64,000 nucleotides of DNA from Candidatus Campbellbacteria bacterium (GTDB lineage Bacteria > Patescibacteriota > Minisyncoccia > Phycocordibacterales > EsbW-18). The notes under the pieces were generated by a model. It did not search any database. It worked only from the letters and a program-made list of their open reading frames with translations, and was not told the origin of the DNA. Positions within the stretch are counted from its first letter, which is position 1. Each line of letters starts with the position of its first letter. Position numbers and translations under genes: made by a program. The stretch spans positions 11,940-75,939 of the forward strand of contig JANLIT010000002.1 of assembly GCA_024653945.1 (NCBI GenBank), in the 5' to 3' direction. Of the stretch, positions 1 through 64,000 are shown piece after piece.

Positions 1-11
1 AGAAAACGAAA

Positions 12-45
12 GCGCCCCGCCGAGCACTTTGTGCTAGGCGGGGCA
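12..45. terminator. GC-rich hairpin gccccgcc..ggcggggc, member of a recurring terminator family (also near 50640, 58790, 31095, 41690)
   Basis: inverted repeat gcgccccgccgagcac/gtgctaggcggggc read directly. Confidence 0.4.
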
Positions 46-297
46 ATCGGTACTGCTTGAGGTCCAGGTATTTATGGGGTCAAGGTGCTCATGCAAGCCG
101 GACAGTATTTGTTGTTGCAGGGCCAACAAGGACAGTCTCTGCCGTCATGTGGCCTACCGCAGTTGTGCGGTTCTCGATGAGTGTCCTCGGGTTTCACTGT
201 GGACTCCAACTTCTCGGTGACGACGATTTTATTTTTCATAACAAAACCTCCTCAGGTTCAATGTCTGCGGGAAATATATCACACTCTCTTGAATACA

Positions 298-332
298 AAA
301 AACCACCATCGAGGTGGTTTTTTGTTTTTGTG
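298..332. terminator. bidirectional rho-independent terminator downstream of the tmRNA 3' end
   Basis: aaaaaccacc-atcga-ggtggttttttgttttt: stem flanked by A-run and T-run. Confidence 0.55.
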
Positions 333-386
333 GCGCCGCAAAATGCGGCATCCTACAAAATTATATTCGTCTGCGACTCATTAATT

Positions 387-760
387 TTGTGGAGATGGTG
401 GCGATGAAGCCACGTCCAATATGTGATGTCATACGAGTCTACGTAATCTAGCGTTGTCTTGAGGTCTTACACACTATCTTAAAGACAGGCGAAACGATAG
501 CGTGCCAGAACCGATTGGTGTTACGTATTCGTCGGAACATCCGAGTACGCTAGTTTGAATTGGTTTACACCCGCTAACACCTCTCAAACAAAGATGTCAG
601 AAGACGTCGCTTAGGCGTTAACGAAAGCGAAATCCGATACCGCGAGGTATGGACTTTTGACTGCAGATTGTGCAGGTATGTTTGTACTGTTTTAAGGAAG
701 TCAGCACACTTCCACCACGCACGTATAACAATCGTCACATTGTCGAAACGAGGCATCCCC
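387..760 (-). ncRNA. ssrA: tmRNA (SsrA), standard one-piece, ~370 nt
   Basis: Minus-strand 5' end GGGGATGCCTCGTTTCGACAATG matches the tmRNA 5' consensus GGGGnuG...GGAUUCGAC. 3' end ...GGACGTGGC-TTCATC-GCCAC-CATCTCC-A is a T-arm-like stem-loop followed by a 7-nt strand complementary (with G-U) to the 5' GGGGATG acceptor, then discriminator A. CCA is not encoded. Candidate tag ORF ..AVSDFAFVNA* around 611-645. Adjacent to smpB. Confidence 0.6.
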
Positions 761-871
761 CGACACGAAAGAAATAACAAAGCACAAATATCAAAGTTCA
801 AAAAATAGATGTTCTCCATTCTTTGGATTTTGAGTTTTGGATTTTGAACTTCCACCGCTTCGGTGGTGCCT

Positions 872-1321
872 CTAATATTCTCTTTTCAAAGTACGACGCA
901 TATCTTTTTGCGCTTCTTTCTTCTTCAGTGATTCACGCTTGTCTCCTTTTTTCTTCCCACGAACCAACGCGCAATCAACCTTTATCAATCCTTTCTTATT
1001 ATACATCGATAACGGTACTATTGTCAATCCCTTCTGTTTTTCGCCATCGGCCAATTCTCTGATTTCTTTCTTAGAAAGCAATAAACGGCGAGTTTTCTCG
1101 GGGTCGTAGTTTTCAGGCTGATTTTTTGGCTGATAGGGGCCAATGTGCATTTTCACCAAAAATGCTTCCCCTGCTCGCACGACAATATATGCTCCATCAA
1201 GCGAGCCATTACCTGCGCGTATTGATTTTACCTCGTATCCTTTGAGCTCAATACCCGCCTCAACGTGTTCAAGGACCTCAACGTCGCGGAGCACTTTTTT
1301 ATTTTGAATCAAGGACGCCAT
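872..1321 (-). CDS. smpB: SsrA-binding protein SmpB
   Basis: 149 aa; VKSIRAGNGSL..GAYIVVRAGEAFLV..GPYQPKN..DPEKTRRLLL.KKEI typical SmpB. Confidence 0.9.
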   Translation of the reverse strand: MASLIQNKKVLRDVEVLEHVEAGIELKGYEVKSIRAGNGSLDGAYIVVRAGEAFLVKMHIGPYQPKNQPENYDPEKTRRLLLSKKEIRELADGEKQKGLTIVPLSMYNKKGLIKVDCALVRGKKKGDKRESLKKKEAQKDMRRTLKREY

Positions 1322-1518
1322 ACACGTATCATACCACTACTGCCTGCCCCTTTAACAAAAAAGCCTCGCACGGCTTTCAAGTGCAGGGTTTTTTTGTTGT
1401 ATCCCAACCACGGTGGCGGGGTTACTTAGTTAATACTGATATATAGTCAAAATGTTACTTTCTGCTTACTACCTACTACTTTCTACTTTTGCTTCCTACT
1501 TACTACTTCTTACCATCC

Positions 1519-1917
1519 CTATCCCTTTGTGCCGTCTCTAGTGATTGAAAAGAGTTCATCAAAAATTTGTGAGGGAGGAAATGCCGCTTTAAAAATAAAT
1601 TTGTGCACGCCTAACTTTTTTGCTTCCGTCATGACCGCATCACCCGCCGTATTGGAAAGAATTGCAATCTCTGCGTTCGGTACTAGGTTCTCTTCACGAA
1701 TCACTTTCAACACATCCATGCCCGACATGCCCGGCATTGTAATATCAAGCGCAACAATATCTGGCACAAAGTCGTGTCCGCGAAGAATATCGAGTGCATC
1801 CTTTCCGTTCAGTGCGATACGCAAATTGAGACCCTCCTTTGCCGCACGTTTTTGGTACAACGACATGAGAAACTCATCATCATCAACCATGAGTACTTTG
1901 TGTGATGTCTGTATCAT
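1519..1917 (-). CDS. response-regulator receiver (CheY-like REC) single-domain protein
   Basis: VLMVDDDEF..D..LDITMPGMSGMDVLK..KLGVHKFIFK: acid pocket, phospho-acceptor Asp and conserved Lys. Confidence 0.8.
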   Translation of the reverse strand: MIQTSHKVLMVDDDEFLMSLYQKRAAKEGLNLRIALNGKDALDILRGHDFVPDIVALDITMPGMSGMDVLKVIREENLVPNAEIAILSNTAGDAVMTEAKKLGVHKFIFKAAFPPSQIFDELFSITRDGTKG

Positions 1918-1959
1918 ATGGAGAAAAGAGTTACTAATAATACATTTTCTCGTGCGTAG

Positions 1960-2352
1960 TTATTTGATGTGCGCAACAGAGAGCAGTTCGTCAAAAACCT
2001 GTGAGGGTAAGAGAGACGCTTTCATAATAAATTTTGAAACGTTCAGGTCTTGCATATCTTTTGCAAGGTCATTTTCATTGTTGTTGGAAAGAACAACGAT
2101 GCGCGCTTGTGGTACAAGTTTTTCTGCACGAATTGTTTTCAAGAGGTCCATACCGCTCATGCCCGCCATGGTTACATCAAGGGCAATAATATCAGGAACA
2201 AGTCCTTCGCGAAGTTGCGAGAGGGCCTCTTCACCACTGAATGCCGTAGAGAGTTCAACAGGATACCCCTCCGCCTTTTTTTGGTACAAGGACACGAGAA
2301 ACTGGTCGTCATCAACCATAAGAATCTTTTGTTTGTTTTGTGGCGTGTCCAT
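1960..2352 (-). CDS. response-regulator receiver (REC) single-domain protein, tandem paralog of 1519..1917
   Basis: ILMVDDDQF..LDVTMAGMSGMDLLK..NVSKFIMK; ~45% identical to its neighbour. Confidence 0.8.
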   Translation of the reverse strand: MDTPQNKQKILMVDDDQFLVSLYQKKAEGYPVELSTAFSGEEALSQLREGLVPDIIALDVTMAGMSGMDLLKTIRAEKLVPQARIVVLSNNNENDLAKDMQDLNVSKFIMKASLLPSQVFDELLSVAHIK

Positions 2353-2548
2353 ATCGTAAGGTCAACTATAGCAAAACCACAGGGGCACGCTATGGGTAAA
2401 AACCATTTTGGTGGACTACATAGAAATATTGTCTAAAGAGGAAAATGTGCTATAGTAACAGCGTAAAACACATTGCCCAAAACTATATAACAACCTACGC
2501 CTTCATTAACATCTTATTGCTTACTACTTTATTCTTACTTCTACCCTC

Positions 2549-3070
2549 TTGAGTACCCCAAACAGAAACCGCGTCCGCATGAATGCATTAATCACCGCAA
2601 CCGAAATGCGTGTGATGGGTCCCGATGGAGAAAATCTCGGTGTACTTCCACGTGAAGAAGCTCTCGCCAAAGCGCGCGAGTTCGGACTTGATCTTGTTGA
2701 AATTTCTCCAAACGCAACTCCTCCTGTGGTAAAGATTATCGAATACGGAAAATACTTGTACGAACAAGCAAAGAAAGCTCGTGAAAACAAGGCGAAGTCG
2801 CACCAAACCGAGACCAAGAGCGTGCAGGTCAAAATCGGTACCTCCGAGCACAGCATGGGTATCAAAGCCAAACAAGCATCACAGTGGCTTGCTGAAGGTC
2901 ACCGCGTGCGTTTTGAGCTCTATTTACAAGGCCGTGCTAAGTACTTGGACAAAACCTTCCTCAAAGAGCGTATGGAACGTTTCCTCAAGTTCATCACCGT
3001 GGACTTCAAAATTGCCGAACCTGTCAAACAGGCACCTAAGGGTATGAGTATGGTGCTTGAGAAAAAATAA
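2549..3070 (+). CDS. infC: translation initiation factor IF-3
   Basis: INEEI-like N-terminus (MNALITATEMRVMGPDGENLGVLPREEALAKAREFGLDLVEISPNATPPVVKI), C-terminal domain SVQVKIGTSEHSMGIK. Track start is TTG at 2549; an in-frame ATG lies at 2579. A non-AUG start is classic for infC. Confidence 0.9.
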   Translation: MSTPNRNRVRMNALITATEMRVMGPDGENLGVLPREEALAKAREFGLDLVEISPNATPPVVKIIEYGKYLYEQAKKARENKAKSHQTETKSVQVKIGTSEHSMGIKAKQASQWLAEGHRVRFELYLQGRAKYLDKTFLKERMERFLKFITVDFKIAEPVKQAPKGMSMVLEKK

Positions 3071-3083
3071 CTCTCCGCTCCTG

Positions 3084-3170
3084 CCCTATTTTTGAGAACA
3101 CGAAAACCGCCTGCTGGCGGTTTTCTCTCTCCGACGTCGCCACGCCTACAAAGTTTCTCAAAAATAGGGC
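3084..3170. repeat. palindromic terminator-like element (family also at 21444, 31153, 36855) directly 3' of infC
   Basis: ccctatttttgagaa...aaaaccgcc-tgct-ggcggtttt...ttctcaaaaataggg: outer inverted repeat enclosing a terminator hairpin. Confidence 0.6.
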
Positions 3171-3340
3171 TTCGCTACGTACACGCCGGACCCTGTATGC
3201 AACAGGCTCCGCCTATTAAAAATACAGAAACCACTTGCAAAAAGACAATAAAAATGTACTATGGGTAAGCCCATGTGGGCCTCTTTTTATGAGGACGGGG
3301 CTTCCAACCTCTCACTTCTAACCTCCAACTTCCACTTTAT

Positions 3341-3526
3341 ATGAAGACCAACAAAGCATATTCAAAACGACTTCGCATCACGAAAAACGGTAAGGTTATC
3401 GGCCGAAAAGCTGGTGGCAACCACTACAATGCTAAGGAGTCCCGAAGCACACAACTCGCACGCAAGCGTTCACGAATCATTTCACTTACACCAAAAATCC
3501 GCACGCGTTATTTGCCGTCAAAGTAG
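3341..3526 (+). CDS. rpmI: 50S ribosomal protein L35
   Basis: 61 aa basic protein MKTNKAYSKRLRITKNGKV..RKAGGNHYNAK between infC and rplT (conserved infC-rpmI-rplT order). Confidence 0.85.
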   Translation: MKTNKAYSKRLRITKNGKVIGRKAGGNHYNAKESRSTQLARKRSRIISLTPKIRTRYLPSK

Positions 3527-3574
3527 TTTTCTTATTTCCAACGTCTAACATCTAACTTCCAACTTCCACTTTAT

Positions 3575-3946
3575 ATGACCCGAGTAAAACGAGGAACAAT
3601 TGCACTCAAACGCCGTCGAAATGTGCTCAAACGAGCAAAGGGTTTTCGTAATACACGAAAGAGTAAGGAGAAGCTCGCAAAGGAGTCACTCGTAAAGTCA
3701 GGAATGCACGCATTTGCACACCGCAAAGATAAGAAAAATGATTTCCGTCGATTGTGGCAAACACGCATTTCCGCAGCGGTTGCTCCCCACAACATTTCAT
3801 ACAGCAAATTCATTGGTCTCGTGAATGCAAAAAAGATAACACTGAACCGCAAGATGCTCGCAGAAATCGCGATGACACATCCTCAAACATTTGAACGTAT
3901 CGTCAAACAAGTTCTCGCTCCTCAAACAAAGACAACCGCAAAATAA
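3575..3946 (+). CDS. rplT: 50S ribosomal protein L20
   Basis: MTRVKRGTIALKRRRNVLKRAKGF..RLWQTRISAA..ISYSKFI: L20 signature. Confidence 0.9.
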   Translation: MTRVKRGTIALKRRRNVLKRAKGFRNTRKSKEKLAKESLVKSGMHAFAHRKDKKNDFRRLWQTRISAAVAPHNISYSKFIGLVNAKKITLNRKMLAEIAMTHPQTFERIVKQVLAPQTKTTAK

Positions 3947-3956
3947 TAAAAACACC

Positions 3957-3992
3957 CCCAACATCCTATCGGGGGTATTTTTATGTCCACAA
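3957..3992. terminator. bidirectional intrinsic terminator between rplT (+) and the ABC exporter (-)
   Basis: aaaacaccccc-aacatcctatc-gggggtatttttat: hairpin with T-runs on both strands. Confidence 0.6.
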
Positions 3993-4012
3993 AAAATTAC
4001 TGTGTCTTTACA

Positions 4013-5827
4013 CTATTGATTCTTTTCCATAAAACCACTTACTTGCAAATCCCACAACTTCTTATACAAACCACTATCTTTGTTTGATAACTCATCGTGT
4101 GTTCCATCTTCAACAACTGAACCATTACCCATAACTATAATACGGTCCATTTTTTTCACAGTTGAAAGTCTGTGTGCAATAACAATCGTTGTACAGTCCT
4201 TCATAAGATTTTCTAAAGCACCCTGAATGAGCGACTCTGAGTATGAATCGAGACTTGACGTTGCCTCATCGAAAATAAGTATGGGAGCTTTTTTCAGTAT
4301 TGCTCGTGCGATAGCAACACGTTGACGTTCTCCCCCAGAAAGTTTTATTCCACGTTCACCAACAAACGTTTCATATTTCAAGGGCAAGGTATCAATAAAT
4401 TCATCGCAGTGTGCAAGACATGCGGCTTCCTTAACTTCTTCATCGGTAGCATCTCGACGACCATATCGAATATTTTCAATAAGTGTTCGATGAAAGAGGA
4501 CTGGGTCTTGAGGCACAAAACTGATGTTTTCACGGAGGGATTCCTGCGAAACAAGGCTGATATCTTGACTATCAATGCGTATTGAACCTTTTGTGAGGTT
4601 ATACAGTCGCATGATGAGCCGTACAAGGGTTGTCTTCCCAGCACCAGATGGACCAATAATAGCAACCTTTTCTCCTGGTTTAATGGTGAGGGTGATGTTG
4701 TGTAACACTTTATTATTTTCTCCAAACGCAAATGATATAGAGTCAAACACTATTTCACCTCGTGTCACAACTAACTTTTTTGCGTGTGGTATATTTTTGA
4801 TTTCATGCTTTGTAAGCAAAATATCAACCATCTCTTTTGAATCAGCGATACTTTGATAAATATTTCGAATTATTTTGTTGAGACCCCACAATTGGTTAGC
4901 AACACCAATAATGTACGTCTGTGCCAACACAAACGTACCTATCGTAATAAGACCAAGGCTCCAGTATCGTATCGCAAAGTAAAATACGAAAAATTCAACA
5001 ACAGATATCAGTAAAATTTGTATGGCATCTACAACGTTTCCCAAACGCCAAGAGAAGAGTATTTTTTGGGCCTGATCATTAGAAACTCCTTGGAAACCAA
5101 GTGATTCATGTTTATGGCCGGTGAAAAAAGATATCGCATTGTTGTTTGTTATAGAATCCGCCAAATACCCCGTGGTTCGAGAGTCAGCCTCAGCAACGGC
5201 CGTATCATATTTTAGTTTCCATGTAGAAAACACCACACTAAAGACAACAAATATGACAACCCACACCCCTAAAATAACAGAAATAACAGGAGCCACAGAC
5301 CATGTAATCCATATTGAACCAATAATAGTTATGGTAAGAGGCATCATATTAAAGGCCACGCTGTCAGTGAGAGCCTCAAACGCACGGCTGAAACGACCAA
5401 CCCTTTGAACAAGACTTCCACTAAAATTGTTAGCAAAAAAAGTATATGAATGCTCTATCATATAGGTAAAAGCATTCTGTTTTAAACGCGCCATAACACT
5501 GGACTGCATTTTTGTGAAAAAGTATGTTCCCGCTTGCCAAAAAAGTTGATTTCCTAAATGTAAAAATAAGATAATAAAAATTACTCTATTAAGATCTGAA
5601 ACTACAGAAACGGGGTCTGTGGATTTTCCAAGAATATCAAAAACGTCTTTGTAGTAGAGAGGAACAATAACGTTGACAATCTGAGCACAAAAAAAGAAGA
5701 CGTACGAAAAAACAAACCAGTTTTTCATTGGTCGTACACCATTCCAAAACTGGGTCATTATTTGACTAATGGAAATATTTTGACCTAATCTGCCACTTTC
5801 TTTCATAACCTTCACACTATACAACAA
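4013..5827 (-). CDS. ABC exporter, fused permease-ATPase (MsbA/bacteriocin-exporter type)
   Basis: 604 aa; N-terminal 6-TM domain; C-terminal NBD with Walker A GPSGAGKTT, signature LSGGERQRVAIARAIL, Walker B ILIFDEATSSLD, H-loop IAHRLST. Confidence 0.9.
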   Translation of the reverse strand: MLYSVKVMKESGRLGQNISISQIMTQFWNGVRPMKNWFVFSYVFFFCAQIVNVIVPLYYKDVFDILGKSTDPVSVVSDLNRVIFIILFLHLGNQLFWQAGTYFFTKMQSSVMARLKQNAFTYMIEHSYTFFANNFSGSLVQRVGRFSRAFEALTDSVAFNMMPLTITIIGSIWITWSVAPVISVILGVWVVIFVVFSVVFSTWKLKYDTAVAEADSRTTGYLADSITNNNAISFFTGHKHESLGFQGVSNDQAQKILFSWRLGNVVDAIQILLISVVEFFVFYFAIRYWSLGLITIGTFVLAQTYIIGVANQLWGLNKIIRNIYQSIADSKEMVDILLTKHEIKNIPHAKKLVVTRGEIVFDSISFAFGENNKVLHNITLTIKPGEKVAIIGPSGAGKTTLVRLIMRLYNLTKGSIRIDSQDISLVSQESLRENISFVPQDPVLFHRTLIENIRYGRRDATDEEVKEAACLAHCDEFIDTLPLKYETFVGERGIKLSGGERQRVAIARAILKKAPILIFDEATSSLDSYSESLIQGALENLMKDCTTIVIAHRLSTVKKMDRIIVMGNGSVVEDGTHDELSNKDSGLYKKLWDLQVSGFMEKNQ

Positions 5828-5880
5828 AAATCACGTTGAATCATCTCAAACTAAAGACAGAAACAAGAAAAGTTGCATAA

Positions 5881-5910
5881 TAAAAACCCTCGCTTCTGGC
5901 GAGGGTTTTT
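5881..5910. terminator. bidirectional terminator hairpin
   Basis: aaaaaccctcgc-ttct-ggcgagggttttta. Confidence 0.55.
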
Positions 5911-6370
5911 ATTTCTTGTTGTTCTGATTGATAACAGTAAGCCACTTACCCTTATCTTTTTGACATTTTCGTAGTGAAAGTTTTTCGGAAACCTTCCACA
6001 TACCACCATATATCTTTTTTGCAGTTTTGAGTGAATCTTGCAGGTTCCTTTCATCGCTTACAAAAATGCTTCTTTTACGAGGAAAGAACTGCCAAACCGA
6101 TGGGTCTATTGCATATACTACATTCTTTTCTTGTATCGCTAAAATATCGTGAGATTGCTTGGTGTTACACACCCTATTACCTTTCAACACATGTACAACG
6201 GCCTCCGGAAAGGATTTAAGAACAAAACACCCAGCTAATCGGGATAGTTCACTGCAGTTATCCGTAGCTAAACTAGCCAAAGATTGTCTTGTACCTCCAG
6301 ATTTTCTTAAAACTTTTTTGGCAAAGTTCTGTATCTTATCTATGTTCTTTTTTGTGATGCTGTTTTTCAC
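5909..6370 (-). CDS. hypothetical protein (153 aa, basic)
   Basis: ORF in AT-rich native composition, co-directional and 4-nt overlapping with the upstream gene; no recognisable motif. Confidence 0.45.
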   Translation of the reverse strand: MKNSITKKNIDKIQNFAKKVLRKSGGTRQSLASLATDNCSELSRLAGCFVLKSFPEAVVHVLKGNRVCNTKQSHDILAIQEKNVVYAIDPSVWQFFPRKRSIFVSDERNLQDSLKTAKKIYGGMWKVSEKLSLRKCQKDKGKWLTVINQNNKK

Positions 6371-7059
6371 TGGGTGCTTTTAACATATTCAAACAACCAC
6401 GGAATGTATGTGCCCACATCTGATTTCTCTTTCCATGTTGTTAATGCCTGTTTGAGCATCGGACGATGGTGTGGATAGAAAATCATTTTCTTTACGCCGT
6501 GTATAGATGAAAACGGTTGAGTCGAAAGAATCACTGAGTTGAAGATTTCAGACACATCCCATAAAAAAGGACTTTTATACAGTTTCGGAAAATATTTCTT
6601 CACATAATCAAAAAAGAAAAAATGTAGAATTTCGTGCGCAGTGACAAAACGAACACCATCTTGATGTTTCCAAAAAATTTGAAATGACTTCGTTTCCAAA
6701 AAACGAGGGTTGCAGTCTATTATCGACAGAAAAGCGCGATACCCCTTTCGTGGTGTTGGTTTTTTACCAAACATTTTTTCCACAGTAGTAAAATATATGT
6801 TTTCTGTAACAGACCATTCTTTCTTAAAGATAGAAAGTGTTTTGCGCAATTCTTTATTATGTTTTGTGTAAAAAGTATCCACGTACTTAGAAACCACCTC
6901 TTTTCTTTTTTTAAAAGAAAGCTCTTTCACTTTTTTAAGTTGGGGATGTACAGAAATAATACCTGCACCAAAATCAACCCCACCCTCTTCCGCTGATAAA
7001 AAATCGAGGATAATTTCTTTGTCTAGCTTTTTATTTAATTGAAATGATGTCTTTTTCAT
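6367..7059 (-). CDS. hypothetical protein with HExxH motif (putative Zn-metallopeptidase-like)
   Basis: ..VTAHEILHFFFFD..; ATG at 7059 (the track ORF extends to 7152 on an alternative start); overlaps the P-loop gene by 29 nt. Confidence 0.5.
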   Translation of the reverse strand: MKKTSFQLNKKLDKEIILDFLSAEEGGVDFGAGIISVHPQLKKVKELSFKKRKEVVSKYVDTFYTKHNKELRKTLSIFKKEWSVTENIYFTTVEKMFGKKPTPRKGYRAFLSIIDCNPRFLETKSFQIFWKHQDGVRFVTAHEILHFFFFDYVKKYFPKLYKSPFLWDVSEIFNSVILSTQPFSSIHGVKKMIFYPHHRPMLKQALTTWKEKSDVGTYIPWLFEYVKSTQ

Positions 7060-7510
7060 TTTTTGGTGTCCTTCTGGAAAAGACAACTGTTTGAACCTTA
7101 CGATTATCCCAATCGGTCGTCTTGAGTATTTTTTGAAGATGTAGAACCTCATCTCTCATACTCCTCGTTACAATAAAAATTGCGGGAGTTTGTATCTTTT
7201 TTAAGACTCTAAACCATCGAGCAACTTTTTGGAGGTATTTTTTACTGTAGTGGGGTTTTTCCGTTGAGCGTTTCTCCAAAAATTCTTTATCTTGAAAAGT
7301 TTCTACTTCATCAACGATTACTACCCTTCCCTTTGGTGAGGTACGTATCCGGTCACAATCGGGAAAATACGAAACTGCCATTTTTTTACGTTTTAGAAAT
7401 GGTATAAGTTCCTTCAAAACAAAGTATGTTTTCCCGGAATCACTTGTACCAACTAAAAAGACACTCTTCTTTTTCTTGAGTAAGTTATAAATCTTATTTT
7501 TACGGTTCAT
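7031..7510 (-). CDS. small P-loop NTPase
   Basis: Walker A VFLVGTSDSGKTYF, Walker B-like VVIVDEVE; ATG at 7510 preceded by TATAAT only ~6 nt upstream (leaderless-type start). Confidence 0.6.
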   Translation of the reverse strand: MNRKNKIYNLLKKKKSVFLVGTSDSGKTYFVLKELIPFLKRKKMAVSYFPDCDRIRTSPKGRVVIVDEVETFQDKEFLEKRSTEKPHYSKKYLQKVARWFRVLKKIQTPAIFIVTRSMRDEVLHLQKILKTTDWDNRKVQTVVFSRRTPKNEKDIISIK

Positions 7511-7532
7511 AGCTGAATTATATAAAAGAAAT

Positions 7533-7563
7533 ACGGAGAGAGGAACACTTCCCTCTCTCCGTA
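7533..7563 (-). terminator. intrinsic terminator after the rSAM-peptide pair
   Basis: minus-strand acggagagagg-gaagtgtt-cctctctccgt followed by atttctttt. Confidence 0.6.
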
Positions 7564-7575
7564 TGTAGTGCTGGA

Positions 7576-7698
7576 TCACTTCGTCCGGCACGGGATGTTC
7601 TTGGCCATCTTGCAGCCTGCGCCCGCCTTGGAGTGCTTGGAGCTGCAGGGACGCGGCTCGGAAGCCACAGCAATGCGGGTTCTGCGGTACTTACGCAT
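7576..7698 (-). CDS. 40-aa basic Cys-containing peptide MRKYRRTRIAVASEPRPCSSKHSKAGAGCKMAKNIPCRTK (candidate rSAM substrate/precursor)
   Basis: ATG 6 nt after the rSAM stop codon, SD-like GGGGGTGAAAG upstream, 3 Cys, ~62% GC against a ~40% background, followed by a terminator. Not in the ORF track because it is under 60 aa. Confidence 0.4.
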   Translation of the reverse strand: MRKYRRTRIAVASEPRPCSSKHSKAGAGCKMAKNIPCRTK

Positions 7699-7704
7699 GT
7701 TCTT

Positions 7705-9003
7705 TCACCCCCTTTCGTGTGCGTAGAAGTGGATAACGTCGCACTTATGCCTAGACGGTATCCTGTAGTCACCGCCCTCTACGAGAGCTAGGCCAATGCA
7801 ACTGTCGCAGTAATTCCGATTGCGACAGACCATGCACTGCTGCATCTCTCGAAGAGAGAACTGAGTGAGTACCTGTTTTCGTCGTCGGAGAATCTCGGCC
7901 AATGACTCAGAGGAAGTATCCCCCAACGGTACCCTGAGATCGAGACAAGGATAGACAACGCCCCGTGGGTCAATGGCTATTTGATCCCTACCAGCAAAAC
8001 ACACAGTGTGATTTCGACAGTCGCGATACTTCTTCTGGGTAGGAAAACCGCCGATGCGATCCAGAAAAGGCTTAAACTTCTCTTCCATCTCCTGATACGA
8101 AAGACGGAAAAGCACTTCTTTTCCTGGGCCACTACGGTTCGGTGTAATGTATGGACTGTAGAAAATCGACGCTCCGATTTTCGTTAGAACATCGTGGACC
8201 TCATCGATTCGGTCGATGTTGTGTTTTCCAACCAAAACCGAGAGTGTGACGGGTAGTCCGCACCGAAGCATCTGACGGACGCTCTCCTTGAGTCGATCAA
8301 ATCGATATACCGACCTGGTTAACTCTGAGTACCCAGTCCGTGTTTCATACACCGAAACCTGGATGTCGTACAGGTGAAATCGTGACAACTTTTCGACGGT
8401 ACCCAGAGTGAGAGCCGTTCCGTTCGTTTTTAGTTCCAGAACGAAACCAATCTCCTCAAGATCTTCCATCACAGAGATAGCGTCTCTGCGGAGAAAGAGC
8501 TCTCCTCCTGTAAGAAGAACAAAAACCACTCCCGCCGACTTCAATTCTTGTCCCAACTTCTGAATTCTGTCCCTGGACAAGCCCTTCTCATGGAAGTTGT
8601 CCAAATAGCACCAACTACAACGCTGGTTGCAAAGATACGTCAGCTCGAGATTCGCGTTGATAACCTGCCACTCGCGTATTGCGTAAGCAGACAACTCCTC
8701 TAATGCCGTCTTTTGGGTCCGAATCACTTTTTGTGGGAACCTGTACGCCGACTCATCAGACAAGGAACGAATCACTTCTTTGATTTCAGCAAAATCTGTT
8801 GTAATGTCACCACTATCCTCTGGACGAAATTGCTCCAGAAAATCGTTGGTGAGTTGATGCTGTGGTTCGTTGACAATTCTAACTGCCTGACTTGCAAGAG
8901 GACCCTCGAAAAAAGCTGATTTACGGGTCGTCTTATTAATGATGAATGAAGCGCCCCGAAAATCTCGTGAGATAAGGTTTTTCACGGCCACACCCCTTTT
9001 CAA
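7705..9003 (-). CDS. radical SAM enzyme with C-terminal SPASM-type auxiliary cluster domain and ~100-aa N-terminal extension (possible peptide-recognition domain)
   Basis: CNQRCSWCY (CxxxCxxC) about 120 aa in; C-terminal Cys cluster CFAGRD..YPC..CMVCRNRNYCDSC; GC higher than surroundings. Confidence 0.85.
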   Translation of the reverse strand: MKRGVAVKNLISRDFRGASFIINKTTRKSAFFEGPLASQAVRIVNEPQHQLTNDFLEQFRPEDSGDITTDFAEIKEVIRSLSDESAYRFPQKVIRTQKTALEELSAYAIREWQVINANLELTYLCNQRCSWCYLDNFHEKGLSRDRIQKLGQELKSAGVVFVLLTGGELFLRRDAISVMEDLEEIGFVLELKTNGTALTLGTVEKLSRFHLYDIQVSVYETRTGYSELTRSVYRFDRLKESVRQMLRCGLPVTLSVLVGKHNIDRIDEVHDVLTKIGASIFYSPYITPNRSGPGKEVLFRLSYQEMEEKFKPFLDRIGGFPTQKKYRDCRNHTVCFAGRDQIAIDPRGVVYPCLDLRVPLGDTSSESLAEILRRRKQVLTQFSLREMQQCMVCRNRNYCDSCIGLALVEGGDYRIPSRHKCDVIHFYAHERG

Positions 9004-9111
9004 AGAACTGTAGATGTCGCAGAAGTCTCTATCGTTCTGCTGGTGATAATAAAAGCTGCTACGTATTCTGTCAATACCTCCACAAAATCGACTTTAGAAA
9101 AATTTTATCCT

Positions 9112-9139
9112 CTACATTGCTGGGAATTCGACGAAAAAG
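9112..9139 (-). repeat. direct-repeat copy of the histidine-kinase 3' end (encodes FFVEFPAM*), att-like
   Basis: ctacattgctgggaattcgacgaaaaag aligns with 10702-10728 and 11403-11432, including the in-frame stop. Confidence 0.6.
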
Positions 9140-9142
9140 TGT

Positions 9143-10680
9143 TCACTTTTTAAAATATCCATTCTGTATGCTGTATTCTCTTGTTATCCCAAGGTGGCCA
9201 CATAAGTCTTCGTTGTGAGAAACAATCAGAATTGCACCCTTGAAGTTAGCGAGTGCCTCTGTAAATACAGAGATGGTAGAAATGTCCAAATTGTTAGTTG
9301 GTTCATCAAGAACTACACAATCAAAGTCAGCAATGGTTATCATCGCCAGAGAAAGTCGTGCCAACTCCCCACCGGAGAGTGACCCGGCTTTTTTATTTAC
9401 CTCTGGTGTTTCTCTAAAAAGAAATTGAGCCAAGTGTGTACGCAAAAGTTTGTCATCTGTTGTATGTGTAATACGCTGTATATTTTGAAGTACAGTAAGT
9501 TCTCGGGAAACCAAATCATAGTGCTGGTCTAAATACACCACCTTCAAACTTGGCGTTTTTTTGACTATGCCAACAAGTTTTGCAGGGGAGGTGTCGTCAA
9601 AAAGTGCTCTAAGAAGAAGTGTTTTACCAGACCCATTATCTCCCGTAATCCGTACCCTGTCTCCGGTAAACACATCAAAAGAAATATCCGATACCACTGT
9701 TTTATTTGGAAGAACGAGGTTGGCACCATCAACCGATACTACAAATCTTCTACCTATTTTTTTTGAAGGTACATCAAGCCGTACAATGTGTTTTTTAGAG
9801 AGTATGGCATCCTGCAAATCCTCTTCTTTTTCTTCTTTTGCACTCTTTAGTCTCGTGAGGTTCTTTCCTGATTGTTTCTCCGATTGTTCTTTAAAATATC
9901 CCTTTTCGTACGGCGACATATTGTTGTCCAGTTTCTCTTTTTTTCCAACAGATACAGACCTCTGCTTCTTTGTGTGTTCAACAACAAGTGCCAACTTCGC
10001 TTGTTTCACTATTTTTTTCTTTGCCTCAAACTGGCGCGTGGCAGCGGCGCGTTCGTTCTCAATCAATTGTGCATACGTCGTATAGGTACCTTCCGTGGTT
10101 CTAATTTTTTGATGTTCAATGGTCCAAATTTGGTTAGTTGTTGCATTCAAAAAGTCTATATCGTGTGACACGACGACATACGCACCCACAAAAACTTTTA
10201 GATAGGACTTCAGACGAGCAATTCCAGCAGAATCAAGATGATTGGTTGGTTCATCAAGTAATAGAATACCTGGGGCCAACACTCGAGCAAGAGAAAGATA
10301 TACTTTGATGTATTCCCCACCAGATAAGTTACTCATTTTTGAGTCGAAGGGTACTGTTTTTTTGAAAGGGTCAAAAACTCTTTCTCAAAAAGATGTTTTG
10401 AAACCGAGTGTTTGGATAAGAGAGTGGCAAGAGTGGCTTCTTTATCTGCATCTCTTTTTTGAGGAACAATAAATACTTTTCCATTCACTGTGCAAGAACC
10501 TGTGTCTGGCGCAATATCCCCATGTATCATTTTGAGCAATGTCGTTTTTCCTGTTCCGTTATCACCAATAAGACCAACACAATCTCCTGAAAACAGGGTG
10601 AGGTGCGAAATATGCCACAAAAGCTGATCTCTTATTGAGTAGGATGCGTCTTGTATGAGAATAAGAGGGTTCCTGTTCAT
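9143..10680 (-). pseudogene. ABC-F family ATPase (two NBDs, EttA/Uup-like), interrupted by a frameshift in a homopolymer
   Basis: Track ORFs 10333..10680 (Walker A GLIGDNGTGKTT) and 9143..10336 (starts MSNLSGGEY: signature, Walker B LLLDEPTNHLD, then a second NBD with GDNGSGKT, LSGGELARL, VVLDEPTNNLD) meet at a 7-T run (+ strand 10357-10363). Eight would restore one 500+-aa ABC-F reading frame. Confidence 0.7.
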
Positions 10681-10701
10681 ACCCCCATACTACACCGTAC
10701 C

Positions 10702-10728
10702 TACACCCCAGGGAATTCGACGAAAAAT
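10702..10728 (-). repeat. direct-repeat copy of the histidine-kinase 3' end (encodes FFVEFPGV*), att-like
   Basis: ctacaccccagggaattcgacgaaaaa; reverse complement reads TTT TTC GTC GAA TTC CCT GGG GTG TAG. Confidence 0.6.
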
Positions 10729-10761
10729 AAGGTTGGATATCTTTTATGTCATAATGAGTAC

Positions 10762-11406
10762 ATGGAAGAATCAATCAAACTATCTTTTGAATATTCAAAA
10801 TCTCTTGAGAAAGAGAGAGTTATCAATACAATCAAGCGCCTTCCGTGGTATCGGGATAATAGATATAACGTTGATATAATTGCTTTCCCAAAAAATCTCG
10901 ATACGAATAATCTCGTAAGTACTTCTGACGAGGACATTTTAAATGCTATCGATTTAGAATATAACCAAGAAAAACACATCTCCTCTGAAAAAGAAATGAC
11001 AAAACTTTTTAGCTTATACGAAGGTAGATTAGTATCTTTTTTGAAAGAGACTGAGTTGCCTATCATCTCAAATATTATCGTTCATTTGGTTATGTATGGC
11101 ACAGCAGGAAGTTATTCCTTGCCCAATAAGGTAATCGTTAATATTTCAAAGTTTTACAATGTTGGACTAATGAGAAATATACTCCATGAAATCATCCATC
11201 TACACATTCAACATCTGATAGATACATACAAAATTGGCCAGTGGGAAAAAGAACGAGTGGTTGATTTATTGATGGAGAAATGTTTTCCAGAAATAACAAA
11301 ACAACAACATATTCAGATAGATACCACAAAAATTGATGAGGTATTCAATACACACTACCCAAACGTGCCATATATACTAGAAACTATTGGAGAGATATCT
11401 CGCTAA
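10762..11406 (+). CDS. hypothetical protein with HExxH motif
   Basis: NILHEIIHLHIQH; ATG at 10762 (track ORF starts earlier at 10651); convergent with the HK and overlapping its stop. Confidence 0.5.
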   Translation: MEESIKLSFEYSKSLEKERVINTIKRLPWYRDNRYNVDIIAFPKNLDTNNLVSTSDEDILNAIDLEYNQEKHISSEKEMTKLFSLYEGRLVSFLKETELPIISNIIVHLVMYGTAGSYSLPNKVIVNISKFYNVGLMRNILHEIIHLHIQHLIDTYKIGQWEKERVVDLLMEKCFPEITKQQHIQIDTTKIDEVFNTHYPNVPYILETIGEISR

Positions 11407-13181
11407 ACCCCAGGAAATTCAACGAGGAAGGTGGAGCCTTTACCTCGTCCTTTGGACTCGGCCCATATGCGTCCATTGTGTGCAGTAACAATTTGCTTGG
11501 CAATAAAGAGTCCGTAGCCGGTGCTGTGCACATTGGTGATGCGTGAGTCTTTTCCGCGCCCACCCTCGGTGAAGAGCACCGCCTTGTCTTCGTCCGTCAG
11601 CCCCACACCGCTATCTTTAACAGAGAAAATAATCTTACCGTCTTTGTGTGCAAGAGACACGGTCACCGAACCCTCTGGCGTGTAGTTGATGGCGTTATCA
11701 ATAAGATTTTTAAGCACGTGATTGAAAATATAGTCGGCATCTCCTGAAATCGTATATTCATCCCCCTCTGGTATATCCAAAGCAAGTGCTAGTTTCTTGG
11801 TTTCGGCGCGCCTCTTCATGTCCTCAATCCCCTTCATAAGCAATTCCTTCAAACTCAAATTTTGCATTGCATATGTGACTTGCCCCGTCTTAAAGTCAGA
11901 CACATGCAAGAAATTTTTAACCTCAGTAACTCCCTCTTGTGTACGCCTCAATGCTTCTATAGATATCGCCTTAATATCGGGAGCAACGGGACCAAAACTT
12001 TCAGTGGCAATCGCATCAAACCCAGCCGATGCATCAGTAAGGTACCCTTTAACTTCGTGTGTGATGAACCGGAGTGTCTCAAGTTGTCGCACATTCGCAA
12101 ATTCCAAACTCTTTGCAAGTTTCTGTGTCTCCTCACGCAATCGCACTTCCTGTTTCACACTTTTAATAAGGGCTGTTCCGACGGCCGTAACTAGGCCAAG
12201 CGTCGCAATAATCACATATCGAACATTTTCAATTCTTCGAACAAAGAGCATCGCAAATACCAAGACACCAAGGGCTATCACAAGCATTTGCGTCCCAATA
12301 ATACGCGTGTTGAAGGCATGAAACTTCACCATCATGTATGCAAGAAAGGCAATGAAGAGAACCATTCCAATTGGTCCAATTAGGTTCACCTCATACACGG
12401 AAAAAATATCACCAGCAACGTTAGTTGCTGTAAATATGGAAAGGAAGAACACCGACGCTACTGAAAGCATGACAATCTGCTTTTTAAATTCACCTTCTGC
12501 CGTCTTACGGAAATAGTGAATTCCTAGGTAACCAACAAATGCAATTGCAAAGAATTCGAGAGCATAGATGTAATACCAGAGAGGCCCGTTTATACCCTCG
12601 CAATTAATAAGGTCAAAGGCAACCATATTAAAGCGCGAAGGTAACAAAGCAATAACCGGTGCATACAAGAGGAGAAGTACTCCGTTTTGGTTAATATTCA
12701 AACTCGACTTCTTTAAATAAGTCCAAGTAAAATAGACAACTAAAAACACTAGTGTTACCTGGAAAAATGCCGACATTTCCCAACCAAAATGAACAAAATC
12801 TGCTCGAACAGCTATCCACGTCACTACCTCATTTAAAATAAGTGACGCAAACGTTAGAGAAAGCGCGAGTAGTAGTCTTGAGTGTATTTGTTTTGGGTTT
12901 TTAAAAAAGATAAAAAATCCAAAAAAAACTGAAAAAATAGCGATTGGCAAATATGCATAATAAAGGAGCGTGGGTGCAATTGTTGTATCAAACAAACCAA
13001 GGAAGTTTGCTGTCGAATCGAGACAAAGTAACATTTCCATAACAAAATTGTATAATAGATTCATGAAAAAACAAAAGGGGTATTCGTGGATGAATAAGGG
13101 TTTAAAAGTTAAAAATACAAAAAAGTATGGGGGTGGGGTTTTTGCTACTAGAAATATAGCCAAAAACGAGATACTGGCCAT
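11403..13181 (-). CDS. sensor histidine kinase (multi-TM sensor, HisKA + HATPase_c)
   Basis: About 9 N-terminal TM helices, H-box FITHEVKGYL, N/G boxes (LKNLIDNAINYT, DSGVGL, GYGLFIAKQIV), C-terminus ..STFLVEFPGV*. Likely true start is the ATG near 13040 (MEMLL..). Confidence 0.85.
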   Translation of the reverse strand: MASISFLAIFLVAKTPPPYFFVFLTFKPLFIHEYPFCFFMNLLYNFVMEMLLCLDSTANFLGLFDTTIAPTLLYYAYLPIAIFSVFFGFFIFFKNPKQIHSRLLLALSLTFASLILNEVVTWIAVRADFVHFGWEMSAFFQVTLVFLVVYFTWTYLKKSSLNINQNGVLLLLYAPVIALLPSRFNMVAFDLINCEGINGPLWYYIYALEFFAIAFVGYLGIHYFRKTAEGEFKKQIVMLSVASVFFLSIFTATNVAGDIFSVYEVNLIGPIGMVLFIAFLAYMMVKFHAFNTRIIGTQMLVIALGVLVFAMLFVRRIENVRYVIIATLGLVTAVGTALIKSVKQEVRLREETQKLAKSLEFANVRQLETLRFITHEVKGYLTDASAGFDAIATESFGPVAPDIKAISIEALRRTQEGVTEVKNFLHVSDFKTGQVTYAMQNLSLKELLMKGIEDMKRRAETKKLALALDIPEGDEYTISGDADYIFNHVLKNLIDNAINYTPEGSVTVSLAHKDGKIIFSVKDSGVGLTDEDKAVLFTEGGRGKDSRITNVHSTGYGLFIAKQIVTAHNGRIWAESKGRGKGSTFLVEFPGV

Positions 13182-13632
13182 TTTTGGTGGGTTTATAATG
13201 ACACTGAAAGCAGAGCTGGAGCTTCCATCTTCAATCAGAGACCTAGCTCATCAAATACATGATCAATTTGTCATCGGTATAAAAACCCCCAGCGACAAAC
13301 AGTTGGTTGATAATTTTAACCACAGTTGTAGCCCAAATGCTGGTTTTAAGGGACAAATTTTTTTAGTTGCAATGCGTAAAATACGCAAACACGAAGAGGT
13401 GACCTTCGACTATGCCATGGTCTTAAGTAACCCGGTAAATAGTCCACCTTACAAACTTAGTTGCCTTTGTGGTTCAAAAATTTGTCGAAAAGTAATCAGT
13501 GGAGACGATTGGAAAAACCTTAATCTTCAAAAAAAATACGACGGTTACTTCCAATATTATCTGCAAGAAAAGATAAAAAACCCAAAAAAGAAGCTGTATA
13601 TACTTCCTAAGGATTTCTATGACACTAAGTAA
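13063..13632 (+). CDS. SET-domain protein (putative lysine methyltransferase)
   Basis: NFNHSCSPN, FDY, and a post-SET Cys cluster CLCGSKIC; ATG 13063 preceded by TATAAT at 13051-13056 (leaderless-type). Confidence 0.7.
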   Translation: MKKQKGYSWMNKGLKVKNTKKYGGGVFATRNIAKNEILAIFGGFIMTLKAELELPSSIRDLAHQIHDQFVIGIKTPSDKQLVDNFNHSCSPNAGFKGQIFLVAMRKIRKHEEVTFDYAMVLSNPVNSPPYKLSCLCGSKICRKVISGDDWKNLNLQKKYDGYFQYYLQEKIKNPKKKLYILPKDFYDTK

Positions 13633-13796
13633 TGTTTCTACTCCTCTGCCACTTCTTCTATAACTTCAAAGTCTTGTAAAACGACTGTTTTGTAGTAAGT
13701 ATATCCCACTGAAACAACAACGACTAACAAAAAGAGTACCAGTAGTATCTTTGATTTTTTGTCCATATACAGATACTATACTATGCATACCCTAAT

Positions 13797-15188
13797 ATGC
13801 GAATACTGTTTGTCTCAAAGGACACTATGGCCGGAAACCTTGCTTTCCTCTTAAAAAAAGAGGGGCATAGCGTACGACTTTTCGTTGAAGAACCAGACGG
13901 CAAAAGAAACTTCAACGGCCTCGTCTCCCATACAGATGATTGGAAAAAAGATCTCACATGGGTTGGAAAAGATGATGGGTTAATCATATTTGACGACATA
14001 GGATTCGGAAAAATACAAGACAAACTAAGAAAGGACGGGTATACCGTTTTTGGTGGGTCATACGAAGGTGAGAAACTCGAAATAAATCGATACATCGGAC
14101 AAGAGATTTTTAGACACCACGGAATAAAAACGATGCCCCTTCTTGATTTCCACCACATTGATGATGCGGTGGCTTTTTTAAAAGAAAATCGAGGTATGTG
14201 GGTTCTCAAACAAAATGGTCCTGAGCGTGAATTTAATTACGTCGGGCAATTTGAAGACGCAAGCGATACGATTAGTGTCTTGGAGAATTACAAAAAAGCA
14301 AACGGTAGTTATTCTCAAGGAACCATTTCGCTTCACCAAAGAGTCGTCGGTATTGAGATGGGGGCTGCTCGATATTTCAATGGTAAGAACTGGGTGGGAC
14401 CAACTGAAATTAGTCTGGAACACAAGCGTCTCTTCCCTGGGGACGTCGGACCAACCACGTCAGAAATGGGAACCCTTGCATGGTACGACGACAATGAAAA
14501 CAACAAATTATTTAAAGAGACCCTTGCGAAACTAAAACCCTTTCTACAAAAAGCAGACTTCCGGGGTGACTTCAGTATCAATTGTATTGTGAATGAAGAG
14601 GGTGCGTTCCCCACAGAGGCAACCGCACGTTTTGGTTGCCCGATAGTACACCTCCAGACAGAATTCCAGGAATCGCCGTGGGGAGAGTTCTTATACGCAG
14701 TGGCGAGCGGTAAACCATACAACCTCAAATGGAAAAAAGGGTACGGCCTCGTTGCGATAGTGGCTGTCCCACCTTTCCCGTACCATTTCAAAAATCATCC
14801 AATCACAAGCCGTGGTATGGATGTTTTTTTTAATGATATGACAGAGGAAGATTTTACACACATACACTTTGAGGAAATTTCAAAAAGAGACGACAAGGAG
14901 GGCGGTGGGTACTACATCTCTGATGACAGGGGGTACGCCCTGTATGTGACCGCTATGGGTGAAACCGTGCTTGAAACCCAACGATTACTTCATAAACGAA
15001 TCAAAAAAATACACATTCCTAAAATGTTTTATAGAAATGACATTGGAAGTAGTTTTATGAAATCTGACGCAAAAAAGCTGAAGGAGTGGGGATACCTCAA
15101 CGGTGTTTCAAACAAACCTCAAATACGTAAATCTCACGTGCTCGTGCACACAAAAAGAAAGCAGCACCCCTCACGGAATGCTGCCTGA
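13797..15188 (+). CDS. ATP-grasp family enzyme (PurD-like fold), function uncertain
   Basis: 463 aa; N-terminal Rossmann-like MRILFVSKD..GH.V, central ATP-grasp-like region; no unambiguous PurD signatures. Confidence 0.5.
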   Translation: MRILFVSKDTMAGNLAFLLKKEGHSVRLFVEEPDGKRNFNGLVSHTDDWKKDLTWVGKDDGLIIFDDIGFGKIQDKLRKDGYTVFGGSYEGEKLEINRYIGQEIFRHHGIKTMPLLDFHHIDDAVAFLKENRGMWVLKQNGPEREFNYVGQFEDASDTISVLENYKKANGSYSQGTISLHQRVVGIEMGAARYFNGKNWVGPTEISLEHKRLFPGDVGPTTSEMGTLAWYDDNENNKLFKETLAKLKPFLQKADFRGDFSINCIVNEEGAFPTEATARFGCPIVHLQTEFQESPWGEFLYAVASGKPYNLKWKKGYGLVAIVAVPPFPYHFKNHPITSRGMDVFFNDMTEEDFTHIHFEEISKRDDKEGGGYYISDDRGYALYVTAMGETVLETQRLLHKRIKKIHIPKMFYRNDIGSSFMKSDAKKLKEWGYLNGVSNKPQIRKSHVLVHTKRKQHPSRNAA

Positions 15189-15210
15189 GAATGTCTCCTT
15201 GACGTGCCCT

Positions 15211-15747
15211 TTAGAACATCGAGGAGACGGACTTGATGATCCACTCACCAGCCTCGAGGCCAGTGAAGACTGCGAGCGTCCACCACGTATTGGCGATGAC
15301 GAACGAGACGAGGAAGATTCTCCAGTCCCGAGCCGTCATGCCGTTGTACTGGTGTGCCCCACGGCGCATGTACACGGTGCAGATGAACGGGTCAAACTTC
15401 ACCGAGAGGATCAGCATGACCATCCAGTCGCCGCGGCGCATCGCCCACTGCATCACCTTGTGAAAGAACTTCTCCTTCTCATCGGCATCGCGAACCTCTT
15501 TGAGCGTCTCGATGCCCAACCAGTCGGTACGCGACCAGTCGTAGAAACGAATGGTTGCGTAGCAAACCGCGAGAGACAGAACCCACATGATGGCCGCGCC
15601 GACGAGCGTACCAAAGTACAACATGACGGCCGGGTAGAGCAGGTAGTCAAACCCCTGCACCATCAGGAAGTTGGCAGTAAGGCCAACTCCCAGAATGCCC
15701 AGACGCTCTTTCCATGTCTTGGGCTGCTGAGTATTGGACATTACCAA
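15211..15747 (-). CDS. GC-rich integral membrane protein, unknown function
   Basis: 178 aa, 4-5 TM segments, SD AAGGGAGG before the ATG, ~58% GC. Confidence 0.5.
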   Translation of the reverse strand: MVMSNTQQPKTWKERLGILGVGLTANFLMVQGFDYLLYPAVMLYFGTLVGAAIMWVLSLAVCYATIRFYDWSRTDWLGIETLKEVRDADEKEKFFHKVMQWAMRRGDWMVMLILSVKFDPFICTVYMRRGAHQYNGMTARDWRIFLVSFVIANTWWTLAVFTGLEAGEWIIKSVSSMF

Positions 15748-15850
15748 CCTCCCTTTCGGATCACAACATGAGGTTCATCCCCATGTTTTCTGTTGTCTAT
15801 TATAGCATAAAGAAGTGTGTTGTCAAGACACTCCACAGGTCCTGCCCGAG

Positions 15851-15942
15851 CAGCTAAAAAGCCCTTATTTAAAAGGATTTTCTATCCCCTATAGACTAAA
15901 TTATCTGGGTCAATTGAAATCGTGTCTGTTGTGCGTTTGACC
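15851..15942 (-). repeat. ~90-bp direct repeat, copy 1 (3' end of the M16 peptidase gene plus downstream hairpin)
   Basis: ~85% identical to 18310-18397; encodes ..TDTISIDPDNLVYRG* and the downstream cagctaaaaagccc. Confidence 0.65.
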
Positions 15943-17162
15943 ACCACAACTGCTGGAAACGATGCAAAAATTGTCTTCGCGGCATCTTGGATATCTTTTT
16001 TAGTTACCTTAGCGTAACGAGATTCTATATCAAGAAATTCTTCTGGGTGCTCGGCGTGAAGTGCAAACCACGAAAGAGATTCTGTCCGTTCCTGTGCCCT
16101 TTCATTTTTTACATAATAATTAAAGATACTTCTTTCTCTCGCTGGTTCAAGTTCCCCATCAGTACACTCCTCTGTGCACATACGTAATACCTCACGGCAC
16201 ACAATATCAAAGAGTTCGGGTAATAATTCTGGTGTAGTCCCTGAACTAATTCCAAACTTTCCACACTCAGAGTCAGATGACACAGAAGCTGACGTATCAT
16301 ATGAAAGACCTTTTTCATGTCGAACTGCTTTAAAAAGACGTGATGTCTTACCACCACCAAGAATAGTTGCAAGCATATCAACCGCAGGTTTTGTTTCATC
16401 AAAAAACGTTGGTGCGCGGTAGGAGATAAGTACTCGGTTTTGATCGGCCTGAGAATCGTCAATAAAAGAAAGACTTGGTGAGCGTATATCGCTAAATTGA
16501 AATAAGGTGGGAGAGATACTTGTATTTTTTTCTTCGTCCCAAAAAAATATTTCTTCAACAAGTTTTACAATACTTTCAAAATCCATATCGGCGACAACAC
16601 TCAAAACCGCATTGTGCGGAAGATATCTTTTGGTCCAGAAATCAATCGCATCTTTATGTTGTACATTCATCACCTCTTCGGGAGTCCCAAGAACTCTTCG
16701 TGCAAAAGGTGTTCCAGAAAAAAGAAGTGACTGTGCTTTGTCATATGACAAGGAAGAAGATTGTGATTCGTGTCTTTTTGCTTCTTGAAATACAACCTTC
16801 TGTTCGCGTATAAAATCTTCTTCTCGTAGGAGTGGTTGAAACGTTGCTTCAAAAACATATTTTAAAGCAGAATCCAGAGTATGGCTTGGCACAAGAGCCC
16901 AGTACCAAACATCTTCATACCAGGTCTTTCCACCTCCTCGACCACCACATTCAGAGACAAGATTTTCTAATTCGTTTTTTGTAGGATAGTTTTTTGTTCC
17001 ATCCAACACGAGGTGCTCAAGAAAATGAGCAACTCCGGGCTTTTCTCCGTACACGGCGCCCGCCTTCAAACGTATCGAAACGGCACTGATAGTGCTCCCC
17101 GCCCTTCGTTCGTGGATGAGTTTCATGCCATTTTTAAGCCGTTTTGTGGTGATATTTTGCAT
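15882..17162 (-). CDS. M16-family (pitrilysin-like) zinc peptidase
   Basis: inverted zinc motif HFLEHLVLDGT (HxxEH) about 45 aa in; 426 aa. Confidence 0.85.
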   Translation of the reverse strand: MQNITTKRLKNGMKLIHERRAGSTISAVSIRLKAGAVYGEKPGVAHFLEHLVLDGTKNYPTKNELENLVSECGGRGGGKTWYEDVWYWALVPSHTLDSALKYVFEATFQPLLREEDFIREQKVVFQEAKRHESQSSSLSYDKAQSLLFSGTPFARRVLGTPEEVMNVQHKDAIDFWTKRYLPHNAVLSVVADMDFESIVKLVEEIFFWDEEKNTSISPTLFQFSDIRSPSLSFIDDSQADQNRVLISYRAPTFFDETKPAVDMLATILGGGKTSRLFKAVRHEKGLSYDTSASVSSDSECGKFGISSGTTPELLPELFDIVCREVLRMCTEECTDGELEPARERSIFNYYVKNERAQERTESLSWFALHAEHPEEFLDIESRYAKVTKKDIQDAAKTIFASFPAVVVVKRTTDTISIDPDNLVYRG

Positions 17163-17380
17163 ATACGTGGATTATACCCCAAAAAAATATAAAAAAGAAA
17201 ATGGTGGTGTTTGGTGGTGTTTACCAATTACCACCATTGATCAAAAAATGTTTTCTCACCATCTAGGAATGAGTTTCTCAGGATGGTAAGTGGTCCAAAA
17301 CAGAGGACACCCACCTGCGCAGACGTTAAATTTTTCATACTCAACACGCCTCTGTGCCCGTCTGACAAATAAATAAGGAA

Positions 17381-17440
17381 GGCTACAGTTGGGACAGAAA
17401 ACCCAATCTTTGGGTATCTTTGTAGCCTTCCTTTTAATTC
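17381..17440 (-). terminator. intrinsic terminator after 17434..17967
   Basis: 13-bp stem aaggaaggctaca...tgtagccttcctt followed by a T-rich run on the minus strand. Confidence 0.55.
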
Positions 17441-17967
17441 GCCTTACGGAAATCCTTGATGATTTTGTCTGCACCGTCTCGGTCGATGATGTCCCACGCA
17501 CGTTTATAGTTCTCGTTTGTAGTGTTCCGTGCCACCTTCAACTGCCCACCGGACAGAATAAGCGACAGAATTGCATATGTCATCACGTGGTTGCGTACCT
17601 TTTGGCTTTCATTAGGAAACGGCAACGGCGCGTGTTCCGAACCAGACATCAATCGATGGGTGAGTTCATGGCACAGGGCAACAATGAACTCTTCTTCCGT
17701 GTATCGACTTTTGAGAACCAACGGACGCGAATGGTCTCGTATAGTCCCTGAAAGAACATAGCACTCAATGTGTGGCTCGAATGTGAGTCCTGTGATTTGC
17801 TCCATGTGAGCCATGAGTGCCGAACCAATCTGAGCCCAAATGCGCTCATAGTTGTCCCTGCGGGATTCCAGTTCCTCCTTTGACGGCGGCGTCCAAGTCG
17901 GATAGGCCTCAATTGCCTCCGCTTCGTGGAGACGATTGAGTTCCTCACTTGTGTGAAAGGTAATCAT
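17434..17967 (-). CDS. GC-rich hypothetical protein with HExxH motif (ALCHELTHRL)
   Basis: ATG at 17967 with SD GGAGAA 5 nt upstream (the track's TTG start is 17979). Confidence 0.5.
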   Translation of the reverse strand: MITFHTSEELNRLHEAEAIEAYPTWTPPSKEELESRRDNYERIWAQIGSALMAHMEQITGLTFEPHIECYVLSGTIRDHSRPLVLKSRYTEEEFIVALCHELTHRLMSGSEHAPLPFPNESQKVRNHVMTYAILSLILSGGQLKVARNTTNENYKRAWDIIDRDGADKIIKDFRKAN

Positions 17968-18038
17968 GGTGTTCTCCAATTAAAGATGCCCCCCGCGTAC
18001 TTATCAGGGGGGCAAGTGGTTCGGTAGAGACTTCAGTC

Positions 18039-18146
18039 GCTGGCAGGGAAGCTGTCCTCGCTGTAGTCGTCCTCCTCCGCGTCCATCAACGGACCGAACA
18101 TGGCCGTATCCTCGGTCGTGTCCCGCTCGTCGGGGTCGGGCATGTG
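18039..18146 (-). CDS. possible 35-aa acidic peptide MPDPDERDTTEDTAMFGPLMDAEEDDYSEDSFPASD
   Basis: SD GGAGGTGAGAACAGGTG before the ATG; ~62% GC patch; under the ORF-track length cutoff. Confidence 0.25.
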
Positions 18147-18309
18147 ATTGGGCACCTGTTCTCACCTCCTTTAGTGGGCTGGTTGCCAGTACTATCTACC
18201 TACAAAGATACAGAAGACACGAATAAAAGTCAAGTGCGAAGGGGCACCCCGTTCCAAGCACAAGGGCTTGCCGGGATTAAGTCAAGCAACTTAAGGACTC
18301 CACCAGAAC

Positions 18310-18397
18310 AGCTAAAAAGCCCCCTACGTAGGGGCTTTTCTAGCCCCTATAGACCAATTTGTCTGGGTCAATTGAAATAGTATCCGTTGGGCGTTTA
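18310..18397 (-). repeat. ~90-bp direct repeat, copy 2 (orphan copy of the M16 peptidase 3' end: encodes TDTISIDPDKLVYRG* out of context, plus the hairpin aagcccctacgtaggggctt)
   Basis: alignment with 15851-15942 read directly; lies immediately 3' of the LOG-like gene. Confidence 0.65.
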
Positions 18398-19015
18398 ACC
18401 CCTGAGTTCGCCTTCTTCGCCTGGGCGGTAGCTTGTGGTCATCCGGTCTGCCAATTTGTCCTGCTTCACCAGCTCAATCACTTTTGCCACAAGTTTTTTG
18501 GGGTTCGTGTCAAAAATAACTCGTTCGTGTGAACGATTGCTTCGCTCCAGAATAATTTTCATGGTTTCGTCTGTCGTCCATTCCCCTTCCAAGATACCAA
18601 TCGGCTTATTGTCTTCAAAGGCAATCGTAAATTCATGAATGGTTCCAATGCGTCCGCACCCAAAGAGTACGGCGTCTGATGAGCGTGTAAGAATAAGATC
18701 GCGTCCTGAATAGCCGAAACCTGTGTACACAATCATGTCCATGTAGTCCAACGGCAGGCGAAATGCTTCAACGTGCTCACGTTCAGACGCTGCCGGAGAA
18801 AAACCAATTGATTTGCCACCTGCTTCTTTTGCTCCAATGGCCGCCCACAGAGGAAAACCTGTCGTGGCACCCGTTACAAGAACCGCGCCATTTGCTGCGA
18901 TTTCGTGTCCAAGCTCTTTAGCAACTTCATATGCACGTGAACCACACGAAGCGGTCTCAGCAGCACCTGATACACAAATTTTTATATCGTGTTCTGTTCT
19001 TTTTCGCAAAGACAT
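18395..19015 (-). CDS. LOG/TIGR00725-like Rossmann-fold nucleotide-binding protein
   Basis: ICVSGAAE..GAVLVTGATTG..GFSPAASE..GFGYSG..LFGCGRIGTIHE pattern. Confidence 0.55.
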   Translation of the reverse strand: MSLRKRTEHDIKICVSGAAETASCGSRAYEVAKELGHEIAANGAVLVTGATTGFPLWAAIGAKEAGGKSIGFSPAASEREHVEAFRLPLDYMDMIVYTGFGYSGRDLILTRSSDAVLFGCGRIGTIHEFTIAFEDNKPIGILEGEWTTDETMKIILERSNRSHERVIFDTNPKKLVAKVIELVKQDKLADRMTTSYRPGEEGELRG

Positions 19016-19055
19016 ACGTCAATAGTATACAACAGGATAGTAGTAAGTAGTAAGC

Positions 19056-20468
19056 TTATTTCGAAATGGTGACGTTATCGCCAAGATTTGGATAGACCGC
19101 GTCAACACCAATGTAATCGCGAAGTCGTTGCGCAAGAAACTGGGATGTTTTTGGTTCACCCATTGTGACAAATACTTTCCGCAGGGTTAAGCTCATTGCA
19201 TTTACAAATGCCATAAGACCATTCACATCTCGGTGACCAGAATATCCTGATACAAAACGAACCGTTGCGTTCACTGGGATAGTTTCTTTTCCAATCGTTA
19301 CTTTTTTTGCACCATCAATCAATTGTCGTCCCAAACTTCCTGGAGATTGGTACCCAACAATGAGTAGTGTGCTGTTTGCATCTGAAAGATAGTGTTTTTC
19401 ATGTCCAATAATTCGTCCTCCATGTGACATTCCTGAGCCGGCAATAATAATTTTTGCCCCGGGAGTTTCGTAAATTGCTTTTGATTCTTGTGTTGACGCT
19501 ATCACTGTCAATCCTTTGAAAGCAAAAATATCATCTCCTCCCGCAATCGCTTCTTGCGTCTTTTCATTAAAACTTTCAGGATGGCGTTTATATATTTCAG
19601 TTACTTTTGTGGCAAGAGGGGAATCGAGAAAGACGGCAACTTTTGGAATTTTGTCCTGCTCAATAAGCATATTTATTTCGTACAAAATAGTTTGTGTACG
19701 TTCAATGGAGAATGTTGGGATAAGAAGTGTGCCATTATTTTTGATTGTGTTTTCAATAACATCTTCCAATTGTGCAAGGCGGTCGGGAACATTCTCGTGT
19801 ACACGATCACCATATACACTCTCCATCACCAGAATATTTGCATCCTCAATCACATCAGTATCTTTCATCATAAGTGACGGCATGTTGCCTAAGTCACCAG
19901 TAAAGATAATCTTCCCGACGGACGGGTGTGTGCACTGCACAATTGCCGAACCGAGGATGTGTCCTGCATTCTTAAATTCAAACGTCATATCAGCAACTTG
20001 AAACGGTGTGTAGTATGGGTACGTTTGCCACTGTGAGAATATAGGGGGCACGTCATCGGCTGTGTAGAGAGGTGTTGTGCCACACGAAATCGCCTCTTCG
20101 GTAAGAAGCTGGGCTGCATTTGGAAGCATTACCTCGGCAAGTTCTTTTGTTTCTGGCGTTGAGTAAATGTGCCCACGAAATCCATCTTTCACCAGTTTTG
20201 GAATACGTCCGATATGGTCAATGTGTGCATGTGTTACTACGAGCGCATCAAGTGTTGAAAGGTCGTAGCCGAACGTGTTTGCGTTGCTGACATCACACAT
20301 GCGGAGTCCTTGACGCATACCACAATCAATAAGAGCTTTCCCTTTCGGCGTGGTGAGGAGAAAATTTGCACCAGTTACTGAGCCAACTCCTCCATAAAAA
20401 CCCAACTGCACACTTCCTTTTTCTTTTGCTTTTTCTTTTGCTGTTTTTTTTGTTGTGTCTTGCATCAT
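19056..20468 (-). CDS. metallo-beta-lactamase / beta-CASP family ribonuclease (RNase J-like)
   Basis: HAHIDHIG (HxHxDH) plus later beta-CASP Asp/His motifs; 470 aa. Confidence 0.8.
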   Translation of the reverse strand: MMQDTTKKTAKEKAKEKGSVQLGFYGGVGSVTGANFLLTTPKGKALIDCGMRQGLRMCDVSNANTFGYDLSTLDALVVTHAHIDHIGRIPKLVKDGFRGHIYSTPETKELAEVMLPNAAQLLTEEAISCGTTPLYTADDVPPIFSQWQTYPYYTPFQVADMTFEFKNAGHILGSAIVQCTHPSVGKIIFTGDLGNMPSLMMKDTDVIEDANILVMESVYGDRVHENVPDRLAQLEDVIENTIKNNGTLLIPTFSIERTQTILYEINMLIEQDKIPKVAVFLDSPLATKVTEIYKRHPESFNEKTQEAIAGGDDIFAFKGLTVIASTQESKAIYETPGAKIIIAGSGMSHGGRIIGHEKHYLSDANSTLLIVGYQSPGSLGRQLIDGAKKVTIGKETIPVNATVRFVSGYSGHRDVNGLMAFVNAMSLTLRKVFVTMGEPKTSQFLAQRLRDYIGVDAVYPNLGDNVTISK

Positions 20469-20887
20469 GATGATTGGTTAGAAAGTGGATTTGGTGAAAG
20501 CATAGAACGCACCATGAGCCATGAGGTAATTGAGCCAATACAATCCATAATCAAATCTCCTGCGGTATCAGTTACAATATTTGTCTGTGCAACATACATC
20601 CCATTAAGATATTCAAAAAATTCCCAACTGATGCCAATAACTATCCCTGTTCCGAGTGCAACATACAACATCTGTTGGATCTGTGTATATGATGCTGGAG
20701 TAAAACGCACAAACGCCCATAGTCCAACTCCAGAAACAACAAAACCACCAAGAAAATGCATCATGATGTCGTACCACCAGAACGTCCAGTAATAAAAATT
20801 GACTTGTGCTATCTCATTAAGAAAATAGACAAGGAGTGCAGTGAATAAAAGTATGAAAAGAAAGATGTGTTGGTGTCGTGAGGGCAC
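20465..20887 (-). CDS. small integral membrane protein
   Basis: 4 predicted TM helices; 4-nt overlap with the upstream gene. Confidence 0.45.
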   Translation of the reverse strand: MPSRHQHIFLFILLFTALLVYFLNEIAQVNFYYWTFWWYDIMMHFLGGFVVSGVGLWAFVRFTPASYTQIQQMLYVALGTGIVIGISWEFFEYLNGMYVAQTNIVTDTAGDLIMDCIGSITSWLMVRSMLSPNPLSNQSS

Positions 20888-20974
20888 AAAAGTATCAAAT
20901 TAATGCGTGTAAGTATCGTTTCTATGTATGTAGTATAGCAAAAAAGTAGGATGTAGAAAGTAGTGAGTGACAAA

Positions 20975-21014
20975 CAGAAGCAAGACTCCTGAAGCTTCAG
21001 GAGTCTTGCTTCTG
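20975..21014. terminator. perfect 40-bp palindrome (20-bp arms, no spacer): CAGAAGCAAGACTCCTGAAG|CTTCAGGAGTCTTGCTTCTG
   Basis: read directly; lies 3' of the ndk transcription unit. Confidence 0.5.
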
Positions 21015-21443
21015 TTACAAACGAAAACTTCGACCTATGGGGGGCCGAAGTACTCGTGTGGGGGCTATCTCAGATGAGTTACCTAGCATGTGCTAGGTGG
21101 GTGTCCTAAGTACATACACCGGAGCGTATGGTTTGAAACAAAATCAGACTCCCTGTAACAATTAATTTGATCTAGATAATATCCAAAATAACCCCTACAC
21201 CAATCCTACTCCCTATCAAAGAACACTGACAAGGGGGATAATGCTTTGCACGACACTACACAAAAAAGTGAAGTATGTGTGTCAAAAAATCCGCCATGCA
21301 GACGGATTTTTTGTTTTGTCTGTTTCAAATAATTGACAGAAATTTTCTTTTTATTTGAGATGTGTATTTTTCTATCGTGTTTATGTCTTTTGAATTTAAA
21401 ATAGAACTTTTGTCTTACAAAAGTTCGTGTACGGAGCAAGCTT

Positions 21444-21525
21444 CTATTTTTGAAAGACTTTGAAGGCACGGCGGTGCCGGAGAGAGAAAACCGCCTGCTG
21501 GCGGTTTTCGTGCTTTCAAAAATAG
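21444..21525. repeat. palindromic terminator element (same family as 3084, 31153, 36855) directly 3' of ndk
   Basis: ctatttttgaaagactttgaaggcacggcggtgccggagagagaaaaccgcctgctggcggttttcgtgctttcaaaaatag. Confidence 0.65.
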
Positions 21526-21539
21526 AAGCAAGCGTAGGG

Positions 21540-22124
21540 CTAATTGTCAATTCCAAATCGTTTATATGAGTAAATTGGGCTTGTTCCAAACCAGTAGTCT
21601 ATCTCGTGCTTCGCTTCTTCGGGTGTTTCTGACGCATGCACCAGGTTCATAATTGCTCGTTTCTCGGCATTTGCCAGTACCGGAGAGTCAACGGAAAAAT
21701 CACCACGAATGGTGCCCATTTCTGCAAGGTACGGGAGAGTTGGACCGACAATTTTGCGCACCATGTCAACAGCATGCACACCTTCAACCACCATTCGTAC
21801 CGATGGTCCCATAATAAGGTATTCAATGAGCCACCCCCTCACCTTCTGGCCTATTTCCATGGTGTCTTTAGTTCCCATCTCCTCAATTGCGTCAATACCA
21901 TACTTCTCATATGTGCCCATGGTCTTTTCTCCAAGGCGGTTAATCCATTTTGTATCCTTAGGATAGTGGTCGTTCACACGGTCTTCTGTCGCCTGAAACA
22001 TCTCAAGAGCAACGATCTTCAAATCCCGTTGTTCAAAACGCTGAATAATCTCTCCCACAAGCCCCTTTCGGACTCCGTCGGGCTTTACCATCACAAATGT
22101 TTTCTCTTCTCTGGGGTTTCGCAT
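21540..22124 (-). CDS. ndk: nucleoside-diphosphate kinase-like protein, with insertions
   Basis: FVMVKPDGV..GLVGEII.RFE..G..IVALEM...NLVHASE (NDK active-site His context, NIIHGSD-like); 194 aa, longer than canonical. Confidence 0.7.
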   Translation of the reverse strand: MRNPREEKTFVMVKPDGVRKGLVGEIIQRFEQRDLKIVALEMFQATEDRVNDHYPKDTKWINRLGEKTMGTYEKYGIDAIEEMGTKDTMEIGQKVRGWLIEYLIMGPSVRMVVEGVHAVDMVRKIVGPTLPYLAEMGTIRGDFSVDSPVLANAEKRAIMNLVHASETPEEAKHEIDYWFGTSPIYSYKRFGIDN

Positions 22125-22276
22125 ACGTTGTAATTAGTTTTAACCGTTGCAGTGTAGCAAAAAGTGGCTCTTTTAGCCACCCGAGTTTGGATATCAAATA
22201 GTAAAATAGTAGTAAGTAGAAAGTAGTATGCAGGGGGCTTAGAAAATATCAAATGACAAATTTCAAATGGCAAATA

Positions 22277-25057
22277 TCAAATTTTATACATTGCGTTGAT
22301 TCCAGCTTCAAGTTCTTCGCGAGGACGGCCAAATTTTGCATAGGAAAGTTCCTTCAAGGTATCTACTTTCGTCATATCAGGTTTTTCTGGATACATGGTT
22401 GCGATTGAAAACGGTCGCTCTGTTTTATTTCGAACAAGCATCTTAAGGAATCCGTTGAAGTTGTCTACGTTCATCAAATCGTTTGCGGTAAACACGGGAG
22501 CGAACTGTTTTTCCAAAAATTCAGCATCATCAGAACCAACACGGAAGGAGCACATGGAACCGACGTTGCCAAAGACCGCGTCTTTAATTTTTTCATCCAA
22601 CTGTTTAATGTACTGATGAAAAATACTGAGTCCCAATTTGTATTTTCGTGCTTCCGAGAGAATGGTGGCGATTGAATTTGTGGTGATATTTTGAAATTCA
22701 TCAATGTAGAGATAAAAATTTGGAACATCTCCTTTGCCAACTGCATCAACGCGAGACAGTGCGGCCATGAGAATTTTTCCCACAATAATAAGTCCGACGA
22801 GGTTTGCGTTGATATCACCAAGTCGCCCCTTTGAGAGGTTTACTAAAAGAATTTTACGCTTGTCCATAATATCTCTGAAGTTAAATGCCGAATGTTTCTG
22901 CATCACAATAGGACGCATGATGTCATTGGCAAGAAAGATGTCAAATTTGCTCGTGATGTACGGAACCATGTTTGCAAGAGATGCTTCCCCACCCGCTTTT
23001 TCGGCAACTTCACGCCAAAATTGAACAACCACAGGATTTTTACATCTTGAGAGTTTCAAATCACGAAATGCTTTCTCTGACATGACACGCGACACATCAA
23101 ACAGTGTGTTGCCTGTATCAGGATCTTCAATCACGAGCATTGTCGCATTGCGGAAGTACTGCTCAAACATTGGTCCCATACTCTCAGGCACTCCTCCGTA
23201 CAATTTCTGGAAGATAGAAAAGAGTTCATTCACCACAAACGTCTTCTGTTCAGGGAACGCGGGGTCATATTCCAACATATTGAGTCCCATTGGACGTGCC
23301 GTGTACGCTGGGTCAAAATAAATAACGTCATCAAAACGCTCTTGAGGAACCGATGCGAGTACTTCCATAAGGTCGGTCCCGTGAGGGTCAATCATGCACA
23401 CACCTTCTCCATTCTTAATGTCCTGTATAATCATGTTTTTCAAAAGCGTCGTCTTTCCTGTTCCTGTCTGACCAATACAATAGAAGTGGCGCAACCGATC
23501 TCCCTCCGTCATGTAAATTGGCGTCTTGGTGTTACCGTACACGTTTTCGCCAAGCAACAAACCTTCAGTTGGCAAATCAACTGGTGCAGGAGAACCTCCT
23601 GCTTTTGCACGTTTGAGTTCACGCGATGAGTCACTTCCCACAGCAGGAACGTGGGCGAATGTTGCGAGCTCACGAAGATTCATGGGCAATATCTCATCTG
23701 TGGAGAAAAGTCGGAATGCAAATTCTTTTACCAATCCAGTGAGTTTTGTTTTAGTGAAGCGTGTAAACTTCAATGCGTTTCCACGCGGATCTTCAAGCTG
23801 GCTGAATGTTGCCTCAAGTTCAGACAAAATTGCATCTGAGCGCACTTGTGATGTTGATGACGCAAGGAGACGAATGTTTGTTTCAACGATGGTTTGGCTA
23901 AATTTTTGTTTGAGCTGTTCAATGGTGATGTCGTCCACTGGTCGCTCGCGCTCTTTTTCTTTTTTCTTGTCTTCTTTCTCTTTTGACGCAAAAAAGAATG
24001 AGTGCACCTCTTTACCAACTGACACGACAACCGATTTCTCTGCAAGCGCTTCCTTCATCGGCGTACCTTTCGCCATTTTTTCTATCACTTTTCGAATTTT
24101 GTCCGCATAATCGGTTTCTGCCGGTCGAATCAACACCTGCAATGCAGCGCCTTCACCAACGCGCAACAACTTTCCAAACGCCGACAAAAGAATCGTCAGT
24201 GGGTCGTAATCAAAATGTTCATGTGTTTTGAGAGGAAGCATATACGGCCGTGCGTATGCAGCAATAGAGCCGGCGGTTTTACCTTCTGGAAAGAAAATAT
24301 TGTAATCATTTTTGCGGTCGGCGACACGCGCTTGTGGAAAAATAGAGAGCAACTGTTTCTCAAAAATATCTTTCTTTTCCGTTGGTACCGACATATAGAG
24401 CGTGACGTGTTCAAGGTGCGCTTCAACAGCAAGTTCAATAGAGAAGTACTTTTTCTTTGAACCTTTTTCTGACGCAACTGAGAGTGCGCCGGCGTAGAGT
24501 TGTTCCATTGATGACAGGAGCTCTTTAAGCGGGCGTTGGTGCTCCTTTGCATCCTTGGCATCAAACGGGAGCGTTACCTCTAGGAGCGTCATGTGGAGCG
24601 CCTTCCAGAGTGGTTCGCCTTCTTTGATACCTTTTGTTATATATCCTTCTTTTAAGTATTCGGATAAAAAACGATGAAAGTCGTCTTCAACGTGCGGATT
24701 ATCCATTTTTTCAACAATAGACAGCGCATTACGTATTCCCTTTTCCTGCATTACCGAGAGAAGTTCAGCAATAATGGTATCGTGCTCCTCTGGGGCAAGG
24801 TCCAAAACAACGGCATCAATTTCTGGCTTCAGCATCTCGTGACCTTTCGCAAGCACTGTTTCTGGCGCATGCCCAGCATATGTGTGTATGACTTCTTTTT
24901 CTGGCGTTGGATGAGAGAGCTCGTGTGTTCCTGCATCTACATTTTTTTCAAGTTGTTTGAGTCGTTCACGCAAAAAATTCACCTCTTCATTGGGTGTGGT
25001 GAACTTTTTTTCAGGTGTCAAAGAGAACGTCTCCATATGCACTTTAGTATAGCGCAT
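22277..25057 (-). CDS. VirD4/TrwB/TraD-type coupling-protein-like P-loop ATPase with ~500-aa soluble N-terminal region (no TM helices)
   Basis: Walker A CIGQTGTGKTTLL followed ~25 aa later by MIDPHGTD (the GxTGxGKS...DPxG arrangement of type IV coupling proteins); Walker B FYLYIDEFQN. Confidence 0.65.
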   Translation of the reverse strand: MRYTKVHMETFSLTPEKKFTTPNEEVNFLRERLKQLEKNVDAGTHELSHPTPEKEVIHTYAGHAPETVLAKGHEMLKPEIDAVVLDLAPEEHDTIIAELLSVMQEKGIRNALSIVEKMDNPHVEDDFHRFLSEYLKEGYITKGIKEGEPLWKALHMTLLEVTLPFDAKDAKEHQRPLKELLSSMEQLYAGALSVASEKGSKKKYFSIELAVEAHLEHVTLYMSVPTEKKDIFEKQLLSIFPQARVADRKNDYNIFFPEGKTAGSIAAYARPYMLPLKTHEHFDYDPLTILLSAFGKLLRVGEGAALQVLIRPAETDYADKIRKVIEKMAKGTPMKEALAEKSVVVSVGKEVHSFFFASKEKEDKKKEKERERPVDDITIEQLKQKFSQTIVETNIRLLASSTSQVRSDAILSELEATFSQLEDPRGNALKFTRFTKTKLTGLVKEFAFRLFSTDEILPMNLRELATFAHVPAVGSDSSRELKRAKAGGSPAPVDLPTEGLLLGENVYGNTKTPIYMTEGDRLRHFYCIGQTGTGKTTLLKNMIIQDIKNGEGVCMIDPHGTDLMEVLASVPQERFDDVIYFDPAYTARPMGLNMLEYDPAFPEQKTFVVNELFSIFQKLYGGVPESMGPMFEQYFRNATMLVIEDPDTGNTLFDVSRVMSEKAFRDLKLSRCKNPVVVQFWREVAEKAGGEASLANMVPYITSKFDIFLANDIMRPIVMQKHSAFNFRDIMDKRKILLVNLSKGRLGDINANLVGLIIVGKILMAALSRVDAVGKGDVPNFYLYIDEFQNITTNSIATILSEARKYKLGLSIFHQYIKQLDEKIKDAVFGNVGSMCSFRVGSDDAEFLEKQFAPVFTANDLMNVDNFNGFLKMLVRNKTERPFSIATMYPEKPDMTKVDTLKELSYAKFGRPREELEAGINAMYKI

Positions 25058-25067
25058 CTATACCAAC

Positions 25068-28000
25068 CTATCCTACATTCTCACGTTGGATAACGACAGC
25101 AAGTGCACGCCTAATGAAAGCCTCTGTAGTTTCTTCCCCCCTAAAGATTCCTCCAATAGGACGCAGGCCTGAGTCTCGTGAAAGCATCATGAGGTAATGC
25201 TGGAGTTTTTTGGCTGGAGTGTCATCGGGAAATTGCATTTTCTCAAGAACCTTACGAGCATCCATTGTTTTCCACTGTGTCCACTCTGACCATTCTTCTT
25301 TGAGCGTTCCAAATATCGCACGCATATCACGATTCATCTCATGTTCGATATGTTCAGGACTCAATAAGTGTTCTAGAGAAAGGTTATCTGATACTAAAGG
25401 TCCAAGCCCTTCCCGTTCTTCGAACGGAAGATTTTCTATAGTGCCCGTAGTGTCCTCGGGTAAGGTTGCCGTTTCAGTATATTCTGTAGATGTATCATTC
25501 ACCCCTTGCTCCACGCTTCCTGCGAGGTCGCTAGCGACGACATCTTCTGGTATCTCTGTAGCAACGTCTTCGGGAACATTATTTGGAACAATTCCTTCCT
25601 CAAACCCTGAGGAGGGTATTTTTTCTATCCCATGTGTGCTATCCGGATGGAGCACGTCACTGTAATTAATACTTGAAGTATTTGAAAATTCAAAATGTGC
25701 CACTTCCCCATTTCCTGCAGGAACATACTGTAAAATGTCCCCTTCATGAACAAGGTTGAGTTCTGCAATTGGTATCTCGCGACCATCAGGAAGATGCGCC
25801 ACCGAATGAGACCACGCGTCAGCAAATCCTTTTTTATCAAGATGAAATCTTTCTCCAAGTTCTTTTGCTGAGTTCCAAATATTTCCTCCACGTTCAATAT
25901 CAATTAGTTCTGGGTGTGGAGCAGATTCAAATACACCTGATTCAACAGCGTCGGCATGGTGAGCTGACTTAATAATTTCTGCAATGTTTGCAGTACTTGC
26001 AGCATCTTTTGAATAGACAATTTCGTCTTGTGGACCAATACCATGGAACGTCCCACGGGACGGAATCATTGCAATATCATTTTCTGAAAGTTCTGTATTT
26101 CCCGATACTGATTTAAACATTTCTGGTGCCCGCTTTGGCCAACCAAACATATCTGGCGCAAAATGTCGCAGTACGTAACCAGCCATACTAAAGCCCGCAC
26201 CCATAATGGCACCGTGAACCATTTGATCTCGGAGAAATTTCTTTTGTGAGTCTTTAATTTTTTCCTCATGCAGACCGGTGAGTGCGTCAAGTCGTTGTTC
26301 TAGTTCAGCTTTGTGATTTGCATCACCAACACCCTCATGTGAAGCAACAAATGTAGAGGCGTGGCTCATTGCTTGAACAATATCTAGTTGATTTTTGAGA
26401 CGGTCATTAAACGTACCAAAATCCATTTTGCTGGTATATATTTTATTCTCGGTGTAGTAAATGCGCTCCTCAAGCTGTGAAAATAGTGTCTCCTTTTTGG
26501 CTTCATCGGTTTCATTTTCTATACGTTGTATGAGATGATTAATTTTCTTTTTTGATTCGTCTACATGAATAATATTTTCCGCAGTTGTACTTGTATCATC
26601 AACACCTCGGCGTGCACCTGCTTGTTGCTCTTTTAGTGTTTTTTGCGCGCGTCGTCGAGCCATAAAACCACCCATACCAGCGGCGGCAAGAGGAAGACCG
26701 AGTGTTCCGAGTAACGCACCCGTCATCGCACGAGTAGCAAAACCAGCACCAAAATAAATACCACGTTCAGTTACAATATCCTTGAGAGAACGTACCCACA
26801 CTTTTTCATCGGTGATTTTTTGTATTTGCGCCTCTGCTTCAGGATGTGTTGAAAATAGCTGGTCCATACGTACGCGAGCATATATGGTGTTCATCTGCTC
26901 GGCTAATGTCACCCTATCAGAACCGTTTTTTGCTTCGAGAAGTAGGAGCGCATTGGCGCGTGCTTGGATGAATTGTTTTTCAGCTTCCTCATATTTTTTT
27001 CGTTCTGAACGAGACGCGGTCTCACGTGCCCATTCTGTTGGAATATTTGTAAACACATGGGCTGCTGTATTGAACGAGCGCAGTGTTTCTTCTTCTGCTT
27101 CATTTTCCGCTTGTATTCCGTTTGTGTAGAGAACTTCAAGAGTGCCTTCTTTGTCAAAAACAGCGTCAAGACCAACTTCACGTGTACCAGTTACTAATTT
27201 TTCAATAACATCCCTGTATTCACCTATACCCGCTTTTTGTAGATCCTGCGCTGTTGCTTTTTCAAGTTTTGCAGATTGGTATCCTTTTGTAATACCACGC
27301 CAAAATCGTCCAAAAAATCCTGCCTTTTTATTTTCTTCTGCTCCATGCGCTGCAGCATCCTCCTTAATCTTACCGAGTATAATTTGTTGCAGGTTTTCTT
27401 GTACGAGTGCTTTTTGCCCGATGGTAAGTTCACTGTACCCAGGAACTGTTTCAAGATCTTCTGCCCTCATTCCTGTAAATATTTTTTCAAATTTCTCGTT
27501 TATCTGTGTCAATCTAGCCACAGATGGAAATTTTTCTGGCTTTTCTTCAATTGGTAGATTTGCAGGAGCTTCTGCGATAACCTTCACAGCATCGTGCGCA
27601 CCCTCAATTTGTTCTTTCGTTATACCAACCTCTACCCCCGTCGTAAGAATACTCAAAAGATGTCTTTTTCTTGCTCTCTTTTCCTTCAATTCTTCCGAGG
27701 AAAGTTTTTTTGTACGAAAATCTGTTTCAATTCCTTCTAATTCGTCGGTTAATTTCAAAAACTCATCTTTTGTCTTACGAGAAAGCGTCTCATCATTTTC
27801 TATTCCTATACGCCGACTGTCCAAATACTCCCGTTTCTCTTTTGGCAAAACTATCGTTTCTCCTACCGTTGGTTCTATTTTTGTCTCATCAAAATGCTGG
27901 AGAAAACTTTTATGTATCCTTTCAAACTTATCTCCTTCCTCTTCTGGTATCACGGCAGTATTAACTGTTTCGGGTACACTAACCGCGGTGGGAACTTCTT

Positions 28001-28487
28001 CGGATACGGCTTCTTCTTGAGTAGAAACTGGTGTCACTGTTTCTGGACTAACGGGAACGCTCTCTTTTTCCAGAGAGACGGTGAGTATCCCCGCATTGAT
28101 ACTAATTTTCTTAATTGGAGCATTAAATTTTTTCTCAAGATATTTTACGATACCCGGAATAAGATCGGGTAGATATTTAGTAAGCTTTCTTGTAACCAGT
28201 GCTCGTTTAACCATCCCTGCCCGAACTTTAAAATCACCCGCTTTTAGACGCTGACCATCACTTTCTAGTGATCCATCAACACCAAATTCACCCGCAAGAT
28301 CGTGAGTAAGCTCTGCAGAAATTGAGATTTTGTTTCCATCTCCACCAACCTTTAGTCCACGCACCTCTGCAAGCCCCTGCAGAAGAGTTCGAATCTCATT
28401 CTCCAGTTCTGGGGTAGTCAAAGATTCTTCTTTTAAAGTTTTTTCTTTTGCAGGTTCTTGAGGCAACTGTGGTCCTTCAAATGTCAT
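25068..28487 (-). CDS. 1139-aa protein with central membrane segment(s) and extended coiled-coil/charged regions; unknown function
   Basis: hydrophobic GIYFGAGFATRAMTGALLGTLGLPLAAAGMGGFM near the middle; 11-nt gap to the coupling-protein-like gene. Confidence 0.55.
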   Translation of the reverse strand: MTFEGPQLPQEPAKEKTLKEESLTTPELENEIRTLLQGLAEVRGLKVGGDGNKISISAELTHDLAGEFGVDGSLESDGQRLKAGDFKVRAGMVKRALVTRKLTKYLPDLIPGIVKYLEKKFNAPIKKISINAGILTVSLEKESVPVSPETVTPVSTQEEAVSEEVPTAVSVPETVNTAVIPEEEGDKFERIHKSFLQHFDETKIEPTVGETIVLPKEKREYLDSRRIGIENDETLSRKTKDEFLKLTDELEGIETDFRTKKLSSEELKEKRARKRHLLSILTTGVEVGITKEQIEGAHDAVKVIAEAPANLPIEEKPEKFPSVARLTQINEKFEKIFTGMRAEDLETVPGYSELTIGQKALVQENLQQIILGKIKEDAAAHGAEENKKAGFFGRFWRGITKGYQSAKLEKATAQDLQKAGIGEYRDVIEKLVTGTREVGLDAVFDKEGTLEVLYTNGIQAENEAEEETLRSFNTAAHVFTNIPTEWARETASRSERKKYEEAEKQFIQARANALLLLEAKNGSDRVTLAEQMNTIYARVRMDQLFSTHPEAEAQIQKITDEKVWVRSLKDIVTERGIYFGAGFATRAMTGALLGTLGLPLAAAGMGGFMARRRAQKTLKEQQAGARRGVDDTSTTAENIIHVDESKKKINHLIQRIENETDEAKKETLFSQLEERIYYTENKIYTSKMDFGTFNDRLKNQLDIVQAMSHASTFVASHEGVGDANHKAELEQRLDALTGLHEEKIKDSQKKFLRDQMVHGAIMGAGFSMAGYVLRHFAPDMFGWPKRAPEMFKSVSGNTELSENDIAMIPSRGTFHGIGPQDEIVYSKDAASTANIAEIIKSAHHADAVESGVFESAPHPELIDIERGGNIWNSAKELGERFHLDKKGFADAWSHSVAHLPDGREIPIAELNLVHEGDILQYVPAGNGEVAHFEFSNTSSINYSDVLHPDSTHGIEKIPSSGFEEGIVPNNVPEDVATEIPEDVVASDLAGSVEQGVNDTSTEYTETATLPEDTTGTIENLPFEEREGLGPLVSDNLSLEHLLSPEHIEHEMNRDMRAIFGTLKEEWSEWTQWKTMDARKVLEKMQFPDDTPAKKLQHYLMMLSRDSGLRPIGGIFRGEETTEAFIRRALAVVIQRENVG

Positions 28488-28491
28488 AGGT

Positions 28492-29304
28492 TTATTCTAA
28501 CATCGTTACAACTTCTGGTACGCCATCTGTGATAATGAGCGTATGTTCCCACTGCGCGGTTCGGGAACCATCAACTGTTTTGTATGTCCACTCGTCCTCA
28601 GCAATATCTACTTCACCGCTTCCTTCCGAGACCGTTGGTTCAATGGTAATCACCATCCCCGGCATTAATTTTTTCCCTTTGCTCTTTTGTGCGATATGAA
28701 AAATATGTGGTTCCTCGTGCACTGTGTGCCCCGTACCGTGTCCACCAAGTTCAGCAACAACCTCAAATCCTTCCTTGAGGATATATGGCTCTATTACATT
28801 TCCAATAGCACTAACATACGCTCCTGCACGCGCGACATCAATACCCTTGAAAAGCGCCTTTTTAGTCACTTCAATGAGTCGTTTGGCGGTAGCATCTACA
28901 GAACCGACGGGGACTGTGATGCACATATCTGCTATTCGCCCTTTGTGAATGAGGCCTGTATCCAAACTTACAATATCTCCTTCTTTCAAAATTCTATCTT
29001 TGCTCGGAATACCGTGCACCGCTTGGTTGTTTATTGAAACGCAGAGTGTTGCTGGATACGGAGATGGGGCACCCGCTGGTTTGTAATTTAAAAATGCTGG
29101 AATGTCACCACCCGCACGAATAAGGTCTTCGGCCATATCATTGAGTTCTTGTGTAGAAACACCTGGTGCAACCGCTTTGCCAATGGTATCCAAAATACGA
29201 GCAAGACGTTTCCCCGCAATGCGGATGAAATCTAAATCTTCAGGTGTTTTAATGAGAGACATATTTTCAATAGTGATGAACGTTGTACCGATATATCGGT
29301 ACAA
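28492..29304 (-). CDS. map: methionine aminopeptidase, type I
   Basis: metal ligands in HGIP..D.V.LD..........HTVHEEP..E...VITIEP context. Confidence 0.9.
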   Translation of the reverse strand: MYRYIGTTFITIENMSLIKTPEDLDFIRIAGKRLARILDTIGKAVAPGVSTQELNDMAEDLIRAGGDIPAFLNYKPAGAPSPYPATLCVSINNQAVHGIPSKDRILKEGDIVSLDTGLIHKGRIADMCITVPVGSVDATAKRLIEVTKKALFKGIDVARAGAYVSAIGNVIEPYILKEGFEVVAELGGHGTGHTVHEEPHIFHIAQKSKGKKLMPGMVITIEPTVSEGSGEVDIAEDEWTYKTVDGSRTAQWEHTLIITDGVPEVVTMLE

Positions 29305-29312
29305 CGTTATTT

Positions 29313-29906
29313 TTAGTTATTGGACAGTACGCTAACAATTTTTTCTTGCACCTCTTCAATCGTCCCCATACCGTCAATTTCAAGAAGCGTTCCTTGTTGT
29401 TTAAAGAAGTCCAGTGACCCTTGTGTGTTGTTTTGATACTCTTGGAGACGTTTTGTTATAATCGCTTCGTTGTCATCAGATCGTGTCTCAACTTGTGCTC
29501 GTCCTTTAATTCGCAAACGAAGTTCTTCATCGGGAATGTTGAGATACACAACCACATACGGTCGCTTCAAATAGCGCATCACCTCATCAAATAATTTTGC
29601 CTCCTCAAGTACACGAACCGCACCATCAAAAATAATTCCCTTATCATGACCGAGTGTAACCATTGCTGAAGTCCAGAGATATGACACAATCCAATGTGGA
29701 ACTAAAATTCCTTGGTCCATATCTTTTAAAATCTCTGCACCAATATCTGGATGTGACTGTGCAAGCGCCTTCAGATGTCCCGACGATGAAAAAACAGAAA
29801 ATCCTAATTTTTCTGAAAGCAGTTTTGCCTGCGTTCCCTTTCCAGAACCCGGCTTTCCAAGAATGACGATGGTGTTATATTGCATGCCTTCAGTATACCC
29901 GAGCAC
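29313..29906 (-). CDS. adk: adenylate kinase (short form, no zinc lid)
   Basis: P-loop ILGKPGSGKGTQA; ..GFLLDGFPR-like ..GIIFDGAVR. Confidence 0.9.
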   Translation of the reverse strand: MLGYTEGMQYNTIVILGKPGSGKGTQAKLLSEKLGFSVFSSSGHLKALAQSHPDIGAEILKDMDQGILVPHWIVSYLWTSAMVTLGHDKGIIFDGAVRVLEEAKLFDEVMRYLKRPYVVVYLNIPDEELRLRIKGRAQVETRSDDNEAIITKRLQEYQNNTQGSLDFFKQQGTLLEIDGMGTIEEVQEKIVSVLSNN

Positions 29907-30107
29907 TAACCCAAATAGAAACGGTTAGTGCTGGGCGAGCCTAAGCGAGGTTTAACCTCGCTAACCTCGGAAGTGCTTGTGACTTATAGTTACGACCGTA
30001 GCCATAAGTCACATTGAAATTGTGTCCGTAAGGTCGAACCTTACGTTTCTGAGGTAAATAAAAGAGCCGCCCGAGAGCGAGCGGCTCGTTGGGCGGCGGG
30101 TGGATAC

Positions 30108-30503
30108 CTACAGGATCGATTCCTCCTGAAAGGTGGGGATGTCCATACTCATGTTGTGCAACTCCTCGGCACCCCATGTTTGTGATTCTGTGTCGGTGTG
30201 GTGCGGACCACGGTCCTTGTGCCGAATAGCCCGTACAACGACCCACTGCTCGTCCTTAAAGTGCCACCGCGGATCCTTCTGTTTCGTGAACCACATTCCG
30301 ACTTCTCCGCCAGGAATCTTGAAGGAAACGACGACAAACTGTCTTCCTTCAGATTCCTCTTCTGTGGAGGTCATCGCCAGCACAACTGGCAACACGATGC
30401 GCCATTCGAAGACGCGATCCTGGTTGATGATCGCAGTAAGCACCATCAGGCCAAGCCGTTCCGGCACCGAGAACTGTGTTTCTTTTCCACGAATCTGCAC
30501 CAT
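30108..30503 (-). CDS. island hypothetical protein (131 aa)
   Basis: SD AAAGGAGAAG 8 nt before the ATG; terminator hairpin with T-run just downstream. Confidence 0.4.
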   Translation of the reverse strand: MVQIRGKETQFSVPERLGLMVLTAIINQDRVFEWRIVLPVVLAMTSTEEESEGRQFVVVSFKIPGGEVGMWFTKQKDPRWHFKDEQWVVVRAIRHKDRGPHHTDTESQTWGAEELHNMSMDIPTFQEESIL

Positions 30504-30746
30504 GGCGCTTCTCCTTTCCGGAGTAGACCGACAGGATTGTCGGCAGGCCTTTCCGGCCGTTTGGTACTGCTACCCGAACACTCGTCGGGGTTAATCTGGC
30601 AACACACTATGCTTATCTGCAAAGAAAGTCAAACCAAACGTCCCGCTTTCTCGGTCCTGTTGTGTTGGACACTGAGTGTCCAACACTCGGATACTGGAAA
30701 CAAAAGAGCCGCCCGAGAGCAAACGGCTCTTTGGACAGCCCAGACC

Positions 30747-31007
30747 CTACTTGGAAAGGATGGCAACTCCGATTATCAACTTCCGAGTAGCACCCCTATC
30801 TCGCAGAGTCCTCGATTTCTTGATCTTCTTCAAACTAAGGATTGCGTGGTGTTGCTTGCCCTCCTCATCTTGGACACTCAAATGCAGAGTTCCCATACCG
30901 CCCTCGAAAAGCCAGTTGGCAAGAGCAGAAGAAACAACCTCCTGCCCACCCAAAAGCGTTCCCGCGATACCAATGTTGCTCTGTGCGGTTACTTTTGGAT
31001 ATAGCAT
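30747..31007 (-). CDS. island hypothetical protein (~86 aa from the internal ATG MLYPKV..)
   Basis: SD AAAAAGGAGAAGG before the ATG at 31007; terminator hairpin downstream. Confidence 0.4.
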   Translation of the reverse strand: MLYPKVTAQSNIGIAGTLLGGQEVVSSALANWLFEGGMGTLHLSVQDEEGKQHHAILSLKKIKKSRTLRDRGATRKLIIGVAILSK

Positions 31008-31152
31008 TTCCTTCTCCTTTTTCCAAGGTCTATAGTTAAACAAATTCTGATAGGACAATACGCTTCTAGATAAGCAAAGTCAAACCAAACGTCCTTGTAT
31101 TTAAAGTCCCGCCCAGACATTGTCTGGGCGGGGCGTCGTACGAAGCGAGTCT

Positions 31153-31230
31153 CTATTTTTGAAAGACTTTGTAGGCACGGCGGTGCCGGAAAGAGAAAAC
31201 CGCCACCGGGCGGTTTTCGTGCTTTCAAAA
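31153..31230. repeat. palindromic terminator element directly 3' of secY
   Basis: ctatttttgaaagactttgtaggcacggcggtgccggaaagagaaaaccgccaccgggcggttttcgtgctttcaaaaata. Confidence 0.65.
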
Positions 31231-31249
31231 ATATGAGACGAGTGAAGAG

Positions 31250-32533
31250 CTAGTATTCACGTAATGACACTTGCGCGTCAATCTTTTTCACCAAATCAAT
31301 AATAACCGAGACGGCGATGAGGAGCCCTGTACCACCAACTGCAAGAGAGGTAATGCCAGTCAAACCTTGCATAATGAGAGGCAAAATAGCGATAACACCC
31401 AGAAATGAAGCGCCGAGAAGGGTTAACCGAGTGAGAATGTTTGCAATGTGTTCGGATGTTGATTGACCTGGGCGAACACCGGGAATAAACGCACCGCCCC
31501 GCTGAAGATTCTTTGAAATGGCATCTGGATCAAAGGTAACCGCGGTGTAAAAATACGTAAACAAAAACACAAGAAGGAAGTACGCGACACCGTACGACCA
31601 CCCATTATTCAAAAACCACTGCACGCCAGCAACCATCTTCTGCACGATTGGATTAGCAACTCCCGCAAGAAAGTTTGCAATCATACCTGGAAACAAGAGG
31701 ATGGAAAGCGCAAAAATGATTGGCATCACACCCGCTTGGTTCACGCGAAGTGGTAGGTATGTTGACACACCTCCGTATACTTTGTTGCCACGAATTTGTT
31801 TTGCGTAGGTAACAGGAATTGGTCGTTCTGCCTCTGTTACAATCACAACACCAATAACAATGATGAGTCCAACAACCAGAAAGGCGAGGTACATTGGCAA
31901 CTGTTCGGGTGTGAATGAAAATACGGTTGTTTGTAATGCGCTTGGAATACGTGACACAATACCTGCAAAGATGATGAGTGACATTCCGTTACCAATGCCA
32001 AATTCAGAAATAAGTTCACCAACCCACATGAGGAGTACCGAGCCCGCAACAATCACGATAATGTTGGTGATGAGTGACAAAGATGAGAGATCACCTATAA
32101 CCCCGTTTCGTTGGAGTAGTGTAATAAATCCAAATGCAGAGAGGGCGGCAAGTGGAACAGTGAGCAACCTAGAGTATTGTGCAATACGACGTCGTCCCGC
32201 CTCCCCTTCTTCATGAAACATCGCCTTGAGTTGTGGTGAAAGAATGGTGAGCAACTGCATGATGATTGAACCAGTGATGTATGGACCAACTCCGAGCATC
32301 ACAATTGAAAGACCTGAAAGTCCTCCTCCTGAAAAAAGGTTGAGAAGACCGAAAAATTGATTGTTTGCAAAAAACTGAGAAAGCGCATTAATATCAACAC
32401 CTGGAATTGGAATTGCGGCAAACACGCGCGTCAGTGCGAGTCCTGCAATAACAAAAAGAATGCGAGTTCGCAATTGGCGATCCCCCATAATAATGGAAAA
32501 TTTTTGTACAAAGTTTTTCATCATACGTAACAA
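31250..32533 (-). CDS. secY: preprotein translocase subunit SecY
   Basis: 10-TM SecY; likely true start is the MMKNF ATG near 32524. Confidence 0.9.
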   Translation of the reverse strand: MLRMMKNFVQKFSIIMGDRQLRTRILFVIAGLALTRVFAAIPIPGVDINALSQFFANNQFFGLLNLFSGGGLSGLSIVMLGVGPYITGSIIMQLLTILSPQLKAMFHEEGEAGRRRIAQYSRLLTVPLAALSAFGFITLLQRNGVIGDLSSLSLITNIIVIVAGSVLLMWVGELISEFGIGNGMSLIIFAGIVSRIPSALQTTVFSFTPEQLPMYLAFLVVGLIIVIGVVIVTEAERPIPVTYAKQIRGNKVYGGVSTYLPLRVNQAGVMPIIFALSILLFPGMIANFLAGVANPIVQKMVAGVQWFLNNGWSYGVAYFLLVFLFTYFYTAVTFDPDAISKNLQRGGAFIPGVRPGQSTSEHIANILTRLTLLGASFLGVIAILPLIMQGLTGITSLAVGGTGLLIAVSVIIDLVKKIDAQVSLREY

Positions 32534-32539
32534 TGTGCG

Positions 32540-32989
32540 TTATGCAACCGAACCTCCTGCCTTTTCAATACTTTCGCGCGCGGTGGCTGAGACAGTAACA
32601 CCGGAAACAACAAGCTTCTTGGTGAGTGCTCCCGTACCAAGAATCTTAACAATTGGATTATTACCCTCACGTGCACGAAGCACTTTCTTTGCAACAAGTG
32701 TCTGTGGAGTGACAGTGTCACCCGCATTGAATACTGCTTCAAGAACTGAAAGATTTACTGGAAAAGGCTTGCGACGATTGTCGTTTATGCTGTCTGCGCG
32801 GTGTTTACCGTATCCACGACGCTTTGGAAGCTTCTGAATCATGTCACGAAACTCTGGGCGAATGCGGTGTCCTGCGCGTGCCTTCTGTCCTTTGGTTCCA
32901 CGTCCTGACGTTTTACCACGCTTGCCACCACGACCAACGCGTTTGCCGGTCTTGTGTACTGTTTTTCTTTTGAGATTGTGGAGTTGCAT
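32540..32989 (-). CDS. rplO: 50S ribosomal protein L15
   Basis: MQLHNLKRK..GKRVGRGG.RGKTSGRG.KGQKAR. Confidence 0.9.
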   Translation of the reverse strand: MQLHNLKRKTVHKTGKRVGRGGKRGKTSGRGTKGQKARAGHRIRPEFRDMIQKLPKRRGYGKHRADSINDNRRKPFPVNLSVLEAVFNAGDTVTPQTLVAKKVLRAREGNNPIVKILGTGALTKKLVVSGVTVSATARESIEKAGGSVA

Positions 32990-32994
32990 AGTTG

Positions 32995-33078
32995 TGTAAA
33001 TCCGAAATTCGAATATCGAAATCCGAAAGAATATTTAATTTGTTTCGTGCTTCGTGCTTCGTGCTTCGTGCTTTGGTT
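32995..33078. repeat. r-protein leader repeat (short variant) upstream of rplO
   Basis: aaatccgaaattcgaatatcgaaatccgaaag..(ttcgtgc)x4. Confidence 0.55.
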
Positions 33079-33733
33079 TTTGTACGTTGTGCGTCTTAAT
33101 TTTCTTCGTGAGTTGTGAGAGTGCTTTAATTGTTGCGGTTGCGTTGTTGAGTTTGTTCTTACTACGAGAAAGAATCTTTGCACCAACACCACGAACTCCT
33201 GCGAGTTCAAGCACATCACGTACTGCACCTCCAGCAATAATACCGCGTCCTGGTGCTGGATAAAGCTTTACAATACCACTACTGTACTTCACTTGTACTT
33301 CGTGTGGAATTGAGCCGTCTTCAGTTTGTGAAATAACAATTTTATTTTTGAGTGCGCTTCGGTATGCCTTCTCTACTGCAAGTGCTGTGTCGCCCGCCTT
33401 ACCTGTGCCTACACCAACGGCACCACGGTGGTTTCCCGCAACAACACACACGCTGAAGCTAAAACGACGTCCTCCAGCAACCACACGAGTCACACGGCGA
33501 ATATCAATGATGCGCTGATCAAATTCAGGTTTAATACGGGGTGCGCGTCCGCGAGGAGTGCGACGAGAATTTTTCTGCATACGTCGGTCTTCACGTGATG
33601 CATTTACTGGCGCACTTCCTTTTGGAGCCACTACAACAACGTCTGCCTCAATGTCGGCAGCAAGTGTGTCCTCCACAACAGCGACCTCTGTTGTTTCAAT
33701 CTCGTTTTCTTTTGTACGAATATCGTCGGGCAT
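33035..33733 (-). CDS. rpsE: 30S ribosomal protein S5, with ~70-aa N-terminal extension
   Basis: core ..VTRVVAGGRRFSFSVCVVAGNHRGAVGVGTGKA..; no L30 gene between this and rplO. Confidence 0.9.
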   Translation of the reverse strand: MPDDIRTKENEIETTEVAVVEDTLAADIEADVVVVAPKGSAPVNASREDRRMQKNSRRTPRGRAPRIKPEFDQRIIDIRRVTRVVAGGRRFSFSVCVVAGNHRGAVGVGTGKAGDTALAVEKAYRSALKNKIVISQTEDGSIPHEVQVKYSSGIVKLYPAPGRGIIAGGAVRDVLELAGVRGVGAKILSRSKNKLNNATATIKALSQLTKKIKTHNVQKPKHEARSTKHETN

Positions 33734-33804
33734 AAATAATGGAAGTTGGAGGTTTGAGGTTAGAGGTTGGATGAGTTAGTGATTAGTTTTAGTTTGGTTA
33801 TTTG

Positions 33805-33824
33805 CCTGCCTGCCGGCAGGCAGG
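33805..33824. repeat. perfect 20-bp GC palindrome CCTGCCTGCCGGCAGGCAGG in the rpsE leader
   Basis: identical copy at 41223-41242. Confidence 0.6.
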
Positions 33825-33864
33825 AAATTTGATATTTGATATTGTTTCGTGTTTTGTACTTTTT

Positions 33865-34212
33865 TTAGAACTTTAATCCTCCTTTACGTGCACCATCTGC
33901 AACTTCTTTAATGACACCCGTGTATGCAAATCCTCCTCGATCAAATACTACAGCTGTAATCTTTTTTGTAAGTGATGTCTTTGCAACAATTTCTCCGAGT
34001 TCAAATGCTTTTTCTTTTGCAGTTCCCTTCTTCATTCCCTTTGTCGTACCGGCAACAAGCGTCATTCCTTTTGTATCATCAATAACTTGAAGCGTTGTGA
34101 ATCGATTTGATTTAAACACAGCCAAACGTGGGCGTACTGATGTACCAGAAATCTTCGCGCGGATACGTCCTTGTCGTCGAACTCGTTTTTCTTTTTTTGT
34201 TGGGGCTTTCAT
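33865..34212 (-). CDS. rplR: 50S ribosomal protein L18
   Basis: ..RPRLAVFKSNRFTTLQVIDD.. Confidence 0.9.
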   Translation of the reverse strand: MKAPTKKEKRVRRQGRIRAKISGTSVRPRLAVFKSNRFTTLQVIDDTKGMTLVAGTTKGMKKGTAKEKAFELGEIVAKTSLTKKITAVVFDRGGFAYTGVIKEVADGARKGGLKF

Positions 34213-34300
34213 ATAAAGTTGAAGTTGGAAGTTTGAGGTTGGGAGTTGGTTTTTGTTTTCTTTGTTATTTGCTATTTGTCATTTGCTATTTCCCCTTACT

Positions 34301-34834
34301 CTACGCTGCTCGTTTTCCTTCCTTACGACGAACCACTTCGTCAGAGTATCGGATTCCCTTTCCTTTGTATGGTTCTGGCACTTTTTGGGAACGAATTGTT
34401 GCAGCAAATTGTCCGAGAAGTTCTTTGTCTATAGAAGAAAGGGAGAGTGTGTTTTTCTCAATAGTGAGCGTAAGACCTTCAGGAATTGGGAGAACAACAG
34501 GATGTGAAAAACCAAGTTGCATGACCAAATCTTTTCCTTTCACTTCTGCGCGGTACCCAACTCCTTCAACAATAAGTTTTTTCTCGTAGAGTTTGTTGAC
34601 ACCCGCAACCATGTTCTTGATGTGTGATGCGTATGTTCCCCACAATGCTGACCACATTTCTGGATGCTCCTTTGGAGCAAGTGTCACCACGCCATCTGCA
34701 ACAGAAATGGAAATGTCGCTCTTGAACGTTCGGTGTAATTCACCAAGTGGTCCTTTTACGACAACGCTACCGTCAACAACAGTAATTTCTGTTTTTGGGG
34801 GAATTGTAATGTGTTGTTTGCCGATGCGGGACAT
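34301..34834 (-). CDS. rplF: 50S ribosomal protein L6
   Basis: MSRIGKQHITIP..V.V.GPLGEL. Confidence 0.9.
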   Translation of the reverse strand: MSRIGKQHITIPPKTEITVVDGSVVVKGPLGELHRTFKSDISISVADGVVTLAPKEHPEMWSALWGTYASHIKNMVAGVNKLYEKKLIVEGVGYRAEVKGKDLVMQLGFSHPVVLPIPEGLTLTIEKNTLSLSSIDKELLGQFAATIRSQKVPEPYKGKGIRYSDEVVRRKEGKRAA

Positions 34835-34835
34835 A

Positions 34836-34970
34836 CTATTTTTAAATTCGAAATACGAATATCGAAATTCGAAACAAATTCGAAGTTATAGATTTTAAAG
34901 TTTTAAGCATTTGAATATTCATATTTTGTGCTTGTTTCGAGCTTCGTGCTTCGATATTCGTGCTTATCTT
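34836..34970. repeat. ~130-bp r-protein leader repeat upstream of rplF
   Basis: tttttaaattcgaaatacgaatatcgaaattcgaaacaa...catttgaatattcatattttgtgcttgtttcgagcttcgtgcttcgatattcgtgcttat. Confidence 0.65.
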
Positions 34971-35363
34971 CTACCAGATCATAAAAAGCACTTCTCCTCC
35001 AACCTTCGCCTTTCGAGCTTGCTGACCAGTCATAACGCCTTCTGGTGTTGAAAGAATGAGGTGTCCATAGCCGTTCTTCACTGGGTACACTTCTGTTGAG
35101 CCAATGTAGACACGACGAGAGGGTTTTGAAAGACGTTTTACTCCGTGAATGAGTGCGTCACCGTTTTCATCAAATGCGAGCGTTGCTTCAATTTTGTTTG
35201 TTTTCTTTCCTTTGTGGTCAACGTTTGCAAGGTATCCTTCTTTTTTGAGAACAACTGCAACAGCGTCTTTAAGACGTGAGTGCGGAACAGAGACGGTCTC
35301 AACACCAACACGTGCTGCGTTTTGAAGAGCTGTTATGAAGTTTGCGAGTGGGTCGGTGGTCAT
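34971..35363 (-). CDS. rpsH: 30S ribosomal protein S8
   Basis: MTTDPLANFITALQNA..; C-terminal ..GGEVLFMIW. Confidence 0.9.
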   Translation of the reverse strand: MTTDPLANFITALQNAARVGVETVSVPHSRLKDAVAVVLKKEGYLANVDHKGKKTNKIEATLAFDENGDALIHGVKRLSKPSRRVYIGSTEVYPVKNGYGHLILSTPEGVMTGQQARKAKVGGEVLFMIW

Positions 35364-35414
35364 GGTAGTAAGTAGTATGTAGAAAGTAGTAGGTAGAAAG
35401 TAGTAAGCAAAAAA

Positions 35415-35684
35415 TTACCAAGATGCCTTCTTAATACCTGGAATCATTCCTTTATTTGCAAGTTCGCGGAAACAAATACGACAGAGACCGAATTCGCGCA
35501 TGTATCCTCGTGGGCGACCACATTTAAAACAACGGTTTTTTGTTCGAACTGGAGATGCGTTCTTGCGCAATGCCTGAAGACCCTCGTAATCGTGGGCCTC
35601 TTTCAATGCAGTTCGCTTTGGAGCGGATTTTGCCTGCATCACTGCTCTTTTTTTGTCTCGTGCAATAATTGCTTTTCGGGCCAT
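35415..35684 (-). CDS. rpsN: 30S ribosomal protein S14 (zinc-ribbon type, CxxC..CxxC)
   Basis: [13 protein letters not shown]...[38 protein letters not shown]; ATG at 35684 (track ORF starts at 35726). Confidence 0.85.
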
Positions 35685-35912
35685 ATACTTTTTTCCAAAA
35701 AAAATTCTGCCTCTCGATGTGTCCATGGACCAATTCGGACGAATTGGCCGGCTGACAGATAACGAGGCGGTGGTCTCCTCCGGCGCCTATTGGCTCTGAG
35801 AGGACAAGCTCCCTATTTAGAAGCCCCACCATACTACCAGAAGTCTCCAAAAAGGGCAAGAAAAAGAGAAGCCCCGCTAGCACAAAGTGCGCCGGCGGGG
35901 CGGAAAGAACAA

Positions 35913-36761
35913 CTACTTTGACCAGGATTGTCTGCCCTTTGCCGAAGCAATTCGGCACCACAACAGGGATTGGGCTATGAGCCGATTTCGATGCCGTCGC
36001 TCTTCCTCATCACGAAGGTCTCTTGGTGTCTTGTGCTTACCACCACCGAGGAGAGCCCCAACGGCAAGGCTGTTTATCAACCACTGTTCCTTGTATTTCC
36101 CGAACAATTCATCCGACACAAATTCAAGGTAGTGGAGAATCTGAGACGCTTGATCTCGTTCAGAAATCTTCCTGCTCTTTTCCTTTTCGGATGGTAGCCG
36201 AGTTCCACCGGTAAACGTGAGCATATCGGCAGAACCCCAAAGCGCAAGTGCTCGAACCAGTGGCCCTGATTCCTGATAGTGGAAGTGCCACGGGCGCCCG
36301 TTCGTCCTAGGACCCACTAGAAGCATGGATATCGCTTCTCTCCAGGTGTGAAATTCCTTGCAGAGAAACTGCTGGATTCGAGACGGGTACGGAGGACGTA
36401 GCAGACATTCGTGCACAACCCCAAAGAACGAAATGAGGTCATTACGAAGAATGGCCGACCCTTCTTCCTTTTCGTCTCGAGAAAGCAGGTAGGTCTTGCC
36501 CAAAACCTCATCTGAAGCGATGACTCTGCGTGCTGTGTCCGCGACCCTGCCCTCTTCACCAACTTCGCGAAACACATTGAGCAGAAAGCGGGCCTTGTCT
36601 TTGAACAACTGACGCCCTTCCTCATCCCCTTCGATGGGCGGGTCATTCCAAAGACTGCCACAGGCGTAGAGCAGGCCTATGGCCTCCGCTTCCGTACTGA
36701 CCCTCTGCCAGCACTCCTCGAACTGCTCCCACGTACTAATGACCAACAACTCTTTTTTCAC
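35913..36761 (-). CDS. GC-rich (~58%) 282-aa hypothetical protein inserted between rplE and rpsN
   Basis: GTG start with SD AAAGGAGATCCACC; composition step relative to the flanking r-protein genes. Confidence 0.5.
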   Translation of the reverse strand: MKKELLVISTWEQFEECWQRVSTEAEAIGLLYACGSLWNDPPIEGDEEGRQLFKDKARFLLNVFREVGEEGRVADTARRVIASDEVLGKTYLLSRDEKEEGSAILRNDLISFFGVVHECLLRPPYPSRIQQFLCKEFHTWREAISMLLVGPRTNGRPWHFHYQESGPLVRALALWGSADMLTFTGGTRLPSEKEKSRKISERDQASQILHYLEFVSDELFGKYKEQWLINSLAVGALLGGGKHKTPRDLRDEEERRHRNRLIAQSLLWCRIASAKGRQSWSK

Positions 36762-36854
36762 GGTGGATCTCCTTTCTATAGTGTCGCTCGATGTTTGAGC
36801 GACGGGTCGATCCGCCGTTTATTCTCCACACACAGACACACAAGTCAAGCTACG

Positions 36855-36897
36855 AAGAAAACCGCCTGCTGGCGGTTTTCGTGCTTCTACAAAATAT
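36855..36897. repeat. partial palindromic terminator element directly 3' of rplE
   Basis: gaaaaccgcctgctggcggttttcgtgcttctacaaaatatgag; shares the ttcgtgctt..aaaatatgagacgag tail with 31200-31240. Confidence 0.55.
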
Positions 36898-36912
36898 GAG
36901 ACGAGCGGAGAG

Positions 36913-37485
36913 TTATTTTTTAGCTGGTGTCTTCTTTGCTTTCACTTCTCCCGCTTTCTTAAAGGGAATGCCGATGTATTCAAGGTATTTCTCTGCTGTT
37001 TCTTTATTCTTTGCAGTCGTTACGATACTTACCGCGAGACCAAACACATCTCGAATTTCTTCGTCAGCTGTTTCAGGGAAAATAGTGTGCTCCTTAATAC
37101 CAATTGTGATGTTTCCCATCGGATCAATAGAATCGCGCTCAATACCACGAAAGTCGCGGGTACGAGGAAGTGCAATGTTGATGAGGCGGTCAAGAAAATC
37201 GTACATGCGGTCACCACGAAGTGTAATTTGGTATCCAATCACTTGTCCTTCGCGAAGTTTAAATGATGCAATTGATTTCTTAGCAACACGTCCAGCTGGT
37301 TTCTGTCCGGTAATCTTCATCAAACGGTCTTGAATCACTTCAATCTTGTTTTTGTCCTTTGCTGAACCCGTACCAACAGACACAATGACCTTGGAAACAC
37401 GGGGAACGGCCATCGGGTTTTTTACACCCAGTGTTTCTTTGAGGGCCTCAAATGCTTTATTCTGTTTTTCTTTTACGGTAAGCAT
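36913..37485 (-). CDS. rplE: 50S ribosomal protein L5
   Basis: 190 aa, L5 family. Confidence 0.9.
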   Translation of the reverse strand: MLTVKEKQNKAFEALKETLGVKNPMAVPRVSKVIVSVGTGSAKDKNKIEVIQDRLMKITGQKPAGRVAKKSIASFKLREGQVIGYQITLRGDRMYDFLDRLINIALPRTRDFRGIERDSIDPMGNITIGIKEHTIFPETADEEIRDVFGLAVSIVTTAKNKETAEKYLEYIGIPFKKAGEVKAKKTPAKK

Positions 37486-37490
37486 ATCTT

Positions 37491-37606
37491 TTTAAATCCG
37501 AAATCCGAATATCGAAATCCGAAACAATATCTAATTTCTAAGGTTTTAAACATTTGAACATTCATACTTTGTGTTTGTTTCGAGTTTCGTACTTCGATAT
37601 TCGTAC
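37491..37606. repeat. ~130-bp r-protein leader repeat upstream of rplE
   Basis: aaatccgaaatccgaatatcgaaatccgaaacaatatctaatttctaaggttttaaacatttgaacattcatactttgtgtttgtttcgagtttcgtacttcgatattcgtactt. Confidence 0.65.
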
Positions 37607-37822
37607 TTATATCTTCTTTACATTTGAAACGTGCAACGGCATCGACTTCTCAATAATCTGTCCTTTTTGGCTTCCCTTGCGTGCTTTCTGGTGTCGTTTT
37701 GATTTGTTAATTCCTTCAACAACAACCATGTCTTTCTTTGGCAACGCACGAAGAATCGTGCCCGTGGCACCCTTATCTTTTCCCGTCAATACTTTTATTT
37801 TGTCTCCTTTTTTAACGTGCAT
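37607..37822 (-). CDS. rplX: 50S ribosomal protein L24
   Basis: MHVKKGDKIKVLTGKDKG..G.I; ATG at 37822 (the track ORF extends spuriously into the repeat). Confidence 0.85.
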   Translation of the reverse strand: MHVKKGDKIKVLTGKDKGATGTILRALPKKDMVVVEGINKSKRHQKARKGSQKGQIIEKSMPLHVSNVKKI

Positions 37823-37955
37823 ATTTTTTAAATCCGAAATCCGAATGTCGAAATCCGAAACAAATTCGAAATCATGAGTGTTGGGGTTTTTAACATTTGA
37901 ACATTCATATTTTGTGCTTGTTTCGAGCTTCGTGCTTCGATATTCGTGCTTATTC
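37823..37955. repeat. ~130-bp r-protein leader repeat upstream of rplX
   Basis: near-identical to 39441-39570. Confidence 0.65.
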
Positions 37956-38327
37956 TTATACCACTTCCGGTGCCATTGAAACAATCTTTTGAAAACCGTG
38001 GTCGGCGAGTTCACGTGGAACGGGGCCAAAGATTCGGTTTGCCTTTGGCTCTGGCTTTATCTTATCAACAAGCACAACTGCATTTTCATCAAAACGAACG
38101 TACGAACCATCTTTACGACGAAATGCCTTTGTCTGACGAACAACCACCGCATGTACGACGTCTTTCTTTTTTGTTGCCTTACGAGGTTGTGCAACTTGAA
38201 TTGAAATAACCACCTTATCTCCAATCTCTGCGTAACGGCGCTTTGAACCACCGAGCACTTTGAATACACGTCCGAGAGTTCCTCCGGAGTTATCAGCTAT
38301 CACAACAATTGAACGTGGTTGAATCAT
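37956..38327 (-). CDS. rplN: 50S ribosomal protein L14
   Basis: MIQPRSIVVIADNSGG.. Confidence 0.9.
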   Translation of the reverse strand: MIQPRSIVVIADNSGGTLGRVFKVLGGSKRRYAEIGDKVVISIQVAQPRKATKKKDVVHAVVVRQTKAFRRKDGSYVRFDENAVVLVDKIKPEPKANRIFGPVPRELADHGFQKIVSMAPEVV

Positions 38328-38438
38328 AAATAATAGGGGTTGGGGGTTAGTAGTTGGTGGTTAGTGATTAGTTTTTGTTTGGTGGTTGGATTTGGTTTGT
38401 TTTTCCTAACGGTCAAACCAATGACCAACTTCTCATTC

Positions 38439-38690
38439 CTAACTTCTAACATCCATTACTTTGAAATGTTTATCTTTTGAAATTGGCCGTGTTGCAACAA
38501 TCGTTACCTTGTCTCCAATGTGCTTTGTGTTGCCAGCATCGTGTGCCTTAAACTTCTTGTGCTTGGTTACATACTTTCCATACTTTGGATCTTTGATGTA
38601 ACGCTCAACAAGCACCACAATAGTGTCTTTCATTTTATCTGACACAACTATGCCGACGAGTGTTTTTTGTTTTATTTCTTGTGTGTCCAT
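38439..38690 (-). CDS. rpsQ: 30S ribosomal protein S17
   Basis: ..KTLVGIVVSDKM.DTIVV.VER.. Confidence 0.9.
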   Translation of the reverse strand: MDTQEIKQKTLVGIVVSDKMKDTIVVLVERYIKDPKYGKYVTKHKKFKAHDAGNTKHIGDKVTIVATRPISKDKHFKVMDVRS

Positions 38691-38784
38691 ATAAAGTGGA
38701 GGTTGGAAGTTTGAGGTTGGTGATTGGTTTTAGTTTAGTATAGTTTTTGCTACTTGCTATTTGTCATTTGTCATTTGTCATTTG

Positions 38785-39003
38785 TTATTTATTGCCTCTA
38801 CTCGTAAGTTCTGTAAGCGCGCGGGCAACATCTTTCTTACTCTCTCGCATCTTCTTCACATCACGGCCTTTACTTCCTGACATTGCGAACCTATCTTGCC
38901 GTAGTGCTTCTCGCTTCTCAGCGATAAGAACCATGAGTTCAGTATCGTTTTTCTTTTGTATGTCAGTTGTTTTGGTCATGTTCGGGTATACTACAGTGCG
39001 CAT
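38785..39003 (-). CDS. rpmC: 50S ribosomal protein L29
   Basis: 72 aa helical; ..ELMVLIAEKREALRQDRF.. Confidence 0.85.
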   Translation of the reverse strand: MRTVVYPNMTKTTDIQKKNDTELMVLIAEKREALRQDRFAMSGSKGRDVKKMRESKKDVARALTELTSRGNK

Positions 39004-39017
39004 CTACTCTCCGCAAG

Positions 39018-39440
39018 CTAACGGCTTCGTGTCATAATCTTTGTTTTCAGTGGCATTTTTGCACCACCTTTGCGCAACACTTCTCGCGCAATCTCTTCAG
39101 ACACACCGTCTACTTCAAACAAAACGCGTCCTTGGAAAATTTCAACAACAAATCCTTTTGGATCTCCTTTTCCCTTACCCATACCTACTTCTGCACCTTT
39201 TGCTGTGTAGGGTCGGTCTGGAAACACGCGTGTCCAAAGGTTTCCGTTCTTACCAAGGGCTCGGCGTATAACACGACGAGATGCTTCAATCTGATTTGAG
39301 GTAACTCGTGATGAAGACATTGCCTTCAAACCAAAAGAACCAAATGCAAGTGTTGCTCCACGTGTTGCAGTAATAACCTTCTTGGGGTTTTGGCGTTTGG
39401 TTTGCCACTTTCGGTATTTAACTTTTTTAGGAAATAACAT
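39018..39440 (-). CDS. rplP: 50S ribosomal protein L16
   Basis: MLFPKKVKYRKWQTKR.. Confidence 0.9.
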   Translation of the reverse strand: MLFPKKVKYRKWQTKRQNPKKVITATRGATLAFGSFGLKAMSSSRVTSNQIEASRRVIRRALGKNGNLWTRVFPDRPYTAKGAEVGMGKGKGDPKGFVVEIFQGRVLFEVDGVSEEIAREVLRKGGAKMPLKTKIMTRSR

Positions 39441-39570
39441 ATATTTTTTTAAATTCGAAATCCGAATGTCGAAATCCGAAACAAATTCGAAATCATGAGT
39501 GTTGGGGTTTTAAACATTTGAACATTCATACTTTGTGCTTGTTTCGAGTTTCGTACTTCGATATTCGTGC
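39441..39570. repeat. ~130-bp r-protein leader repeat upstream of rplP
   Basis: tttttaaattcgaaatccgaatgtcgaaatccgaaacaaattcgaaatcatgagtgttggggttttaaacatttgaacattcatactttgtgcttgtttcgagtttcgtacttcgatattcgtgcttat. Confidence 0.65.
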
Positions 39571-40230
39571 TTATTTCTTGTCAAAGATATCCCCACGGTA
39601 AATCCACACACGGATACCAATCTGACCTTGTGGAATGTGTGCCTCATCATGTGCATAATCAATATCTGCACGGAATGTCTGCAACGGAATACGCCCACGC
39701 TTAATCTGTTCACGGCGTGCCATGTCAGATCCGCCGAGACGTCCTGAAAGATGAATACGGACTCCTTGTACGTCACGGTTTGCCATAACTTTCTCAACCG
39801 TCTGTTTCAACACACGACGAAATGGTGTTCGTTTCTCAATTCCTTCAACTGCCATCGCAGCCACAATTGCCGCGTGCGATTCGGGAGATTTTATTTCTTC
39901 AACTTCAAGTTTGAGTGTGTCCGCACTTGCAAGTTTGTTCTTAAGAACAAACGTGTCCAATTCTTTCTTGAGTTTTGCGATACCCTCACCAGAACGTCCA
40001 ATGATAAGACCGGGACGAGATGTTTTGATGACGATACGCAACTGTGAGTTACGTCGTTCGATATCCACACCACTCACATACATCATACGCGTAAGCTGTG
40101 TAATTTTTCGACGAAGTAACACGTCGGTTCGGAGAAACTTTTGATATTCACCCGCACGAGCAAACCATCGTGATTGCCAATCACGCAAGATACCTAGACG
40201 GTGTGCAAATGGATGTACTCGATGTGTCAT
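39571..40230 (-). CDS. rpsC: 30S ribosomal protein S3
   Basis: KH domain ..IIGRSGEGI..; 219 aa. Confidence 0.9.
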   Translation of the reverse strand: MTHRVHPFAHRLGILRDWQSRWFARAGEYQKFLRTDVLLRRKITQLTRMMYVSGVDIERRNSQLRIVIKTSRPGLIIGRSGEGIAKLKKELDTFVLKNKLASADTLKLEVEEIKSPESHAAIVAAMAVEGIEKRTPFRRVLKQTVEKVMANRDVQGVRIHLSGRLGGSDMARREQIKRGRIPLQTFRADIDYAHDEAHIPQGQIGIRVWIYRGDIFDKK

Positions 40231-40269
40231 ATAATAATTAATTTCAAAGTTACAATATCAAATTTCAAA

Positions 40270-40674
40270 TTATTTTACTGTTTTCTTTACTGTCTTTTTT
40301 GATGCGCTCTTTTTGACATTTGTTTTTTGAACTTTGTCATTTTTTAACTCTTGTACTGCAAGAGTTAAAATAATATTACTTGAGTGCTTATCAATCTTTG
40401 ATGAGCGACCTTGGGCACGTGGAAGTGATCGGTGCATTGTCAAACCCTTATCAACGCGAAATTCTTTTATAACCAAAGATCCTGTATCTGTAACACCGTG
40501 TGTCTTTGCATTTGCAGCTGCGGAGTTAATCATTTTTGCGAGAGGACCTGTCGCTCGTTTCTGTGTAGCGTTCAAAAGGACAAGCGCACGTGCAACCGTC
40601 TTACCCTTAACCAAGTTCGCAACAAGGCGAACTTTTCGTGGTGACTGGCGGTAATTTTTCAAGTACGCTTTCAT
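40270..40674 (-). CDS. rplV: 50S ribosomal protein L22
   Basis: 134 aa L22 family. Confidence 0.9.
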   Translation of the reverse strand: MKAYLKNYRQSPRKVRLVANLVKGKTVARALVLLNATQKRATGPLAKMINSAAANAKTHGVTDTGSLVIKEFRVDKGLTMHRSLPRAQGRSSKIDKHSSNIILTLAVQELKNDKVQKTNVKKSASKKTVKKTVK

Positions 40675-40753
40675 ATAAAGTGGGGGTTGGAAGTTTGATG
40701 TTAGAGGTTGGATGAGTATTTTTGTTACACGTTACATGTCTTGTGGTACATGC

Positions 40754-41101
40754 TTACTTCTTCGCCACTGTTGCATCAGCTGCAGTTTTTGCTGATTTAG
40801 CTGCTGTAATTTCGGCATCCTTCTTTGCTGTATCAAGTGCTTTCTGCATTTGACCTCCGTGACGCTTAAATGTTTTTGATGGTGAAAATTCACCAAGACG
40901 GTGACCCACCATTTCCTCCGTTACAAACACATCAATGAATGACTTACCGTTGTGAACGGCAAATGTGTACCCAACCATCTCGGGTGAAATCACACTTGGG
41001 CGTGCCCACGTCTTAATAGGGCCATCTGTGGCTTTTTGCTTCGCAACCTTCTCCATAAGGCGAACGTTGAGATATGGTCCTTTTTTGAGTGACCGTGTCA
41101 T
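40754..41101 (-). CDS. rpsS: 30S ribosomal protein S19, with Ala/Lys-rich C-terminal tail
   Basis: [34 protein letters not shown]. Confidence 0.9.
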
Positions 41102-41222
41102 AGTGAATAAAAATCGGCCTCGTGGCCTTTGGAGATAATAGCAAAAAGTGAGCGGATGTCAAACCCACTCTTATGATTCGGCGACTTGAGTTAACCTCAG
41201 ATATTTTCCAACTTCTAATTTC

Positions 41223-41242
41223 CCTGCCTGCCGGCAGGCAGG
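41223..41242. repeat. perfect 20-bp GC palindrome CCTGCCTGCCGGCAGGCAGG in the rpsS leader
   Basis: identical to 33805-33824. Confidence 0.6.
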
Positions 41243-41375
41243 CAACCTCCATTATTTTAGACTTTTCCACAGGGGTTGCTTTTTTGTATTGATACGGTAT
41301 AGTGCTTGAGGATGTTATTACGAGCGCACATACCCTATCCGCGGTTCAGCGGGTGGGTTTCTGGAGGAAGTAGCT

Positions 41376-41579
41376 ATGTGCAAGAAGTTTGAAGTGGTGG
41401 AACAAGCCCATCGAGAAAAGCGTAGAATCCGAGTCACTGGGCCTGGAACCAACTTCACCGGCACCGTCGAGAAGGTTAACCCCTCTCTCCTTTCGGCCGA
41501 AATCAGAGGTGAGGGGACTCACACCCACTTCTTCGCTGGCGGAGAAAGCGCCCGCGACTTCACTGTCACGCTGGTCTAG
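41376..41579 (+). CDS. GC-rich small protein (67 aa) within the rpsS-rplB insertion
   Basis: SD GGAGGAAGTAGCT before the ATG; ~60% GC. Confidence 0.4.
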   Translation: MCKKFEVVEQAHREKRRIRVTGPGTNFTGTVEKVNPSLLSAEIRGEGTHTHFFAGGESARDFTVTLV

Positions 41580-41757
41580 CTCCACAGGGCCAGAACCAAG
41601 AACCCCAAAAAGGCGGCAATCCTACAAGGAAGCCGCCTTTACTCATTTCTGAAACATACAGAGTAAGTTTCTTTTTTATATTTAACGTACGGAGTGAACC
41701 CCGCCCTATATACAAACCCCGCCTGCAGTCTTGCGGGCGGGGTTACAACCAAGCAAT

Positions 41758-42150
41758 TCAGTGGACTGTTTCTCCTGACGGGTAAAACATCTTCCAGTAG
41801 TGACGTCCCATACCAGTAATGCAGAAGCATTGAACGAGAGATGTTCTCCCGAAGACTAGCCCAACGAACTCGGGCTGGCGCTGAAGGCTGAACTCCACCA
41901 ACCCATCGGTGCACATTGCCCGAAGTTCGAGCAGTATCTTTTCCTCAGTGGTCACCCTTAGAGCAACCAGTGGGGAGAACGCCCGAACCCTCTTCACCAA
42001 AGACGGGAGGGACATCCAATCGTCGGCAGCAACCAAATGCTTGAGAATTTCCTCTTTGAGAGTCGGGCCACTCTTCTTGCCCCAATCTTCTTCGAGAAGT
42101 TCCAAGGCTCCCCACAACAAGGTCCTTACCCTGTTCCAGTTTGTGGCCAT
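41758..42150 (-). CDS. GC-rich hypothetical protein (130 aa) within the rpsS-rplB insertion
   Basis: SD AAAGGAGACTCGAA before the ATG. Confidence 0.4.
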   Translation of the reverse strand: MATNWNRVRTLLWGALELLEEDWGKKSGPTLKEEILKHLVAADDWMSLPSLVKRVRAFSPLVALRVTTEEKILLELRAMCTDGLVEFSLQRQPEFVGLVFGRTSLVQCFCITGMGRHYWKMFYPSGETVH

Positions 42151-42279
42151 TTCGAGTCTCCTTTTTCTGGTTTAGTCTCGATAATCAAATCTGATAAAAA
42201 TGTAGCCGAAAATAAAGTCACTGTCAAGTTTTGTTGAACATCTGTTGACAATCTTTCAACAACAAACTATACTCATTTC

Positions 42280-43062
42280 ATGTCCCCTACTACAAAACTC
42301 CGTGAACTCGGACTCAATAACAAAGAAATCACTGTGTATCTCGCCTTACTCAAACACGGCCGACGAACACCTGCCGCACTCTCACAACTTACAAAGATAA
42401 ACCGTGCGACGGTATACAGTGTTGCAAGAAATCTACAATCAAAGGGTCTTATTGCTGAGGATATCAGCGGTCATTCTCGTTTCTTTCTACCCCTTCCTCC
42501 CAACAATTTGAATCAACTTATTGATCGCCCAAAACGTGAGCTACAAGAAAAGGAAGATCTTGTTCGCAACACCATTGAAGAGTTATACCAACTCGCTTCA
42601 GAACATGAATATCCTGTTCCAAAAATTCGTTTTGTCCAGGAAGGCGATCTCGAAGATTTTTTGTTTGGTAATACAGTGAGATGGGAGAAGAGTGCTCTGG
42701 AACAAGACGGAACATGGTGGGGCTTTCAAGACCATAGTTTTGTGGAGGTGTATGAAAAGTGGATTCACTGGTCGTGGACAACACTTGAGGGAAAGGATGT
42801 GCGTCACCGCGCAAAAATCATAACGAACACATCGGAAATTGAAAAAAGGTTGCAGCCAAAATATTCAAGAGAAAAGCGCGACATGAGATTTCTCCCTGGA
42901 GAAAAGTTCATGTCCACGATGTGGGTCGTCGGCGAATACGTTATTATGATTGCAACCAAACATCACCCGTTTTATCTCGTCGAGATTCATGATGTGTTAC
43001 TTGCGCACAACATGCGAGAAATGTTTAAAAAACTTTGGGGGCAAACTCGCGAAATTACCTAA
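42280..43062 (+). CDS. TrmB-family winged-helix transcriptional regulator
   Basis: N-terminal HTH LGLNNKEITVYLALLKHGRRTPAALSQLTKINRATVYSVARNLQSKGLI plus a ~170-aa C-terminal domain. Confidence 0.65.
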   Translation: MSPTTKLRELGLNNKEITVYLALLKHGRRTPAALSQLTKINRATVYSVARNLQSKGLIAEDISGHSRFFLPLPPNNLNQLIDRPKRELQEKEDLVRNTIEELYQLASEHEYPVPKIRFVQEGDLEDFLFGNTVRWEKSALEQDGTWWGFQDHSFVEVYEKWIHWSWTTLEGKDVRHRAKIITNTSEIEKRLQPKYSREKRDMRFLPGEKFMSTMWVVGEYVIMIATKHHPFYLVEIHDVLLAHNMREMFKKLWGQTREIT

Positions 43063-43101
43063 CACTAAAACACCTGCGGATATACCGCAGGTGTTTTAGT
43101 G

Positions 43102-43944
43102 TTATTTTTTCTTGCCGACGCGACGTCGTGTGACGATGAGGAAGTTTGAGTACTTCTTTGGCTTGCGTGTCTTGTGTCCCTTTCCGACGTTCTTTCCGTG
43201 TCGTGTGCGCGCTCGGCGGTGTCCACGTCCCTGACGGCCTTCTCCTCCTCCGTGTGGGTGGTCTACTGGGTTCATCGCTGTTCCACGTACCTTTGGTTTC
43301 TTTCCGAGCCATCGATTGCGTCCTGCCTTTCCGAGATTAACGAGTTTATTTTCTGGATTTGAAACTTCTCCGACTGATGCCCATGCGTTTTCAGATACTT
43401 TGCGGGTCTCCGTTGATGGCATTTTCAAAAGTGTATAGCCACCATCATGAGCAATCACTTCAGCAAATACTCCAGCACTTCGTGCAATCTTTGCCCCATC
43501 GTTTGGCTTTCCTTCAATGTTGTACACGAACGTACCAACAGGAATCTTTGCGAGTGGAAGTCGGTTTCCAGGAGTAACGGGTGCTTTTTCAGACGCGAGG
43601 AATGTTGCTCCAACTTTGAGCGACTGTGGTGCAAGAATGTATCGGCGTTCACCATCTGCATAGCAAATAAGTGCAATAAATCCTGAACGGTTTGGATCGT
43701 ACTCAATTGTTTCAACACGTGCAGGAATATCTTTTTTGTTGTATACAAAATCAACATCACGGAATGCTCGTTTGTGACCAGCACCGATACTGATTGTGGT
43801 ACGTCGCCCAAACGCATTGTGTCCAAAACTGCGTCGGAATCCTTTCGTGAGCGCCTTGTGTGGTTTTCCGGCAATCAAAAGCTTGCGGTATTCAATACCG
43901 GTCATTCCACGGCGTCCTGCACTTGTTGGTTTATAGTGTTTCAT
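43102..43944 (-). CDS. rplB: 50S ribosomal protein L2
   Basis: 280 aa; ..GNVLPL..IP.GT.VHNIE..PGKGA. Confidence 0.9.
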   Translation of the reverse strand: MKHYKPTSAGRRGMTGIEYRKLLIAGKPHKALTKGFRRSFGHNAFGRRTTISIGAGHKRAFRDVDFVYNKKDIPARVETIEYDPNRSGFIALICYADGERRYILAPQSLKVGATFLASEKAPVTPGNRLPLAKIPVGTFVYNIEGKPNDGAKIARSAGVFAEVIAHDGGYTLLKMPSTETRKVSENAWASVGEVSNPENKLVNLGKAGRNRWLGKKPKVRGTAMNPVDHPHGGGEGRQGRGHRRARTRHGKNVGKGHKTRKPKKYSNFLIVTRRRVGKKK

Positions 43945-44070
43945 AAAAATAAATCTGAAATTCGAATATCGAAATCCGAAACAATATCTAATTTCTAAAT
44001 TCTAAGGTTTTAAACATTTGAATATTCATATTTTGTGCTTGTTTCGTATTTCGAAATTCGTGCTTCGTAT
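43945..44070. repeat. ~130-bp r-protein leader repeat upstream of rplB
   Basis: aaatctgaaattcgaatatcgaaatccgaaacaatatctaatttctaaattctaaggttttaaacatttgaatattcatattttgtgcttgtttcgtatttcgaaattcgtgcttcgtat. Confidence 0.65.
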
Positions 44071-44532
44071 TTATACTATTTCGATAGTATCTCCCTTTTT
44101 AAGCGTTACGTACGCCTTCTTTCCACCCCCTACGGTTGCCGCTTTTCCACGTCGTGACAGTTTTACCTTTGTTGCAATCTTTGTCACGCGAACGTGTACT
44201 GGTGTGATACCGTACACATCTTTTATCGCGGATGCAATGAGACTCTTGTTTGCATATGACGCGACATCAAAGACATACACATTGTTTTGAGACACGCTCG
44301 TTGCTTTTTCAGTGATGCGTGGGCGCGTGAGAATATCTGCGTTTACTTTTCCAGACGCAATTGTTTGTTTGATTTTCTTTTCAGGTTGCTTTTTCTCTAC
44401 GGCAACAACTTTCTTTGGTGCGTCGTCATGAATATCGTCTTTCACGTGTACTGTGTCGGCAACAGCTTTGCGCGCAAACAAAGAGGTCTTTGCCTTTGCA
44501 CCGCTTGAGTTGTCTTTTTTTCGAAATAACAT
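44071..44532 (-). CDS. rplW: 50S ribosomal protein L23, with ~50-aa Lys-rich N-terminal extension
   Basis: core ..DILTRPRITEKATSV...KAYVTLKKGDTIE; start MLFRKK in the same context as the rplP start MLFPKK. Confidence 0.8.
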   Translation of the reverse strand: MLFRKKDNSSGAKAKTSLFARKAVADTVHVKDDIHDDAPKKVVAVEKKQPEKKIKQTIASGKVNADILTRPRITEKATSVSQNNVYVFDVASYANKSLIASAIKDVYGITPVHVRVTKIATKVKLSRRGKAATVGGGKKAYVTLKKGDTIEIV

Positions 44533-44664
44533 ATATTTTTTAAATTCGAAACCCGAATGTCGAAATCCGAAGCAGGTTCGAAATCATGGGCGTTTGGGTT
44601 TTAAATATTTGAACATTCATATTTTGTGTTTGTTTCGAGTTTCGTGTTTCGATATTCGTGTTTA
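44533..44664. repeat. ~130-bp r-protein leader repeat upstream of rplW
   Basis: tttttaaattcgaaacccgaatgtcgaaatccgaagcaggttcgaaatcatgggcgtttgggttttaaatatttgaacattcatattttgtgtttgtttcgagtttcgtgtttcgatattcgtgtttac. Confidence 0.65.
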
Positions 44665-45423
44665 CTACTGTTTCTTTTCAACCCACCGTTTTACGGCTTC
44701 ATCTGGATTAACCACAATGAGGTATGTGTATGTCATTGCGTCAACGGCATTGAGATTGCGAACCTCTTCAACGGCAACATTTCCTAGGTTTCTAAAGCTT
44801 TTCTTTACCATCTCGTCTGCTGTTGTTGTAAGAATGAGCGCTGCGTTTTGCTTTTTACCAATCATTTTTTCAAAACCTGCAATCTTTGAAAATACACCGA
44901 GAATATCTTTGGCTTCTGCTGTTTTTGGTGTACCAAATGTAATTGAGTCAACAAAGAGAATTTCTTTATCCTTAAGTTTGCGTGAGAGGACGCTGAAAAG
45001 AGCTGATGCGCGCATCTTTTTAGGAATCGTCACACTGTAATCCTTGTCTGAACGTGGGCCGTGAGTCACACCTCCTCCCTTCCATAATGGAGAGCGGATT
45101 GAACCGTGACGTGCGCGTCCTGTTCCTTTTTGTCGCCATGGCTTTTTGCCTCCACCACGAACTTCACCGCGACCTTTTGTGTGAGCACCTGCACGACCTG
45201 CGCGTGCATTGTTCTGCATGCCGAGTACCACTTGGTGCACGAGGTCTGCGTTCCAATTCACACCAAAAATCTGCCCCGGAAGTGTAACGGTGCTTACCTC
45301 TTTTCCTTTGATATCAAAAATAGGAGCTTTCAAATCCTTGCCGTCTTTTGCAACAACAACCTTCTTTGGTTTGAGTGCCTTAGTTGTTTTTACTGTTTTC
45401 TTTTGTGCTGGTTTTTTTTCCAT
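44665..45423 (-). CDS. rplD: 50S ribosomal protein L4, with N-terminal extension
   Basis: 252 aa L4/L1e family. Confidence 0.9.
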   Translation of the reverse strand: MEKKPAQKKTVKTTKALKPKKVVVAKDGKDLKAPIFDIKGKEVSTVTLPGQIFGVNWNADLVHQVVLGMQNNARAGRAGAHTKGRGEVRGGGKKPWRQKGTGRARHGSIRSPLWKGGGVTHGPRSDKDYSVTIPKKMRASALFSVLSRKLKDKEILFVDSITFGTPKTAEAKDILGVFSKIAGFEKMIGKKQNAALILTTTADEMVKKSFRNLGNVAVEEVRNLNAVDAMTYTYLIVVNPDEAVKRWVEKKQ

Positions 45424-45464
45424 TTTGTTTGAATTCTTTGGAAGCTAAGCTTCCAAAAGGAAGC

Positions 45465-46103
45465 TTAGCTTCCCATCACTTCAACAACGGTACCACGTCG
45501 TCCTGGGACTGCTCCGGAAATAAAAATCTGTCCGTTTGCAACGTCAACGAGAAGAACCTTGAGGTTTTTAACCGTGATTCGGTCTCCACCCATACGTCCA
45601 CCCATACGACGTCCTTTCATAACACGCTGAACTCCACCAGCTCCGATTGAACCTGGCTCACGCTCAGAGTGTTTCTGTCCGTGTGTTCGGCGACCTCCTT
45701 TGAAACCGTGTCGCTTCACCACACCCTGAAAACCTTTTGATTTGGATGTACCTGAAACGGTCACTGTGTCGCCAGGAGTAAACACACCCGCATCAATCAT
45801 AGTCCCGAGTGGGAGTTCTGCAGGATCAGAAACCGGAAATTCCATAAATCCCGCAAACATACCCTTTGACTTTTGTGCGTTGTTCACATTTTTTTCTTTT
45901 CGTACGTCATACCCAACCTGCACAGCAGTGTACCCGTCAATATCTTTTGTTTTGATTTGTGTGACAACGGCAGGAGAAACACGAATAAGCGTTGCTGGGT
46001 GCACAACACCGTTGTCATCAAAGACTTGTGTCATTTCTTGTTTTGTTCCGACGAGAAATTTCATGAATTTGTTTTGAATACGAGTGAGCCCTGGCTCGGA
46101 CAC
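45465..46103 (-). CDS. rplC: 50S ribosomal protein L3
   Basis: ..KQEMTQVFDDNG...ATLIRVSPAVVTQIKT; 212 aa. Confidence 0.9.
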   Translation of the reverse strand: MSEPGLTRIQNKFMKFLVGTKQEMTQVFDDNGVVHPATLIRVSPAVVTQIKTKDIDGYTAVQVGYDVRKEKNVNNAQKSKGMFAGFMEFPVSDPAELPLGTMIDAGVFTPGDTVTVSGTSKSKGFQGVVKRHGFKGGRRTHGQKHSEREPGSIGAGGVQRVMKGRRMGGRMGGDRITVKNLKVLLVDVANGQIFISGAVPGRRGTVVEVMGS

Positions 46104-46297
46104 ATCCGAGCTAGGGCTCTAGTGTCCAGAGGTTCCTGTGGGAACATGGCGCATACGTGGGGACTACTATACACGACCACCTTTCAGAGTGCAAGTTCTC
46201 AGTGATAAAATACTTGACAAACATACTTTTCGTAGTACCATACACACCAGAACCTGACCGAAATGAATTCGGCAGAATTGACCTTTGGGAGGATGGG

Positions 46298-46603
46298 ATG
46301 ACGAAAAAACTCAACGGAAGGTTCATGGTGTTGCAGATGCGCCTAAACAAACTGCTCTTCGAGCAGATCAAGCTTAACGCTAGAGTTGCCACGTACGAGA
46401 CACAGAAGGCAACGGTGCGAGGAGAAATCAACTTCCTATTGCGTAGCCAGGGAGCGAGGACTATCTTGGGTGAAAGGGTCTATGCACTGATTGAGTCAAA
46501 CCACGCCGATGCATCTCAACGGGCCAGCGCAAACAATCTCGAAATCATGGGAATCATGATCGAGATGAACAAAGAGATTCCCGCACCCGATTCGAAACTC
46601 TGA
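46298..46603 (+). CDS. small hypothetical protein (~101 aa), cassette gene 1 between rplC and rpsJ
   Basis: SD GGGAGGATGGG before the ATG; followed by terminator cgaccagctagtacagctggtcgttttttt (46613-46650). Confidence 0.45.
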   Translation: MTKKLNGRFMVLQMRLNKLLFEQIKLNARVATYETQKATVRGEINFLLRSQGARTILGERVYALIESNHADASQRASANNLEIMGIMIEMNKEIPAPDSKL

Positions 46604-46767
46604 TGTCCACAACAACGCCTCGACCAGCTAGTACAGCTGGTCGTTTTTTTATCCAGCACTTAAAGTTAAGTGCTGGATTTATTCCGATTTGATTTTTGAT
46701 TGACAAGACACACCACAAAGAATATTGTTGCCCCAGAAATGTATCCCAACTCCAGAAAGGAGCGCGT

Positions 46768-47085
46768 ATGAAATTTGCCATCGCCATAGGTCCAAAAGGT
46801 GGTGGACCTCACAAAGGCTTCATCGCTGAATCTGAGGAAAACATCAAAATACGAACCGCACGTCTTCGAGAACATGGATTCACCATCGTTCCTATCAACG
46901 TTTCCCTTCTACCGTCTGACACTGAGGTCGCAAAGATGTTTGCGGAGAGTCAAATTCACCGGTCTATCGACCCAACTACCACCGAACTCTTTGAGGCCGT
47001 CATGAACTTGGGAATCAAGATTGGCTGGAAAGCTAGGGGACAAGACATCGTCTCCCACATCAGTGGTTGTTGTCGAAAAAAGTAA
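46768..47085 (+). CDS. small hypothetical protein (~105 aa), cassette gene 2; paralogous context to gene 3
   Basis: sigma70-like promoter TTGACA-17-TATTGT (about 46692-46720), SD AGGAGCGCGT, terminator cacgaccagcccaccagctggtcgtttttg (47107-47140). Confidence 0.5.
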   Translation: MKFAIAIGPKGGGPHKGFIAESEENIKIRTARLREHGFTIVPINVSLLPSDTEVAKMFAESQIHRSIDPTTTELFEAVMNLGIKIGWKARGQDIVSHISGCCRKK

Positions 47086-47210
47086 CTTCAACCAAACACG
47101 CTCTCACGACCAGCCCACCAGCTGGTCGTTTTTGTTTTATTGACAAAACAGACCATGAAGAATAGTGTTACCCCAGAATCAATCACGCGTTCCACATAAG
47201 GAGAAAAGTT

Positions 47211-47510
47211 ATGAAGCTCGGCGTCGTACTTCGCTCTGATGGTACAGTTTTCGGAGACATCATGTCTCCAACCGCGGAAGGCTTCGGCAACGCAATGGCT
47301 CGTGTACCAGATGGATTCATGGTCATTGAGGTCTCCGTCGACCTCGATCCAGAACAAGCTTCTGCGGTTCAGAAGCTTGGAAACAACGAGCTCTCAATGG
47401 AAGAGCTCCGACGCATAAGCCATTTGATCCGTCTCGGAATTCAGATGGGAATTGAGGTTCAGAAAGTACTCGCCATCTTCCGCATCCATGATGGCCGTCG
47501 AAAAAAGTAG
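47211..47510 (+). CDS. small hypothetical protein (99 aa), cassette gene 3
   Basis: promoter TTGACAAAACAGACCATGAAGAATAGTGTT, SD AAGGAGAAAAGTT, near-identical terminator (47527-47560). Confidence 0.5.
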   Translation: MKLGVVLRSDGTVFGDIMSPTAEGFGNAMARVPDGFMVIEVSVDLDPEQASAVQKLGNNELSMEELRRISHLIRLGIQMGIEVQKVLAIFRIHDGRRKK

Positions 47511-47639
47511 CGACCGCCGGATGTACCCCACGACCAGCCCACCAGCTGGTCGTTTTTGTCTTAAAACATACGGAGCGAGCCCTAAAGGATTGCTGTTTGT
47601 AGTCAATCACTTCGTTCTTGAACAAACAGGGAACCTCTA

Positions 47640-47758
47640 TTTTTTGAATTTTTTTGTATTTAACATACGAAGTGAGCCTATTACAACAAAGAAACTCTCG
47701 GAGCCCGATGAGGGTGAGAGTGAGTGCGTTTTCAGTAGAAAACGACACGTGTTCTTTG
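47640..47758 (+). repeat. dispersed ~100-nt element (candidate small RNA / cassette-border repeat): ..tttaacatacgaagtgagcc..aaactctcggagcccgatgagggtgagagtgagtgcgttttcagtagaaaacgacacgtg
   Basis: homologous copies at 51588-51700 (opposite strand), 53340-53400 (3' part) and 41670-41712 (5' part). Confidence 0.55.
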
Positions 47759-47780
47759 TTGTAAGTAGGTGAGCGGAGAG

Positions 47781-48149
47781 CTACATCATTTTCACTTCAA
47801 TGTTTACTCCGGATGGGAGTGAAAGAGATGTGAGAGATTCAATAACTTTTGGGGTTGGGTTGAGAATATCAAGTACTCGTTTGTGCACACGCATTTCAAA
47901 TTGTTCTCGTGCATCTTTGTCAATGAATGCTGCACGGTTGACAGTAAAGAGTGAGCGTTCGGTAGGAAGAGGAATTGGACCAACAACAACAGCTTCATAT
48001 TTTACAGCGGTATCCATAATCTGCTTTACGGATTCATCAAGAAGTTTACTTTCATACGCACGAATACGGATGCGCAACTTGTGTGGCGCCTCATCGTGCA
48101 CTTTCTCTTTCTTTGTCTTTCGTGTTGTTTTTGGTTTCAAGGTACTCAT
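47781..48149 (-). CDS. rpsJ: 30S ribosomal protein S10
   Basis: ..KLRIRIRAYESKLLDESVKQIMDTA...VVGPIPLPT. Confidence 0.9.
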   Translation of the reverse strand: MSTLKPKTTRKTKKEKVHDEAPHKLRIRIRAYESKLLDESVKQIMDTAVKYEAVVVGPIPLPTERSLFTVNRAAFIDKDAREQFEMRVHKRVLDILNPTPKVIESLTSLSLPSGVNIEVKMM

Positions 48150-48314
48150 ACGCTACGCGGGGACACTGTATCCCATTGTTTGCCCTTTGTCCAGAACGCA
48201 TTCTAGAGCCCTCAGATACGAGGCGCGAGCGAGGATTCGACTGAGCGATATTGCAATATCGTGAAGAAGAACCGGAGCTCGCAACAAAGTAGATGAGGGC
48301 TATCGAATGCGTTC

Positions 48315-49517
48315 TTACGCTACGATTTTTGTAACCACACCAGCTCCAACAGTCTTACCTCCCTCTCGGATAGCAAAGCGCTGTTGTGCTTCAAGCGCGA
48401 TTGGTGCTGTAAGTTTTACTTTGAATGTAACGGTGTCTCCAGGCATAACCATCTGCACTCCTTCGTTAAGCGTCACTTCTCCCGTCACATCCGTTGTGCG
48501 GATGTAGAACTGAGGCTTGTATCCAGAGATAAATGGTGTGTGGCGACCACCTTCTTCCTTTGTGAGGATGAGCACTTCTGCTTCAAATTCTGTGTGAGGT
48601 GTCACACTACCAGGAGCTGAGATAACTTGTCCGCGCGTAACATCTTCTTTCTTCAAACCACGGATGAGAATACCTGCATTGTCTCCTGCTATACCAGAAT
48701 CAAGTGACTTGTTGAACATTTCAATTCCTGTCACTGTTGATTTTTGTGTTGGCGTAAGACCGACAACTTCAATATCCTGACCAACCTTAATTGTTCCTCG
48801 TTCAATACGGCCGGTTACTACAGTACCGCGTCCTTCAATTGAGAAGATGTCTTCAACTGGCATAAGGAACGGCTTGTCAACTTCACGAACAGGTTCAGGA
48901 ATGTATGAGTCCAGAGTGTTGACGAGTTCAAAGACGCCCTTTGCCCATTCATCATCCATAGATGTTGCAGCAAGCGCTTTTAATCCAGAACCACGAATCA
49001 CTGGTGTCTCTTTTCCGTCAAATCCGTACTTCGTGAGCATTTCGCGTACTTCCTCTTCAACGAGGTCAACAAGGTCCTTGTCAGACACCATGTCAACTTT
49101 GTTCAAGAAAACAATCATTTTTGGAACTCCAACCTGTTTTGCAAGGAGAATGTGTTCTCGTGTTTGTGGCATTGCTCCATCTGAAGCGGCGACAACGAGA
49201 ATTGCGCCGTCCATTTGAGCAGCACCGGTAATCATGTTCTTGATGTAGTCGGCGTGTCCAGGAGCATCAATGTGCGCGTAGTGGCGAAGTGGTGTCCAGT
49301 ACTCGGAGTGGTGGAGCGCAATAGTAATACCGCGTGCCTTTTCTTCCGGTGCACTGTCAATTTTATCAATTGCTTCAACGCGAGCGCCGTATCCCTTGTC
49401 CTTGTTCATGTCCAAGATTTTGAGGATTGCTGCGGTGAGCGTAGTCTTGCCGTGGTCAACGTGTCCGATGGTACCGACGTTAACGTGAGGCTTTGAACGG
49501 TCAAATGTTTCTGCCAT
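48315..49517 (-). CDS. tuf: elongation factor Tu
   Basis: [22 protein letters not shown]; 400 aa. Confidence 0.95.
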
Positions 49518-49630
49518 AAATTTGTTGATTATTAAAAATAACTATTGTTTGTAATGGTTTTGTGCCCCACACGAGGATGCACATGCTGAGAACAAAAACA
49601 CGCGTAGCGCGCATTTTGTAAGGCGTTGCC

Positions 49631-49659
49631 ATTGTACACAACCATTTTGATATCGTCAA
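49631..49659 (-). promoter_or_regulatory. sigma70-type promoter for tuf: TTGACG-17 nt-TACAAT (minus strand), ~105-nt leader
   Basis: read on the reverse complement: ttgacgatatcaaaatggttgtgtacaatggc. Confidence 0.55.
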
Positions 49660-49769
49660 TCCCGTTGCCGCTCTTTACGTGCAAAACTGTGGAGAAACTG
49701 TGGATTAAAAACAAAACGAGCCCGTTCTCCAAAGCGTGCGCATGCACACAATGAAGGAACGGACTCTGC

Positions 49770-49976
49770 TCAAAGAACGACATCCTGTGTCTCATCGGAA
49801 TGGAACTCGGGCACATCTTCCGAGCGCACGCCGTAATCCAACCACGTATCGTGCGTCTCGAGGTATGACGCGCACCACCTCAAGAAAAGCTTTGTGCTGA
49901 TTCCTGCCACCACCATACATCCGATGGTGATGAGGAACGGCATGGGTGAAATGTCTGGCGGAAGCGGGAGGCTCAT
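49770..49976 (-). CDS. GC-rich small membrane protein (68 aa)
   Basis: SD GAGGTGA before the ATG; 10 nt after the upstream gene's stop. Confidence 0.4.
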   Translation of the reverse strand: MSLPLPPDISPMPFLITIGCMVVAGISTKLFLRWCASYLETHDTWLDYGVRSEDVPEFHSDETQDVVL

Positions 49977-49985
49977 GTTGTCACC

Positions 49986-50519
49986 TCACTTCGTGTTGTG
50001 CAGAGGCATTGATGTCGGTGTGGGAAGAAGTGCGGCGGACACTGGCACCCACGACTCCCGCGCCTTCGTCTCCGAGAGCGCGCGAATGAATTCTGGGGAG
50101 AAGGCGAAGGTGTCGTCATCAGCCTCGTGGCACATGAACCGTGTCTCAAAGGCCAAAATGTCAAAACCACGTTGTGCTTCGAGACGCATTTTTCGAGAAT
50201 CCTCAATCAACGTCTCCAGAAGTACGCGCTCGAAACTCTCCCAGGGACTCTTCGTGCCACTCAGCATTTTCTCCAAAAAGAAGTTGACACAGACAACGCT
50301 GTACTCAACCTCGATGTGAGAATGCTTGTGCTCTCGAAAATGCGTACGGATGATATCGGGAATGTGCTTCCGAATATCATCCGTCGACGGGCGAGGTGCC
50401 TGCACGCTCTTCTGCCAGGCGGCGTCACGTTCAGAGGTGCTTGTGATAAGTCCTCTGACAAGAAGTGCACAAAAAGCCACGATGAGAGTCATGATAAGTA
50501 AAGCGAGCGAGAACGGCAT
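49986..50519 (-). CDS. GC-rich membrane-anchored protein (177 aa)
   Basis: N-terminal TM helix, SD GAAAGGGG, promoter-like TTGACA-18-TATTAT upstream (about 50580-50615). Confidence 0.5.
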   Translation of the reverse strand: MPFSLALLIMTLIVAFCALLVRGLITSTSERDAAWQKSVQAPRPSTDDIRKHIPDIIRTHFREHKHSHIEVEYSVVCVNFFLEKMLSGTKSPWESFERVLLETLIEDSRKMRLEAQRGFDILAFETRFMCHEADDDTFAFSPEFIRALSETKARESWVPVSAALLPTPTSMPLHNTK

Positions 50520-50639
50520 GGTGGACCCCTTTCCAGAGAGTTGCGACGTTTAGCGTGAACACAGGTTATTTTCCGAGGTCAATAATACACCAAAGTATAC
50601 ATCTTTGTCAATCCCATTCTTTTGTATCCTGTGGATACG

Positions 50640-50680
50640 CAAAAGCCCCGCCGACTCGTGGTCGGCGGGGCTTTTTAAGC
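50640..50680. terminator. bidirectional terminator aaaagccccgccgactcgtggtcggcggggcttttta
   Basis: hairpin plus T-run. Confidence 0.6.
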
Positions 50681-50704
50681 TTTTGAATCTAGTGTTTCTT
50701 CAGA

Positions 50705-51403
50705 CTAGTCGTGCTTCATCTCGTGTCCAAGGTGCTCAAGGTAACGACCTGCTGCGCTCTGACCGCCGAGGCCGAATGCCAAACCGAAGGCGAGTGAGAG
50801 AGCAATCACTACTCCTGTAAAGAGTGTCTGCAAGAATGCAACACCAATACCGAGTTGTGAAAGTGAAACCAAGAGAGCAAAAATCCAGATTGCCCACTTT
50901 GAAAGTGTGCCGAGGAATCCTGCTGATGCGATGTTTGCGGCCTTTGCTGATGCAACAACAATTCTACGAACCGCTTCAGCAAGTACAACCGACACAAGCA
51001 TGATGAGAACTGCAACAATCACCTGTGGCAAGTATCCCAACACAACATCTCGTAAGAAAGCAGTTACCTGTGTGAGATTCACGATTTCAAGTGATGCAAT
51101 CAAGAAGACAACGATAATGAACCATCGTACAAGCTCCCCAATGAATTTTCCTGAGTTGAGTGAGAAACCTGCTCGTGCAAGTGTTTGTTCCAAGCCAGCA
51201 CCACGAAGTGCGCTGTCCAACTTAATTGACTTAAGAATCTGTTCTACCGCACGCGCAAGAAGCGATGCAATAATCCAACCGATGATAAAAATAATGAGCG
51301 CAACAAGAAGTTTTGGCAGGAATGCAATGACTCCTCCCCACACTGTTGCAAGTGATGTTGCGACAGTGACACCTGTTGTCTGAAGAACTGTGGTTCCTAA
51401 CAT
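50705..51403 (-). CDS. membrane protein built of repeated TM-helix units (TM-helix-repeat / mechanosensitive-channel-like)
   Basis: 232 aa, about 6 TM segments with recurring LxxLxxVxxxL pattern. Confidence 0.5.
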   Translation of the reverse strand: MLGTTVLQTTGVTVATSLATVWGGVIAFLPKLLVALIIFIIGWIIASLLARAVEQILKSIKLDSALRGAGLEQTLARAGFSLNSGKFIGELVRWFIIVVFLIASLEIVNLTQVTAFLRDVVLGYLPQVIVAVLIMLVSVVLAEAVRRIVVASAKAANIASAGFLGTLSKWAIWIFALLVSLSQLGIGVAFLQTLFTGVVIALSLAFGLAFGLGGQSAAGRYLEHLGHEMKHD

Positions 51404-51587
51404 AGTATTGTTAAATTAATTTAAATTATACGTAATAATCAGTTTTTAATGATTTTCAGGATGTGTGCCTGAACACCGTGCCACAAGGGCAGTTTTTCGA
51501 CTTTTAATGTCTTTAATGATAGCACCGCAAGGAATGTCCTTTAATGCCCCTGTGGACAACTCTACGCTCGCCCCGCCCTTCCACAAA

Positions 51588-51700
51588 CACGTGTCGTTTT
51601 CTGCTGAAAACGCACTCACTCTCGCCCTCACGGGCTCCGAGAGTTTTGTGTATAGGGCGGGGCTCGTTCCGTACCACGAATTTTTGTTGCTACAAAAATT
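51588..51700 (-). repeat. dispersed ~100-nt element, copy 2 (orientation opposite to 47640-47758)
   Basis: cgtgtcgttttctgctgaaaacgcactcactctcgccctcacgggctccgagagttttgtgtatagggcggggctcgttccgtaccacg. Confidence 0.55.
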
Positions 51701-51819
51701 CTGTAAAAAGAAAACAATTGACAGATACTGTTTTCAGGCGTACGTTTGCGACAGAACATACGCAGGTTAACGCATGTATCCTCTTGAGCCTTGGCTAGGA
51801 GGAAGAAAGGGTCCATCCA

Positions 51820-52494
51820 ATGAACGCTGGAGAACTGAAGGTATTGGTGGGAAAGTGTTTCGGACAATTTTTCCTCAAAATCTGGACATCCGTGGCTTTG
51901 GTGGCCATCGGCACGGTCATACTCGGCATCGAACTTTTCGTACGTGAGAGTGGGCCGAATCTTTTTCTTTTCCTTATCGGGGTAATACTCATCGTTTGGG
52001 GGCTTGCTCTCTCGATACGGTTCACCAACAAGCTGAGGGGGCTCCGACGGACCCTGGCCGAGTACGAGGAGGCGTGGCGCACACGGATGTGGACGGGAGG
52101 AAATCTCGGTCTTGTGATTTCTTCTCTCGTGGAAAACCGTCTGGTGGATATGTGGCAGCGGGGCGTCTTTGCCGAAGAGCTGGTTAAGACACTTGGTGTC
52201 GGCCCATACCAAGTGGATGCTCTTTTCGAGGTGCCGTTCACGAATGGGGACATTCGCGATGAAGAGGTTGATTTACAGACCGGGTTGGGATGGCTACTCC
52301 ACGGTAAGTATCTCGTTCCGGCGGAGCACGGCTTTGGGGCGTTCGTCTGGTCGGACACGAAGGTGTACGAGAAATTCTTCGCACTTCCAGAGAATAGGAT
52401 GCGCGACGACTTCGACCCGAACAAGGAACCCGAGCTTCTCGACGCCGTGCGCGATGGCCGTGTTTCACTCCCCGGTGGTGTAAAAATCACCTAA
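51820..52494 (+). CDS. GC-rich membrane-anchored hypothetical protein (224 aa)
   Basis: 2 N-terminal TM helices; AGGAGG upstream; terminator cccgag..ctcggg after the stop, plus palindromic ggaagccaggcttcc hairpins. Confidence 0.5.
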   Translation: MNAGELKVLVGKCFGQFFLKIWTSVALVAIGTVILGIELFVRESGPNLFLFLIGVILIVWGLALSIRFTNKLRGLRRTLAEYEEAWRTRMWTGGNLGLVISSLVENRLVDMWQRGVFAEELVKTLGVGPYQVDALFEVPFTNGDIRDEEVDLQTGLGWLLHGKYLVPAEHGFGAFVWSDTKVYEKFFALPENRMRDDFDPNKEPELLDAVRDGRVSLPGGVKIT

Positions 52495-52597
52495 ACTGCA
52501 CTGCTCTTTTCACGAAGAACCCGAGTTCGCTCACGCGACCTCGGGCTTTCTTTTTGGAAGCCAGGCTTCCCCGTTGGAAGCCTGGCTTCCAAAAATG

Positions 52598-53152
52598 CTA
52601 CAACCCCAATTTATTCACTAATTTTCGATGCGGATAGTCAAACACATCGCGCAGGAGTTTGTCATTCATGCTCGTGCGGTAGGAAAAATCTTTTGTTGAA
52701 AATGCAGAGTAGCGAATGTCAGTTCCGCATTCCGCTTCAAGTTGTGTGATTGCTTTTGCTAATGCTTTATCATCAATTCTATCGGCAATAACAAGCACAT
52801 CCGTTCGTGAATCTTCTTCTTCAATAAAAATACCAGACACAACAAGTAATTTGAGTGCACCACATTTTGAAACACGTGACACCACAGGTACATCTGCAAG
52901 CATGTTGCCGAGCATGAGGTGTTTCACACTCATCATGTGTGGAAATTCTGGGTTGAGTAACCATCCACGTGCGCGTTTTTTAAGAAAGCCTGCTGACTTC
53001 AAACGCGCGAGTGGTGTCTTGAGCGACGATGATACAATACTTGTTTTTTCAGCAAGCGTTGCTGTCCCGTAGATACCTTCTGGGTGAAACAGAAAAAAAC
53101 GCATCAGTCGAACCGGCGCACTTCCTCCAAATAATTTTGCGAGTAGATCCAT
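52598..53152 (-). CDS. hypothetical protein, possible winged-helix regulator
   Basis: 184 aa; weak HTH-like segment; low confidence on function. Confidence 0.35.
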   Translation of the reverse strand: MDLLAKLFGGSAPVRLMRFFLFHPEGIYGTATLAEKTSIVSSSLKTPLARLKSAGFLKKRARGWLLNPEFPHMMSVKHLMLGNMLADVPVVSRVSKCGALKLLVVSGIFIEEEDSRTDVLVIADRIDDKALAKAITQLEAECGTDIRYSAFSTKDFSYRTSMNDKLLRDVFDYPHRKLVNKLGL

Positions 53153-53319
53153 CCCGATAGTGTTATATGCCGAATAATATGTAGAACCTTACAATACTCT
53201 TTTCTATTAAAATACCATGATACACGGGTCACTGAAAAAACTATCGGGATCCATACAAGAGTTAGTATACCCTCCTTTTAAAACAAAAACACCCCTTTTG
53301 GGGGTGTTTTTATGCACTT

Positions 53320-53645
53320 TTGTGCTGAAAAAGATTACTTCAAAGTTACATGTCACGCGTCGTTTTCTATTGAAAACGCGCTCGGAGCCTCCTTCGGCAC
53401 AACCTACTGGTTGCCCACCTCAATGAGTACATTGTTATAACCAAGTTACAAATCTACTAATTTGCCTACTGGGTCGCACCGTCGTGCTCCGTCTCAAAGT
53501 GACTCTATTTGAGAGTCACTTTGCCACGAGTTTCTAGCTTCCTCATTGTGCTTCGCACAATTCCGTCGCAAGAACTCTCGGCCCCGTCTCGGTGCTCTCT
53601 CCTGCTTACGCAGGCGCACCTGCGACCGAAAAGTAACTTTGAAAT
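53320..53645 (-). ncRNA. candidate structured non-coding region (~300 nt, ~52% GC) between the rplL stop and an intrinsic terminator (53290-53318)
   Basis: several perfect hairpins (aaagtgactct-attt-gagagtcacttt; gcagg-tgcg-cctgc), bounded by inverted repeats ttacttcaaagttac / gtaactttgaa; contains the 3' module of the dispersed element (cgcgttttcaatagaaaacgacgcg). Confidence 0.25.
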
Positions 53646-54140
53646 TTATTTTAAAGTTACCTTTCCGCCGGCTTCCTCAATCTTCTTCTTCATAACCTCT
53701 GCATCTTCTTTCTTCACTGCCTCCTTGATAACGCCAGGTGCGCCATCAACGAGATCCTTTGCTTCCTTGAGACCAAGACCTGAAACTTCCTTCACAGCCT
53801 TGATAACAGCAATCTTGTTCTCCCCAACTGATGTAAGTTCAACAGTGTACTCGCTCTTTTCATCTGCACCTGCTGCACCTGCTGCAGGAGCTGCTGCGAC
53901 AGCAACTGCTGACACCCCAAACTTTTCCTCAAACACCTTCACGAGTCGGTTCAAATCCAACACGCTCATTTGTTCAATTGCGTCAATAATTTTCTTGAAC
54001 TCGGCTGGAATTGCTACATCCGCAGTTTTCTCTACTGTCTTTGCAACTGGCTTGTCCGCCACAGCTGGGGTTGTTGTTTCCTCTACTGGCTTGTCCGCCG
54101 TAGCATCTGCGGAGGCGGAAGTTTTTGTTTGTTCATCCAT
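53646..54140 (-). CDS. rplL: 50S ribosomal protein L7/L12, with ~35-aa N-terminal extension
   Basis: ..[70 protein letters not shown]; ATG at 54140. Confidence 0.85.
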
Positions 54141-54281
54141 ATGTATTAGGTTAAATTCGAAATTCAAATATCGAAATCCGAGACAATATCTCATTTTCTA
54201 AATCAAAATGTTTTAAACATTTGTACATTAGAATTTTGAATTTGTTTCGTGTTTCGTACTTCGATTTTCGTGCTTATAGTA
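54141..54281. repeat. ~130-bp r-protein leader repeat upstream of rplL
   Basis: ttaaattcgaaattcaaatatcgaaatccgagacaatatctcattttctaaatcaaaatgttttaaacatttgtacattagaattttgaatttgtttcgtgtttcgtacttcgattttcgtgcttat. Confidence 0.6.
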
Positions 54282-54782
54282 TTATTTCTTTTCTGCAATG
54301 GCACCAAGCGCAATAACCAATCGTTGAATTGGCGAGTTAATGACGTTGGCAAACATTCCACGCAATACTGTTTGTGAAGGAATTGTTGCAATCTCAAGCA
54401 TGCGCTCGCGATTCAAAAATTCACCATCAAAAATACCACCGAGAATACCGAGGTGTCCTTCAAATTTTTTCTGGAACGTGTAGATGTTTCGCGCTGGTGC
54501 TGTTGTATCAACTGCGTCTGCACTTTGTGGATATGCGATTGCTACCTCACCATCAAGCGCAGGAATATCTCCCTTTGCTTTTGAACTTGTGAGTGCTTTC
54601 TTGATGAGTGTCTTTTTTGCAACAGTGTATCCAACGTCATTTGCTTTCAACTCTTTTCGAATTTCCATAGCATCACGCACCGTGAGACCGTGGAAGTTAA
54701 CAAAAACAGCCGAGGGAACACGCTTAATGATGTCCTGAAGCTTTTCAAGAATTGTTTCTTTTTGCTTTCGTGTAATTGGCAT
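54282..54782 (-). CDS. rplJ: 50S ribosomal protein L10
   Basis: 166 aa L10 family. Confidence 0.9.
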   Translation of the reverse strand: MPITRKQKETILEKLQDIIKRVPSAVFVNFHGLTVRDAMEIRKELKANDVGYTVAKKTLIKKALTSSKAKGDIPALDGEVAIAYPQSADAVDTTAPARNIYTFQKKFEGHLGILGGIFDGEFLNRERMLEIATIPSQTVLRGMFANVINSPIQRLVIALGAIAEKK

Positions 54783-55042
54783 ATGTTTTTTGTGTTAAAC
54801 AAAAAAACGGCTACAAGTGCCGCCGCTCTAAGAGTGGTCGACCTCAGTAGGACCTCTGACTCTTGTACGTGTGAGTCTGCCTACTTTCTCCGGCCTTGTG
54901 AAAACAACTATACTCAATCCCTCTCATAAATGCAACATCCCATGCGCAAAGCCCCGCTCGAGTACGAGCGGGGCTTTCCTTACTACTTACTACTTCCTAC
55001 TTTCTACTCTTGGCTTTCTACCTACTACTTTCTACTTCCCAC

Positions 55043-58000
55043 TTATCTTTCTTCAACATCTGGATCATCAAGCTCTGAATTGTCGAGTGGGTCTGCACAT
55101 CCTGGATCTACTGGGCCACCCGCTCCATCAAAATCCTTTAGCCCATCGCCATCATTATCAAATGTGTCATTACACTGTGCAATAGGGAGATCTCGCTCAT
55201 CGTTGTCTTCAGTAGTTGTACATCCGGGGTCAGCTGGGTAATCAATGAGGCCGTCGGGTGTACTTTCATTGTCCTCACCGTCACGACACTGTGGAATAGG
55301 TGCATCATATTCAGTCGGATCACATAATGCTCCGATACATGATGTTGGACACAGTGCCGGATTGTCACTTTGGCACGAACCACATCCCGGGTCATTATCA
55401 TCTGGAGTTAAAAGATTTCCATCTGCACCTGCAAAATCAATAAATGCATCCCCGTCATCGTTGTTTATCTCATCAAAACATTCCGCGTAGTGCACATCGA
55501 CAGTGACCGAGTCAGAGATTTCAAGACCGTTATCAATATTGGTGCAGGTAAGTGTAAACACTGTATTGTCGGCCATAATCACACCGCTTGCCTCGCTACC
55601 GTCATCCGTTTTTGCACCAATCCAGTTTGGTACACCTCCAGTGCCTTCGCAGTTTTGTACATTTGTCGTCTCCCACGTAAGGTTTACTGGGACACCGATG
55701 AGAACATCAACTGGAACGGAAACATTATTCACATACAAATTTACGGTGCCCGAGGATGCATCTGGTGTGTAGGTAAGATTGAAGGTAATTGAACCACCTA
55801 AAGATGAAATTGTTTGTGAATGAGTTGGTAACACAAGATTTTTTGCACTCCTCACCACAAGAGTATATCCGGGTTTGTCTGCTGAAATTGTATAGTCATA
55901 CCCTCCTAGAATATCTCCGTATGATATAGGACCGATTATTTGGCCTGGTTCGTGTATCAAAACGGGACCAGTGATGTCCCACGCTGTTGGTATGTTTGAC
56001 CTTACGATAATATTTCCAACCACATCCACAGAACATTGAGCAGTTAATGAGTTGCTTGTAACGGTCACGGTTTTTGGTGTTCCTTCGGTTATGTATGTTG
56101 TTACACAAGAAGAACCAAATGAATTACATGCGGTTCCGCCACCCACACCACCATTGCTGGTATCCCATGTGTATGTTCCGTTACCTCCGCCTGCAGTGAG
56201 AGTGACGGGAACTTCAACACCTATGGGTTGGGTTGCGGGTGAACATGTTGGACCCACGTTCACCGTCACACTTGCGGGTGCACTCGTTCCTCCTGGGCCA
56301 GAACAGGTAATTGTAAATGTTGTTGCGCTGGTAAGTGCTATTGATGTGTCTGAACCCGCTGGTGTGTTGGCAGGAATAACAAAACCTGACGTTCCTCCAG
56401 CGGTCACCGAACACGATGTTGCATTTGTTGAACTCCAGTTAAGTGTTGCGGTGGTGTTATAAGTAATAGGATTTGCTGTCGCGGTGAGTGTTGCTGTTGG
56501 TGTGATATTCACAAGAACACTATCCGTTGCGCTTCCCCCTGCGTTTGCACAGGTGATTGTGTATGTCCGTACGGTCGCGCCGTTTGCAATACTTGTCTGC
56601 GCATACGTACCATTGGGAGAGTATGTTTTTGAACCAGTCCACCCCGTAACCGCCGGTGATGCTGATGCCGTACATGACGTTGCATTTCCAGAAACTATCC
56701 ATTGCAAATCAACGTTTGCTCCTCCGGCAGGAAGTGACAATGGACCTTCACCATATGAACTACCGCCTGACTGTTTTCCTTGAAGATTAACGGTTGGTGC
56801 TGGGAGTGCAGTAATCGTCAGATTAAATGTATCCGAACGAACAGTTGCTCCTGATGTACCAGTAACGGTAATGGGGTAGGTACCTGCAGTAGCAGTTCCA
56901 CTATTAATCGTCAATATAGGCGCGGGCGTACACGTCAGGTTTGGTGTACAAGGTGTTGAAGAATATGAAGCAGATGCACCACTTGGAATTCCTGATGACG
57001 TGAGCGCAACAGAGGCTGCAGTTCCTGCTGTTTTTGTAACGGTGATTGTGTTGGTGACCGATAGTCCTTGCACGACACTTTTATCGCCTGCGTCTGCCAC
57101 CGTGAAGTTGAAGGCTGGTGCAGTCACGATAACTCGGCAGGATTCAGATTCATTAGTCCAAGGAGTGGGGAGCTCTGACCAAGGTTCATTTGAGCCTTTT
57201 CTTACCCTAACATCATAGGTCCCTTGAGTTGAAAACGTACGGGTACATGATTGGGTAGAACACGCCGTTGTTCCACCGTCCATATCCCATTGGTATGTTG
57301 TGCCGATACCCCCAGAGGCCGTAAGTGTGACACTGCTTCCAGCTGTGATTGATGAAGAAAGTGGTGAACAGGATGCAATACATCGAGGTACGGAACCCGT
57401 CTTTGCGGCGTACAAATAATCGGTATAATCAGGAGGATTTGGAGCTCCATCTGACACAAGGTCAATTTGATACGCACAGTTCACCGGAGAACCCGACGAG
57501 GGATATGGTACCGAGAAAGTGTGAGAGTAGCCCGCTCCTGTTCCTGATGTGTCCGGTAGCATTGTAAACGAAGTGATACTTTTCCGGATTTGTGTGGAAA
57601 GATAATCGGAAGCACCCCACGCCCTGAACACATACCAAGACACCAGACTCACAGGGAACGAACAACGGGGAGATGTGTTCTTCACCGTGATTGACGCCTG
57701 ACCAGTGGCTGGGTTGGTTGTTATCTTATCGCTATCGGGATAGGAAAAGGATTGGCCATCTACACCTTTAATATAGCTATCAGGATTACAGGCAATAGTT
57801 GTCGGCGTACACGTTTTGTCTCCACCAGACATAGTAACCGAACCACCCACACAGTTAGAGGAAGCTGTCCATCCGCCCCAATCTGTCCCATCCCCAAAAT
57901 AACCAGTTAAAGATACAACCGTGTTGGCATTATACGTTTCTGTACAATTTGTGTGGCCCGAAACATTACCACAATCAATACCGTTACCACCAGAAACTCC

Positions 58001-58696
58001 CACAGGCGCTGTAATGTACAAAGTGCCGTACCCTATTGAATTTGGATTAATGGTGAGTGTGTACTCGGTAACGGCGACGGGAGTAAATGTTGCAGTAACT
58101 GTACAATTGGCCATAATTGGCCCCGTGGTAAAGGTTGTTCCATTAAGTGTTCCTCCACAACCCGAGGCCGATGCGGTGTAATTAGCATTTGGAGTAACGG
58201 TGAAAGTTGTGCTACCACCGGAACTAACAGATCTCGAAGCTGGAGAAATAGTACCCTGTGCTCCAGATGTAGGTGACGTTCTTCCCAACACGGTGTACGA
58301 AGCGCCAGTAACGGTGACAGTAACATCGCGGGATAATGAGTATGAATCATTTTCGCATGTAATCGTAAATGTTGTTGTGGTTGTGAGTGCGGTTGATGCA
58401 TCAGAGCCGTCTACTGGTAATTGTGGTCCAAAACCAGGACCACTACCAGAACAAATATATGCGTGACTAGAGTTCCAAGTAAGTGTAGTGGTTTGACCAG
58501 AACCAACTGAGGTTGGACTTGCAGAGAACGACGTTATGGCAACAGGTTGATCACAGGGATACTCCTCTGGTGGACACTGTTCTATAGCAAGAACTGGCTG
58601 CGGACTGATGAGCGACCACGCGACAAAGAGCGCACACCCAACGAGCATGCCAGCTGAAATATTTTTTAAAAGACGTGTGTGTTTTAGAAAAAACAT
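55043..58696 (-). CDS. giant (1217 aa) secreted Thr/Ser/Gly-rich beta-sandwich repeat protein with three C-terminal Cys-bracketed Asp-rich DxDxDG-type (calcium-binding-like) repeats
   Basis: N-terminal signal/anchor MFFLKHTRLLKNISAGMLVGCALFVAWSLISP; C-terminal repeats such as QCNDTFDNDGDGLKDFDGAGGPVDPGCADPLDNSELDDPDVEER*. Confidence 0.8.
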   Translation of the reverse strand: MFFLKHTRLLKNISAGMLVGCALFVAWSLISPQPVLAIEQCPPEEYPCDQPVAITSFSASPTSVGSGQTTTLTWNSSHAYICSGSGPGFGPQLPVDGSDASTALTTTTTFTITCENDSYSLSRDVTVTVTGASYTVLGRTSPTSGAQGTISPASRSVSSGGSTTFTVTPNANYTASASGCGGTLNGTTFTTGPIMANCTVTATFTPVAVTEYTLTINPNSIGYGTLYITAPVGVSGGNGIDCGNVSGHTNCTETYNANTVVSLTGYFGDGTDWGGWTASSNCVGGSVTMSGGDKTCTPTTIACNPDSYIKGVDGQSFSYPDSDKITTNPATGQASITVKNTSPRCSFPVSLVSWYVFRAWGASDYLSTQIRKSITSFTMLPDTSGTGAGYSHTFSVPYPSSGSPVNCAYQIDLVSDGAPNPPDYTDYLYAAKTGSVPRCIASCSPLSSSITAGSSVTLTASGGIGTTYQWDMDGGTTACSTQSCTRTFSTQGTYDVRVRKGSNEPWSELPTPWTNESESCRVIVTAPAFNFTVADAGDKSVVQGLSVTNTITVTKTAGTAASVALTSSGIPSGASASYSSTPCTPNLTCTPAPILTINSGTATAGTYPITVTGTSGATVRSDTFNLTITALPAPTVNLQGKQSGGSSYGEGPLSLPAGGANVDLQWIVSGNATSCTASASPAVTGWTGSKTYSPNGTYAQTSIANGATVRTYTITCANAGGSATDSVLVNITPTATLTATANPITYNTTATLNWSSTNATSCSVTAGGTSGFVIPANTPAGSDTSIALTSATTFTITCSGPGGTSAPASVTVNVGPTCSPATQPIGVEVPVTLTAGGGNGTYTWDTSNGGVGGGTACNSFGSSCVTTYITEGTPKTVTVTSNSLTAQCSVDVVGNIIVRSNIPTAWDITGPVLIHEPGQIIGPISYGDILGGYDYTISADKPGYTLVVRSAKNLVLPTHSQTISSLGGSITFNLTYTPDASSGTVNLYVNNVSVPVDVLIGVPVNLTWETTNVQNCEGTGGVPNWIGAKTDDGSEASGVIMADNTVFTLTCTNIDNGLEISDSVTVDVHYAECFDEINNDDGDAFIDFAGADGNLLTPDDNDPGCGSCQSDNPALCPTSCIGALCDPTEYDAPIPQCRDGEDNESTPDGLIDYPADPGCTTTEDNDERDLPIAQCNDTFDNDGDGLKDFDGAGGPVDPGCADPLDNSELDDPDVEER

Positions 58697-58842
58697 AATA
58701 TAAAATAGTTTGTTGTTGAGAACAGCAATCGTTCTCAGTGTACTGTTAGTATAGTACCGCTGTATACAACTAATACCAATTGCGAGTGTTAATAAAAAGC
58801 CCCGCCTAGCACACTGTGCGTAGGCGGGGCTTTTCTTTCTAT

Positions 58843-58923
58843 TTTTTGTTATTTGCTATTTGCTATTTGAATTGCTTCCTACTTCCTACAAGCTACAAGC
58901 TACAAGCTACAAGCTACAAGCTA
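58843..58923. repeat. tandem heptanucleotide repeats: (tatttgc)~3, (cttccta)2, (caagcta)5, in the spacer between the two giant genes
   Basis: read directly. Confidence 0.7.
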
Positions 58924-58924
58924 C

Positions 58925-61369
58925 TTATATCTCTTCAATTGTTGGGTCGTCTAACTCCGATGGGTCCAATTCACTTGCACATCCTGGGTCGGCTTCTTTA
59001 TTGGGAGGGGTAACTTCCCAGTAATCAATCTTTCCATCACCATCATCATCAAGTCCGTTGTTACATTGTGTTACTGGTTTAATTGGCGCCGGTTTACAGC
59101 GTGGATCTGTCGGGTCAACATCACACTGCGGAGGTTTTTGATCACTTTCACTATCATCTTCCCCGCTCGTGCACCCTGGGTCGTCATCTCTTGTGCCGCG
59201 AATTCCATCTTTACCAAGATAATCAACAAAAGTATCGCCATCATTGTCTAACATATCGGAACACTGCGGTGGGCGCGTTCCAATTTGTACTGAATCCGAA
59301 AGAGTACCGCTCGTTGCGGCCACAGTTACAGCTGCAGTTGGAACTACGACTTTGGTACACGTAATGGTGAACATGAGCAAGTCATCAGAAGTAATTGGAT
59401 TACTTGGCAACGTGCCATTATCAGGTTTAGTACCTGTCCAACCACCACTAGCAACACACGAACCCACACCCCTACTCGTCCAAGAAAGCGTTGCTGATTT
59501 GTTGTACAAAACTCTCACTGGTCCATCTGATAGCGGACCACCAACTTCACCTGCCTTAAGGTCAAGCTTGGGACCCGTATCATCGTCGTCGTCTCCAATT
59601 GGAGTATAGGTAATTGTAAAGGTGATGTCGGAACCTGTATCTGGGATACTTTGTGATGCCGTTGCTGGTTCAATAACTGGACCTGTAAAGTTTGGAAGTG
59701 TTGGAACGTTTGAAATGGTGTAATCGCCCGGTTTTTGGTTTGCATACGTTTCACTTTGTGATGGTGTGTCCTGTTCAAGCGGTGCACCACTGCTTCTTGT
59801 GATACTCCATGTTGTTGGTTGGTTTGATACAACCCGCACACTTCCTTTGACAACAACGTCACATGTTCTTGTGACACCCCCGCTAGTTAAGCTCACTGTT
59901 TTTGTGTTTGCGACTGCGTACGCTGGGGTACATGGTGAAACGTTTGCCTCACACGTAGGGCTCCCGCCCGTATTCCATGTGTATGGAATAGTTGCATTTT
60001 GTGCTTCGATAGATGCTGGAACAAGAACTCCTTTTTGTTGTGTTGCAGGAGAACATGCGAGTCCTACAGGCGGTACTGCAGAAACCGTTACAGCACAGGT
60101 AGCAGTTTCTATACCCCGCGTGACAACGACTGATTTTGCACCCGCAGTACCCCATTGTGTTGTAAATGTCGCCGTGTTTCCACCGGTTGCCGGCGTACCT
60201 CCTCCTGTCCAACTGTATGTTCCAGAACCATTTGTTGCTGTAAATTGTTGGTTCGTGTTGAGAGGAACTATTACTGGTGTCGGGGAACAGATAAGAGCTG
60301 TTGGGGGGGCGACGGGGACCGTTACCGAAACACTGTCACTGTCACTTCCTCCTGCATTTGAACAAATGATGGTGTATGTTCTGTTTGAAGTGCCGTTCAC
60401 AATACCTGCTTGCACATTTGTTGGAGAAACTCCTTTTGTTCCACTCCACCCAGCAACTGTCGGCGAAGCGGATGCAGTACACGTTGTTGGGTTGTTTGTT
60501 GTTATCCATTGAAGATCTATTGAACCACCCGTTGCTGGTAGTGAGATTGGTCCGTTCGTATAACCACCCGTATTTGCAATGCGACCCCTAAGGGCGACTG
60601 TCGGTGGTGGATTAGCAATATCATCGTTGGTAATCGTACACGTCTTATTCTGTTCTCCGGCGAGTGTTACAGAACCACTTGCAGTACAATCGCCTCCCCA
60701 CGTGCCGGCCGTATATCCAGGAAGATTGGTTTCAGACACGGTGTATGTTCCTGCGTGAAAGTAGTTGCTGGCACCACTTGTTACTGATGTGGTATTTACG
60801 CGCAAAGGAAAGGCCGAAACGAGTGCGGTTCCGCCACTGTTGTTAATAACAGTTTTAGTAACGGTAAGGTGTGGTCCACACAAAGGCAGAGGGTAGGACG
60901 CAAATTCATAGTCAAAAACCGTGTAGGCCGGCATTTGTGCAAAATCTGGGTTTGTTGTGGGTGCACTTGGACCTTCAAAGAAATCGGATTGATATTGACA
61001 CGTGGAAGGTTGTGACCTTGATATTGTTCTTGTTATACCAGGTCCAATTGAATTCGTGGCATCACTATAGAGCGTTTGTGTTGCAAGGAATGTCGTCCCC
61101 GAGCCCCCTTGCCACTCATCAAATACCTTGTATGTAGCCATGTGAATTGAATACGTACACTCTGTTGAGAAATTTTTTACTTCAATTGACGTGGGAAGAT
61201 TGCTGGTAACGCTAAATGGATTACCGTTTGGCTGACGGAGGTCTGCTCGTGGATTAGGAACGCATGTTGCATACGCGGGTGTTGGTGCAACAAAAAAAGC
61301 ACCGAAGACCGTGAGGGTGGCGAGGAGAAGTGTGGTGTTACTTATTTTAGATACAGTGTGTGTGGTCAT
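58925..61369 (-). CDS. giant (814 aa) secreted paralog with the same C-terminal Cys/Asp-rich repeat module and the same C-terminal ending
   Basis: signal peptide MTTHTVSKISNTTLLLATLTVFGAFFVAPTPAYA; internal domain ~45% identical to the neighbour's; C-terminus ..TQCNNGLDDDGDGKIDYWEV....DPGCASELDPSELDDPTIEEI*. Confidence 0.8.
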   Translation of the reverse strand: MTTHTVSKISNTTLLLATLTVFGAFFVAPTPAYATCVPNPRADLRQPNGNPFSVTSNLPTSIEVKNFSTECTYSIHMATYKVFDEWQGGSGTTFLATQTLYSDATNSIGPGITRTISRSQPSTCQYQSDFFEGPSAPTTNPDFAQMPAYTVFDYEFASYPLPLCGPHLTVTKTVINNSGGTALVSAFPLRVNTTSVTSGASNYFHAGTYTVSETNLPGYTAGTWGGDCTASGSVTLAGEQNKTCTITNDDIANPPPTVALRGRIANTGGYTNGPISLPATGGSIDLQWITTNNPTTCTASASPTVAGWSGTKGVSPTNVQAGIVNGTSNRTYTIICSNAGGSDSDSVSVTVPVAPPTALICSPTPVIVPLNTNQQFTATNGSGTYSWTGGGTPATGGNTATFTTQWGTAGAKSVVVTRGIETATCAVTVSAVPPVGLACSPATQQKGVLVPASIEAQNATIPYTWNTGGSPTCEANVSPCTPAYAVANTKTVSLTSGGVTRTCDVVVKGSVRVVSNQPTTWSITRSSGAPLEQDTPSQSETYANQKPGDYTISNVPTLPNFTGPVIEPATASQSIPDTGSDITFTITYTPIGDDDDDTGPKLDLKAGEVGGPLSDGPVRVLYNKSATLSWTSRGVGSCVASGGWTGTKPDNGTLPSNPITSDDLLMFTITCTKVVVPTAAVTVAATSGTLSDSVQIGTRPPQCSDMLDNDGDTFVDYLGKDGIRGTRDDDPGCTSGEDDSESDQKPPQCDVDPTDPRCKPAPIKPVTQCNNGLDDDGDGKIDYWEVTPPNKEADPGCASELDPSELDDPTIEEI

Positions 61370-61449
61370 AGGAATAAGTGATAAGGCGGAGGAGTTTGGC
61401 TCCTCTGGAGGAGCTAAACTCCTCCGACTTATAGTGGTAATAGTATTTA

Positions 61450-62043
61450 TTATTGTCGAGCAACGTACGCAATGTGCACCTTCACACCCGTAGCACCACT
61501 GGAAAGCGTTATATTTACATCATTTCCGTCCTTTGTGGCATAGAAATTAGTCACAGGATTCTCTGTAGGTGTTGCCTCTTTCACAATCGTCCACCCTTGT
61601 GTGGTCAAAAGATTCTTGAAAAGAGCGATGTTTTCCTCGAGTGTCTTTGCCGACACATATTCAACTGTTGGAAGCTGTTCGTTACGGTTTGTGTACGTAA
61701 GTTTTGCACTAGTACCAATAGTGACACCTTCTTCAGGTAGAAGTTCCTGCGGAAAACCTGCAATAATCTGTCCTTGTTCGGCAACTTCAGACGTGTAATC
61801 CTTTTCTTCTTCTACAGGAGCTACTGGTTGTTTGTTCAGAAGAGCAAAGAGTCCCCACCCAATGAGAATAATAAGCAAAATAATCAGAAACACACGAAGT
61901 GGTTTCATGTGGTGTCCTTGTGTCGGCATTCCGCCAGAAACTTCCTGACTAAGTGGTGTTGTGCGCATGTCTTCCATATATAAAAGGTTAGTAGAATAAA
62001 TGTTGTATGTAGTACTACAAATAATACACCTTATATAGTACAC
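61450..62043 (-). CDS. membrane-anchored hypothetical protein (true start probably an internal Met near 61910-61980)
   Basis: single TM LRVFLIILLIILIGWGLFALL followed by a ~130-aa soluble domain. Confidence 0.45.
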   Translation of the reverse strand: MYYIRCIICSTTYNIYSTNLLYMEDMRTTPLSQEVSGGMPTQGHHMKPLRVFLIILLIILIGWGLFALLNKQPVAPVEEEKDYTSEVAEQGQIIAGFPQELLPEEGVTIGTSAKLTYTNRNEQLPTVEYVSAKTLEENIALFKNLLTTQGWTIVKEATPTENPVTNFYATKDGNDVNITLSSGATGVKVHIAYVARQ

Positions 62044-62089
62044 GCCACGGGTGGTCTACCATATCGCATCTGTGGATATACAGATGTCA

Positions 62090-62118
62090 TTGACTTTTGC
62101 CACAATGGGGAGTATGCT
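62090..62118 (+). promoter_or_regulatory. sigma70-type promoter TTGACT-17-TATGCT for nusA; leader contains terminator-like hairpin gtcgcgccagaatggtcgcgattttt (~62150-62178)
   Basis: read directly. Confidence 0.45.
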
Positions 62119-62295
62119 CCATGGTGTTAGTGCAGAGAGGAATGTCGCGCCAGAATGGTCGCGATTTTTGTTTAAAGTATTGGGTTAGGTGTTGGCAATT
62201 AGTTTTGGTTTAGTTTTTTATTCTTAATACATACTACTTTCTACATACCACTTTCTACTTACTACATTCTACTTACTACTTAACCCTATCCACAT

Positions 62296-63621
62296 ATGCC
62301 ATTTGATATCAAAGCACTTACCACAGTCCTCGGAGAACTTGAGGAAGAGCGGGGTGTTACAAAAGAAAAAGTTATGGAGGCAATTGAATTTGCTCTCGCT
62401 ACTGCGTACAAAAAAGAGTACGGCAAGCGTGACCAGGTTGTGCGTGCACGATTTGACATCAACACTGGTACGACAGAGTTTGAACAAATCAAAACAATTG
62501 TTGATGATTCGACTGTTCGCTTCAAAGAAGACGCGGATGACGAAATTTTAGAAGAAACGGATGCATCACAAACAAAAAAAATTCTTGTTGCAACAGGCGA
62601 TGCTCCACGTGCTACAGATGTTGTTGAGGATGAAATAAAACTTCCCCTTTTCAACACTGAAAAGCACATGTTGCTTGAAGATGCGAAGAAAATTAAAAAA
62701 GATGCAAAAGTTGGTGATGAGATTGTATTCCCTCTTGAAATGCATGACGACTTCGGACGCATCGCCGCACAAACTGCAAAGCAGGTTATCATTCAAAAAA
62801 TTCGCGAGGCAGAAAAAGAGCACCTCTCACATGAATATGGTGAACGTGAAGGAGAAATTCTGTCCGGAACGGTGCAACGCGTTGAGCGCGGAAACGTGTT
62901 TGTAGACCTTGGACGCGCCGTTGGAATCTTGCCCTACGATGAACAAATTCCTGGTGAACGATTCCGTGCGGGCGAACGTATTCGCGCATATCTTTTTAAA
63001 GTTGAGGAAACACCTCGTGGCGTCTTTTTGCGCATGTCACGTTCACACCCACAATTTCTCGTTCGTCTTTTTGAAAACGAATCACCAGAAGTTGCACAAG
63101 GTGTTGTTGAAATAAAAGCAATCGCACGCGAGCCGGGAAGTCGTTCAAAGGTTGCGGTGTTCTCAAACGATGAACACATTGATCCTGTTGGTTCGCTTGT
63201 TGGACAACGCGGTGTTCGTGTTTCAACTGTCATGTCTGAACTCGCTGGAGAAAAAATTGATGTTATTGAGTGGTCCGAAACCGCCGAGCACTTTATTGAA
63301 GATGCACTCTCTCCGGCAAAAGTGTTGTCTGTTGAAATTGTTGACGAAGAAACACATAGCGCAGTTGTTCGCGTAACCGAAGACCAGCAATCACTTGCCA
63401 TCGGACGCGGAGGACAAAACGTTCGTCTCGCAGCAAAATTGACAGGATGGCGCATTGATATCCGCTCCGCCGGCACAGAAGAAGGTGCCGAAGATGGTGA
63501 AACGGAAGGAGCGTCTGAAATTTCAAAAGAGGCAGACCAACCATCCGAAACCGAAGTTTCAAAGGATGAAACAACTACACCCGAAAAAGAAACTGGCACT
63601 CCTGAAAAAGGGGACAAATAA
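62296..63621 (+). CDS. nusA: transcription termination/antitermination factor NusA with acidic C-terminal tail
   Basis: N-terminal domain, S1, two KH (..IGRGGQNVRLA..). Confidence 0.9.
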   Translation: MPFDIKALTTVLGELEEERGVTKEKVMEAIEFALATAYKKEYGKRDQVVRARFDINTGTTEFEQIKTIVDDSTVRFKEDADDEILEETDASQTKKILVATGDAPRATDVVEDEIKLPLFNTEKHMLLEDAKKIKKDAKVGDEIVFPLEMHDDFGRIAAQTAKQVIIQKIREAEKEHLSHEYGEREGEILSGTVQRVERGNVFVDLGRAVGILPYDEQIPGERFRAGERIRAYLFKVEETPRGVFLRMSRSHPQFLVRLFENESPEVAQGVVEIKAIAREPGSRSKVAVFSNDEHIDPVGSLVGQRGVRVSTVMSELAGEKIDVIEWSETAEHFIEDALSPAKVLSVEIVDEETHSAVVRVTEDQQSLAIGRGGQNVRLAAKLTGWRIDIRSAGTEEGAEDGETEGASEISKEADQPSETEVSKDETTTPEKETGTPEKGDK

Positions 63622-63939
63622 AGGGTATTTTGGCGGAGATAAAATAAAAATAAAATCTAGATAAAGTGTTTCATGGCAGTTGTGAAACGAGTTTGGACGC
63701 CAACCGCGTAACGTACCGACCTCTTTTGCACATACACAGTTGACGACCTGCTCTGGGTTGTACATTATTGTAGCCACTATCTATTAATTACTAATTACTA
63801 CACAATTATACGTCGCGCCCTGTGTCACGTCTTAAGTCACGTTTTAGTTGACGTTAACGTGACATGATTCCGCGGAATCAGGTACGTGACATGATTTCGT
63901 AAAATCAACAGTTGCGCGACGCGATTTTGTGAAATCGTA

Positions 63940-64000
63940 TGAAAAAATTTCTTATAGGAACACTCGCGGTTGTATTGTTAGCAAGTCCATTTGCCCTTCT
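63940..64000 (+). CDS. 5' end of a gene encoding a signal-peptide protein (MKKFLIGTLAVVLLASPFAL...), truncated by the window edge
   Basis: ATG plus hydrophobic signal-like N-terminus. Confidence 0.3.

Follow-up and report, generated by a model that had tools for sequence, protein, structure and literature searches.

Within a 64-kb stretch of Campbellbacteria DNA (the window, by which we mean the whole stretch analysed), the conserved gene block NDK-DUF2238-beta-CASP-LOG-like closes with its LOG-like gene, and the interval between this gene and the GARS-like/HK genes differs in content in every relative examined. Here the interval holds, in the direction of transcription, a short repeat copy directly after the LOG-like stop, a cassette encoding an acidic peptide and an HExxH protein, an M16 peptidase gene whose 3' end forms the other repeat copy, and a gene for a membrane protein (Table 1). 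The M16 gene, the HExxH gene, the acidic ORF and a strong terminator thus lie between the copies, as the initial annotation had listed them. No Rfam families were found in the window.

Table 1. Features of the interval around the two repeat copies (window positions)
Feature	Position	Strand	Details
Membrane protein gene, GC-rich (56%), 178 aa	15211..15747	-	driven by the promoter at 15766..15826
Perfect consensus promoter and 5' leader	15766..15826	-	TTGACA-16-TATAAT with TG; downstream of copy 1
Repeat copy 1	15845..15943	-	end of the live M16 gene, 20 codons and stop (VKRTTDTISIDPDNLVYRG, stop), then intrinsic-terminator hairpin, -11.1 kcal/mol
M16 (insulinase/pitrilysin family) peptidase, 426 aa	15882..17162	-	PF00675 (7e-18), PF05193 (2e-27)
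M16 own promoter region	17163..17200	-	-10 TATAAT at 17171-17176
Terminator-like hairpin, then T-run	17200..17238	-	just upstream of the M16 promoter; -17.8 kcal/mol, z -3.6
Cassette terminator	17370..17433	-	13-bp outer stem and inner hairpin, then T-rich run; -27.2 kcal/mol, z -4.2
HExxH protein, 177 aa, GC3 57%	17434..17967	-	predicted small zincin-like metallopeptidase of unnamed family
Acidic ORF, 40 aa	18033..18155	-	directly precedes the HExxH gene; 62% identical to L085 (E 1e-11)
Cassette promoter, predicted	18205..18233	-	TTGACT-17-TATCTT; TTGACA-17-TATAAT/TATACT at the matching position in phage contigs
GC-rich (57%) spacer, 67 nt	18236..18302	-	between copy 2 and the phage-homologous cassette
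Repeat copy 2	18303..18401	-	orphan M16 tail (VKRPTDTISIDPDKLVYRG, stop), then stronger hairpin, -22 kcal/mol, z -2.4
LOG-like / SLOG cluster-4 (TIGR00725-like) gene	18395..19015	-	native C-terminus intact

A repeat search recovered two direct-repeat blocks at the same offset of 2458, one of 68 nt at 85% identity (15875-15942 and 18333-18400) and one of 20 nt at 90% (15845-15864 and 18303-18322), which a gapped alignment merges into a single unit of ~99 nt, ~81-85% identical between copies and edged by GGT(C/T)AAA and TC(G/T)GG. The ~90-bp direct repeats reported initially are therefore real and slightly wider, copy 2 spanning 18303-18401 rather than 18310-18397. Sixty of the 99 nt are M16 coding sequence in the correct frame. 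When copy 1 was compared with the whole window by blastn, its sole match was copy 2 (E = 7.6e-20, 81% over 99 nt including gaps), all remaining matches having E > 0.06; the 17-mer common to both copies occurs just twice in the 64 kb, and tblastn detected one M16 gene and a 19-codon relic, nothing further. No third copy was found downstream of M16 in the window. The sequences flanking the two copies are unrelated to each other, and the identical runs between them are short, the longest measuring 17, 14 and 11 nt. An assembly artefact was rejected as the source of the repeat because the copies have no exact run longer than 17 nt in common.

Copy 1 is the true 3' end of the M16 gene, consisting of its terminal codons, stop and hairpin, whereas copy 2, as the initial annotation also recognised, is an orphan that still encodes the tail and starts where the LOG-like gene ends, within its final codon and stop. 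Its first 6 nt (GGTTAA) are that codon and stop, so that the homology to copy 1 reaches 6 nt into the LOG-like gene (GGTTAA versus GGTCAA). The native LOG-like gene likewise ends in GGTTAA at the related locus L082, and the M16 tails there and at L081 contain GTTAAG and GTTAAA, respectively. As far as these relatives can stand in for the true parental sequences, the LOG-like stop and the M16 tail appear to have been joined through microhomology. Fusion of the LOG-like protein to the M16 tail through frameshifting or readthrough was dropped as an idea, since the sequence shows no obvious slippery site.

A multi-copy terminator element of ~110 nt (TA[AG]CTCTCCG...) stands behind the LOG-like stop in both L081 and L082; in the window it occurs after four other genes but is absent after the LOG-like gene, where copy 2 has taken its place. 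A terminator scan found the copy 2 hairpin to be the sole good terminator after the LOG-like gene; it probably terminates the NDK-DUF2238-beta-CASP-LOG-like transcript and shields it from the cassette, and this role as terminator or insulator may be the reason why copy 2 has persisted. LOG-like homologues at 62-77% identity occur at 80 metagenome loci; M16 adjoins the LOG-like gene at none of them, and these loci show only that the conserved block stops there.

The window M16 translation combines the Peptidase_M16 and M16_C domains with the inverted zinc motif HxxEH (HFLEH), which places it in the M16 family, and its orthologues are 47-69% identical. A protein scan of genome contigs for M16 returned none at first, and an alignment-based scan added only L090 (47% identity). 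Exact-protein look-ups for the window M16, LOG-like and HExxH proteins returned no context on record. The M16 promoter region is the only upstream sequence that can still be aligned with L081 and L082. On the other side of the gene, the promoter and leader beyond copy 1 are homologous to L127 12525-12576, where they drive an unrelated gene; the membrane protein that they drive in the window is unassigned by PADLOC, NCBIfam and PHROGs, and a 66%-identical homologue lies elsewhere in L090.

The LOG-like protein shares no more than 83-85% identity with that of even the closest relatives. L081 and L082 show the order LOG-like gene, variable genes, M16, with a single M16 and one tail only, and they have neither the orphan tail nor the HExxH cassette. 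The initial annotation had proposed searching related genomes for an empty site, and this arrangement supplies one in part. L127 and L128 lack M16 at this place and instead keep the last 24 nt of an orphan M16 tail together with the hairpin and the same downstream promoter. Their relic begins 24 nt before the stop, as against 60 nt for copy 2 (any extension of the L127 relic beyond the 24 coding nt is not significant), and the two breakpoints thus point to no common crossover site.

The cassette between the copies differs from its surroundings in composition (50.9% GC; window 44.2%, M16 41%), and its terminator fold was matched in stability by 0 of 200 shuffles. The possible 35-aa acidic ORF of the initial annotation starts at a GTG and has 40 aa. 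It is a genuine, conserved gene, since all other contexts found also have it ahead of the HExxH gene, with an ORF of 38-40 aa at the corresponding place in L085-L089. A mechanical ORF of 81 aa at 17256-17501 is probably not a gene, as it overlaps the HExxH 3' end, crosses the cassette terminator and has no family match. The pair of acidic ORF and HExxH gene recurs in four phage-like contexts (five contigs, L085-L089). Besides NinG/Rap and phrog_850 (1e-139), L085 encodes an endolysin-like protein, and the 88-aa and SLT-like genes that precede the pair there are shared with L086. No phage genes surround the cassette in the window, and the spacer separating it from copy 2 matched no locus compared.

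The cassette is phage-derived and moron-like, and not a moron in place. Phage morons are independent promoter-gene-terminator units with deviant GC (PMC3594210); the acidic ORF/HExxH unit resembles them in its own predicted sigma-70-like promoter, its strong, likewise predicted terminator, its raised GC and its occurrence on phage-like contigs, but in the window it stands alone in a bacterial chromosome, outside any phage or prophage and without other phage genes.

By its HExxH motif and third metal ligand, and by its modelled structure (pLDDT 96.6, helical zincin-like fold), the HExxH protein is predicted to be a zincin metallopeptidase in the general sense. An alignment of its family (n = 59) shows E101, H104 and H127 to be invariant and H100 to be conserved in at least 90%. 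It shares with small zincins (SprT-like, IrrE/M78, DUF6782, minigluzincins such as proabylysin, PPEP/M34) the HExxH motif with an invariant His 23 residues downstream, a length of ~180 aa, the helical fold and weak profile and fold matches, but none of these matches is significant: the best Pfam matches to named zincin families have E of at least 0.002 and concern 4 of the 59 family members, the window protein itself having no Pfam match, while a PDB profile search gave E of at least 0.09 and Foldseek E of at least 0.03 overall and at least 0.3 against PDB. The protein thus falls outside all named zincin families. PADLOC, NCBIfam and PHROGs assigned neither cassette protein, and the HExxH protein had no match in IMG/VR, INPHARED phages or PLSDB plasmids.

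Over the 19 codons in which the two copies can be compared, 9 of 57 coding positions differ, seven changes being synonymous and two nonsynonymous; pS is 0.51, pN 0.046 and pN/pS 0.09 (Fisher p = 0.0004, a test on these 19 codons only). The coding part of copy 2 has no indel and keeps its stop codon, and stem bases of the hairpin differ between the copies, yet both stems pair. Synonymous-biased changes together with stem changes that preserve pairing indicate that copy 2 diverged as part of a functional second M16 allele, its orphaning being recent. The residue found in L081 is also that of copy 2 at each of the two nonsynonymous sites (the P also in L082 and L083), which assigns these changes to the branch of the live M16 gene. 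The tail pS is near the whole-gene M16 pS against species-level relatives, 0.60-0.79.

We therefore consider it probable that copy 2 is the recent relic of a second, diverged and functional M16 allele, illegitimately joined to the LOG-like stop within a hypervariable interval that also received a phage cassette. On this reading the orphan tail is an ordinary scar of allele replacement and illegitimate recombination, and the copies do not represent the ends of a mobile element. The relic would comprise the last 19 codons, the stop and the intrinsic terminator of an M16 allele from another Campbellbacteria-like lineage, tied to the LOG-like stop codon by an illegitimate, microhomology-type junction, and the same rearrangement history would have brought in the moron-like cassette that now separates the relic from the live M16 gene. 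In a single step, the DNA separating the LOG-like gene from M16 may have been exchanged for a piece of donor DNA that began inside the donor's M16 tail. Alternatively, a transient tandem of two M16 alleles, arising for example by recombination within M16, may have been resolved by a deletion that removed the DNA between the LOG-like stop and codon ~408 of the first M16 allele. It is the order of events that we infer; this history is reconstructed rather than observed, from the repeat, the selection signature, the overlap at the junction, the disappearance of the ancestral terminator, the relatedness of the cassette to phages and the variable content of the interval. Neither an intact M16 with a tail identical to copy 2 nor an intermediate arrangement was present among the genomes examined.

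One of the two readings offered by the initial annotation was that the copies are attL and attR of an integrated element. They would then bound either a ~2.46-kb element made up of cassette and M16 or a decayed prophage, with the M16 3' end as target and a replacement end as part of the cargo. Elements that enter gene 3' ends typically leave direct repeats spanning terminal codons and terminator, the 17-nt identical stretch would be a candidate core, the cargo is phage-related and the orphan copy is absent from L081 and L082. A diverged, selection-shaped tail is also expected if an integrative element brings its own replacement for the gene end; the selection test thus does not by itself exclude site-specific integration, and the exclusion rests on geometry, the absent recombinase and the L127 breakpoint. 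The ORFs in and beside the module encode M16, the HExxH protein, the acidic peptide, the LOG-like protein and the membrane protein, with no integrase or recombinase among them. The orphan sits upstream of M16, whereas insertion into the M16 3' end would leave it downstream; the supposed element would have to contain its own target gene and to have undergone a further deletion of another M16 body, and its left end is joined to the LOG-like stop by a 5-6 nt overlap rather than lying within an intact target gene. No attP was found, a degenerate M16-tail pattern being absent from 2.9 million viral contigs and from the cassette-bearing phage-like contigs, and no tRNA was found as a possible att target. 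With the independent relic of L127 and L128 showing another breakpoint, we regard integration as unlikely.

Tandem duplication in place, in which the M16 segment was doubled, the upstream copy lost its body and the orphan tail has been decaying since, would leave the 2458-nt period and direct orientation that are seen, and microhomology at the LOG-like stop suits a later deletion. A neutral orphan, however, is expected to accumulate ~3 nonsynonymous changes per synonymous one, and the observed seven synonymous and two nonsynonymous differences, with both of the latter assignable to the live copy and the ancestral residues retained in the orphan, show purifying selection and so argue against duplication followed by decay. 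The pS is moreover about species-level deep, yet L081 and L082 carry one M16, and the sequences beside the two copies are unrelated. The duplication-mediated cassette replacement suggested initially as the other possibility thus survives as a replacement or rearrangement relic of a second M16 allele; duplication in place we judge improbable.

There is also some slight chance that M16 tail, terminator and promoter together act as a landing pad, a homology anchor or hotspot for cargo exchange, with copy 2 having arrived together with the HExxH cassette. At L127 and L128 the orphan tail, hairpin and same promoter and leader precede a different, unrelated membrane-protein gene, and L082 has yet another GC-rich gene with a consensus promoter directly after M16. 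Against this, only three or four genomes are involved, their breakpoints differ, the homology downstream of copy 2 has no significant extension into the promoter (340 of 500 shuffles score equally well), and the L090 homologue of the membrane-protein gene lies elsewhere with no M16 relic upstream; independent deletions that spare essential regulatory DNA account for the same facts. It is accordingly doubtful that the M16 3' end, terminator and downstream promoter form a recurrent recombination anchor of Campbellbacteria at which cargo such as phage-derived cassettes and genes for GC-rich membrane proteins is swapped without a recognisable recombinase; if they did, the orphan tails in the window and in L127 and L128 would be footprints of such swapping. 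A generic REP- or MITE-like intergenic repeat, named initially as the observation that would overturn the attL/attR reading, or mere chance similarity, has next to no plausibility, since the window does hold multi-copy intergenic repeat families but this repeat is strictly two-copy, in-frame M16 coding sequence over 60 of its 99 nt, and matched at an E of 8e-20.

The relic that we consider probable has parallels among known systems. Like gene-end remnants (pseudo-att sites or orphan 3' fragments), it is a short orphan 3' end with a terminator beside foreign DNA, joined through a few nt of microhomology and absent in relatives, in an interval whose content varies among related genomes. It differs from them in that the orphan derives from another allele than the resident one, lies upstream of the resident, is fused exactly to the neighbour's stop and probably took over the terminator role of a lineage-typical element. 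Prophages and islands that target the 3' ends of tRNA or other genes and supply a replacement end share with it the imperfect direct repeats containing terminal codons and terminator, with phage-related cargo between them; in the present case a recombinase is lacking, the orphan occupies the wrong side of the target gene, no attP was found and the breakpoint of the L127/L128 relic differs.

This locus is a well-documented example rather than a new mechanism, and it leaves current understanding unchanged. It also flags a conserved two-gene phage cassette inside a Campbellbacteria chromosome, encoding an acidic 40-aa peptide and a protein from a new family of small zincins, for which there are ~545 remote relatives. 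To our knowledge, exchange between related Patescibacteria is seldom resolved to the nucleotide level. Metagenomic surveys describe gene-level exchange among related members as the dominant route of horizontal gene transfer in this group (PMC12455944). The M16 relic offers a clean, datable footprint of such exchange, in which an imported gene-end relic can be told apart from a local duplicate by the ratio of synonymous to nonsynonymous changes and by compensatory changes in the hairpin, and in which the relic has probably been reused as the terminator of a neighbouring operon.

The repeat reported in the initial annotation consists of two copies of one ~99-nt unit, running from GGT(C/T)AAA to TC(G/T)GG. 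A repeat search returned it as a 68-nt direct repeat (85% identity) and a 20-nt piece (90% identity), both with an offset of 2458, which join in an alignment needing one small gap, in the hairpin loop. On the right, similarity ends ~12 nt past the T-run, and alignment of the copy flanks gave no significant extension into the promoter region. All relevant genes of the locus lie on the minus strand. Copy 1 comprises the last 20 codons and stop of the M16 peptidase gene, followed by the hairpin; copy 2 begins within the final codon plus stop of the LOG-like gene, translates as VKRPTDTISIDPDKLVYRG* and falls outside any ORF of at least 30 aa. The observation was borne out by blastn of copy 1 against the 64-kb window (copy 2 the sole match, E = 7.6e-20; next best E = 0.06), by a 17-mer common to both copies that occurs only twice in the window, and by tblastn, which found a single M16 gene and a 19-codon relic.

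Features of the locus and of the wider window (window coordinates unless a relative is named)
Feature	Position	Strand	Remark
Copy 1 / copy 2, ~99-nt unit	15845-15943 / 18303-18401
68-nt repeat	15875-15942 / 18333-18400
20-nt repeat piece	15845-15864 / 18303-18322
M16 peptidase, 426 aa	15882-17162	-	Pfam Peptidase_M16 and M16_C domains; HFLEH motif
LOG-like gene	18395-19015	-	SLOG cluster-4, TIGR00725-like
Perfect consensus promoter and ~45-nt leader	15766-15826; L127 12525-12576	- (window)	homologous, window and L127/L128
Membrane-protein gene	15211-15747	-
222-aa ORF	15103-15771	+	antisense to membrane-protein gene
Antisense ORF in L128	12504-13079
Cassette match to five contigs	17579-18188
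Predicted cassette promoter	18233->18205	-	TTGACT-17-TATCTT
~110-nt double-hairpin element	3060-3190	+	repeat search
~110-nt double-hairpin element	21420-21548, 31130-31262, 36845-36925	-	repeat search
~110-nt double-hairpin element in relatives	L082 9272-9400; L081 ~8403-8420		start only in L081
131-nt family, 7 copies	34838-34968, 37481-37611, 37824-37954, 39445-39575, 43945-44075, 44536-44666, 54148-54278
7-nt periodic arrays, further sites	1455-1491, 3302-3344, 3536-3578, 33731-33776, 34210-34291, 35364-35414, 38325-38370, 38688-38790, 40672-40717, 54972-55045, 62195-62296
Further GC-rich ORFs	30198-31004	+	53-54% GC
Further GC-rich ORFs	35524-36761, 41758-42150, 49986-50519, 51795-52490	-	53-54% GC

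The M16, HExxH and LOG-like proteins have 100% identical counterparts in a Candidatus Campbellbacteria MAG, on a 238-kb contig. LOG-like homologues of 62-77% identity occur in 80 metagenomic loci; these retain the block NDK - DUF2238 - beta-CASP RNase - LOG-like gene, carry rplT/rpmI/infC after it and lack M16. The closest relatives all share the block. Past the LOG-like gene, the L082 locus has DUF6624 (opposite strand), M16 (63% identical), a 63%-GC 199-aa gene, and further on SET, HK and, later, L20; L081 has two small ORFs, DUF6624, M16 (69%) and a transglutaminase-core gene. No M16 gene is present at the locus in L127 (closed 811-kb Campbellbacteria genome CP064977) or L128, where the block is followed by an acetyltransferase, small ORFs, a 165-aa membrane protein, AdoMetDC, a GARS-like gene, a methyltransferase and HK. 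The window itself has the relic, the cassette, M16, a 178-aa membrane protein, a GARS-like gene, SET and HK. Because this content differs in every relative, the interval from the LOG-like gene to the GARS-like gene or HK is a plasticity zone.

Directly after the LOG-like stop, the Campbellbacteria relatives L081 and L082 have TA(A/G)CTCTCCG(C/T)TCG..., with which a ~110-nt double-hairpin terminator element begins. The window carries copies behind infC, NDK and two further genes, starting exactly at their stop codons; after the LOG-like gene the element is gone, exactly from the stop codon onward, and the window state is therefore derived. A terminator scan gave the relic hairpin as the sole convincing terminator now following that gene. 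Alignment with L081 and L082 upstream of the live M16 gene covers just ~40 nt (the -10 region), which, with the stop-codon breakpoint, places the window-specific segment at 18394 to about 17200. At the left junction, copy 1 homology runs through GGTTAA, with which the LOG-like gene ends (final codon and stop). Since the L082 LOG-like gene natively ends in GGTTAA, and M16 tails read GTTAAA (L081), GTTAAG (L082) and GTCAAA (copy 1), 5-6 nt are common to both junction partners; this overlap is the mark of a putative microhomology-type illegitimate join.

The 19 codons shared by the copies hold nine differences, seven synonymous and two nonsynonymous (sites S = 13.7, N = 43.3; pS 0.51, pN 0.046, ratio 0.09; Fisher p = 0.0004 on 19 codons). 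At both nonsynonymous positions the orphan matches L081, with P (shared by L082 and L083) and K, and the live M16 gene is in the derived state, T and N. The orphan carries an intact stop codon and no indel; hairpin stem bases differ between the copies and both still fold (copy 1, -11.1 kcal/mol; copy 2, -22 kcal/mol, z -2.4). Such differences are what two orthologous gene ends show after diverging under purifying selection, and not what a local duplicate would show while decaying as non-coding DNA. The tail pS is close to the whole-gene pS of the window versus L081, L082 and L127 (0.60-0.79), which puts the postulated second allele at about the distance of another species in the group. The orphaning of copy 2 must have been recent relative to this presumed allele divergence.

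A second, independent orphan tail occurs in L127 and L128, as GAGAATCTGGTCTATAGGGGATAG (..NLVYRG*), with a hairpin, a TTGACA...TATAAT promoter and a leader behind it; together these can be aligned with window 15905->15766, corresponding to copy 1 and its downstream promoter. Significant M16 homology covers the 24 nt preceding the stop in L127 and the 60 nt preceding it in copy 2, and orphan M16 ends thus arise repeatedly, with differing breakpoints. Each keeps its terminator, L127 its downstream promoter too; no orphan tail was found in L081 and L082, where M16 has a single tail. The leader contains a small conserved hairpin (ACATGGGG...CCTCATGT) just 5' of the Shine-Dalgarno sequence, and the homologous promoter and leader are predicted to drive GC-rich membrane-protein genes that, on comparison, are unrelated between the window and L127/L128; the L082 post-M16 gene is likewise unrelated. 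The 222-aa ORF antisense to the window's membrane-protein gene, with strong tblastn matches in the L090 locus and a counterpart called by the gene caller in L128, was rejected as an artefact of the conserved opposite-strand gene.

The cassette between copy 2 and M16 matches five phage-like contigs (L085, L086/L087, L088 and L089) at 68-73% DNA identity. In all five, a 38-40 aa acidic ORF lies directly 5' of the HExxH gene; the alignment includes a common Shine-Dalgarno sequence and start, with a TTGACA-17-TATAAT/TATACT promoter upstream in L085, L086 and L088. Phage morons are defined by their own promoter, own terminator and deviant GC (PMC3594210). The window cassette resembles them in its predicted promoter, a very stable predicted terminator past the HExxH stop (-27.2 kcal/mol, z -4.2) and its GC (50.9% vs 44.2% for the window), but stands alone in the chromosome. 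L085 (Logan contig SRR14194075_27851, span 1-20531) encodes NinG/Rap, a TROVE/Ro-like phage RNA-binding protein (phrog_850, 1e-139), Band_7, an endolysin-like protein and many small ORFs, the phage-type genes being followed by a block of glycosyltransferases and an epimerase; it shares with L086 88-aa and SLT-like genes 5' of the acidic ORF/HExxH pair. At 43 kb, the contig is close to the ~43.7 kb mean reported for Paceibacteria prophages (PMC12455944), and it is likely a Patescibacteria phage or prophage. The HExxH protein has four close and ~545 remote homologues and no matching family in Pfam, PHROG, NCBIfam or PADLOC. All of 59 family members share E101, H104 and H127, and nearly all share H100. 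The confident AlphaFold model of the HExxH protein (pLDDT 96.6) shows weak likeness to known structures that are always zincin peptidases (PPEP/M34, M61, M1, SprT-like, IrrE). We read the protein as a predicted small zinc metallopeptidase that belongs to an unnamed, phage-associated family and has a conserved acidic peptide as its partner.

The double-hairpin element (TAACTCTCCGCTCG...GAAAACCGCC-loop-GGCGGTTTTC...GGCACCGCCGTGCC...CAAAGTCTTTCAAAAATAG) resembles a terminator module, or a small-RNA-like element, that is conserved and dispersed. An Rfam search of the window gave it no family, and no hit of the tRNA gene search or Rfam scan over window 1-64000 reached threshold. Arrays of 7-nt periodic motifs (CGAAATC/TTCGTGC, GTAGTAA/CTACTTT, TTGGAGG, ATTTGTC), the 131-nt family included, occupy many intergenic regions, largely within an apparent ribosomal-protein gene cluster, and may be promoter-proximal. 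The further GC-rich ORFs (GC3 up to 63%; window GC 44%) have no Pfam or PHROG family and may be further acquired cassettes; two GC-rich patches adjoin copies of the double-hairpin element.

On the best-supported reading, a second M16 allele left copy 2 behind as a scar, by one of two possible routes. In a single event, a donor fragment beginning inside the donor's M16 tail, and bringing the phage cassette from 3' of that gene, would have replaced the DNA from the LOG-like stop to the M16 promoter, ancestrally the terminator element and DUF6624-type genes. Alternatively, a transient tandem (LOG-like gene ... M16 allele 2 - terminator - cassette - M16 allele 1), formed for example via recombination within M16, would have been followed by a microhomology deletion of all DNA between the LOG-like stop and codon ~408 of allele 2. 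The single replacement takes fewer steps; the tandem explains why an M16 tail adjoins an M16 gene. That recurrent M16 tails serve as an exchange site, a landing pad, is improbable, and this reading rests on three or four genomes. Duplication in place, with copy 2 decaying as non-coding DNA, is contradicted by specific tests, among them the seven-to-two substitution pattern, the intact stop, the lack of indels and the paired hairpins. Specific tests likewise contradict site-specific integration, and with it the initial annotation's attL/attR sites of an integrated element. A REP element fails too, the repeat being a two-copy family in a whole-window search that also found several true multi-copy intergenic repeats. 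The finding is real, well characterised and ordinary in kind: copy 2 is what allele replacement and illegitimate recombination left next to a cassette of phage origin, within a variable stretch of a Patescibacteria genome.

Follow-up and report, generated by a model that had tools for sequence, protein, structure and literature searches.

The window analysed here, a 64-kb stretch of a Ca. Campbellbacteria MAG, encodes an ATPase of a Patescibacteria family in which the Pfam domain DUF8128 (PF26449) is combined with a nucleotide-binding domain (NBD) and all-alpha domain (AAD) similar to those of coupling proteins (T4CPs). The family is already catalogued, its members being named "TraM recognition domain-containing protein" by NCBI. 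The explanation that we prefer, if tentatively and with somewhat less than even confidence, is that the ATPase is a ring-forming (hexameric) translocase that was derived from a coupling protein and reaches the membrane through partners. Next to it lies ORF1139, the gene for a giant, fast-evolving protein, which has been inserted between map and the ATPase gene in one Campbellbacteria sublineage.

The ATPase and its family

Both ORFs are present on the minus strand, where the original prediction had placed them, and they are genuine genes, not ORFs that arose by chance, since over 1800 homologues were found for the ATPase and three, at the same site, for ORF1139. The following parts of the ATPase can be distinguished:

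22277..25057 (-), DUF8128/coupling-protein-like ATPase, 926 aa if counted from the first ATG (ORF and translation)
24638..25036 (-), helical module at the N-terminus, residues ~8-140, peculiar to the long form that lacks a TM helix
23648..24610 (-), alpha/beta domain DUF8128, residues ~150-470
22283..23566 (-), coupling-protein-type ATPase domain of the FtsK/HerA superfamily, residues ~498-925, consisting of the NBD and the inserted AAD
23450..23473 (-), Walker A motif GQTGTGKT, invariant in 33 homologues, aligning to GATGTGKS of TrwB
23378..23395 (-), MIDPHG motif (hhDPxG of coupling proteins), with D, P, H and G invariant in 33 homologues, aligning to VIVDPNG of TrwB
22862..23257 (-), all-alpha insertion separating Walker A from Walker B, residues ~601-732 (modelled by AF2 as helices 603-731)
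22694..22714 (-), Walker B motif YLYIDEF, with D and E invariant in 33 homologues, aligning to LWLFIDEL of TrwB

The second ATG, at 25036, is the likelier start and gives a protein of 919 aa; the homologues begin there, as does the NCBI model from a Ca. Campbellbacteria MAG (P0001, 919 aa), which is 100% identical to the ATPase. The predicted coupling-protein hallmark, GxTGTGK[ST]...hhDPxG, was found as GQTGTGKT and MIDPHG. An HQxxxQL motif is invariant as well, and with its catalytic motifs intact the motor is probably active.

A precomputed PF26449 match accompanies all ATPase homologues listed. Profiles of coupling proteins match the motor: the PF02534 score exceeds its gathering cut-off, PF12696 and PF01935 are matched by 33/33 family members and PF10412 by 30/33, the best NCBIfam match is TraD, and a search of PDB sequences with the family profile led to TrwB (E 6e-4). 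In terms of fold, DotL, TrwB, HerA and VirB4 are almost level as closest relatives, with the top Foldseek E-values for VirB4 / TrwK (8e-15, about 920 alignment columns). Very strong constraint acts on the motor. It is about 80% identical throughout Paceibacteria, the whole class, in contrast to the divergent plasmid-borne T4CPs, and the NBD and AAD remain 70-80% identical to homologues of which the N-terminal region is only 42-50% identical. The two most conserved parts are the C-terminal half of the NBD and the all-alpha insertion (column conservation 0.84, mean identity to distant homologues 79%).

The soluble N-terminal region of some 500 aa and the lack of a TM anchor, both foreseen in the original prediction, were borne out by a hydropathy scan of the ATPase and 120 long-form homologues. 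The sole hydrophobic window of the ATPase, residues 749-767 (KD19 1.96), lies within the ATPase core, and a hydrophobic N-terminal segment occurs in 0/120 long forms, where KD19 over the first 480 aa reaches 1.44 at most. In the AF2 model the N-terminal module forms helices at 21-136, and it carries the invariant motif LDLAPEEHD...DDFHRFL; the DUF8128 domain contains a low-confidence, poorly conserved linker at about 340-372. Short-form relatives of about 800-850 aa (Parcubacteria, Portnoybacteria, Roizmanbacteria; e.g. P0257, P0244, P0290) share the DUF8128 domain, the T4CP-like ATPase behind it and the Pfam set. They have a single N-terminal TM helix where the long form has its helical module of ~140 aa, a strongly hydrophobic N-terminal segment being present in 114/119 short forms (median KD19 2.94), and their genomic contexts are unlike those of the long form.

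Gene order

The ATPase gene lies where the cluster of ribosomal-protein genes ends. The order in the window is secY, adk, map, ORF1139, ATPase, ndk, with the neighbouring genes as follows:

21540..22124 (-), ndk (nucleoside diphosphate kinase; NDK, E 6e-36), a conserved neighbour downstream of the ATPase gene
28492..29304 (-), map (methionine aminopeptidase; Peptidase_M24, E 4e-43), 4 nt upstream of ORF1139
29313..29906 (-), adk (adenylate kinase; ADK, E 1.5e-27), opening the tight run adk-map-ORF1139-ATPase
31250..32533, secY, upstream of adk-map

Gaps within the run from adk to the ATPase gene are only 4-31 nt. A terminator-like hairpin lies directly upstream of adk, at 30064-30087(-); the gaps inside the run yielded no such hairpin. 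In 46/83 loci map and/or ndk are retained beside the ATPase gene, for which map-ATPase-ndk is the common order; among the 38 map-linked loci, ndk comes after the ATPase gene in 33, and in 18 map is followed by the ATPase gene without an intervening ORF of >=60 aa, while assorted unrelated inserts fill the interval elsewhere. Conserved neighbours also include genes for a beta-CASP metallo-nuclease and a SLOG protein. Since 18/38 loci have nothing in between, and a relative with 83% identity (CP064977) has no giant gene there, the giant is a lineage-specific insert.

These data also bear on the proposal that the ATPase and its neighbour replace the genes from infA to rplQ that usually follow map. 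The usual genes are indeed absent after map: those for IF1, L36, S13, S11 and RpoA gave no tblastn match in the 64-kb window or the 83 related loci, in a search with no positive control, and precomputed Pfam gene lists of relatives back their absence. The conserved occupant of the site, however, is the ATPase gene alone. Replacement of the alpha-operon genes by the pair is ruled out, the split after map being lineage-wide and the giant a later, local insertion.

The giant neighbour

ORF1139 encodes an acidic protein (Asp+Glu 17%) without signal peptide, N-terminal hydrophobic segment or Pfam domain:

25068..28487 (-), ORF1139, lineage-specific acidic giant of 1139 aa, mostly helical or disordered
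26088..27512 (-), conserved core from the homologue alignment, about residues 326-800, the first ~320 aa being variable
26661..26762 (-), Gly/Ala-rich hydrophobic segment 1 (GIYFGAGFATRAMTGALLGTLGLPLAAAGMGGFM), followed by ARRRAQK, residues 576-609, KD19 1.5
26163..26222 (-), Gly/Ala-rich hydrophobic segment 2 (MVHGAIMGAGFSMAGYVLRH), residues 756-775, ending a long predicted helix (723-775)
25683..25907 (-), small domain towards the C-terminus, residues ~861-935, a conserved alignment block with pLDDT about 58-67

Its only three homologues found (P0122, P0123 and the 1401-aa protein of locus L039, matched by phmmer over residues 312-763) all lie between map and the ATPase gene. Segment 1 is almost invariant in the three homologues, adopts a helix-break-helix at 586-624 in a low-confidence model, and is a candidate membrane hairpin or Gly-zipper, even though its KD19 falls below the usual TM cut-off of 1.6. 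Segment 2, below even a cut-off of 1.2 in the scan, is a weaker candidate TM helix, read from the sequence rather than predicted. The C-terminal small domain has a strand-helix-helix-strand topology in the model, of which the beta-alpha-alpha-beta start is tentatively reminiscent of LysM; it gave no Pfam match even at E<=10. Of the membrane/coiled-coil protein that had been proposed, the membrane part thus stays plausible with segments below the cut-off, and the coiled-coil part comes down to long helices in a model with pLDDT 40. Further large proteins of the surface type are encoded at 55043-61369 of the window.

Giants of the same build, defined as proteins of >=580 aa that lack a hydrophobic segment at the N-terminus but have one rich in Gly, Ala, Ser and Thr at the centre, also adjoin members of the ATPase family in other lineages, although their sequences are unrelated (hhalign probability <=1.1% for the ORF1139 family against the others). 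They occupy 11/154 positions flanking the ATPase gene and 1/1177 positions elsewhere (odds ratio 90, Fisher p 4e-10), an enrichment that derives from perhaps five independent lineages and not from 11 independent events. Three gene orders recur, across five or more lineages: giant-ATPase, ATPase-giant-small protein, and giant-small protein-ATPase. The small proteins are of at least two unrelated types, and none occurs in the window. Most ATPase loci have no adjacent giant.

It could be argued that the adjacency is coincidental, ORF1139 being a hypervariable giant surface or envelope protein, of which Patescibacteria have many, that happened to be inserted where the spc operon ends, at a well-expressed site tolerant of insertions. 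The small number of homologues, the varied inserts between map and the ATPase gene in other loci, the large surface-type proteins at 55043-61369 and the closest complete genome, which has no giant at this site, would fit such an origin. Nevertheless, we consider it unlikely: chance would hardly concentrate giants of one build at precisely the positions that flank the ATPase gene, the spacing in the window is operon-tight, and the homologues of ORF1139 keep their position at 47-61% identity. The idea that the giant supplies membrane association to the ATPase gains indirect support from this enrichment, and from the TM helix that the short-form relatives have of their own. That giants would be an obligate partner is argued against by their hypervariability next to a highly conserved N-terminal module and motor, and by the many genomes without an adjacent giant.

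Comparison with known systems

The likeness to T4CPs (TrwB of R388, VirD4, TraD/TraG, DotL/IcmO, Cagbeta) lies in an NBD that carries an inserted all-alpha domain between its two Walker motifs, in the motifs GxxGxGK[ST], hhDPxG and hhhhDE, and in the matches to PF02534, PF10412 and PF12696; sequence similarity to TrwB is limited to the P-loop and Walker B regions. Unlike T4CPs, the long-form ATPase has no N-terminal TM domain and carries about 500 extra N-terminal residues (helical module and DUF8128), and it is encoded by a chromosomal core gene that does not adjoin a relaxase or VirB4 gene. With VirB4 / TrwK it shares a soluble two-part build of 800-900 aa, in which an N-terminal domain precedes a TrwB-like C-terminal ATPase, and, by the preferred explanation, access to the membrane via partners, but it lacks a CagE_TrbE_VirB match, and AAA_10 is weak in 1/33 members. 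The closest described proteins are possibly two N-terminally extended T4CP-like ATPases of Southlakia epibionticum, SEML1_0293 and SEML1_0142, which are encoded away from the T4SS cluster and were compared by description (PMC10633639). SEML1_0293 (921 aa, non-essential) matches PF10412, PF12696 and PF01935, as the ATPase does, and is a candidate orthologue, although its P-loop domain lies about 120 residues closer to the N-terminus and it is extended at the C-terminus; SEML1_0142 (1019 aa, essential) has no Pfam match.

The ATPase might instead be a translocase or helicase akin to HerA/FtsK that works on nucleic acid in the cytoplasm, acting in DNA repair or processing or in the salvage of nucleotides from imported nucleic acid, with no role in secretion and no relevance of the giant. 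The missing TM helix of the long form would agree with this, as would the enzymes of nucleotide and nucleic-acid metabolism encoded nearby (adk, ndk, beta-CASP metallo-nuclease, SLOG protein), a short-form gene that in one case overlaps rmuC, a conservation so high that it suits a housekeeping substrate such as DNA, and the lack of de novo nucleotide synthesis in Patescibacteria (PMC10633639). Yet synteny with adk and ndk may be mere inherited gene order, and the profiles favour T4CP families, those of HerA_C (2/33) and FtsK_SpoIIIE (8/33) giving weak, sporadic matches. The HAS barrel, FtsK alpha or gamma domain, FHA domain and tandem ATPase domains of HerA, FtsK and EccC-EssC are absent, as is a NurA neighbour. 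Given also the membrane anchor of the short forms, the strong enrichment of giants, and the canonical, essential FtsK that S. epibionticum has, a purely cytoplasmic role seems improbable.

A substrate-recruiting ATPase of a secretion or conjugation-like system, as first proposed, is in keeping with the coupling-protein-type motor, whereas T4SS genes are missing nearby: VirB4, VirB6, VirB8, pilin and relaxase genes were found neither in the 64-kb window nor within 10 kb of the ATPase gene in 83 loci. In a published survey, only 148/5,713 patescibacterial T4CP homologues were near virB4, and genomes with T4CP homologues (2,918/3,035, 96%) outnumbered those with VirB4 (80%) (PMC12102498). The 96% support the status of a core gene, but the other survey counts and the missing T4SS genes weigh against the preferred explanation, as does S. 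epibionticum, where the T4SS is essential and the T4CP-like gene SEML1_0293, a candidate orthologue, is not.

The layout of ATPase and giant resembles that of type VII secretion, with an ATPase, a large substrate and a small helical partner, and that of the Dot/Icm coupling protein with its adaptor. By this analogy, the ATPase and the giant, with a helical protein of ~100 aa in other lineages, could form an export or anchoring module of a kind not described before, complete in itself and independent of the VirB4 system, the giant being a threaded or inserted client or a conduit. The recurring gene orders, the 90-fold enrichment, the overlapping or almost touching genes (10-31 nt in the window), and giants that lack a signal peptide yet have central hydrophobic segments and conserved C-terminal parts would speak for it, but it is the least probable of the explanations considered, as most loci, including that of the 83%-identical relative, have no adjacent giant, the giants show no demonstrable mutual homology, the small proteins are of unrelated types and absent from the window, and the surfaces of the ATPase are far more conserved than any giant.

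Proposed role

The preferred explanation thus remains a coupling-protein-derived translocase. The ATPase would be a chromosomally fixed, Patescibacteria-specific T4CP derivative and ring translocase of the FtsK/HerA superfamily, of which the long form may use the N-terminal module or the DUF8128 domain to bind a partner and reach the membrane in this way. As local anchor or client, the giants would be the strongest candidates. Patescibacteria possess a genuine, separate VirB4 clade near dnaA (PMC12102498), and in the essential T4SS cluster of S. epibionticum no coupling protein can be recognised (PMC10633639). Hydrolysis of ATP may drive the transfer of a substrate, either DNA or an unfolded protein, to a conduit in the membrane, for which the patescibacterial VirB4-type secretion system, lacking a coupling protein in its own cluster, would be the best candidate.

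Gene order and transcription

The ATPase encoded at 22277-25057 is an intact, strongly constrained motor of the coupling-protein type that has no transmembrane (TM) anchor. It is preceded by a 1139-aa ORF (ORF1139), and the surrounding genes are arranged as follows.

Genes at the ATPase locus
31250-32533, minus strand, secY
29313-29906, minus strand, adk
28492-29304, minus strand, map
25068-28487, minus strand, ORF1139
22277-25057, minus strand, 926-aa ORF (ATPase)
21540-22124, minus strand, ndk

Both the ATPase and ORF1139 are 100% identical to entries of a Candidatus Campbellbacteria MAG (238.5-kb contig). The start of the ATPase in homologues and in the NCBI model is the second ATG (25036), which gives a protein of 919 aa. 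The genes adk, map, ORF1139 and ATPase are separated by 4-31 nt and appear to be co-transcribed, since a strong terminator-like hairpin (30064-30087, minus strand) is located directly upstream of adk, whereas none was detected in the gaps inside the run.

This hairpin lies within a copy (~30055-30096) of an element that is repeated in the secY-adk spacer (29907-31249). The spacer measures 1.3 kb in an otherwise compact region, has a raised G+C content (0.49), and contains no convincing ORF and no Rfam match; an Rfam scan across the entire window likewise gave no match. Two ~35-40-nt hairpin plus T-run copies are present on the minus strand (~30055-30096 and 30698-30734), with the conserved sequence CCCaAaGAGCCGCytGCTCTCGGGCGGCTCTTTTaTTT, and a single copy occurs at the same secY-adk position in three relatives (loci L002, L003 and L086). 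The arrangement may represent a duplicated terminator or a small transcription unit that does not code for protein.

Two other regions of the window deserve mention. Adjacent minus-strand genes at 55043-58696 and 58925-61369 encode large proteins (1217 and 814 aa) with weak matches only to PKD and SpaA-like prealbumin folds, which are probably surface or pilus-type adhesins. At 4013-10336, also on the minus strand, two ABC transporter genes (one at 4013-5827, whose product has a membrane domain, the other at 9143-10336) accompany the gene of a radical SAM/SPASM enzyme (7705-9003), and the region may serve the maturation and export of a peptide.

Classification of the ATPase

The coupling-protein motifs on which the original prediction was based are all present. 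GQTGTGKT (nt 23450-23473), MIDPHG (23378-23395) and the Walker B motif YLYIDEF (22694-22714) are invariant across 33 homologues of 53-83% identity and align with the corresponding motifs of TrwB, which was the only protein found among PDB sequences, with similarity limited to the surroundings of the P-loop and Walker B. The Pfam family T4SS-DNA_transf (PF02534) matches the window ATPase in its C-terminal ~430 residues with 27.9 bits (cut-off 20.1) and 21 of the 33 members at E<=0.01, while TraG-D_C (PF12696) and TrwB_AAD_bind (PF10412) match it together with 33/33 and 30/33 members, respectively. HerA_C was found in 2/33 members, FtsK_SpoIIIE (PF01580) weakly in 8/33, and the VirB4-type AAA_10 weakly in a single one. 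Because PF02534, PF10412 and PF12696 match but the NCBIfam TraD and VirD4 models remain far under their cut-offs (52 vs 366 bits), the profiles suggest a distant member of the type IV coupling protein (T4CP) family that includes VirD4, TraG, TraD and TrwB.

An AlphaFold2 model of the ATPase (pLDDT 74.7) consists of three parts, the last of which carries an insertion. Residue numbers refer to a 925-residue model without the first Met and are one lower than in the ORF.

Parts of the modelled ATPase
~21-136, helical module
~155-470, alpha/beta domain
499-925, RecA-like ATPase domain
~603-731, all-alpha insertion, between K535 and D786

TrwB, DotL and Cagbeta superpose on the model across 340-369 residues. 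The fold-comparison values are nearly equal for DotL (22.4), TrwB (21.7), HerA (21.5), the VirB4 C-terminal domain (20.8), DptH (20.2) and Cagbeta (19.7), so the predicted structure would assign the protein at the superfamily level, and only the sequence profiles lean toward coupling proteins. The fold proposed originally was essentially right, as was the lack of a TM helix: a hydropathy scan of the ATPase gave no TM helix and one hydrophobic window, which is inside the ATPase core. An internal duplication can be rejected: the N-terminal region is not a decayed version of the ATPase domain (hhalign probability 0.1% between the two).

With known T4CPs the protein shares the P-loop nucleotide-binding domain and its three motifs (Walker A, hhDPxG, Walker B), as well as the all-alpha insertion between Walker A and B. 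It differs by lacking the N-terminal TM anchor and, in the window and the 83 loci searched, the linkage to a relaxase or VirB4-type system. Other relationships fit less well. FtsK/SpoIIIE proteins have a gamma domain and a 4-TM N-terminus; the ATPase contains neither a gamma domain nor a TM helix, next to the weak PF01580 matches, and replacement of FtsK is unlikely since Southlakia epibionticum possesses a canonical, essential FtsK. The features of HerA proteins (HAS barrel, HerA_C, NurA partner) are not those of this ATPase, and besides the weak AAA_10 match the family has no CagE_TrbE_VirB match that would indicate VirB4. A role in defence is disfavoured because the ATPase shows the conservation of a core gene; PADLOC returned weak generic P-loop matches only (e.g. 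mad8, 41.7 bits).

Anchored and anchorless forms of the DUF8128 family

The precomputed Pfam match PF26449 (DUF8128) covers the N-terminal region of the identical protein P0001 and of all listed homologues; the name DUF8128 had no mention in the literature searched. The domain that it denotes is specific to the family. A phmmer search with residues 1-495 against 1.84 billion representatives yielded 889 clusters, of which the organism-named members are Patescibacteria without exception. The family comprises a long form of ~910-930 aa, to which the window ATPase belongs, and a short form of ~790-860 aa that is devoid of residues 1-145. A strongly hydrophobic N-terminal helix is present in 114 of 119 short forms (median hydropathy over 19 residues, KD19, of 2.94) and in none of 120 long forms. 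On this sequence evidence, the DUF8128 coupling-type ATPase has TM-anchored and anchorless versions, with a predicted soluble helical module in place of the TM helix.

Conservation is unevenly distributed and unusually high in the motor. Compared with homologues that are ~55% identical overall, identity reaches 79-80% in the all-alpha domain and in the C-terminal half of the nucleotide-binding domain, 70% in the N-terminal half of the nucleotide-binding domain, and 42-50% in the N-terminal region of the protein. The family itself is already catalogued, as Pfam DUF8128, under NCBI names and as part of the counts in a published survey. Its division into anchored and anchorless versions, its very strong conservation, its constant place behind map and the recurrence of giant neighbours appear not to have been described previously.

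Two loci show unusual family members. In a Nomurabacteria locus (L077), an extra 496-aa paralogue upstream of map comprises nothing but a T4CP-like ATPase domain (E 3e-87 against the C-terminal profile of the family), and in a fragment a treble-clef zinc finger is attached to the C-terminus of the ATPase (coordinates 4825-6315 and 49-1248). In L084 (6933-16573), a TM-anchored short-form ATPase is encoded within a same-strand run of genes without Pfam domain, most of which encode TM segments (a 597-aa multi-TM protein and proteins of 222, 155, 251, 188 and 529 aa), with an FtsQ-like POTRA protein upstream; this run may represent a membrane complex.

Genomic context in relatives

The context was compared in 80 loci from species-representative genomes and several metagenome loci (83 in the counts). 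The ATPase is adjoined by map and/or ndk in 46/83 loci. When map is upstream (n=38), no ORF of >=60 aa separates it from the ATPase in 18 loci (gaps of 6-364 bp), and ndk is found downstream in 33, usually with genes for a beta-CASP metallo-nuclease and a SLOG protein behind it. In view of these adjacencies, secY-adk-map-ATPase-ndk is the common order. The other 37 loci have different surroundings, and 17 of them form two separate ATPase subclades. It had been proposed that the ATPase and ORF1139 as a pair replace the genes that usually follow map. The absence of these genes stands, as no alpha-operon genes occur within 10 kb in any of the fetched loci, but it is the ATPase alone that holds the site across the class.

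The VirB4-type partners that the original prediction sought were not encountered: no relaxase or VirB4-type secretion genes were detected in the window or in the 83 loci searched with the ATPase profile. Type IV pili or competence do not offer a general association either: of 82 loci, only 2 have a full T4P cluster within 10 kb, and 6 others have one pilM- or pilin-like match each.

In one clade, Cys-rich proteins of ~565-597 aa with CxxC repeats (zf_Tbcl_2-like) are encoded between adk and map, sometimes in tandem (L033, L042, L048 with two copies, L052, L054 with two copies, L057, L058, L067 and L077). They have no hydrophobic segments, and the ~570-aa proteins at this site in Nomurabacteria-type loci, considered as possible membrane giants, are such zinc-finger proteins instead.

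Giant proteins next to the ATPase

Neither Pfam nor NCBIfam assigns a domain to ORF1139. Its homologues number only three, P0122 (61%), P0123 (50%) and a 1401-aa protein in L039, every one encoded between map and the ATPase. In a relative with an 83%-identical ATPase (CP064977) the map-ATPase interval is just 257 bp, which makes the giant a gene gained or lost in individual lineages. The protein varies over its first ~320 residues but is conserved from ~326 to ~800, and again in a small block at ~861-935. The first of these conserved stretches includes two Gly/Ala-rich hydrophobic segments, at 576-609 (followed by ARRRAQK) and 756-775, of marginal hydropathy: the first peaks at a KD19 of 1.5, for which the TM cut-off is usually 1.6, and the second is under the scan cut-offs. 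Judged by charge distribution only, the topology would be N-terminus inside and C-terminus outside. The AF2 model is unreliable (pLDDT 40, too poor for a fold search). A LysM domain at ~861-900 is doubtful, with no Pfam match at E<=10 for three homologous segments; a LysM-like beta-alpha-alpha-beta topology of residues 861-898 in the pLDDT-40 model is all that speaks for it.

Giants of the same build (580-1740 aa, acidic, without N-terminal hydrophobic segment, with central Gly/Ala-rich hydrophobic segments) repeatedly adjoin DUF8128 family members. In two separate subclades they are downstream of the ATPase, often followed by a ~100-aa helical protein, and in L001 and L024 they are upstream, likewise with a small protein. 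By a fixed definition, giants occupy 11/154 flanking positions and 1/1177 of the remaining positions in these loci (odds ratio 90, p 4e-10), a p value that overstates independence because they come from perhaps five independent lineages. The adjacency of giants with central hydrophobic segments to the ATPase is non-random. The build is all they have in common: iterated HMM and hhalign comparisons detected no homology of ORF1139 to other ATPase-adjacent giants.

The small proteins near giants are of at least two types, one weakly DUF5663-like. In the ATPase-giant-small arrangement, the acidic ~100-aa helical protein follows the giant gene (L031:15340-15654, L051:14102-14407, L062:8733-9059, L064:15616-15912, L066:12035-12355, L071:6481-6777 and L078:5323-5628), and it shows weak similarity to a DUF5663 protein that lies between giant and ATPase in L001 (9585-9896; hhalign probability 32%). 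A second, unrelated type of ~96 aa fills the giant-ATPase place in L024, L026 and L029. The idea that the C-terminus of ORF1139 is a fused copy of a small helical or DUF5663-like protein found no support.

Possible function and significance

In a 2025 survey of 3,035 Patescibacteria genomes, 2,918 encoded VirD4-like T4CP homologues, 5,713 in total, of which just 148 were located near virB4 (PMC12102498). Nearly all genomes of the group have about two coupling-protein homologues outside the T4SS cluster, with a role openly described as unknown, and the survey's authors allow for exaptation to other functions (PMC12102498). The essential T4SS cluster of S. epibionticum is without a recognisable coupling protein (PMC10633639), and the Tn-seq tables of that study contain two N-terminally extended T4CP-like genes away from this cluster. 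SEML1_0293 (921 aa, the same three Pfam matches as the window ATPase) is non-essential, and SEML1_0142 (1019 aa, 'TraM recognition domain-containing protein', no Pfam match) is essential, as is the 139-aa hypothetical protein encoded before it (SEML1_0141-0142; PMC10633639, supplement); SEML1_0293 and SEML1_0142 are candidate counterparts only. The survey treats only a non-essential homologue in this species (PMC12102498).

A long-form ATPase could be recruited to the membrane by a partner protein and feed substrate to a conduit, for which the VirB4 system is a candidate, and the adjacent giants might serve as anchors or clients. Against recruitment to such a conduit stands the lack of T4SS genes near the ATPase in the window and 83 loci, and the possibly related S. 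epibionticum gene is non-essential. As to the giants as partners, the N-terminal module is highly conserved whereas the giants are hypervariable, and most loci have no giant.

A bolder and rather improbable alternative is that TM-less DUF8128 ATPases and the recurrent Gly/Ala-zipper giants constitute an unrecognised, Patescibacteria-specific envelope machine, in which the soluble motor docks on, inserts or exports giant surface proteins independently of the VirB4 system. In some lineages it would also include the ~100-aa helical protein. If this is true, attachment to host cells could rely on the machine.

Patescibacteria depend on other cells, and the VirB4-type system of the single genetically tractable species is essential, yet its cluster lacks a coupling protein and no substrate is known for it. 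To this the present locus adds a T4CP homologue that is a very strongly constrained core gene, comes in TM-anchored and anchorless forms, is fixed at the end of the ribosomal/SecY gene cluster and repeatedly gains giant, perhaps membrane, proteins as neighbours. At stake is the identity of the ATPase that supplies the essential secretion system, or the existence of a distinct pathway for giant proteins. If the ATPase is a cytoplasmic DNA motor only, it bears on nucleic-acid handling in bacteria that lack de novo nucleotide synthesis.

Follow-up and report, generated by a model that had tools for sequence, protein, structure and literature searches.

Many hot spots of horizontal gene transfer are described as lacking mobile elements and as showing recombination at the flanking core genes (PMC5635113), and natural competence is reported to have been demonstrated in the CPR Saccharibacteria (PMC10187176). 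[quoted passage not shown] The DNA analysed here (the window) is a stretch of 64,000 nt from a Candidatus Campbellbacteria bacterium, the genome of which is tiny. The S10-spc cluster tuf-rpsJ...secY-adk-map was found on the minus strand of the window and was found to be broken at rpsJ|rplC, rplB|rpsS, rplE|rpsN and secY|adk, the same four places that the initial annotation had given. The four inserts together contain eight small ORFs (c1a, c1b, c2, c3b, c3c, c4a, c4b and c4c) and one TrmB regulator. Among the nearest relatives (L001, L081, L082 and L083; ~80-90% nucleotide identity in the flanking genes), the inserts of the window were found to be either missing or replaced, and identical inserts of native composition are not shared by the relatives. 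It is considered somewhat probable that these cassettes are autonomous expression slots at operon boundaries, the ORFs of which turn over within a lineage-restricted pool.

The S10-spc cluster of Campbellbacteria and related Paceibacteria would consist of several operons and not one, the predicted units being (tuf)-rpsJ, rplC-rplB, rpsS-rplE, rpsN-secY and adk-map. These units would be separated by an intrinsic terminator at the end of rpsJ, rplB, rplE and secY and by a promoter and leader ahead of rplC, rpsS, rpsN and adk, the termination and initiation of transcription at the boundaries being read from the sequence. The native rpsJ (S10; 47781-48149, minus strand), identified by its translation and showing 94% identity with L001, closes the first unit, and no strong terminator was found after it in the window. 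It is followed on the same strand by the units rplC-rplD-rplW-rplB (43102-46064), rpsS-rplV-rpsC-rplP-rpmC-rpsQ-rplN-rplX-rplE (36913-41101) and rpsN-rpsH-rplF-rplR-rpsE-rplO-secY (31250-35684), the last of which was found to lack rpmD. The predicted rplC promoter TTGCAC-17-TATAGT (46166-46195), followed by a leader of ~100 nt (together 46065-46195, minus strand), was found to be conserved in L001, L081 and L083, and the rpsS promoter TTGACA-16-TATTAT with an extended TG (41135-41162, minus strand) was likewise conserved in the relatives. The rpsN promoter TTGCCC-17-TAGTAT (35831-35859) was followed by the presence of a conserved leader (together 35685-35860, minus strand). The adk promoter region (29907-29960, minus strand) contained a hairpin, common to L002 only, and a TATACT element that lies only 6 nt 5′ of the ATG, so that a leaderless adk mRNA is likely.

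The lineage survey covered 80 related Paceibacteria species, most of the relatives being MAGs. Gaps of more than 400 nt, measured from tblastn ends and therefore possibly inflated by up to ~150 nt, were found at rpsJ|rplC in 20/38, at rplB|rpsS in 36/53, at rplE|rpsN in 32/60 and at secY|adk in 8/41 cases, whereas sixteen other junctions contained none and rplW|rplB contained one (1/49); such gaps were also present at tuf|rpsJ and adk|map across the 80 species. Terminator-like hairpins within 200 nt were found after rpsJ in 26/38, rplB in 30/53, rplE in 26/60 and secY in 18/41 (43-68%), whereas 17 other junctions had none (0/46 to 0/80). At least one of the four junctions was filled in 19 of the 24 species that cover all four. 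That gaps and terminator-like hairpins coincide across the lineage suggests a cluster divided into transcription units, the boundaries of which are hot spots. Since relatives without the cassettes of the window also carry them, the terminator-like hairpins after rpsJ, rplB, rplE and secY are counted as ancestral in the clade, together with the predicted promoters and leaders of rplC, rpsS and rpsN and the promoter hairpin of adk that L002 also has. The initial annotation had proposed that the cluster may be broken into independently transcribed units, with which the hairpins and candidate promoters at the unit boundaries agree; its premise of one tight superoperon that was later punctuated fails for this lineage, in which these boundary elements are ancestral.

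The insert at secY|adk (29907-31249, minus strand) was found to contain two SD-led genes as initially annotated, both with AAGGAG. The first, c1a, is a putative orphan ORF of 86 aa (30747-31007, minus strand) with a predicted promoter at 31055-31083 and a terminator at ~30700-30730. The second, c1b, encodes 131 aa (30108-30503, minus strand; GC3 0.65) and is preceded by a TTGACT-17-TAGTGT promoter (30604-30632) with a 100-nt leader (together 30504-30632, minus strand), in which the hairpin CUCCGGAAAGGAG pairs with the SD. Both genes match the consensus TTGACT-17-TAxTGT, the AAGGAG SD and a terminator, the c1b terminator (30064-30087, minus strand) resembling that of c1a and those of the L081 and L002 cassettes. 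The secY|adk gap measures 77-85 nt in L083 and L001, and one cassette is present in L081 and L002. The c1b leader showed 86% nucleotide identity with L002 (19442-19542), whereas the divergent positional homologue in L002 (123 aa) showed 34% identity over 59 aa, the frame thus being better conserved than the ORF. No homologue of c1b was found in a database of 5.8e9 proteins.

The insert at rplE|rpsN (35878-36911, minus strand) was found to contain the 282-aa gene already annotated, c2 (35913-36761, minus strand). The product is predicted to be an alpha-solenoid protein of a rare family (38 clusters; pLDDT of the AF2 model, 89). With a dN/dS of 0.18 against the L084 homologue, c2 is under purifying selection and is a real gene. 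L084 and L088 were found to carry homologues immediately 5′ of rpsN, and L086 carries one after rpsG. The predicted promoter (36821-36848) and the structured 5′UTR (36762-36813; together 36762-36848, minus strand) were followed by the gene, the 5′UTR containing an outer helix GGATC/GATCC, a 7-bp hairpin and an invariant AGAAAGGAG and showing covariation. In its 3′ half, the c2 terminator (35861-35903, minus strand) showed homology with the terminator that follows rplE in L001 and L083, in which the rplE|rpsN gap contains only ~30 nt and this terminator.

The insert at rplB|rpsS (41167-43101; borders by BLASTN against the relatives) was found to contain the TrmB gene and the two small GC-rich genes of the initial annotation. 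The TrmB-family winged-helix regulator (260 aa; 42280-43062, plus strand; PF01978, E=3e-13; candidate promoter 42245-42273) was not found at the rplB|rpsS junction of any relative. It converges on rplB, and a 20-bp bidirectional terminator hairpin (43060-43104) was found between the two genes. The putative ORFan c3b (130 aa; 41758-42150, minus strand; SD AAGGAG, GC3 0.63) has a predicted promoter divergent from TrmB (42199-42227) and a terminator at ~41711-41742, and no homologue was found among 5.8e9 proteins. The third gene, c3c (67 aa; 41376-41579, plus strand; GC3 0.65), is preceded by an antisense expression platform (41270-41375, plus strand) containing a CTTGCT -35 element, a GGTATAGT -10 element, a 5′UTR hairpin and GGAGG. 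This platform was found by alignment to be common to the window, L001, L081 and L083. The ORF of the slot in L081 (69 aa) showed 45% identity with c3c, whereas that of L001 and L083 (67-70 aa) was unrelated, a single promoter and UTR thus serving two unrelated ORF families, the distribution of which is discordant with flanking-gene similarity. The dS of c3c was 2.5 versus 0.4-0.6 for the flanks over 66 codons only, a contrast that codon-usage selection on the r-protein genes could explain.

The insert at rpsJ|rplC (46196-47780; borders by BLASTN against L001, L081 and L083) was missing in L001 and replaced by other cassettes in L081 and L083. As had been annotated, it contained three plus-strand genes, for each of which a TTGACA promoter and a separate terminator were recognised by consensus match. 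The promoter-like TTGACA-16-TACCAT (46214-46241, plus strand), back to back with the rplC promoter, was followed by c4a, a putative orphan ORF of 101 aa (46298-46603, plus strand; SD GGGAGG, GC3 0.63; a singleton at the 90% cluster level), and by a predicted intrinsic terminator of a hairpin and a T-run (46621-46643, plus strand). The promoter-like TTGACA-17-TATTGT (46700-46728, plus strand) was followed by c4b (105 aa; 46768-47085, plus strand; SD AAGGAG) and its terminator (47106-47129, plus strand); a weak positional homologue of 105 aa (24% identity) lies antisense in the rpsJ|rplC gap of L002. The promoter-like TTGACA-17-TAGTGT (47140-47168, plus strand) was followed by c4c, a putative orphan ORF of 99 aa (47211-47510, plus strand; SD AAGGAG), and a terminator (47530-47553, plus strand) with a hairpin identical to that of c4b. 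The near-identical frameworks of c4b and c4c suggest a tandem duplication, the proteins showing a marginal similarity (19% over 69 aa, pairwise E=0.005). Repeat debris was found between rpsJ and c4c (47560-47780, minus strand), in which the repeat 47689-47756 recurs at 51586-51630 and in L001 (2107-2174).

The inserts were found to differ from the native genes in composition and in SD use, as initially annotated. The GC3 of the native genes (n=43) was 0.374±0.051 (range 0.23-0.49) and that of the eight non-TrmB ORFs 0.48-0.65 (z = 2.1-5.4 versus native; Mann-Whitney p = 6e-9), whereas the TrmB gene, also annotated as part of GC-rich inserts, was native-like (GC3 0.41). The GC content of the inserts was 0.47-0.53 and not the 57% given for the first island. 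An SD core was found 5′ of 8/9 insert genes against 2/43 native genes, which agrees with the annotated contrast except that TrmB lacks an SD and that the motif is mostly AAGGAG, not GGAGG. The promoters and terminators of the eight ORFs are consensus matches, and a generic scan was overall not enriched (32 versus 23.9±4.5 in shuffles). It is highly improbable that the genes are not real, the GC-rich stretches being either structured spacers that do not code or chimeras from assembly or binning, with ORFs by chance. Most cassette ORFs are indeed orphan, and several 5′UTR regions are structured and have diverged less than the ORFs; the selection on c2, its 38-cluster family and its confident fold model argue otherwise, as do the canonical SD-to-start spacing of 8/9 cassette genes, the recurrence of the architecture in independent assemblies and in a complete genome (CP064977.1), and the lack of any match in an Rfam search. 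GC2 below GC1 and GC3 is the typical coding pattern, and it was found in the three ORFs listed, namely c2, c3b and a longer ORF containing c4a.

Compared with the nearest relatives, the insert borders were clean, lying at the stop codon of the upstream gene and at the conserved downstream promoter and leader. Three of the gaps as initially annotated had included 65-190 nt on the downstream side that are the conserved native promoters and leaders of rpsN, rpsS and rplC, the foreign portions being 35878-36911, 41167-43101 and 46196-47780. The repeats that it had noted at the borders exist, but those at 31138-31257 (minus strand, after secY) and 36856-36921 (minus strand, directly after the rplE stop; the 5′ half, AAAACCGCC...GGCGGTTTT) are native terminator modules and not insertion scars. 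They belong to a four-copy module that follows native genes (also 3063-3182, plus strand, and 21426-21525, minus strand). A 22-nt motif was common to 41672-41693 and 47650-47671, the latter within the repeat debris, and no direct or inverted repeats were found flanking any of the four inserts. A recent import of DNA alien to the lineage, be it of a phage, a plasmid or a host bacterium, through a mobile element or illegitimate recombination would fit the sharp difference in composition and SD use, the lack of homologues of c1b and c3b and the missing inserts in the nearest relatives. It is nevertheless judged improbable, as the search for phage and plasmid homology that had been suggested gave no phage, plasmid or defence signal (PHROG, phage tblastn, IMG/VR, BFVD, PADLOC), the window contained no integrase or transposase families and no tRNA, every homologue found belongs to related Paceibacteria and lies there at an r-protein junction that is the same or a similar one, and the regulatory frames are common to relatives. 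The term foreign was thus too strong, since for c1b, c2, c3c and c4b other Campbellbacteria carry strongly diverged homologues at the corresponding junction, those of c3c and c4b matching in orientation as well, and since the promoters and 5′UTRs of these four have changed less than the ORFs; the earlier reading of foreign cassettes punctuating a superoperon is supported only in part.

Across the survey, 220/247 gap ORFs were singletons and their Pfam content was sparse and heterogeneous, the cargo being mostly orphan and non-homologous between species. An SD led 36% of the gap ORFs, as against 9% in a like-for-like control and 1.5% among the r-protein genes. It is rather unlikely that the cassettes represent old genes specific to the lineage and passed on vertically, always located at boundaries, very fast-evolving and often lost, with GC3 richness and strong SDs reflecting selection for a special expression mode and not transfer. 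The matching lengths of positional homologues (c1b 131/123, c4b 105/105 and c3c 67/69 aa), the shared orientation of c3c and c4b, the conserved promoters and 5′UTRs, the dN/dS below 1 and the SD-led cassettes of GC3 ~0.5-0.8 across hosts with native GC3 of 0.35-0.65 are in its favour; the complete absence of c1, c2 and c4 from L001 and L083, the two ORF families of the rplB|rpsS slot distributed against flanking-gene similarity and the abundance of singletons are not, and fast-evolving genes would have to keep a high GC3 despite the AT drift of the host.

Under the preferred reading of slots with ORF turnover, a cassette would consist of a near-consensus sigma-70 promoter, a structured 5′UTR and a small GC3-rich ORF that is led by a strong AAGGAG SD and followed by a strong terminator, whereas native genes appear to be leaderless or without an SD. 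Genes at unit boundaries would leave co-transcription and r-protein stoichiometry intact, for which reason the boundaries would become accessory-gene hot spots. The four inserts of the window would be the present fillings of the slots and, judging from their signals, would be self-transcribed and not expressed through read-through. The cassette ORFs would be replaced far faster than either the neighbouring core genes or their own regulatory frames, probably by homologous recombination within the lineage-restricted pool, for which the r-protein genes and the promoter, UTR and terminator frames, all of them conserved, could provide the arms, and extreme sequence divergence in place would add to this turnover. 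The GC of the gap ORFs follows host GC only partly (slope 0.46), and exchange among relatives alone does not explain why cassettes in low-GC hosts are constantly rich in GC3. Cassettes of this kind, GC-rich and led by an SD, were also found outside the operon.

The S10-spc cluster has a textbook frozen gene order in bacteria and serves as a backbone of CPR phylogenomics and MAG binning. In the window, part of a MAG of Candidatus Campbellbacteria (locus tags NUW02), the minus strand was found to contain the native genes tuf (48315-49517) and rpsJ (47781-48149), followed by rplC-rplD-rplW-rplB (43102-46103), rpsS to rplE (36913-41101), rpsN to rplO-secY (31250-35726), adk (29313-29906) and then map, with gaps after rpsJ, rplB, rplE and secY. 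The rpmD gene was missing from the cluster, as is usual in CPR bacteria. The initial annotation had described the four gaps as interruptions of the cluster by foreign, GC-rich cassettes, and all four interruptions were found where it had placed them.

Insert 1, at secY|adk, was found to contain two minus-strand units, c1a (86 aa) and c1b (131 aa), each with TTGACT-17-TAxTGT, a canonically spaced AAGGAG and a GC-rich hairpin followed by a T-run. Insert 2, at rplE|rpsN, contained c2 (282 aa), equipped with the same set of elements. Insert 3, at rplB|rpsS, contained the gene of a TrmB-family regulator (c3a), followed by c3b (130 aa, divergent from the TrmB gene) and c3c (67 aa, plus strand). The TrmB protein matched PF01978 at residues 7-74 (score 49.9 bits, cut-off 25.6; E = 3e-13), and its C-terminal 180 residues were assigned to no family. 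Insert 4, at rpsJ|rplC, contained the three plus-strand units c4a, c4b and c4c, for each of which the annotated TTGACA and own terminator were recovered, and the frames (promoter, 5′UTR and terminator) of c4b and c4c were nearly identical. Judged by sequence, the cassettes fit promoter-ORF-terminator units placed between genes that are adjacent in relatives; a generic promoter/terminator scan of the region was overall not enriched. The GC content of the inserts was 0.47-0.53 rather than the 57% given earlier. Their downstream borders had been drawn too far in three of the gaps, where the last 65-190 nt were found to be native promoter and leader, the rest standing as insert.

S3-based searches yielded 80 species-level loci and the closer relatives L001, L081 (complete genome CP064977.1), L082 and L083, whose r-protein genes are about 80-90% identical to those of the window at the nucleotide level. 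An exact look-up of the window's S19 and S3 matched no other contigs. Despite the 80-90% identity, the window, L001, L081 and L083 were found to contain different cassettes, or none, at each junction. With gap lengths taken from annotated ORFs in the window, from tblastn ends in L001 and from called genes in L081 and L083, the gap in the window, L001, L083 and L081, respectively, measured 1677, 215, 820 and 781 nt at rpsJ|rplC, 2000, 535, 639 and 1064 nt at rplB|rpsS, 1186, 271, 223 and 226 nt at rplE|rpsN, and 1343, 85, 77 and 687 nt at secY|adk. Homology between the window and its relatives was found to break off at the upstream gene's stop codon and to restart at the promoters and leaders of rplC, rpsS and rpsN, which are conserved. 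Relatives without the window's cassettes kept the terminator after rpsJ, rplB, rplE and secY, followed by the promoter of the next unit; the inserts are thus lineage-specific fillings of pre-existing boundaries. The rpsJ|rplC cassettes of L083 (1097-1309, 1435-1617) and L081 (4646-4819, 4926-5174) encoded small Cys-rich, zinc-ribbon-like proteins (CxxC...CxxC) on the operon strand, of which one was common to both loci and none was related to c4a, c4b or c4c.

The same boundaries were recovered across the 80 loci, most of them MAGs, with gap sizes taken from tblastn ends. Gaps longer than 400 nt were present at rpsJ|rplC in 20/38, rplB|rpsS in 36/53, rplE|rpsN in 32/60, secY|adk in 8/41, tuf|rpsJ in 8/35, adk|map in 4/44 and rplW|rplB in 1/49 loci, and at none of 16 other junctions. 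The four junctions were thereby filled in 20-68% of species; among the 24 species in which all four were covered, at least one was filled in 19 and all four in 2. Sense-strand terminator-like hairpins within 200 nt of the gene were found after rpsJ (26/38), rplB (30/53), rplE (26/60) and secY (18/41), that is, behind each of these four genes in 43-68% of species, and also after tuf (9/35) and adk (3/44). None was found at 17 other junctions (0/46 to 0/80), among them the classical S10|spc joint, rpsQ|rplN (0/78). Transcription of the cluster as single S10 and spc operons, as in E. coli and B. subtilis, is argued against by these predicted internal hairpins and by the conserved putative promoters and leaders before rplC, rpsS and rpsN. 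From such signals and their conservation we infer that the cassettes and five native units would be transcribed independently.

The lineage therefore splits S10-spc at four fixed, non-classical points that are used as sites of orphan-gene turnover. At these well-defined and readily aligned junctions, the fast-evolving accessory proteins of uncultivated episymbionts can be sampled. The operon map is redrawn and the autoregulatory map likely too, with separate leaders before rplC and rpsN. The rpsN leader (35685-35860) and the rplC leader (46065-46165), of about 100-190 nt, were kept in L001, L081 and L083 and precede units with rpsH (S8) and rplD (L4) as their second genes. They are candidate r-protein autoregulatory leaders at non-classical positions, through which, by analogy with the E. 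coli paradigm, L4 and S8 may act. Neither leader matched Rfam, and Rfam searches of the whole window at the gathering threshold and of 29-50 kb in E-value mode gave nothing relevant.

In BLASTP comparisons, 220/247 ORFs lying within the gaps, the window's included, were singletons. The 113 gap ORFs of at least 110 aa were found to contain scattered Pfam families, none of them dominant, including kinases, an ABC/MacB/HlyD set, HTH proteins and one reverse transcriptase, with mobility genes almost lacking. Outside the S10-spc cluster, small SD-led ORFs rich in third-position GC (GC3 0.57-0.90), with their own promoters and terminators, were observed on the minus strand at 72-239, 15211-15741, 17434-18155 and 49770-50519. 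One such pair lies directly upstream of the tuf promoter, and L081 carries three SD-led ORFs without Pfam match upstream of tuf. Since the same kind of cassette occurs elsewhere, the ribosomal cluster is no special target in this genome.

The native genes of the window had a GC3 of 0.374±0.051 (n = 43), and the eight non-TrmB cassette ORFs one of 0.48-0.65 (z = 2.1-5.4, Mann-Whitney p = 6e-9). An SD core was found upstream of 8/9 cassette genes as against 2/43 native genes. The contrast drawn earlier between cassettes and native genes thus stands for eight ORFs in both GC3 and SD and fails for the TrmB gene, which is native-like (GC3 0.41, no SD). SD use by the inserted genes was likewise borne out, the sequence being mostly AAGGAG and not the classical GGAGG that had been named. 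Across the 80 species, 12/801 r-protein-cluster genes were SD-led by a strict test; by a lenient scan, 60/165 gap ORFs of at least 80 aa and 9% of r-protein ORFs were. The GC content of gap ORFs followed that of the host with a slope of only 0.46, the ORFs being GC-richer than the host in low-GC genomes and GC-poorer in high-GC genomes. GC-biased gene conversion, as sole source of the high GC3, was rejected because gap ORFs are GC-poorer than high-GC hosts.

Bacteroidota use SD-independent translation with few SD-led genes. For part of the Parcubacteria, translation poor in SD and an anti-SD motif that often escapes detection have been described (Tsurumaki et al. 2022, PMC9297842). The present lineage resembles both, since its core genes lack an SD and a small minority keeps a strong one; the difference is that this minority consists of hypervariable accessory cassettes rather than of a regulatory core gene. 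No report of accessory cassettes at r-protein operon boundaries as the SD-led minority was found in the literature. No 16S rRNA gene was found in the window or in the relatives' loci examined. The sharp SD split between cassette and core genes makes anti-SD use in Parcubacteria directly testable.

The label "foreign" proved too simple for c1b, c2, c3c and c4b, which have counterparts at the same junction or slot in related genomes; four cassette ORFs were without comparative support. Neither c1b nor c3b had a homologue in a word-indexed search of 5.8e9 proteins. A 123-aa ORF in the secY|adk gap of the related locus L002 was 34% identical to c1b over 59 aa, preceded by a leader 86% identical to the 100-nt c1b leader and followed by a similar terminator. 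The c1b leader carries CUCCGGAAAGGAG, an SD-pairing hairpin; its fold did not significantly exceed shuffled sequences in stability (z = -1.1), covariation is uninformative with two sequences, and the leader core gave 0 matches in a metagenome-contig scan. For c4b, a weak antisense counterpart of 105 aa was found in the rpsJ|rplC gap of L002.

For c2, the word-indexed search of 5.8e9 proteins yielded two homologues, and an exhaustive profile search yielded 38 clusters. Like the window's, the copies of L084 and L088 directly precede rpsN, a recurrent placement that suggests a possible association of c2 with the ribosome or S14; that of L086 lies between rpsG and an EF-type GTPase gene, and those of L089 and L090 lie next to ftsA and a NUDIX gene. 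Between c2 and the L084 copy dN/dS was 0.18. An AF2 model reached pLDDT 89 with 36 sequences (40 with 3) and predicted a confident all-alpha solenoid, possibly of ARM/HEAT-like type, with only generic structural matches. The c2 5′UTR was kept in 7/7 independent loci (eight contigs, L086 and L087 being the same gene). Its outer helix of 5-7 bp was found in three compensating versions (GGATC/GATCC, GGACC/GGTCC and GCCCA/TGGGC), together with an inner hairpin of 7 bp with four covarying pairs, an invariant AGAAAGGAG and a start codon 0-6 nt past the helix. The c2-family profile matched only the window's own protein among the 247 gap ORFs of the 80 loci, and a c2 sub-alignment gave 0 matches in the metagenome-contig scan. 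Most c2-family genes in public assemblies were observed on contigs of 1-3 kb (1.2-2.7 kb for L084-L090) ending near the cassette. This suggests that assemblies break at variable cassette junctions, and such breaks may contribute to the r-protein genes missing from MAGs (compare PMC9723686).

At rplB|rpsS, the antisense slot was found to have a promoter and 5′UTR common to the window, L001, L081 and L083. Within it, c3c was 45% identical to the ORF of L081, and L001 and L083 contained an unrelated ORF of equal size, though L083 is the nearest to the window in the flanks; the distribution of ORF families in the slot is thus incongruent with the flanks. The dS contrast for c3c is based on 66 codons and codon-biased flanks. 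The main rival explanation, in which the cassettes are inherited vertically, diverge extremely and are often lost, accounts for the matching ORF lengths and conserved frames, but it is a poor match for their absence from the closest relatives and for the stability of the GC3 excess. The best-supported explanation is that terminator-defined r-protein boundaries are permissive sites for autonomous SD-led units with ORFs turning over. The turnover would draw on a lineage-restricted pool, the frames and the flanking core genes persisting while the ORFs change. Exchange probably proceeds by homologous recombination, as indicated by the patchy, incongruent cassette distribution, the conservation of the frames, the missing marks of mobile elements and the analogy with core-gene-flanked hot spots (PMC5635113). 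Natural competence, described for a CPR lineage (PMC10187176), makes such exchange plausible. Recombination exchange and vertical inheritance are compatible and not exclusive.

The arrangement appears to work as an HGT hot spot between core genes (Oliveira, Touchon, Cury and Rocha 2017, PMC5635113), with the same interval holding differing accessory genes in relatives and with rapid turnover, among close relatives too, in the absence of recognisable mobile elements. Such hot spots are also marked by raised homologous recombination in the core genes at their flanks, of which the incongruent ORF families of the rplB|rpsS slot are here an indirect hint. Unlike those hot spots, the intervals are situated within what is the most conserved of bacterial gene clusters, match the positions of predicted intrinsic terminators exactly, recur across a class-level lineage rather than one species, and hold genes that form a class with a translation signal of their own. 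In Gammaproteobacteria and Bacilli, insertions into the r-protein cluster are rare, the detailed cases lying at the operon joints rpoBC-str, str-S10 and rplL-rsmC, with duplication, transposons and HGT from close relatives as proposed mechanisms (PMC8046335). Occasional entry of non-ribosomal genes at joints between operons is common to both cases; here, the breaks are internal to the classical S10 operon (rpsJ|rplC, rplB|rpsS) and spc operon (rplE|rpsN) and are filled, in about half of species, with orphan genes.

Genomic islands, prophages, IS elements and transposons were rejected: a tRNA scan of the window found none, no direct or inverted repeats bound the inserts, target-site duplications and terminal inverted repeats were not found around them, and no integrase or transposase Pfam families occurred in the inserts or the rest of the window. 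Residence in a phage or prophage was rejected on the chromosomal r-protein context and on the lack of PHROG, phage and viral matches: Pfam, PHROGs and PADLOC matched only the TrmB wHTH among the nine cassette proteins, phage tblastn with c2 and IMG/VR scans with the c2 family and with c3b gave none, and BFVD gave no matches. Known anti-phage defence was set aside, PADLOC having given just weak wHTH matches for TrmB. Phage morons, reportedly described by Juhala et al. in 2000 and by Hendrix and colleagues, are said to be autonomous promoter-ORF-terminator units between conserved genes. The cassettes look like morons in having their own promoter and terminator, a site between genes adjacent in relatives and a deviating base composition, whereas they lie outside phages and prophages, have no phage homologues among the searches made, and change their ORFs while the regulatory frames stay in place. 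An integron array has an adjacent IntI integrase, and attC sites bound its promoterless cassettes. Both systems stack small units, each with one ORF and unrelated in function, at a fixed site whose content varies between relatives. Here, however, no integrase was found among the window ORFs, and the flanks are dissimilar terminator hairpins that lack conserved recombination sites of the attC kind. Every cassette comes with a promoter of its own, and the units occupy several sites in either orientation.

The insert borders had been described as coinciding with dispersed repeats; upstream of inserts 1 and 2 these proved to be copies of a native terminator module and not scars of insertion. This four-copy module of 100-120 nt (79-92% identity) was found directly past the stop codon in each of four genes (infC, ndk, secY and rplE), without exception in sense orientation, at 3063-3182(+), 21426-21525(-), 31138-31257(-) and 36856-36921(-), and contains the terminator AAAACCGCC...GGCGGTTTT and 12-nt inverted ends, TATTTTTGAAAG. 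Members of the family were also observed after secY and rplB in L081 and L083. Another repeat, of 45-68 nt with a weak AT-rich hairpin, was present at 47689-47756 and 51586-51630 (96% complementary within the window) and at 2107-2174 of L001 (95.6% identical); one copy lies directly behind rpsJ, the site of a strong terminator in relatives.

A wider reading, which as a whole we regard as rather unlikely, is that Paceibacteria would have two gene classes with differing translation-initiation rules, the core genes being leaderless or without SD and the hypervariable small-protein genes residing in conserved "expression slots". Each slot would consist of a strong promoter, a structured 5′UTR sequestering or framing an invariant AAGGAG, and a terminator, and would be anchored at terminator-defined r-protein boundaries and other operon boundaries; slots would last while ORFs are swapped or diversify. 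If true, minimal episymbionts would have an integrase-free platform for fast-changing accessory proteins, perhaps for host interaction, and cassette translation could be switched as a group via anti-SD availability.

Upstream of native units, -10 boxes (TATACT, TATAAT, TATGAT) were observed at a distance of only 6-9 nt from the first gene's ATG, at 29907-29925 (adk) and upstream of 15882-17162, 18395-19015 and 872-1321, which suggests leaderless mRNAs. G-poor, 7-nt-periodic leaders of the CCAACTT, CTACTTT and TTTGTCA types, without SD and in some cases with CCUCC-like strings, were observed upstream of rpmI (3302-3344), rplT (3536-3578), rpsE, rplR, rplN, rpsQ and rplV, with further such repeats at 1455-1513, 35361-35414, 54972-55045 and 62195-62298; they are a possible context of SD-independent initiation. 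Between r-protein genes, an element of 131 nt was found as an exact stop-to-start filler at 34838-34968, 37481-37611, 37824-37954, 39445-39575, 43945-44075, 44536-44666 and 54148-54278, with a partial copy at 32986-33041. It contains 7-nt-periodic CGAAxxx units and two inverted, imperfectly matching arms, each about 35 nt long, followed by the end TTTAAAAAATATG, and looks like a MITE- or REP-like element inside transcription units. The element was missing from the equivalent junctions of L001 and L083, and relatives of it were present at other junctions in L081 (15696-15786 and 18110-18153).
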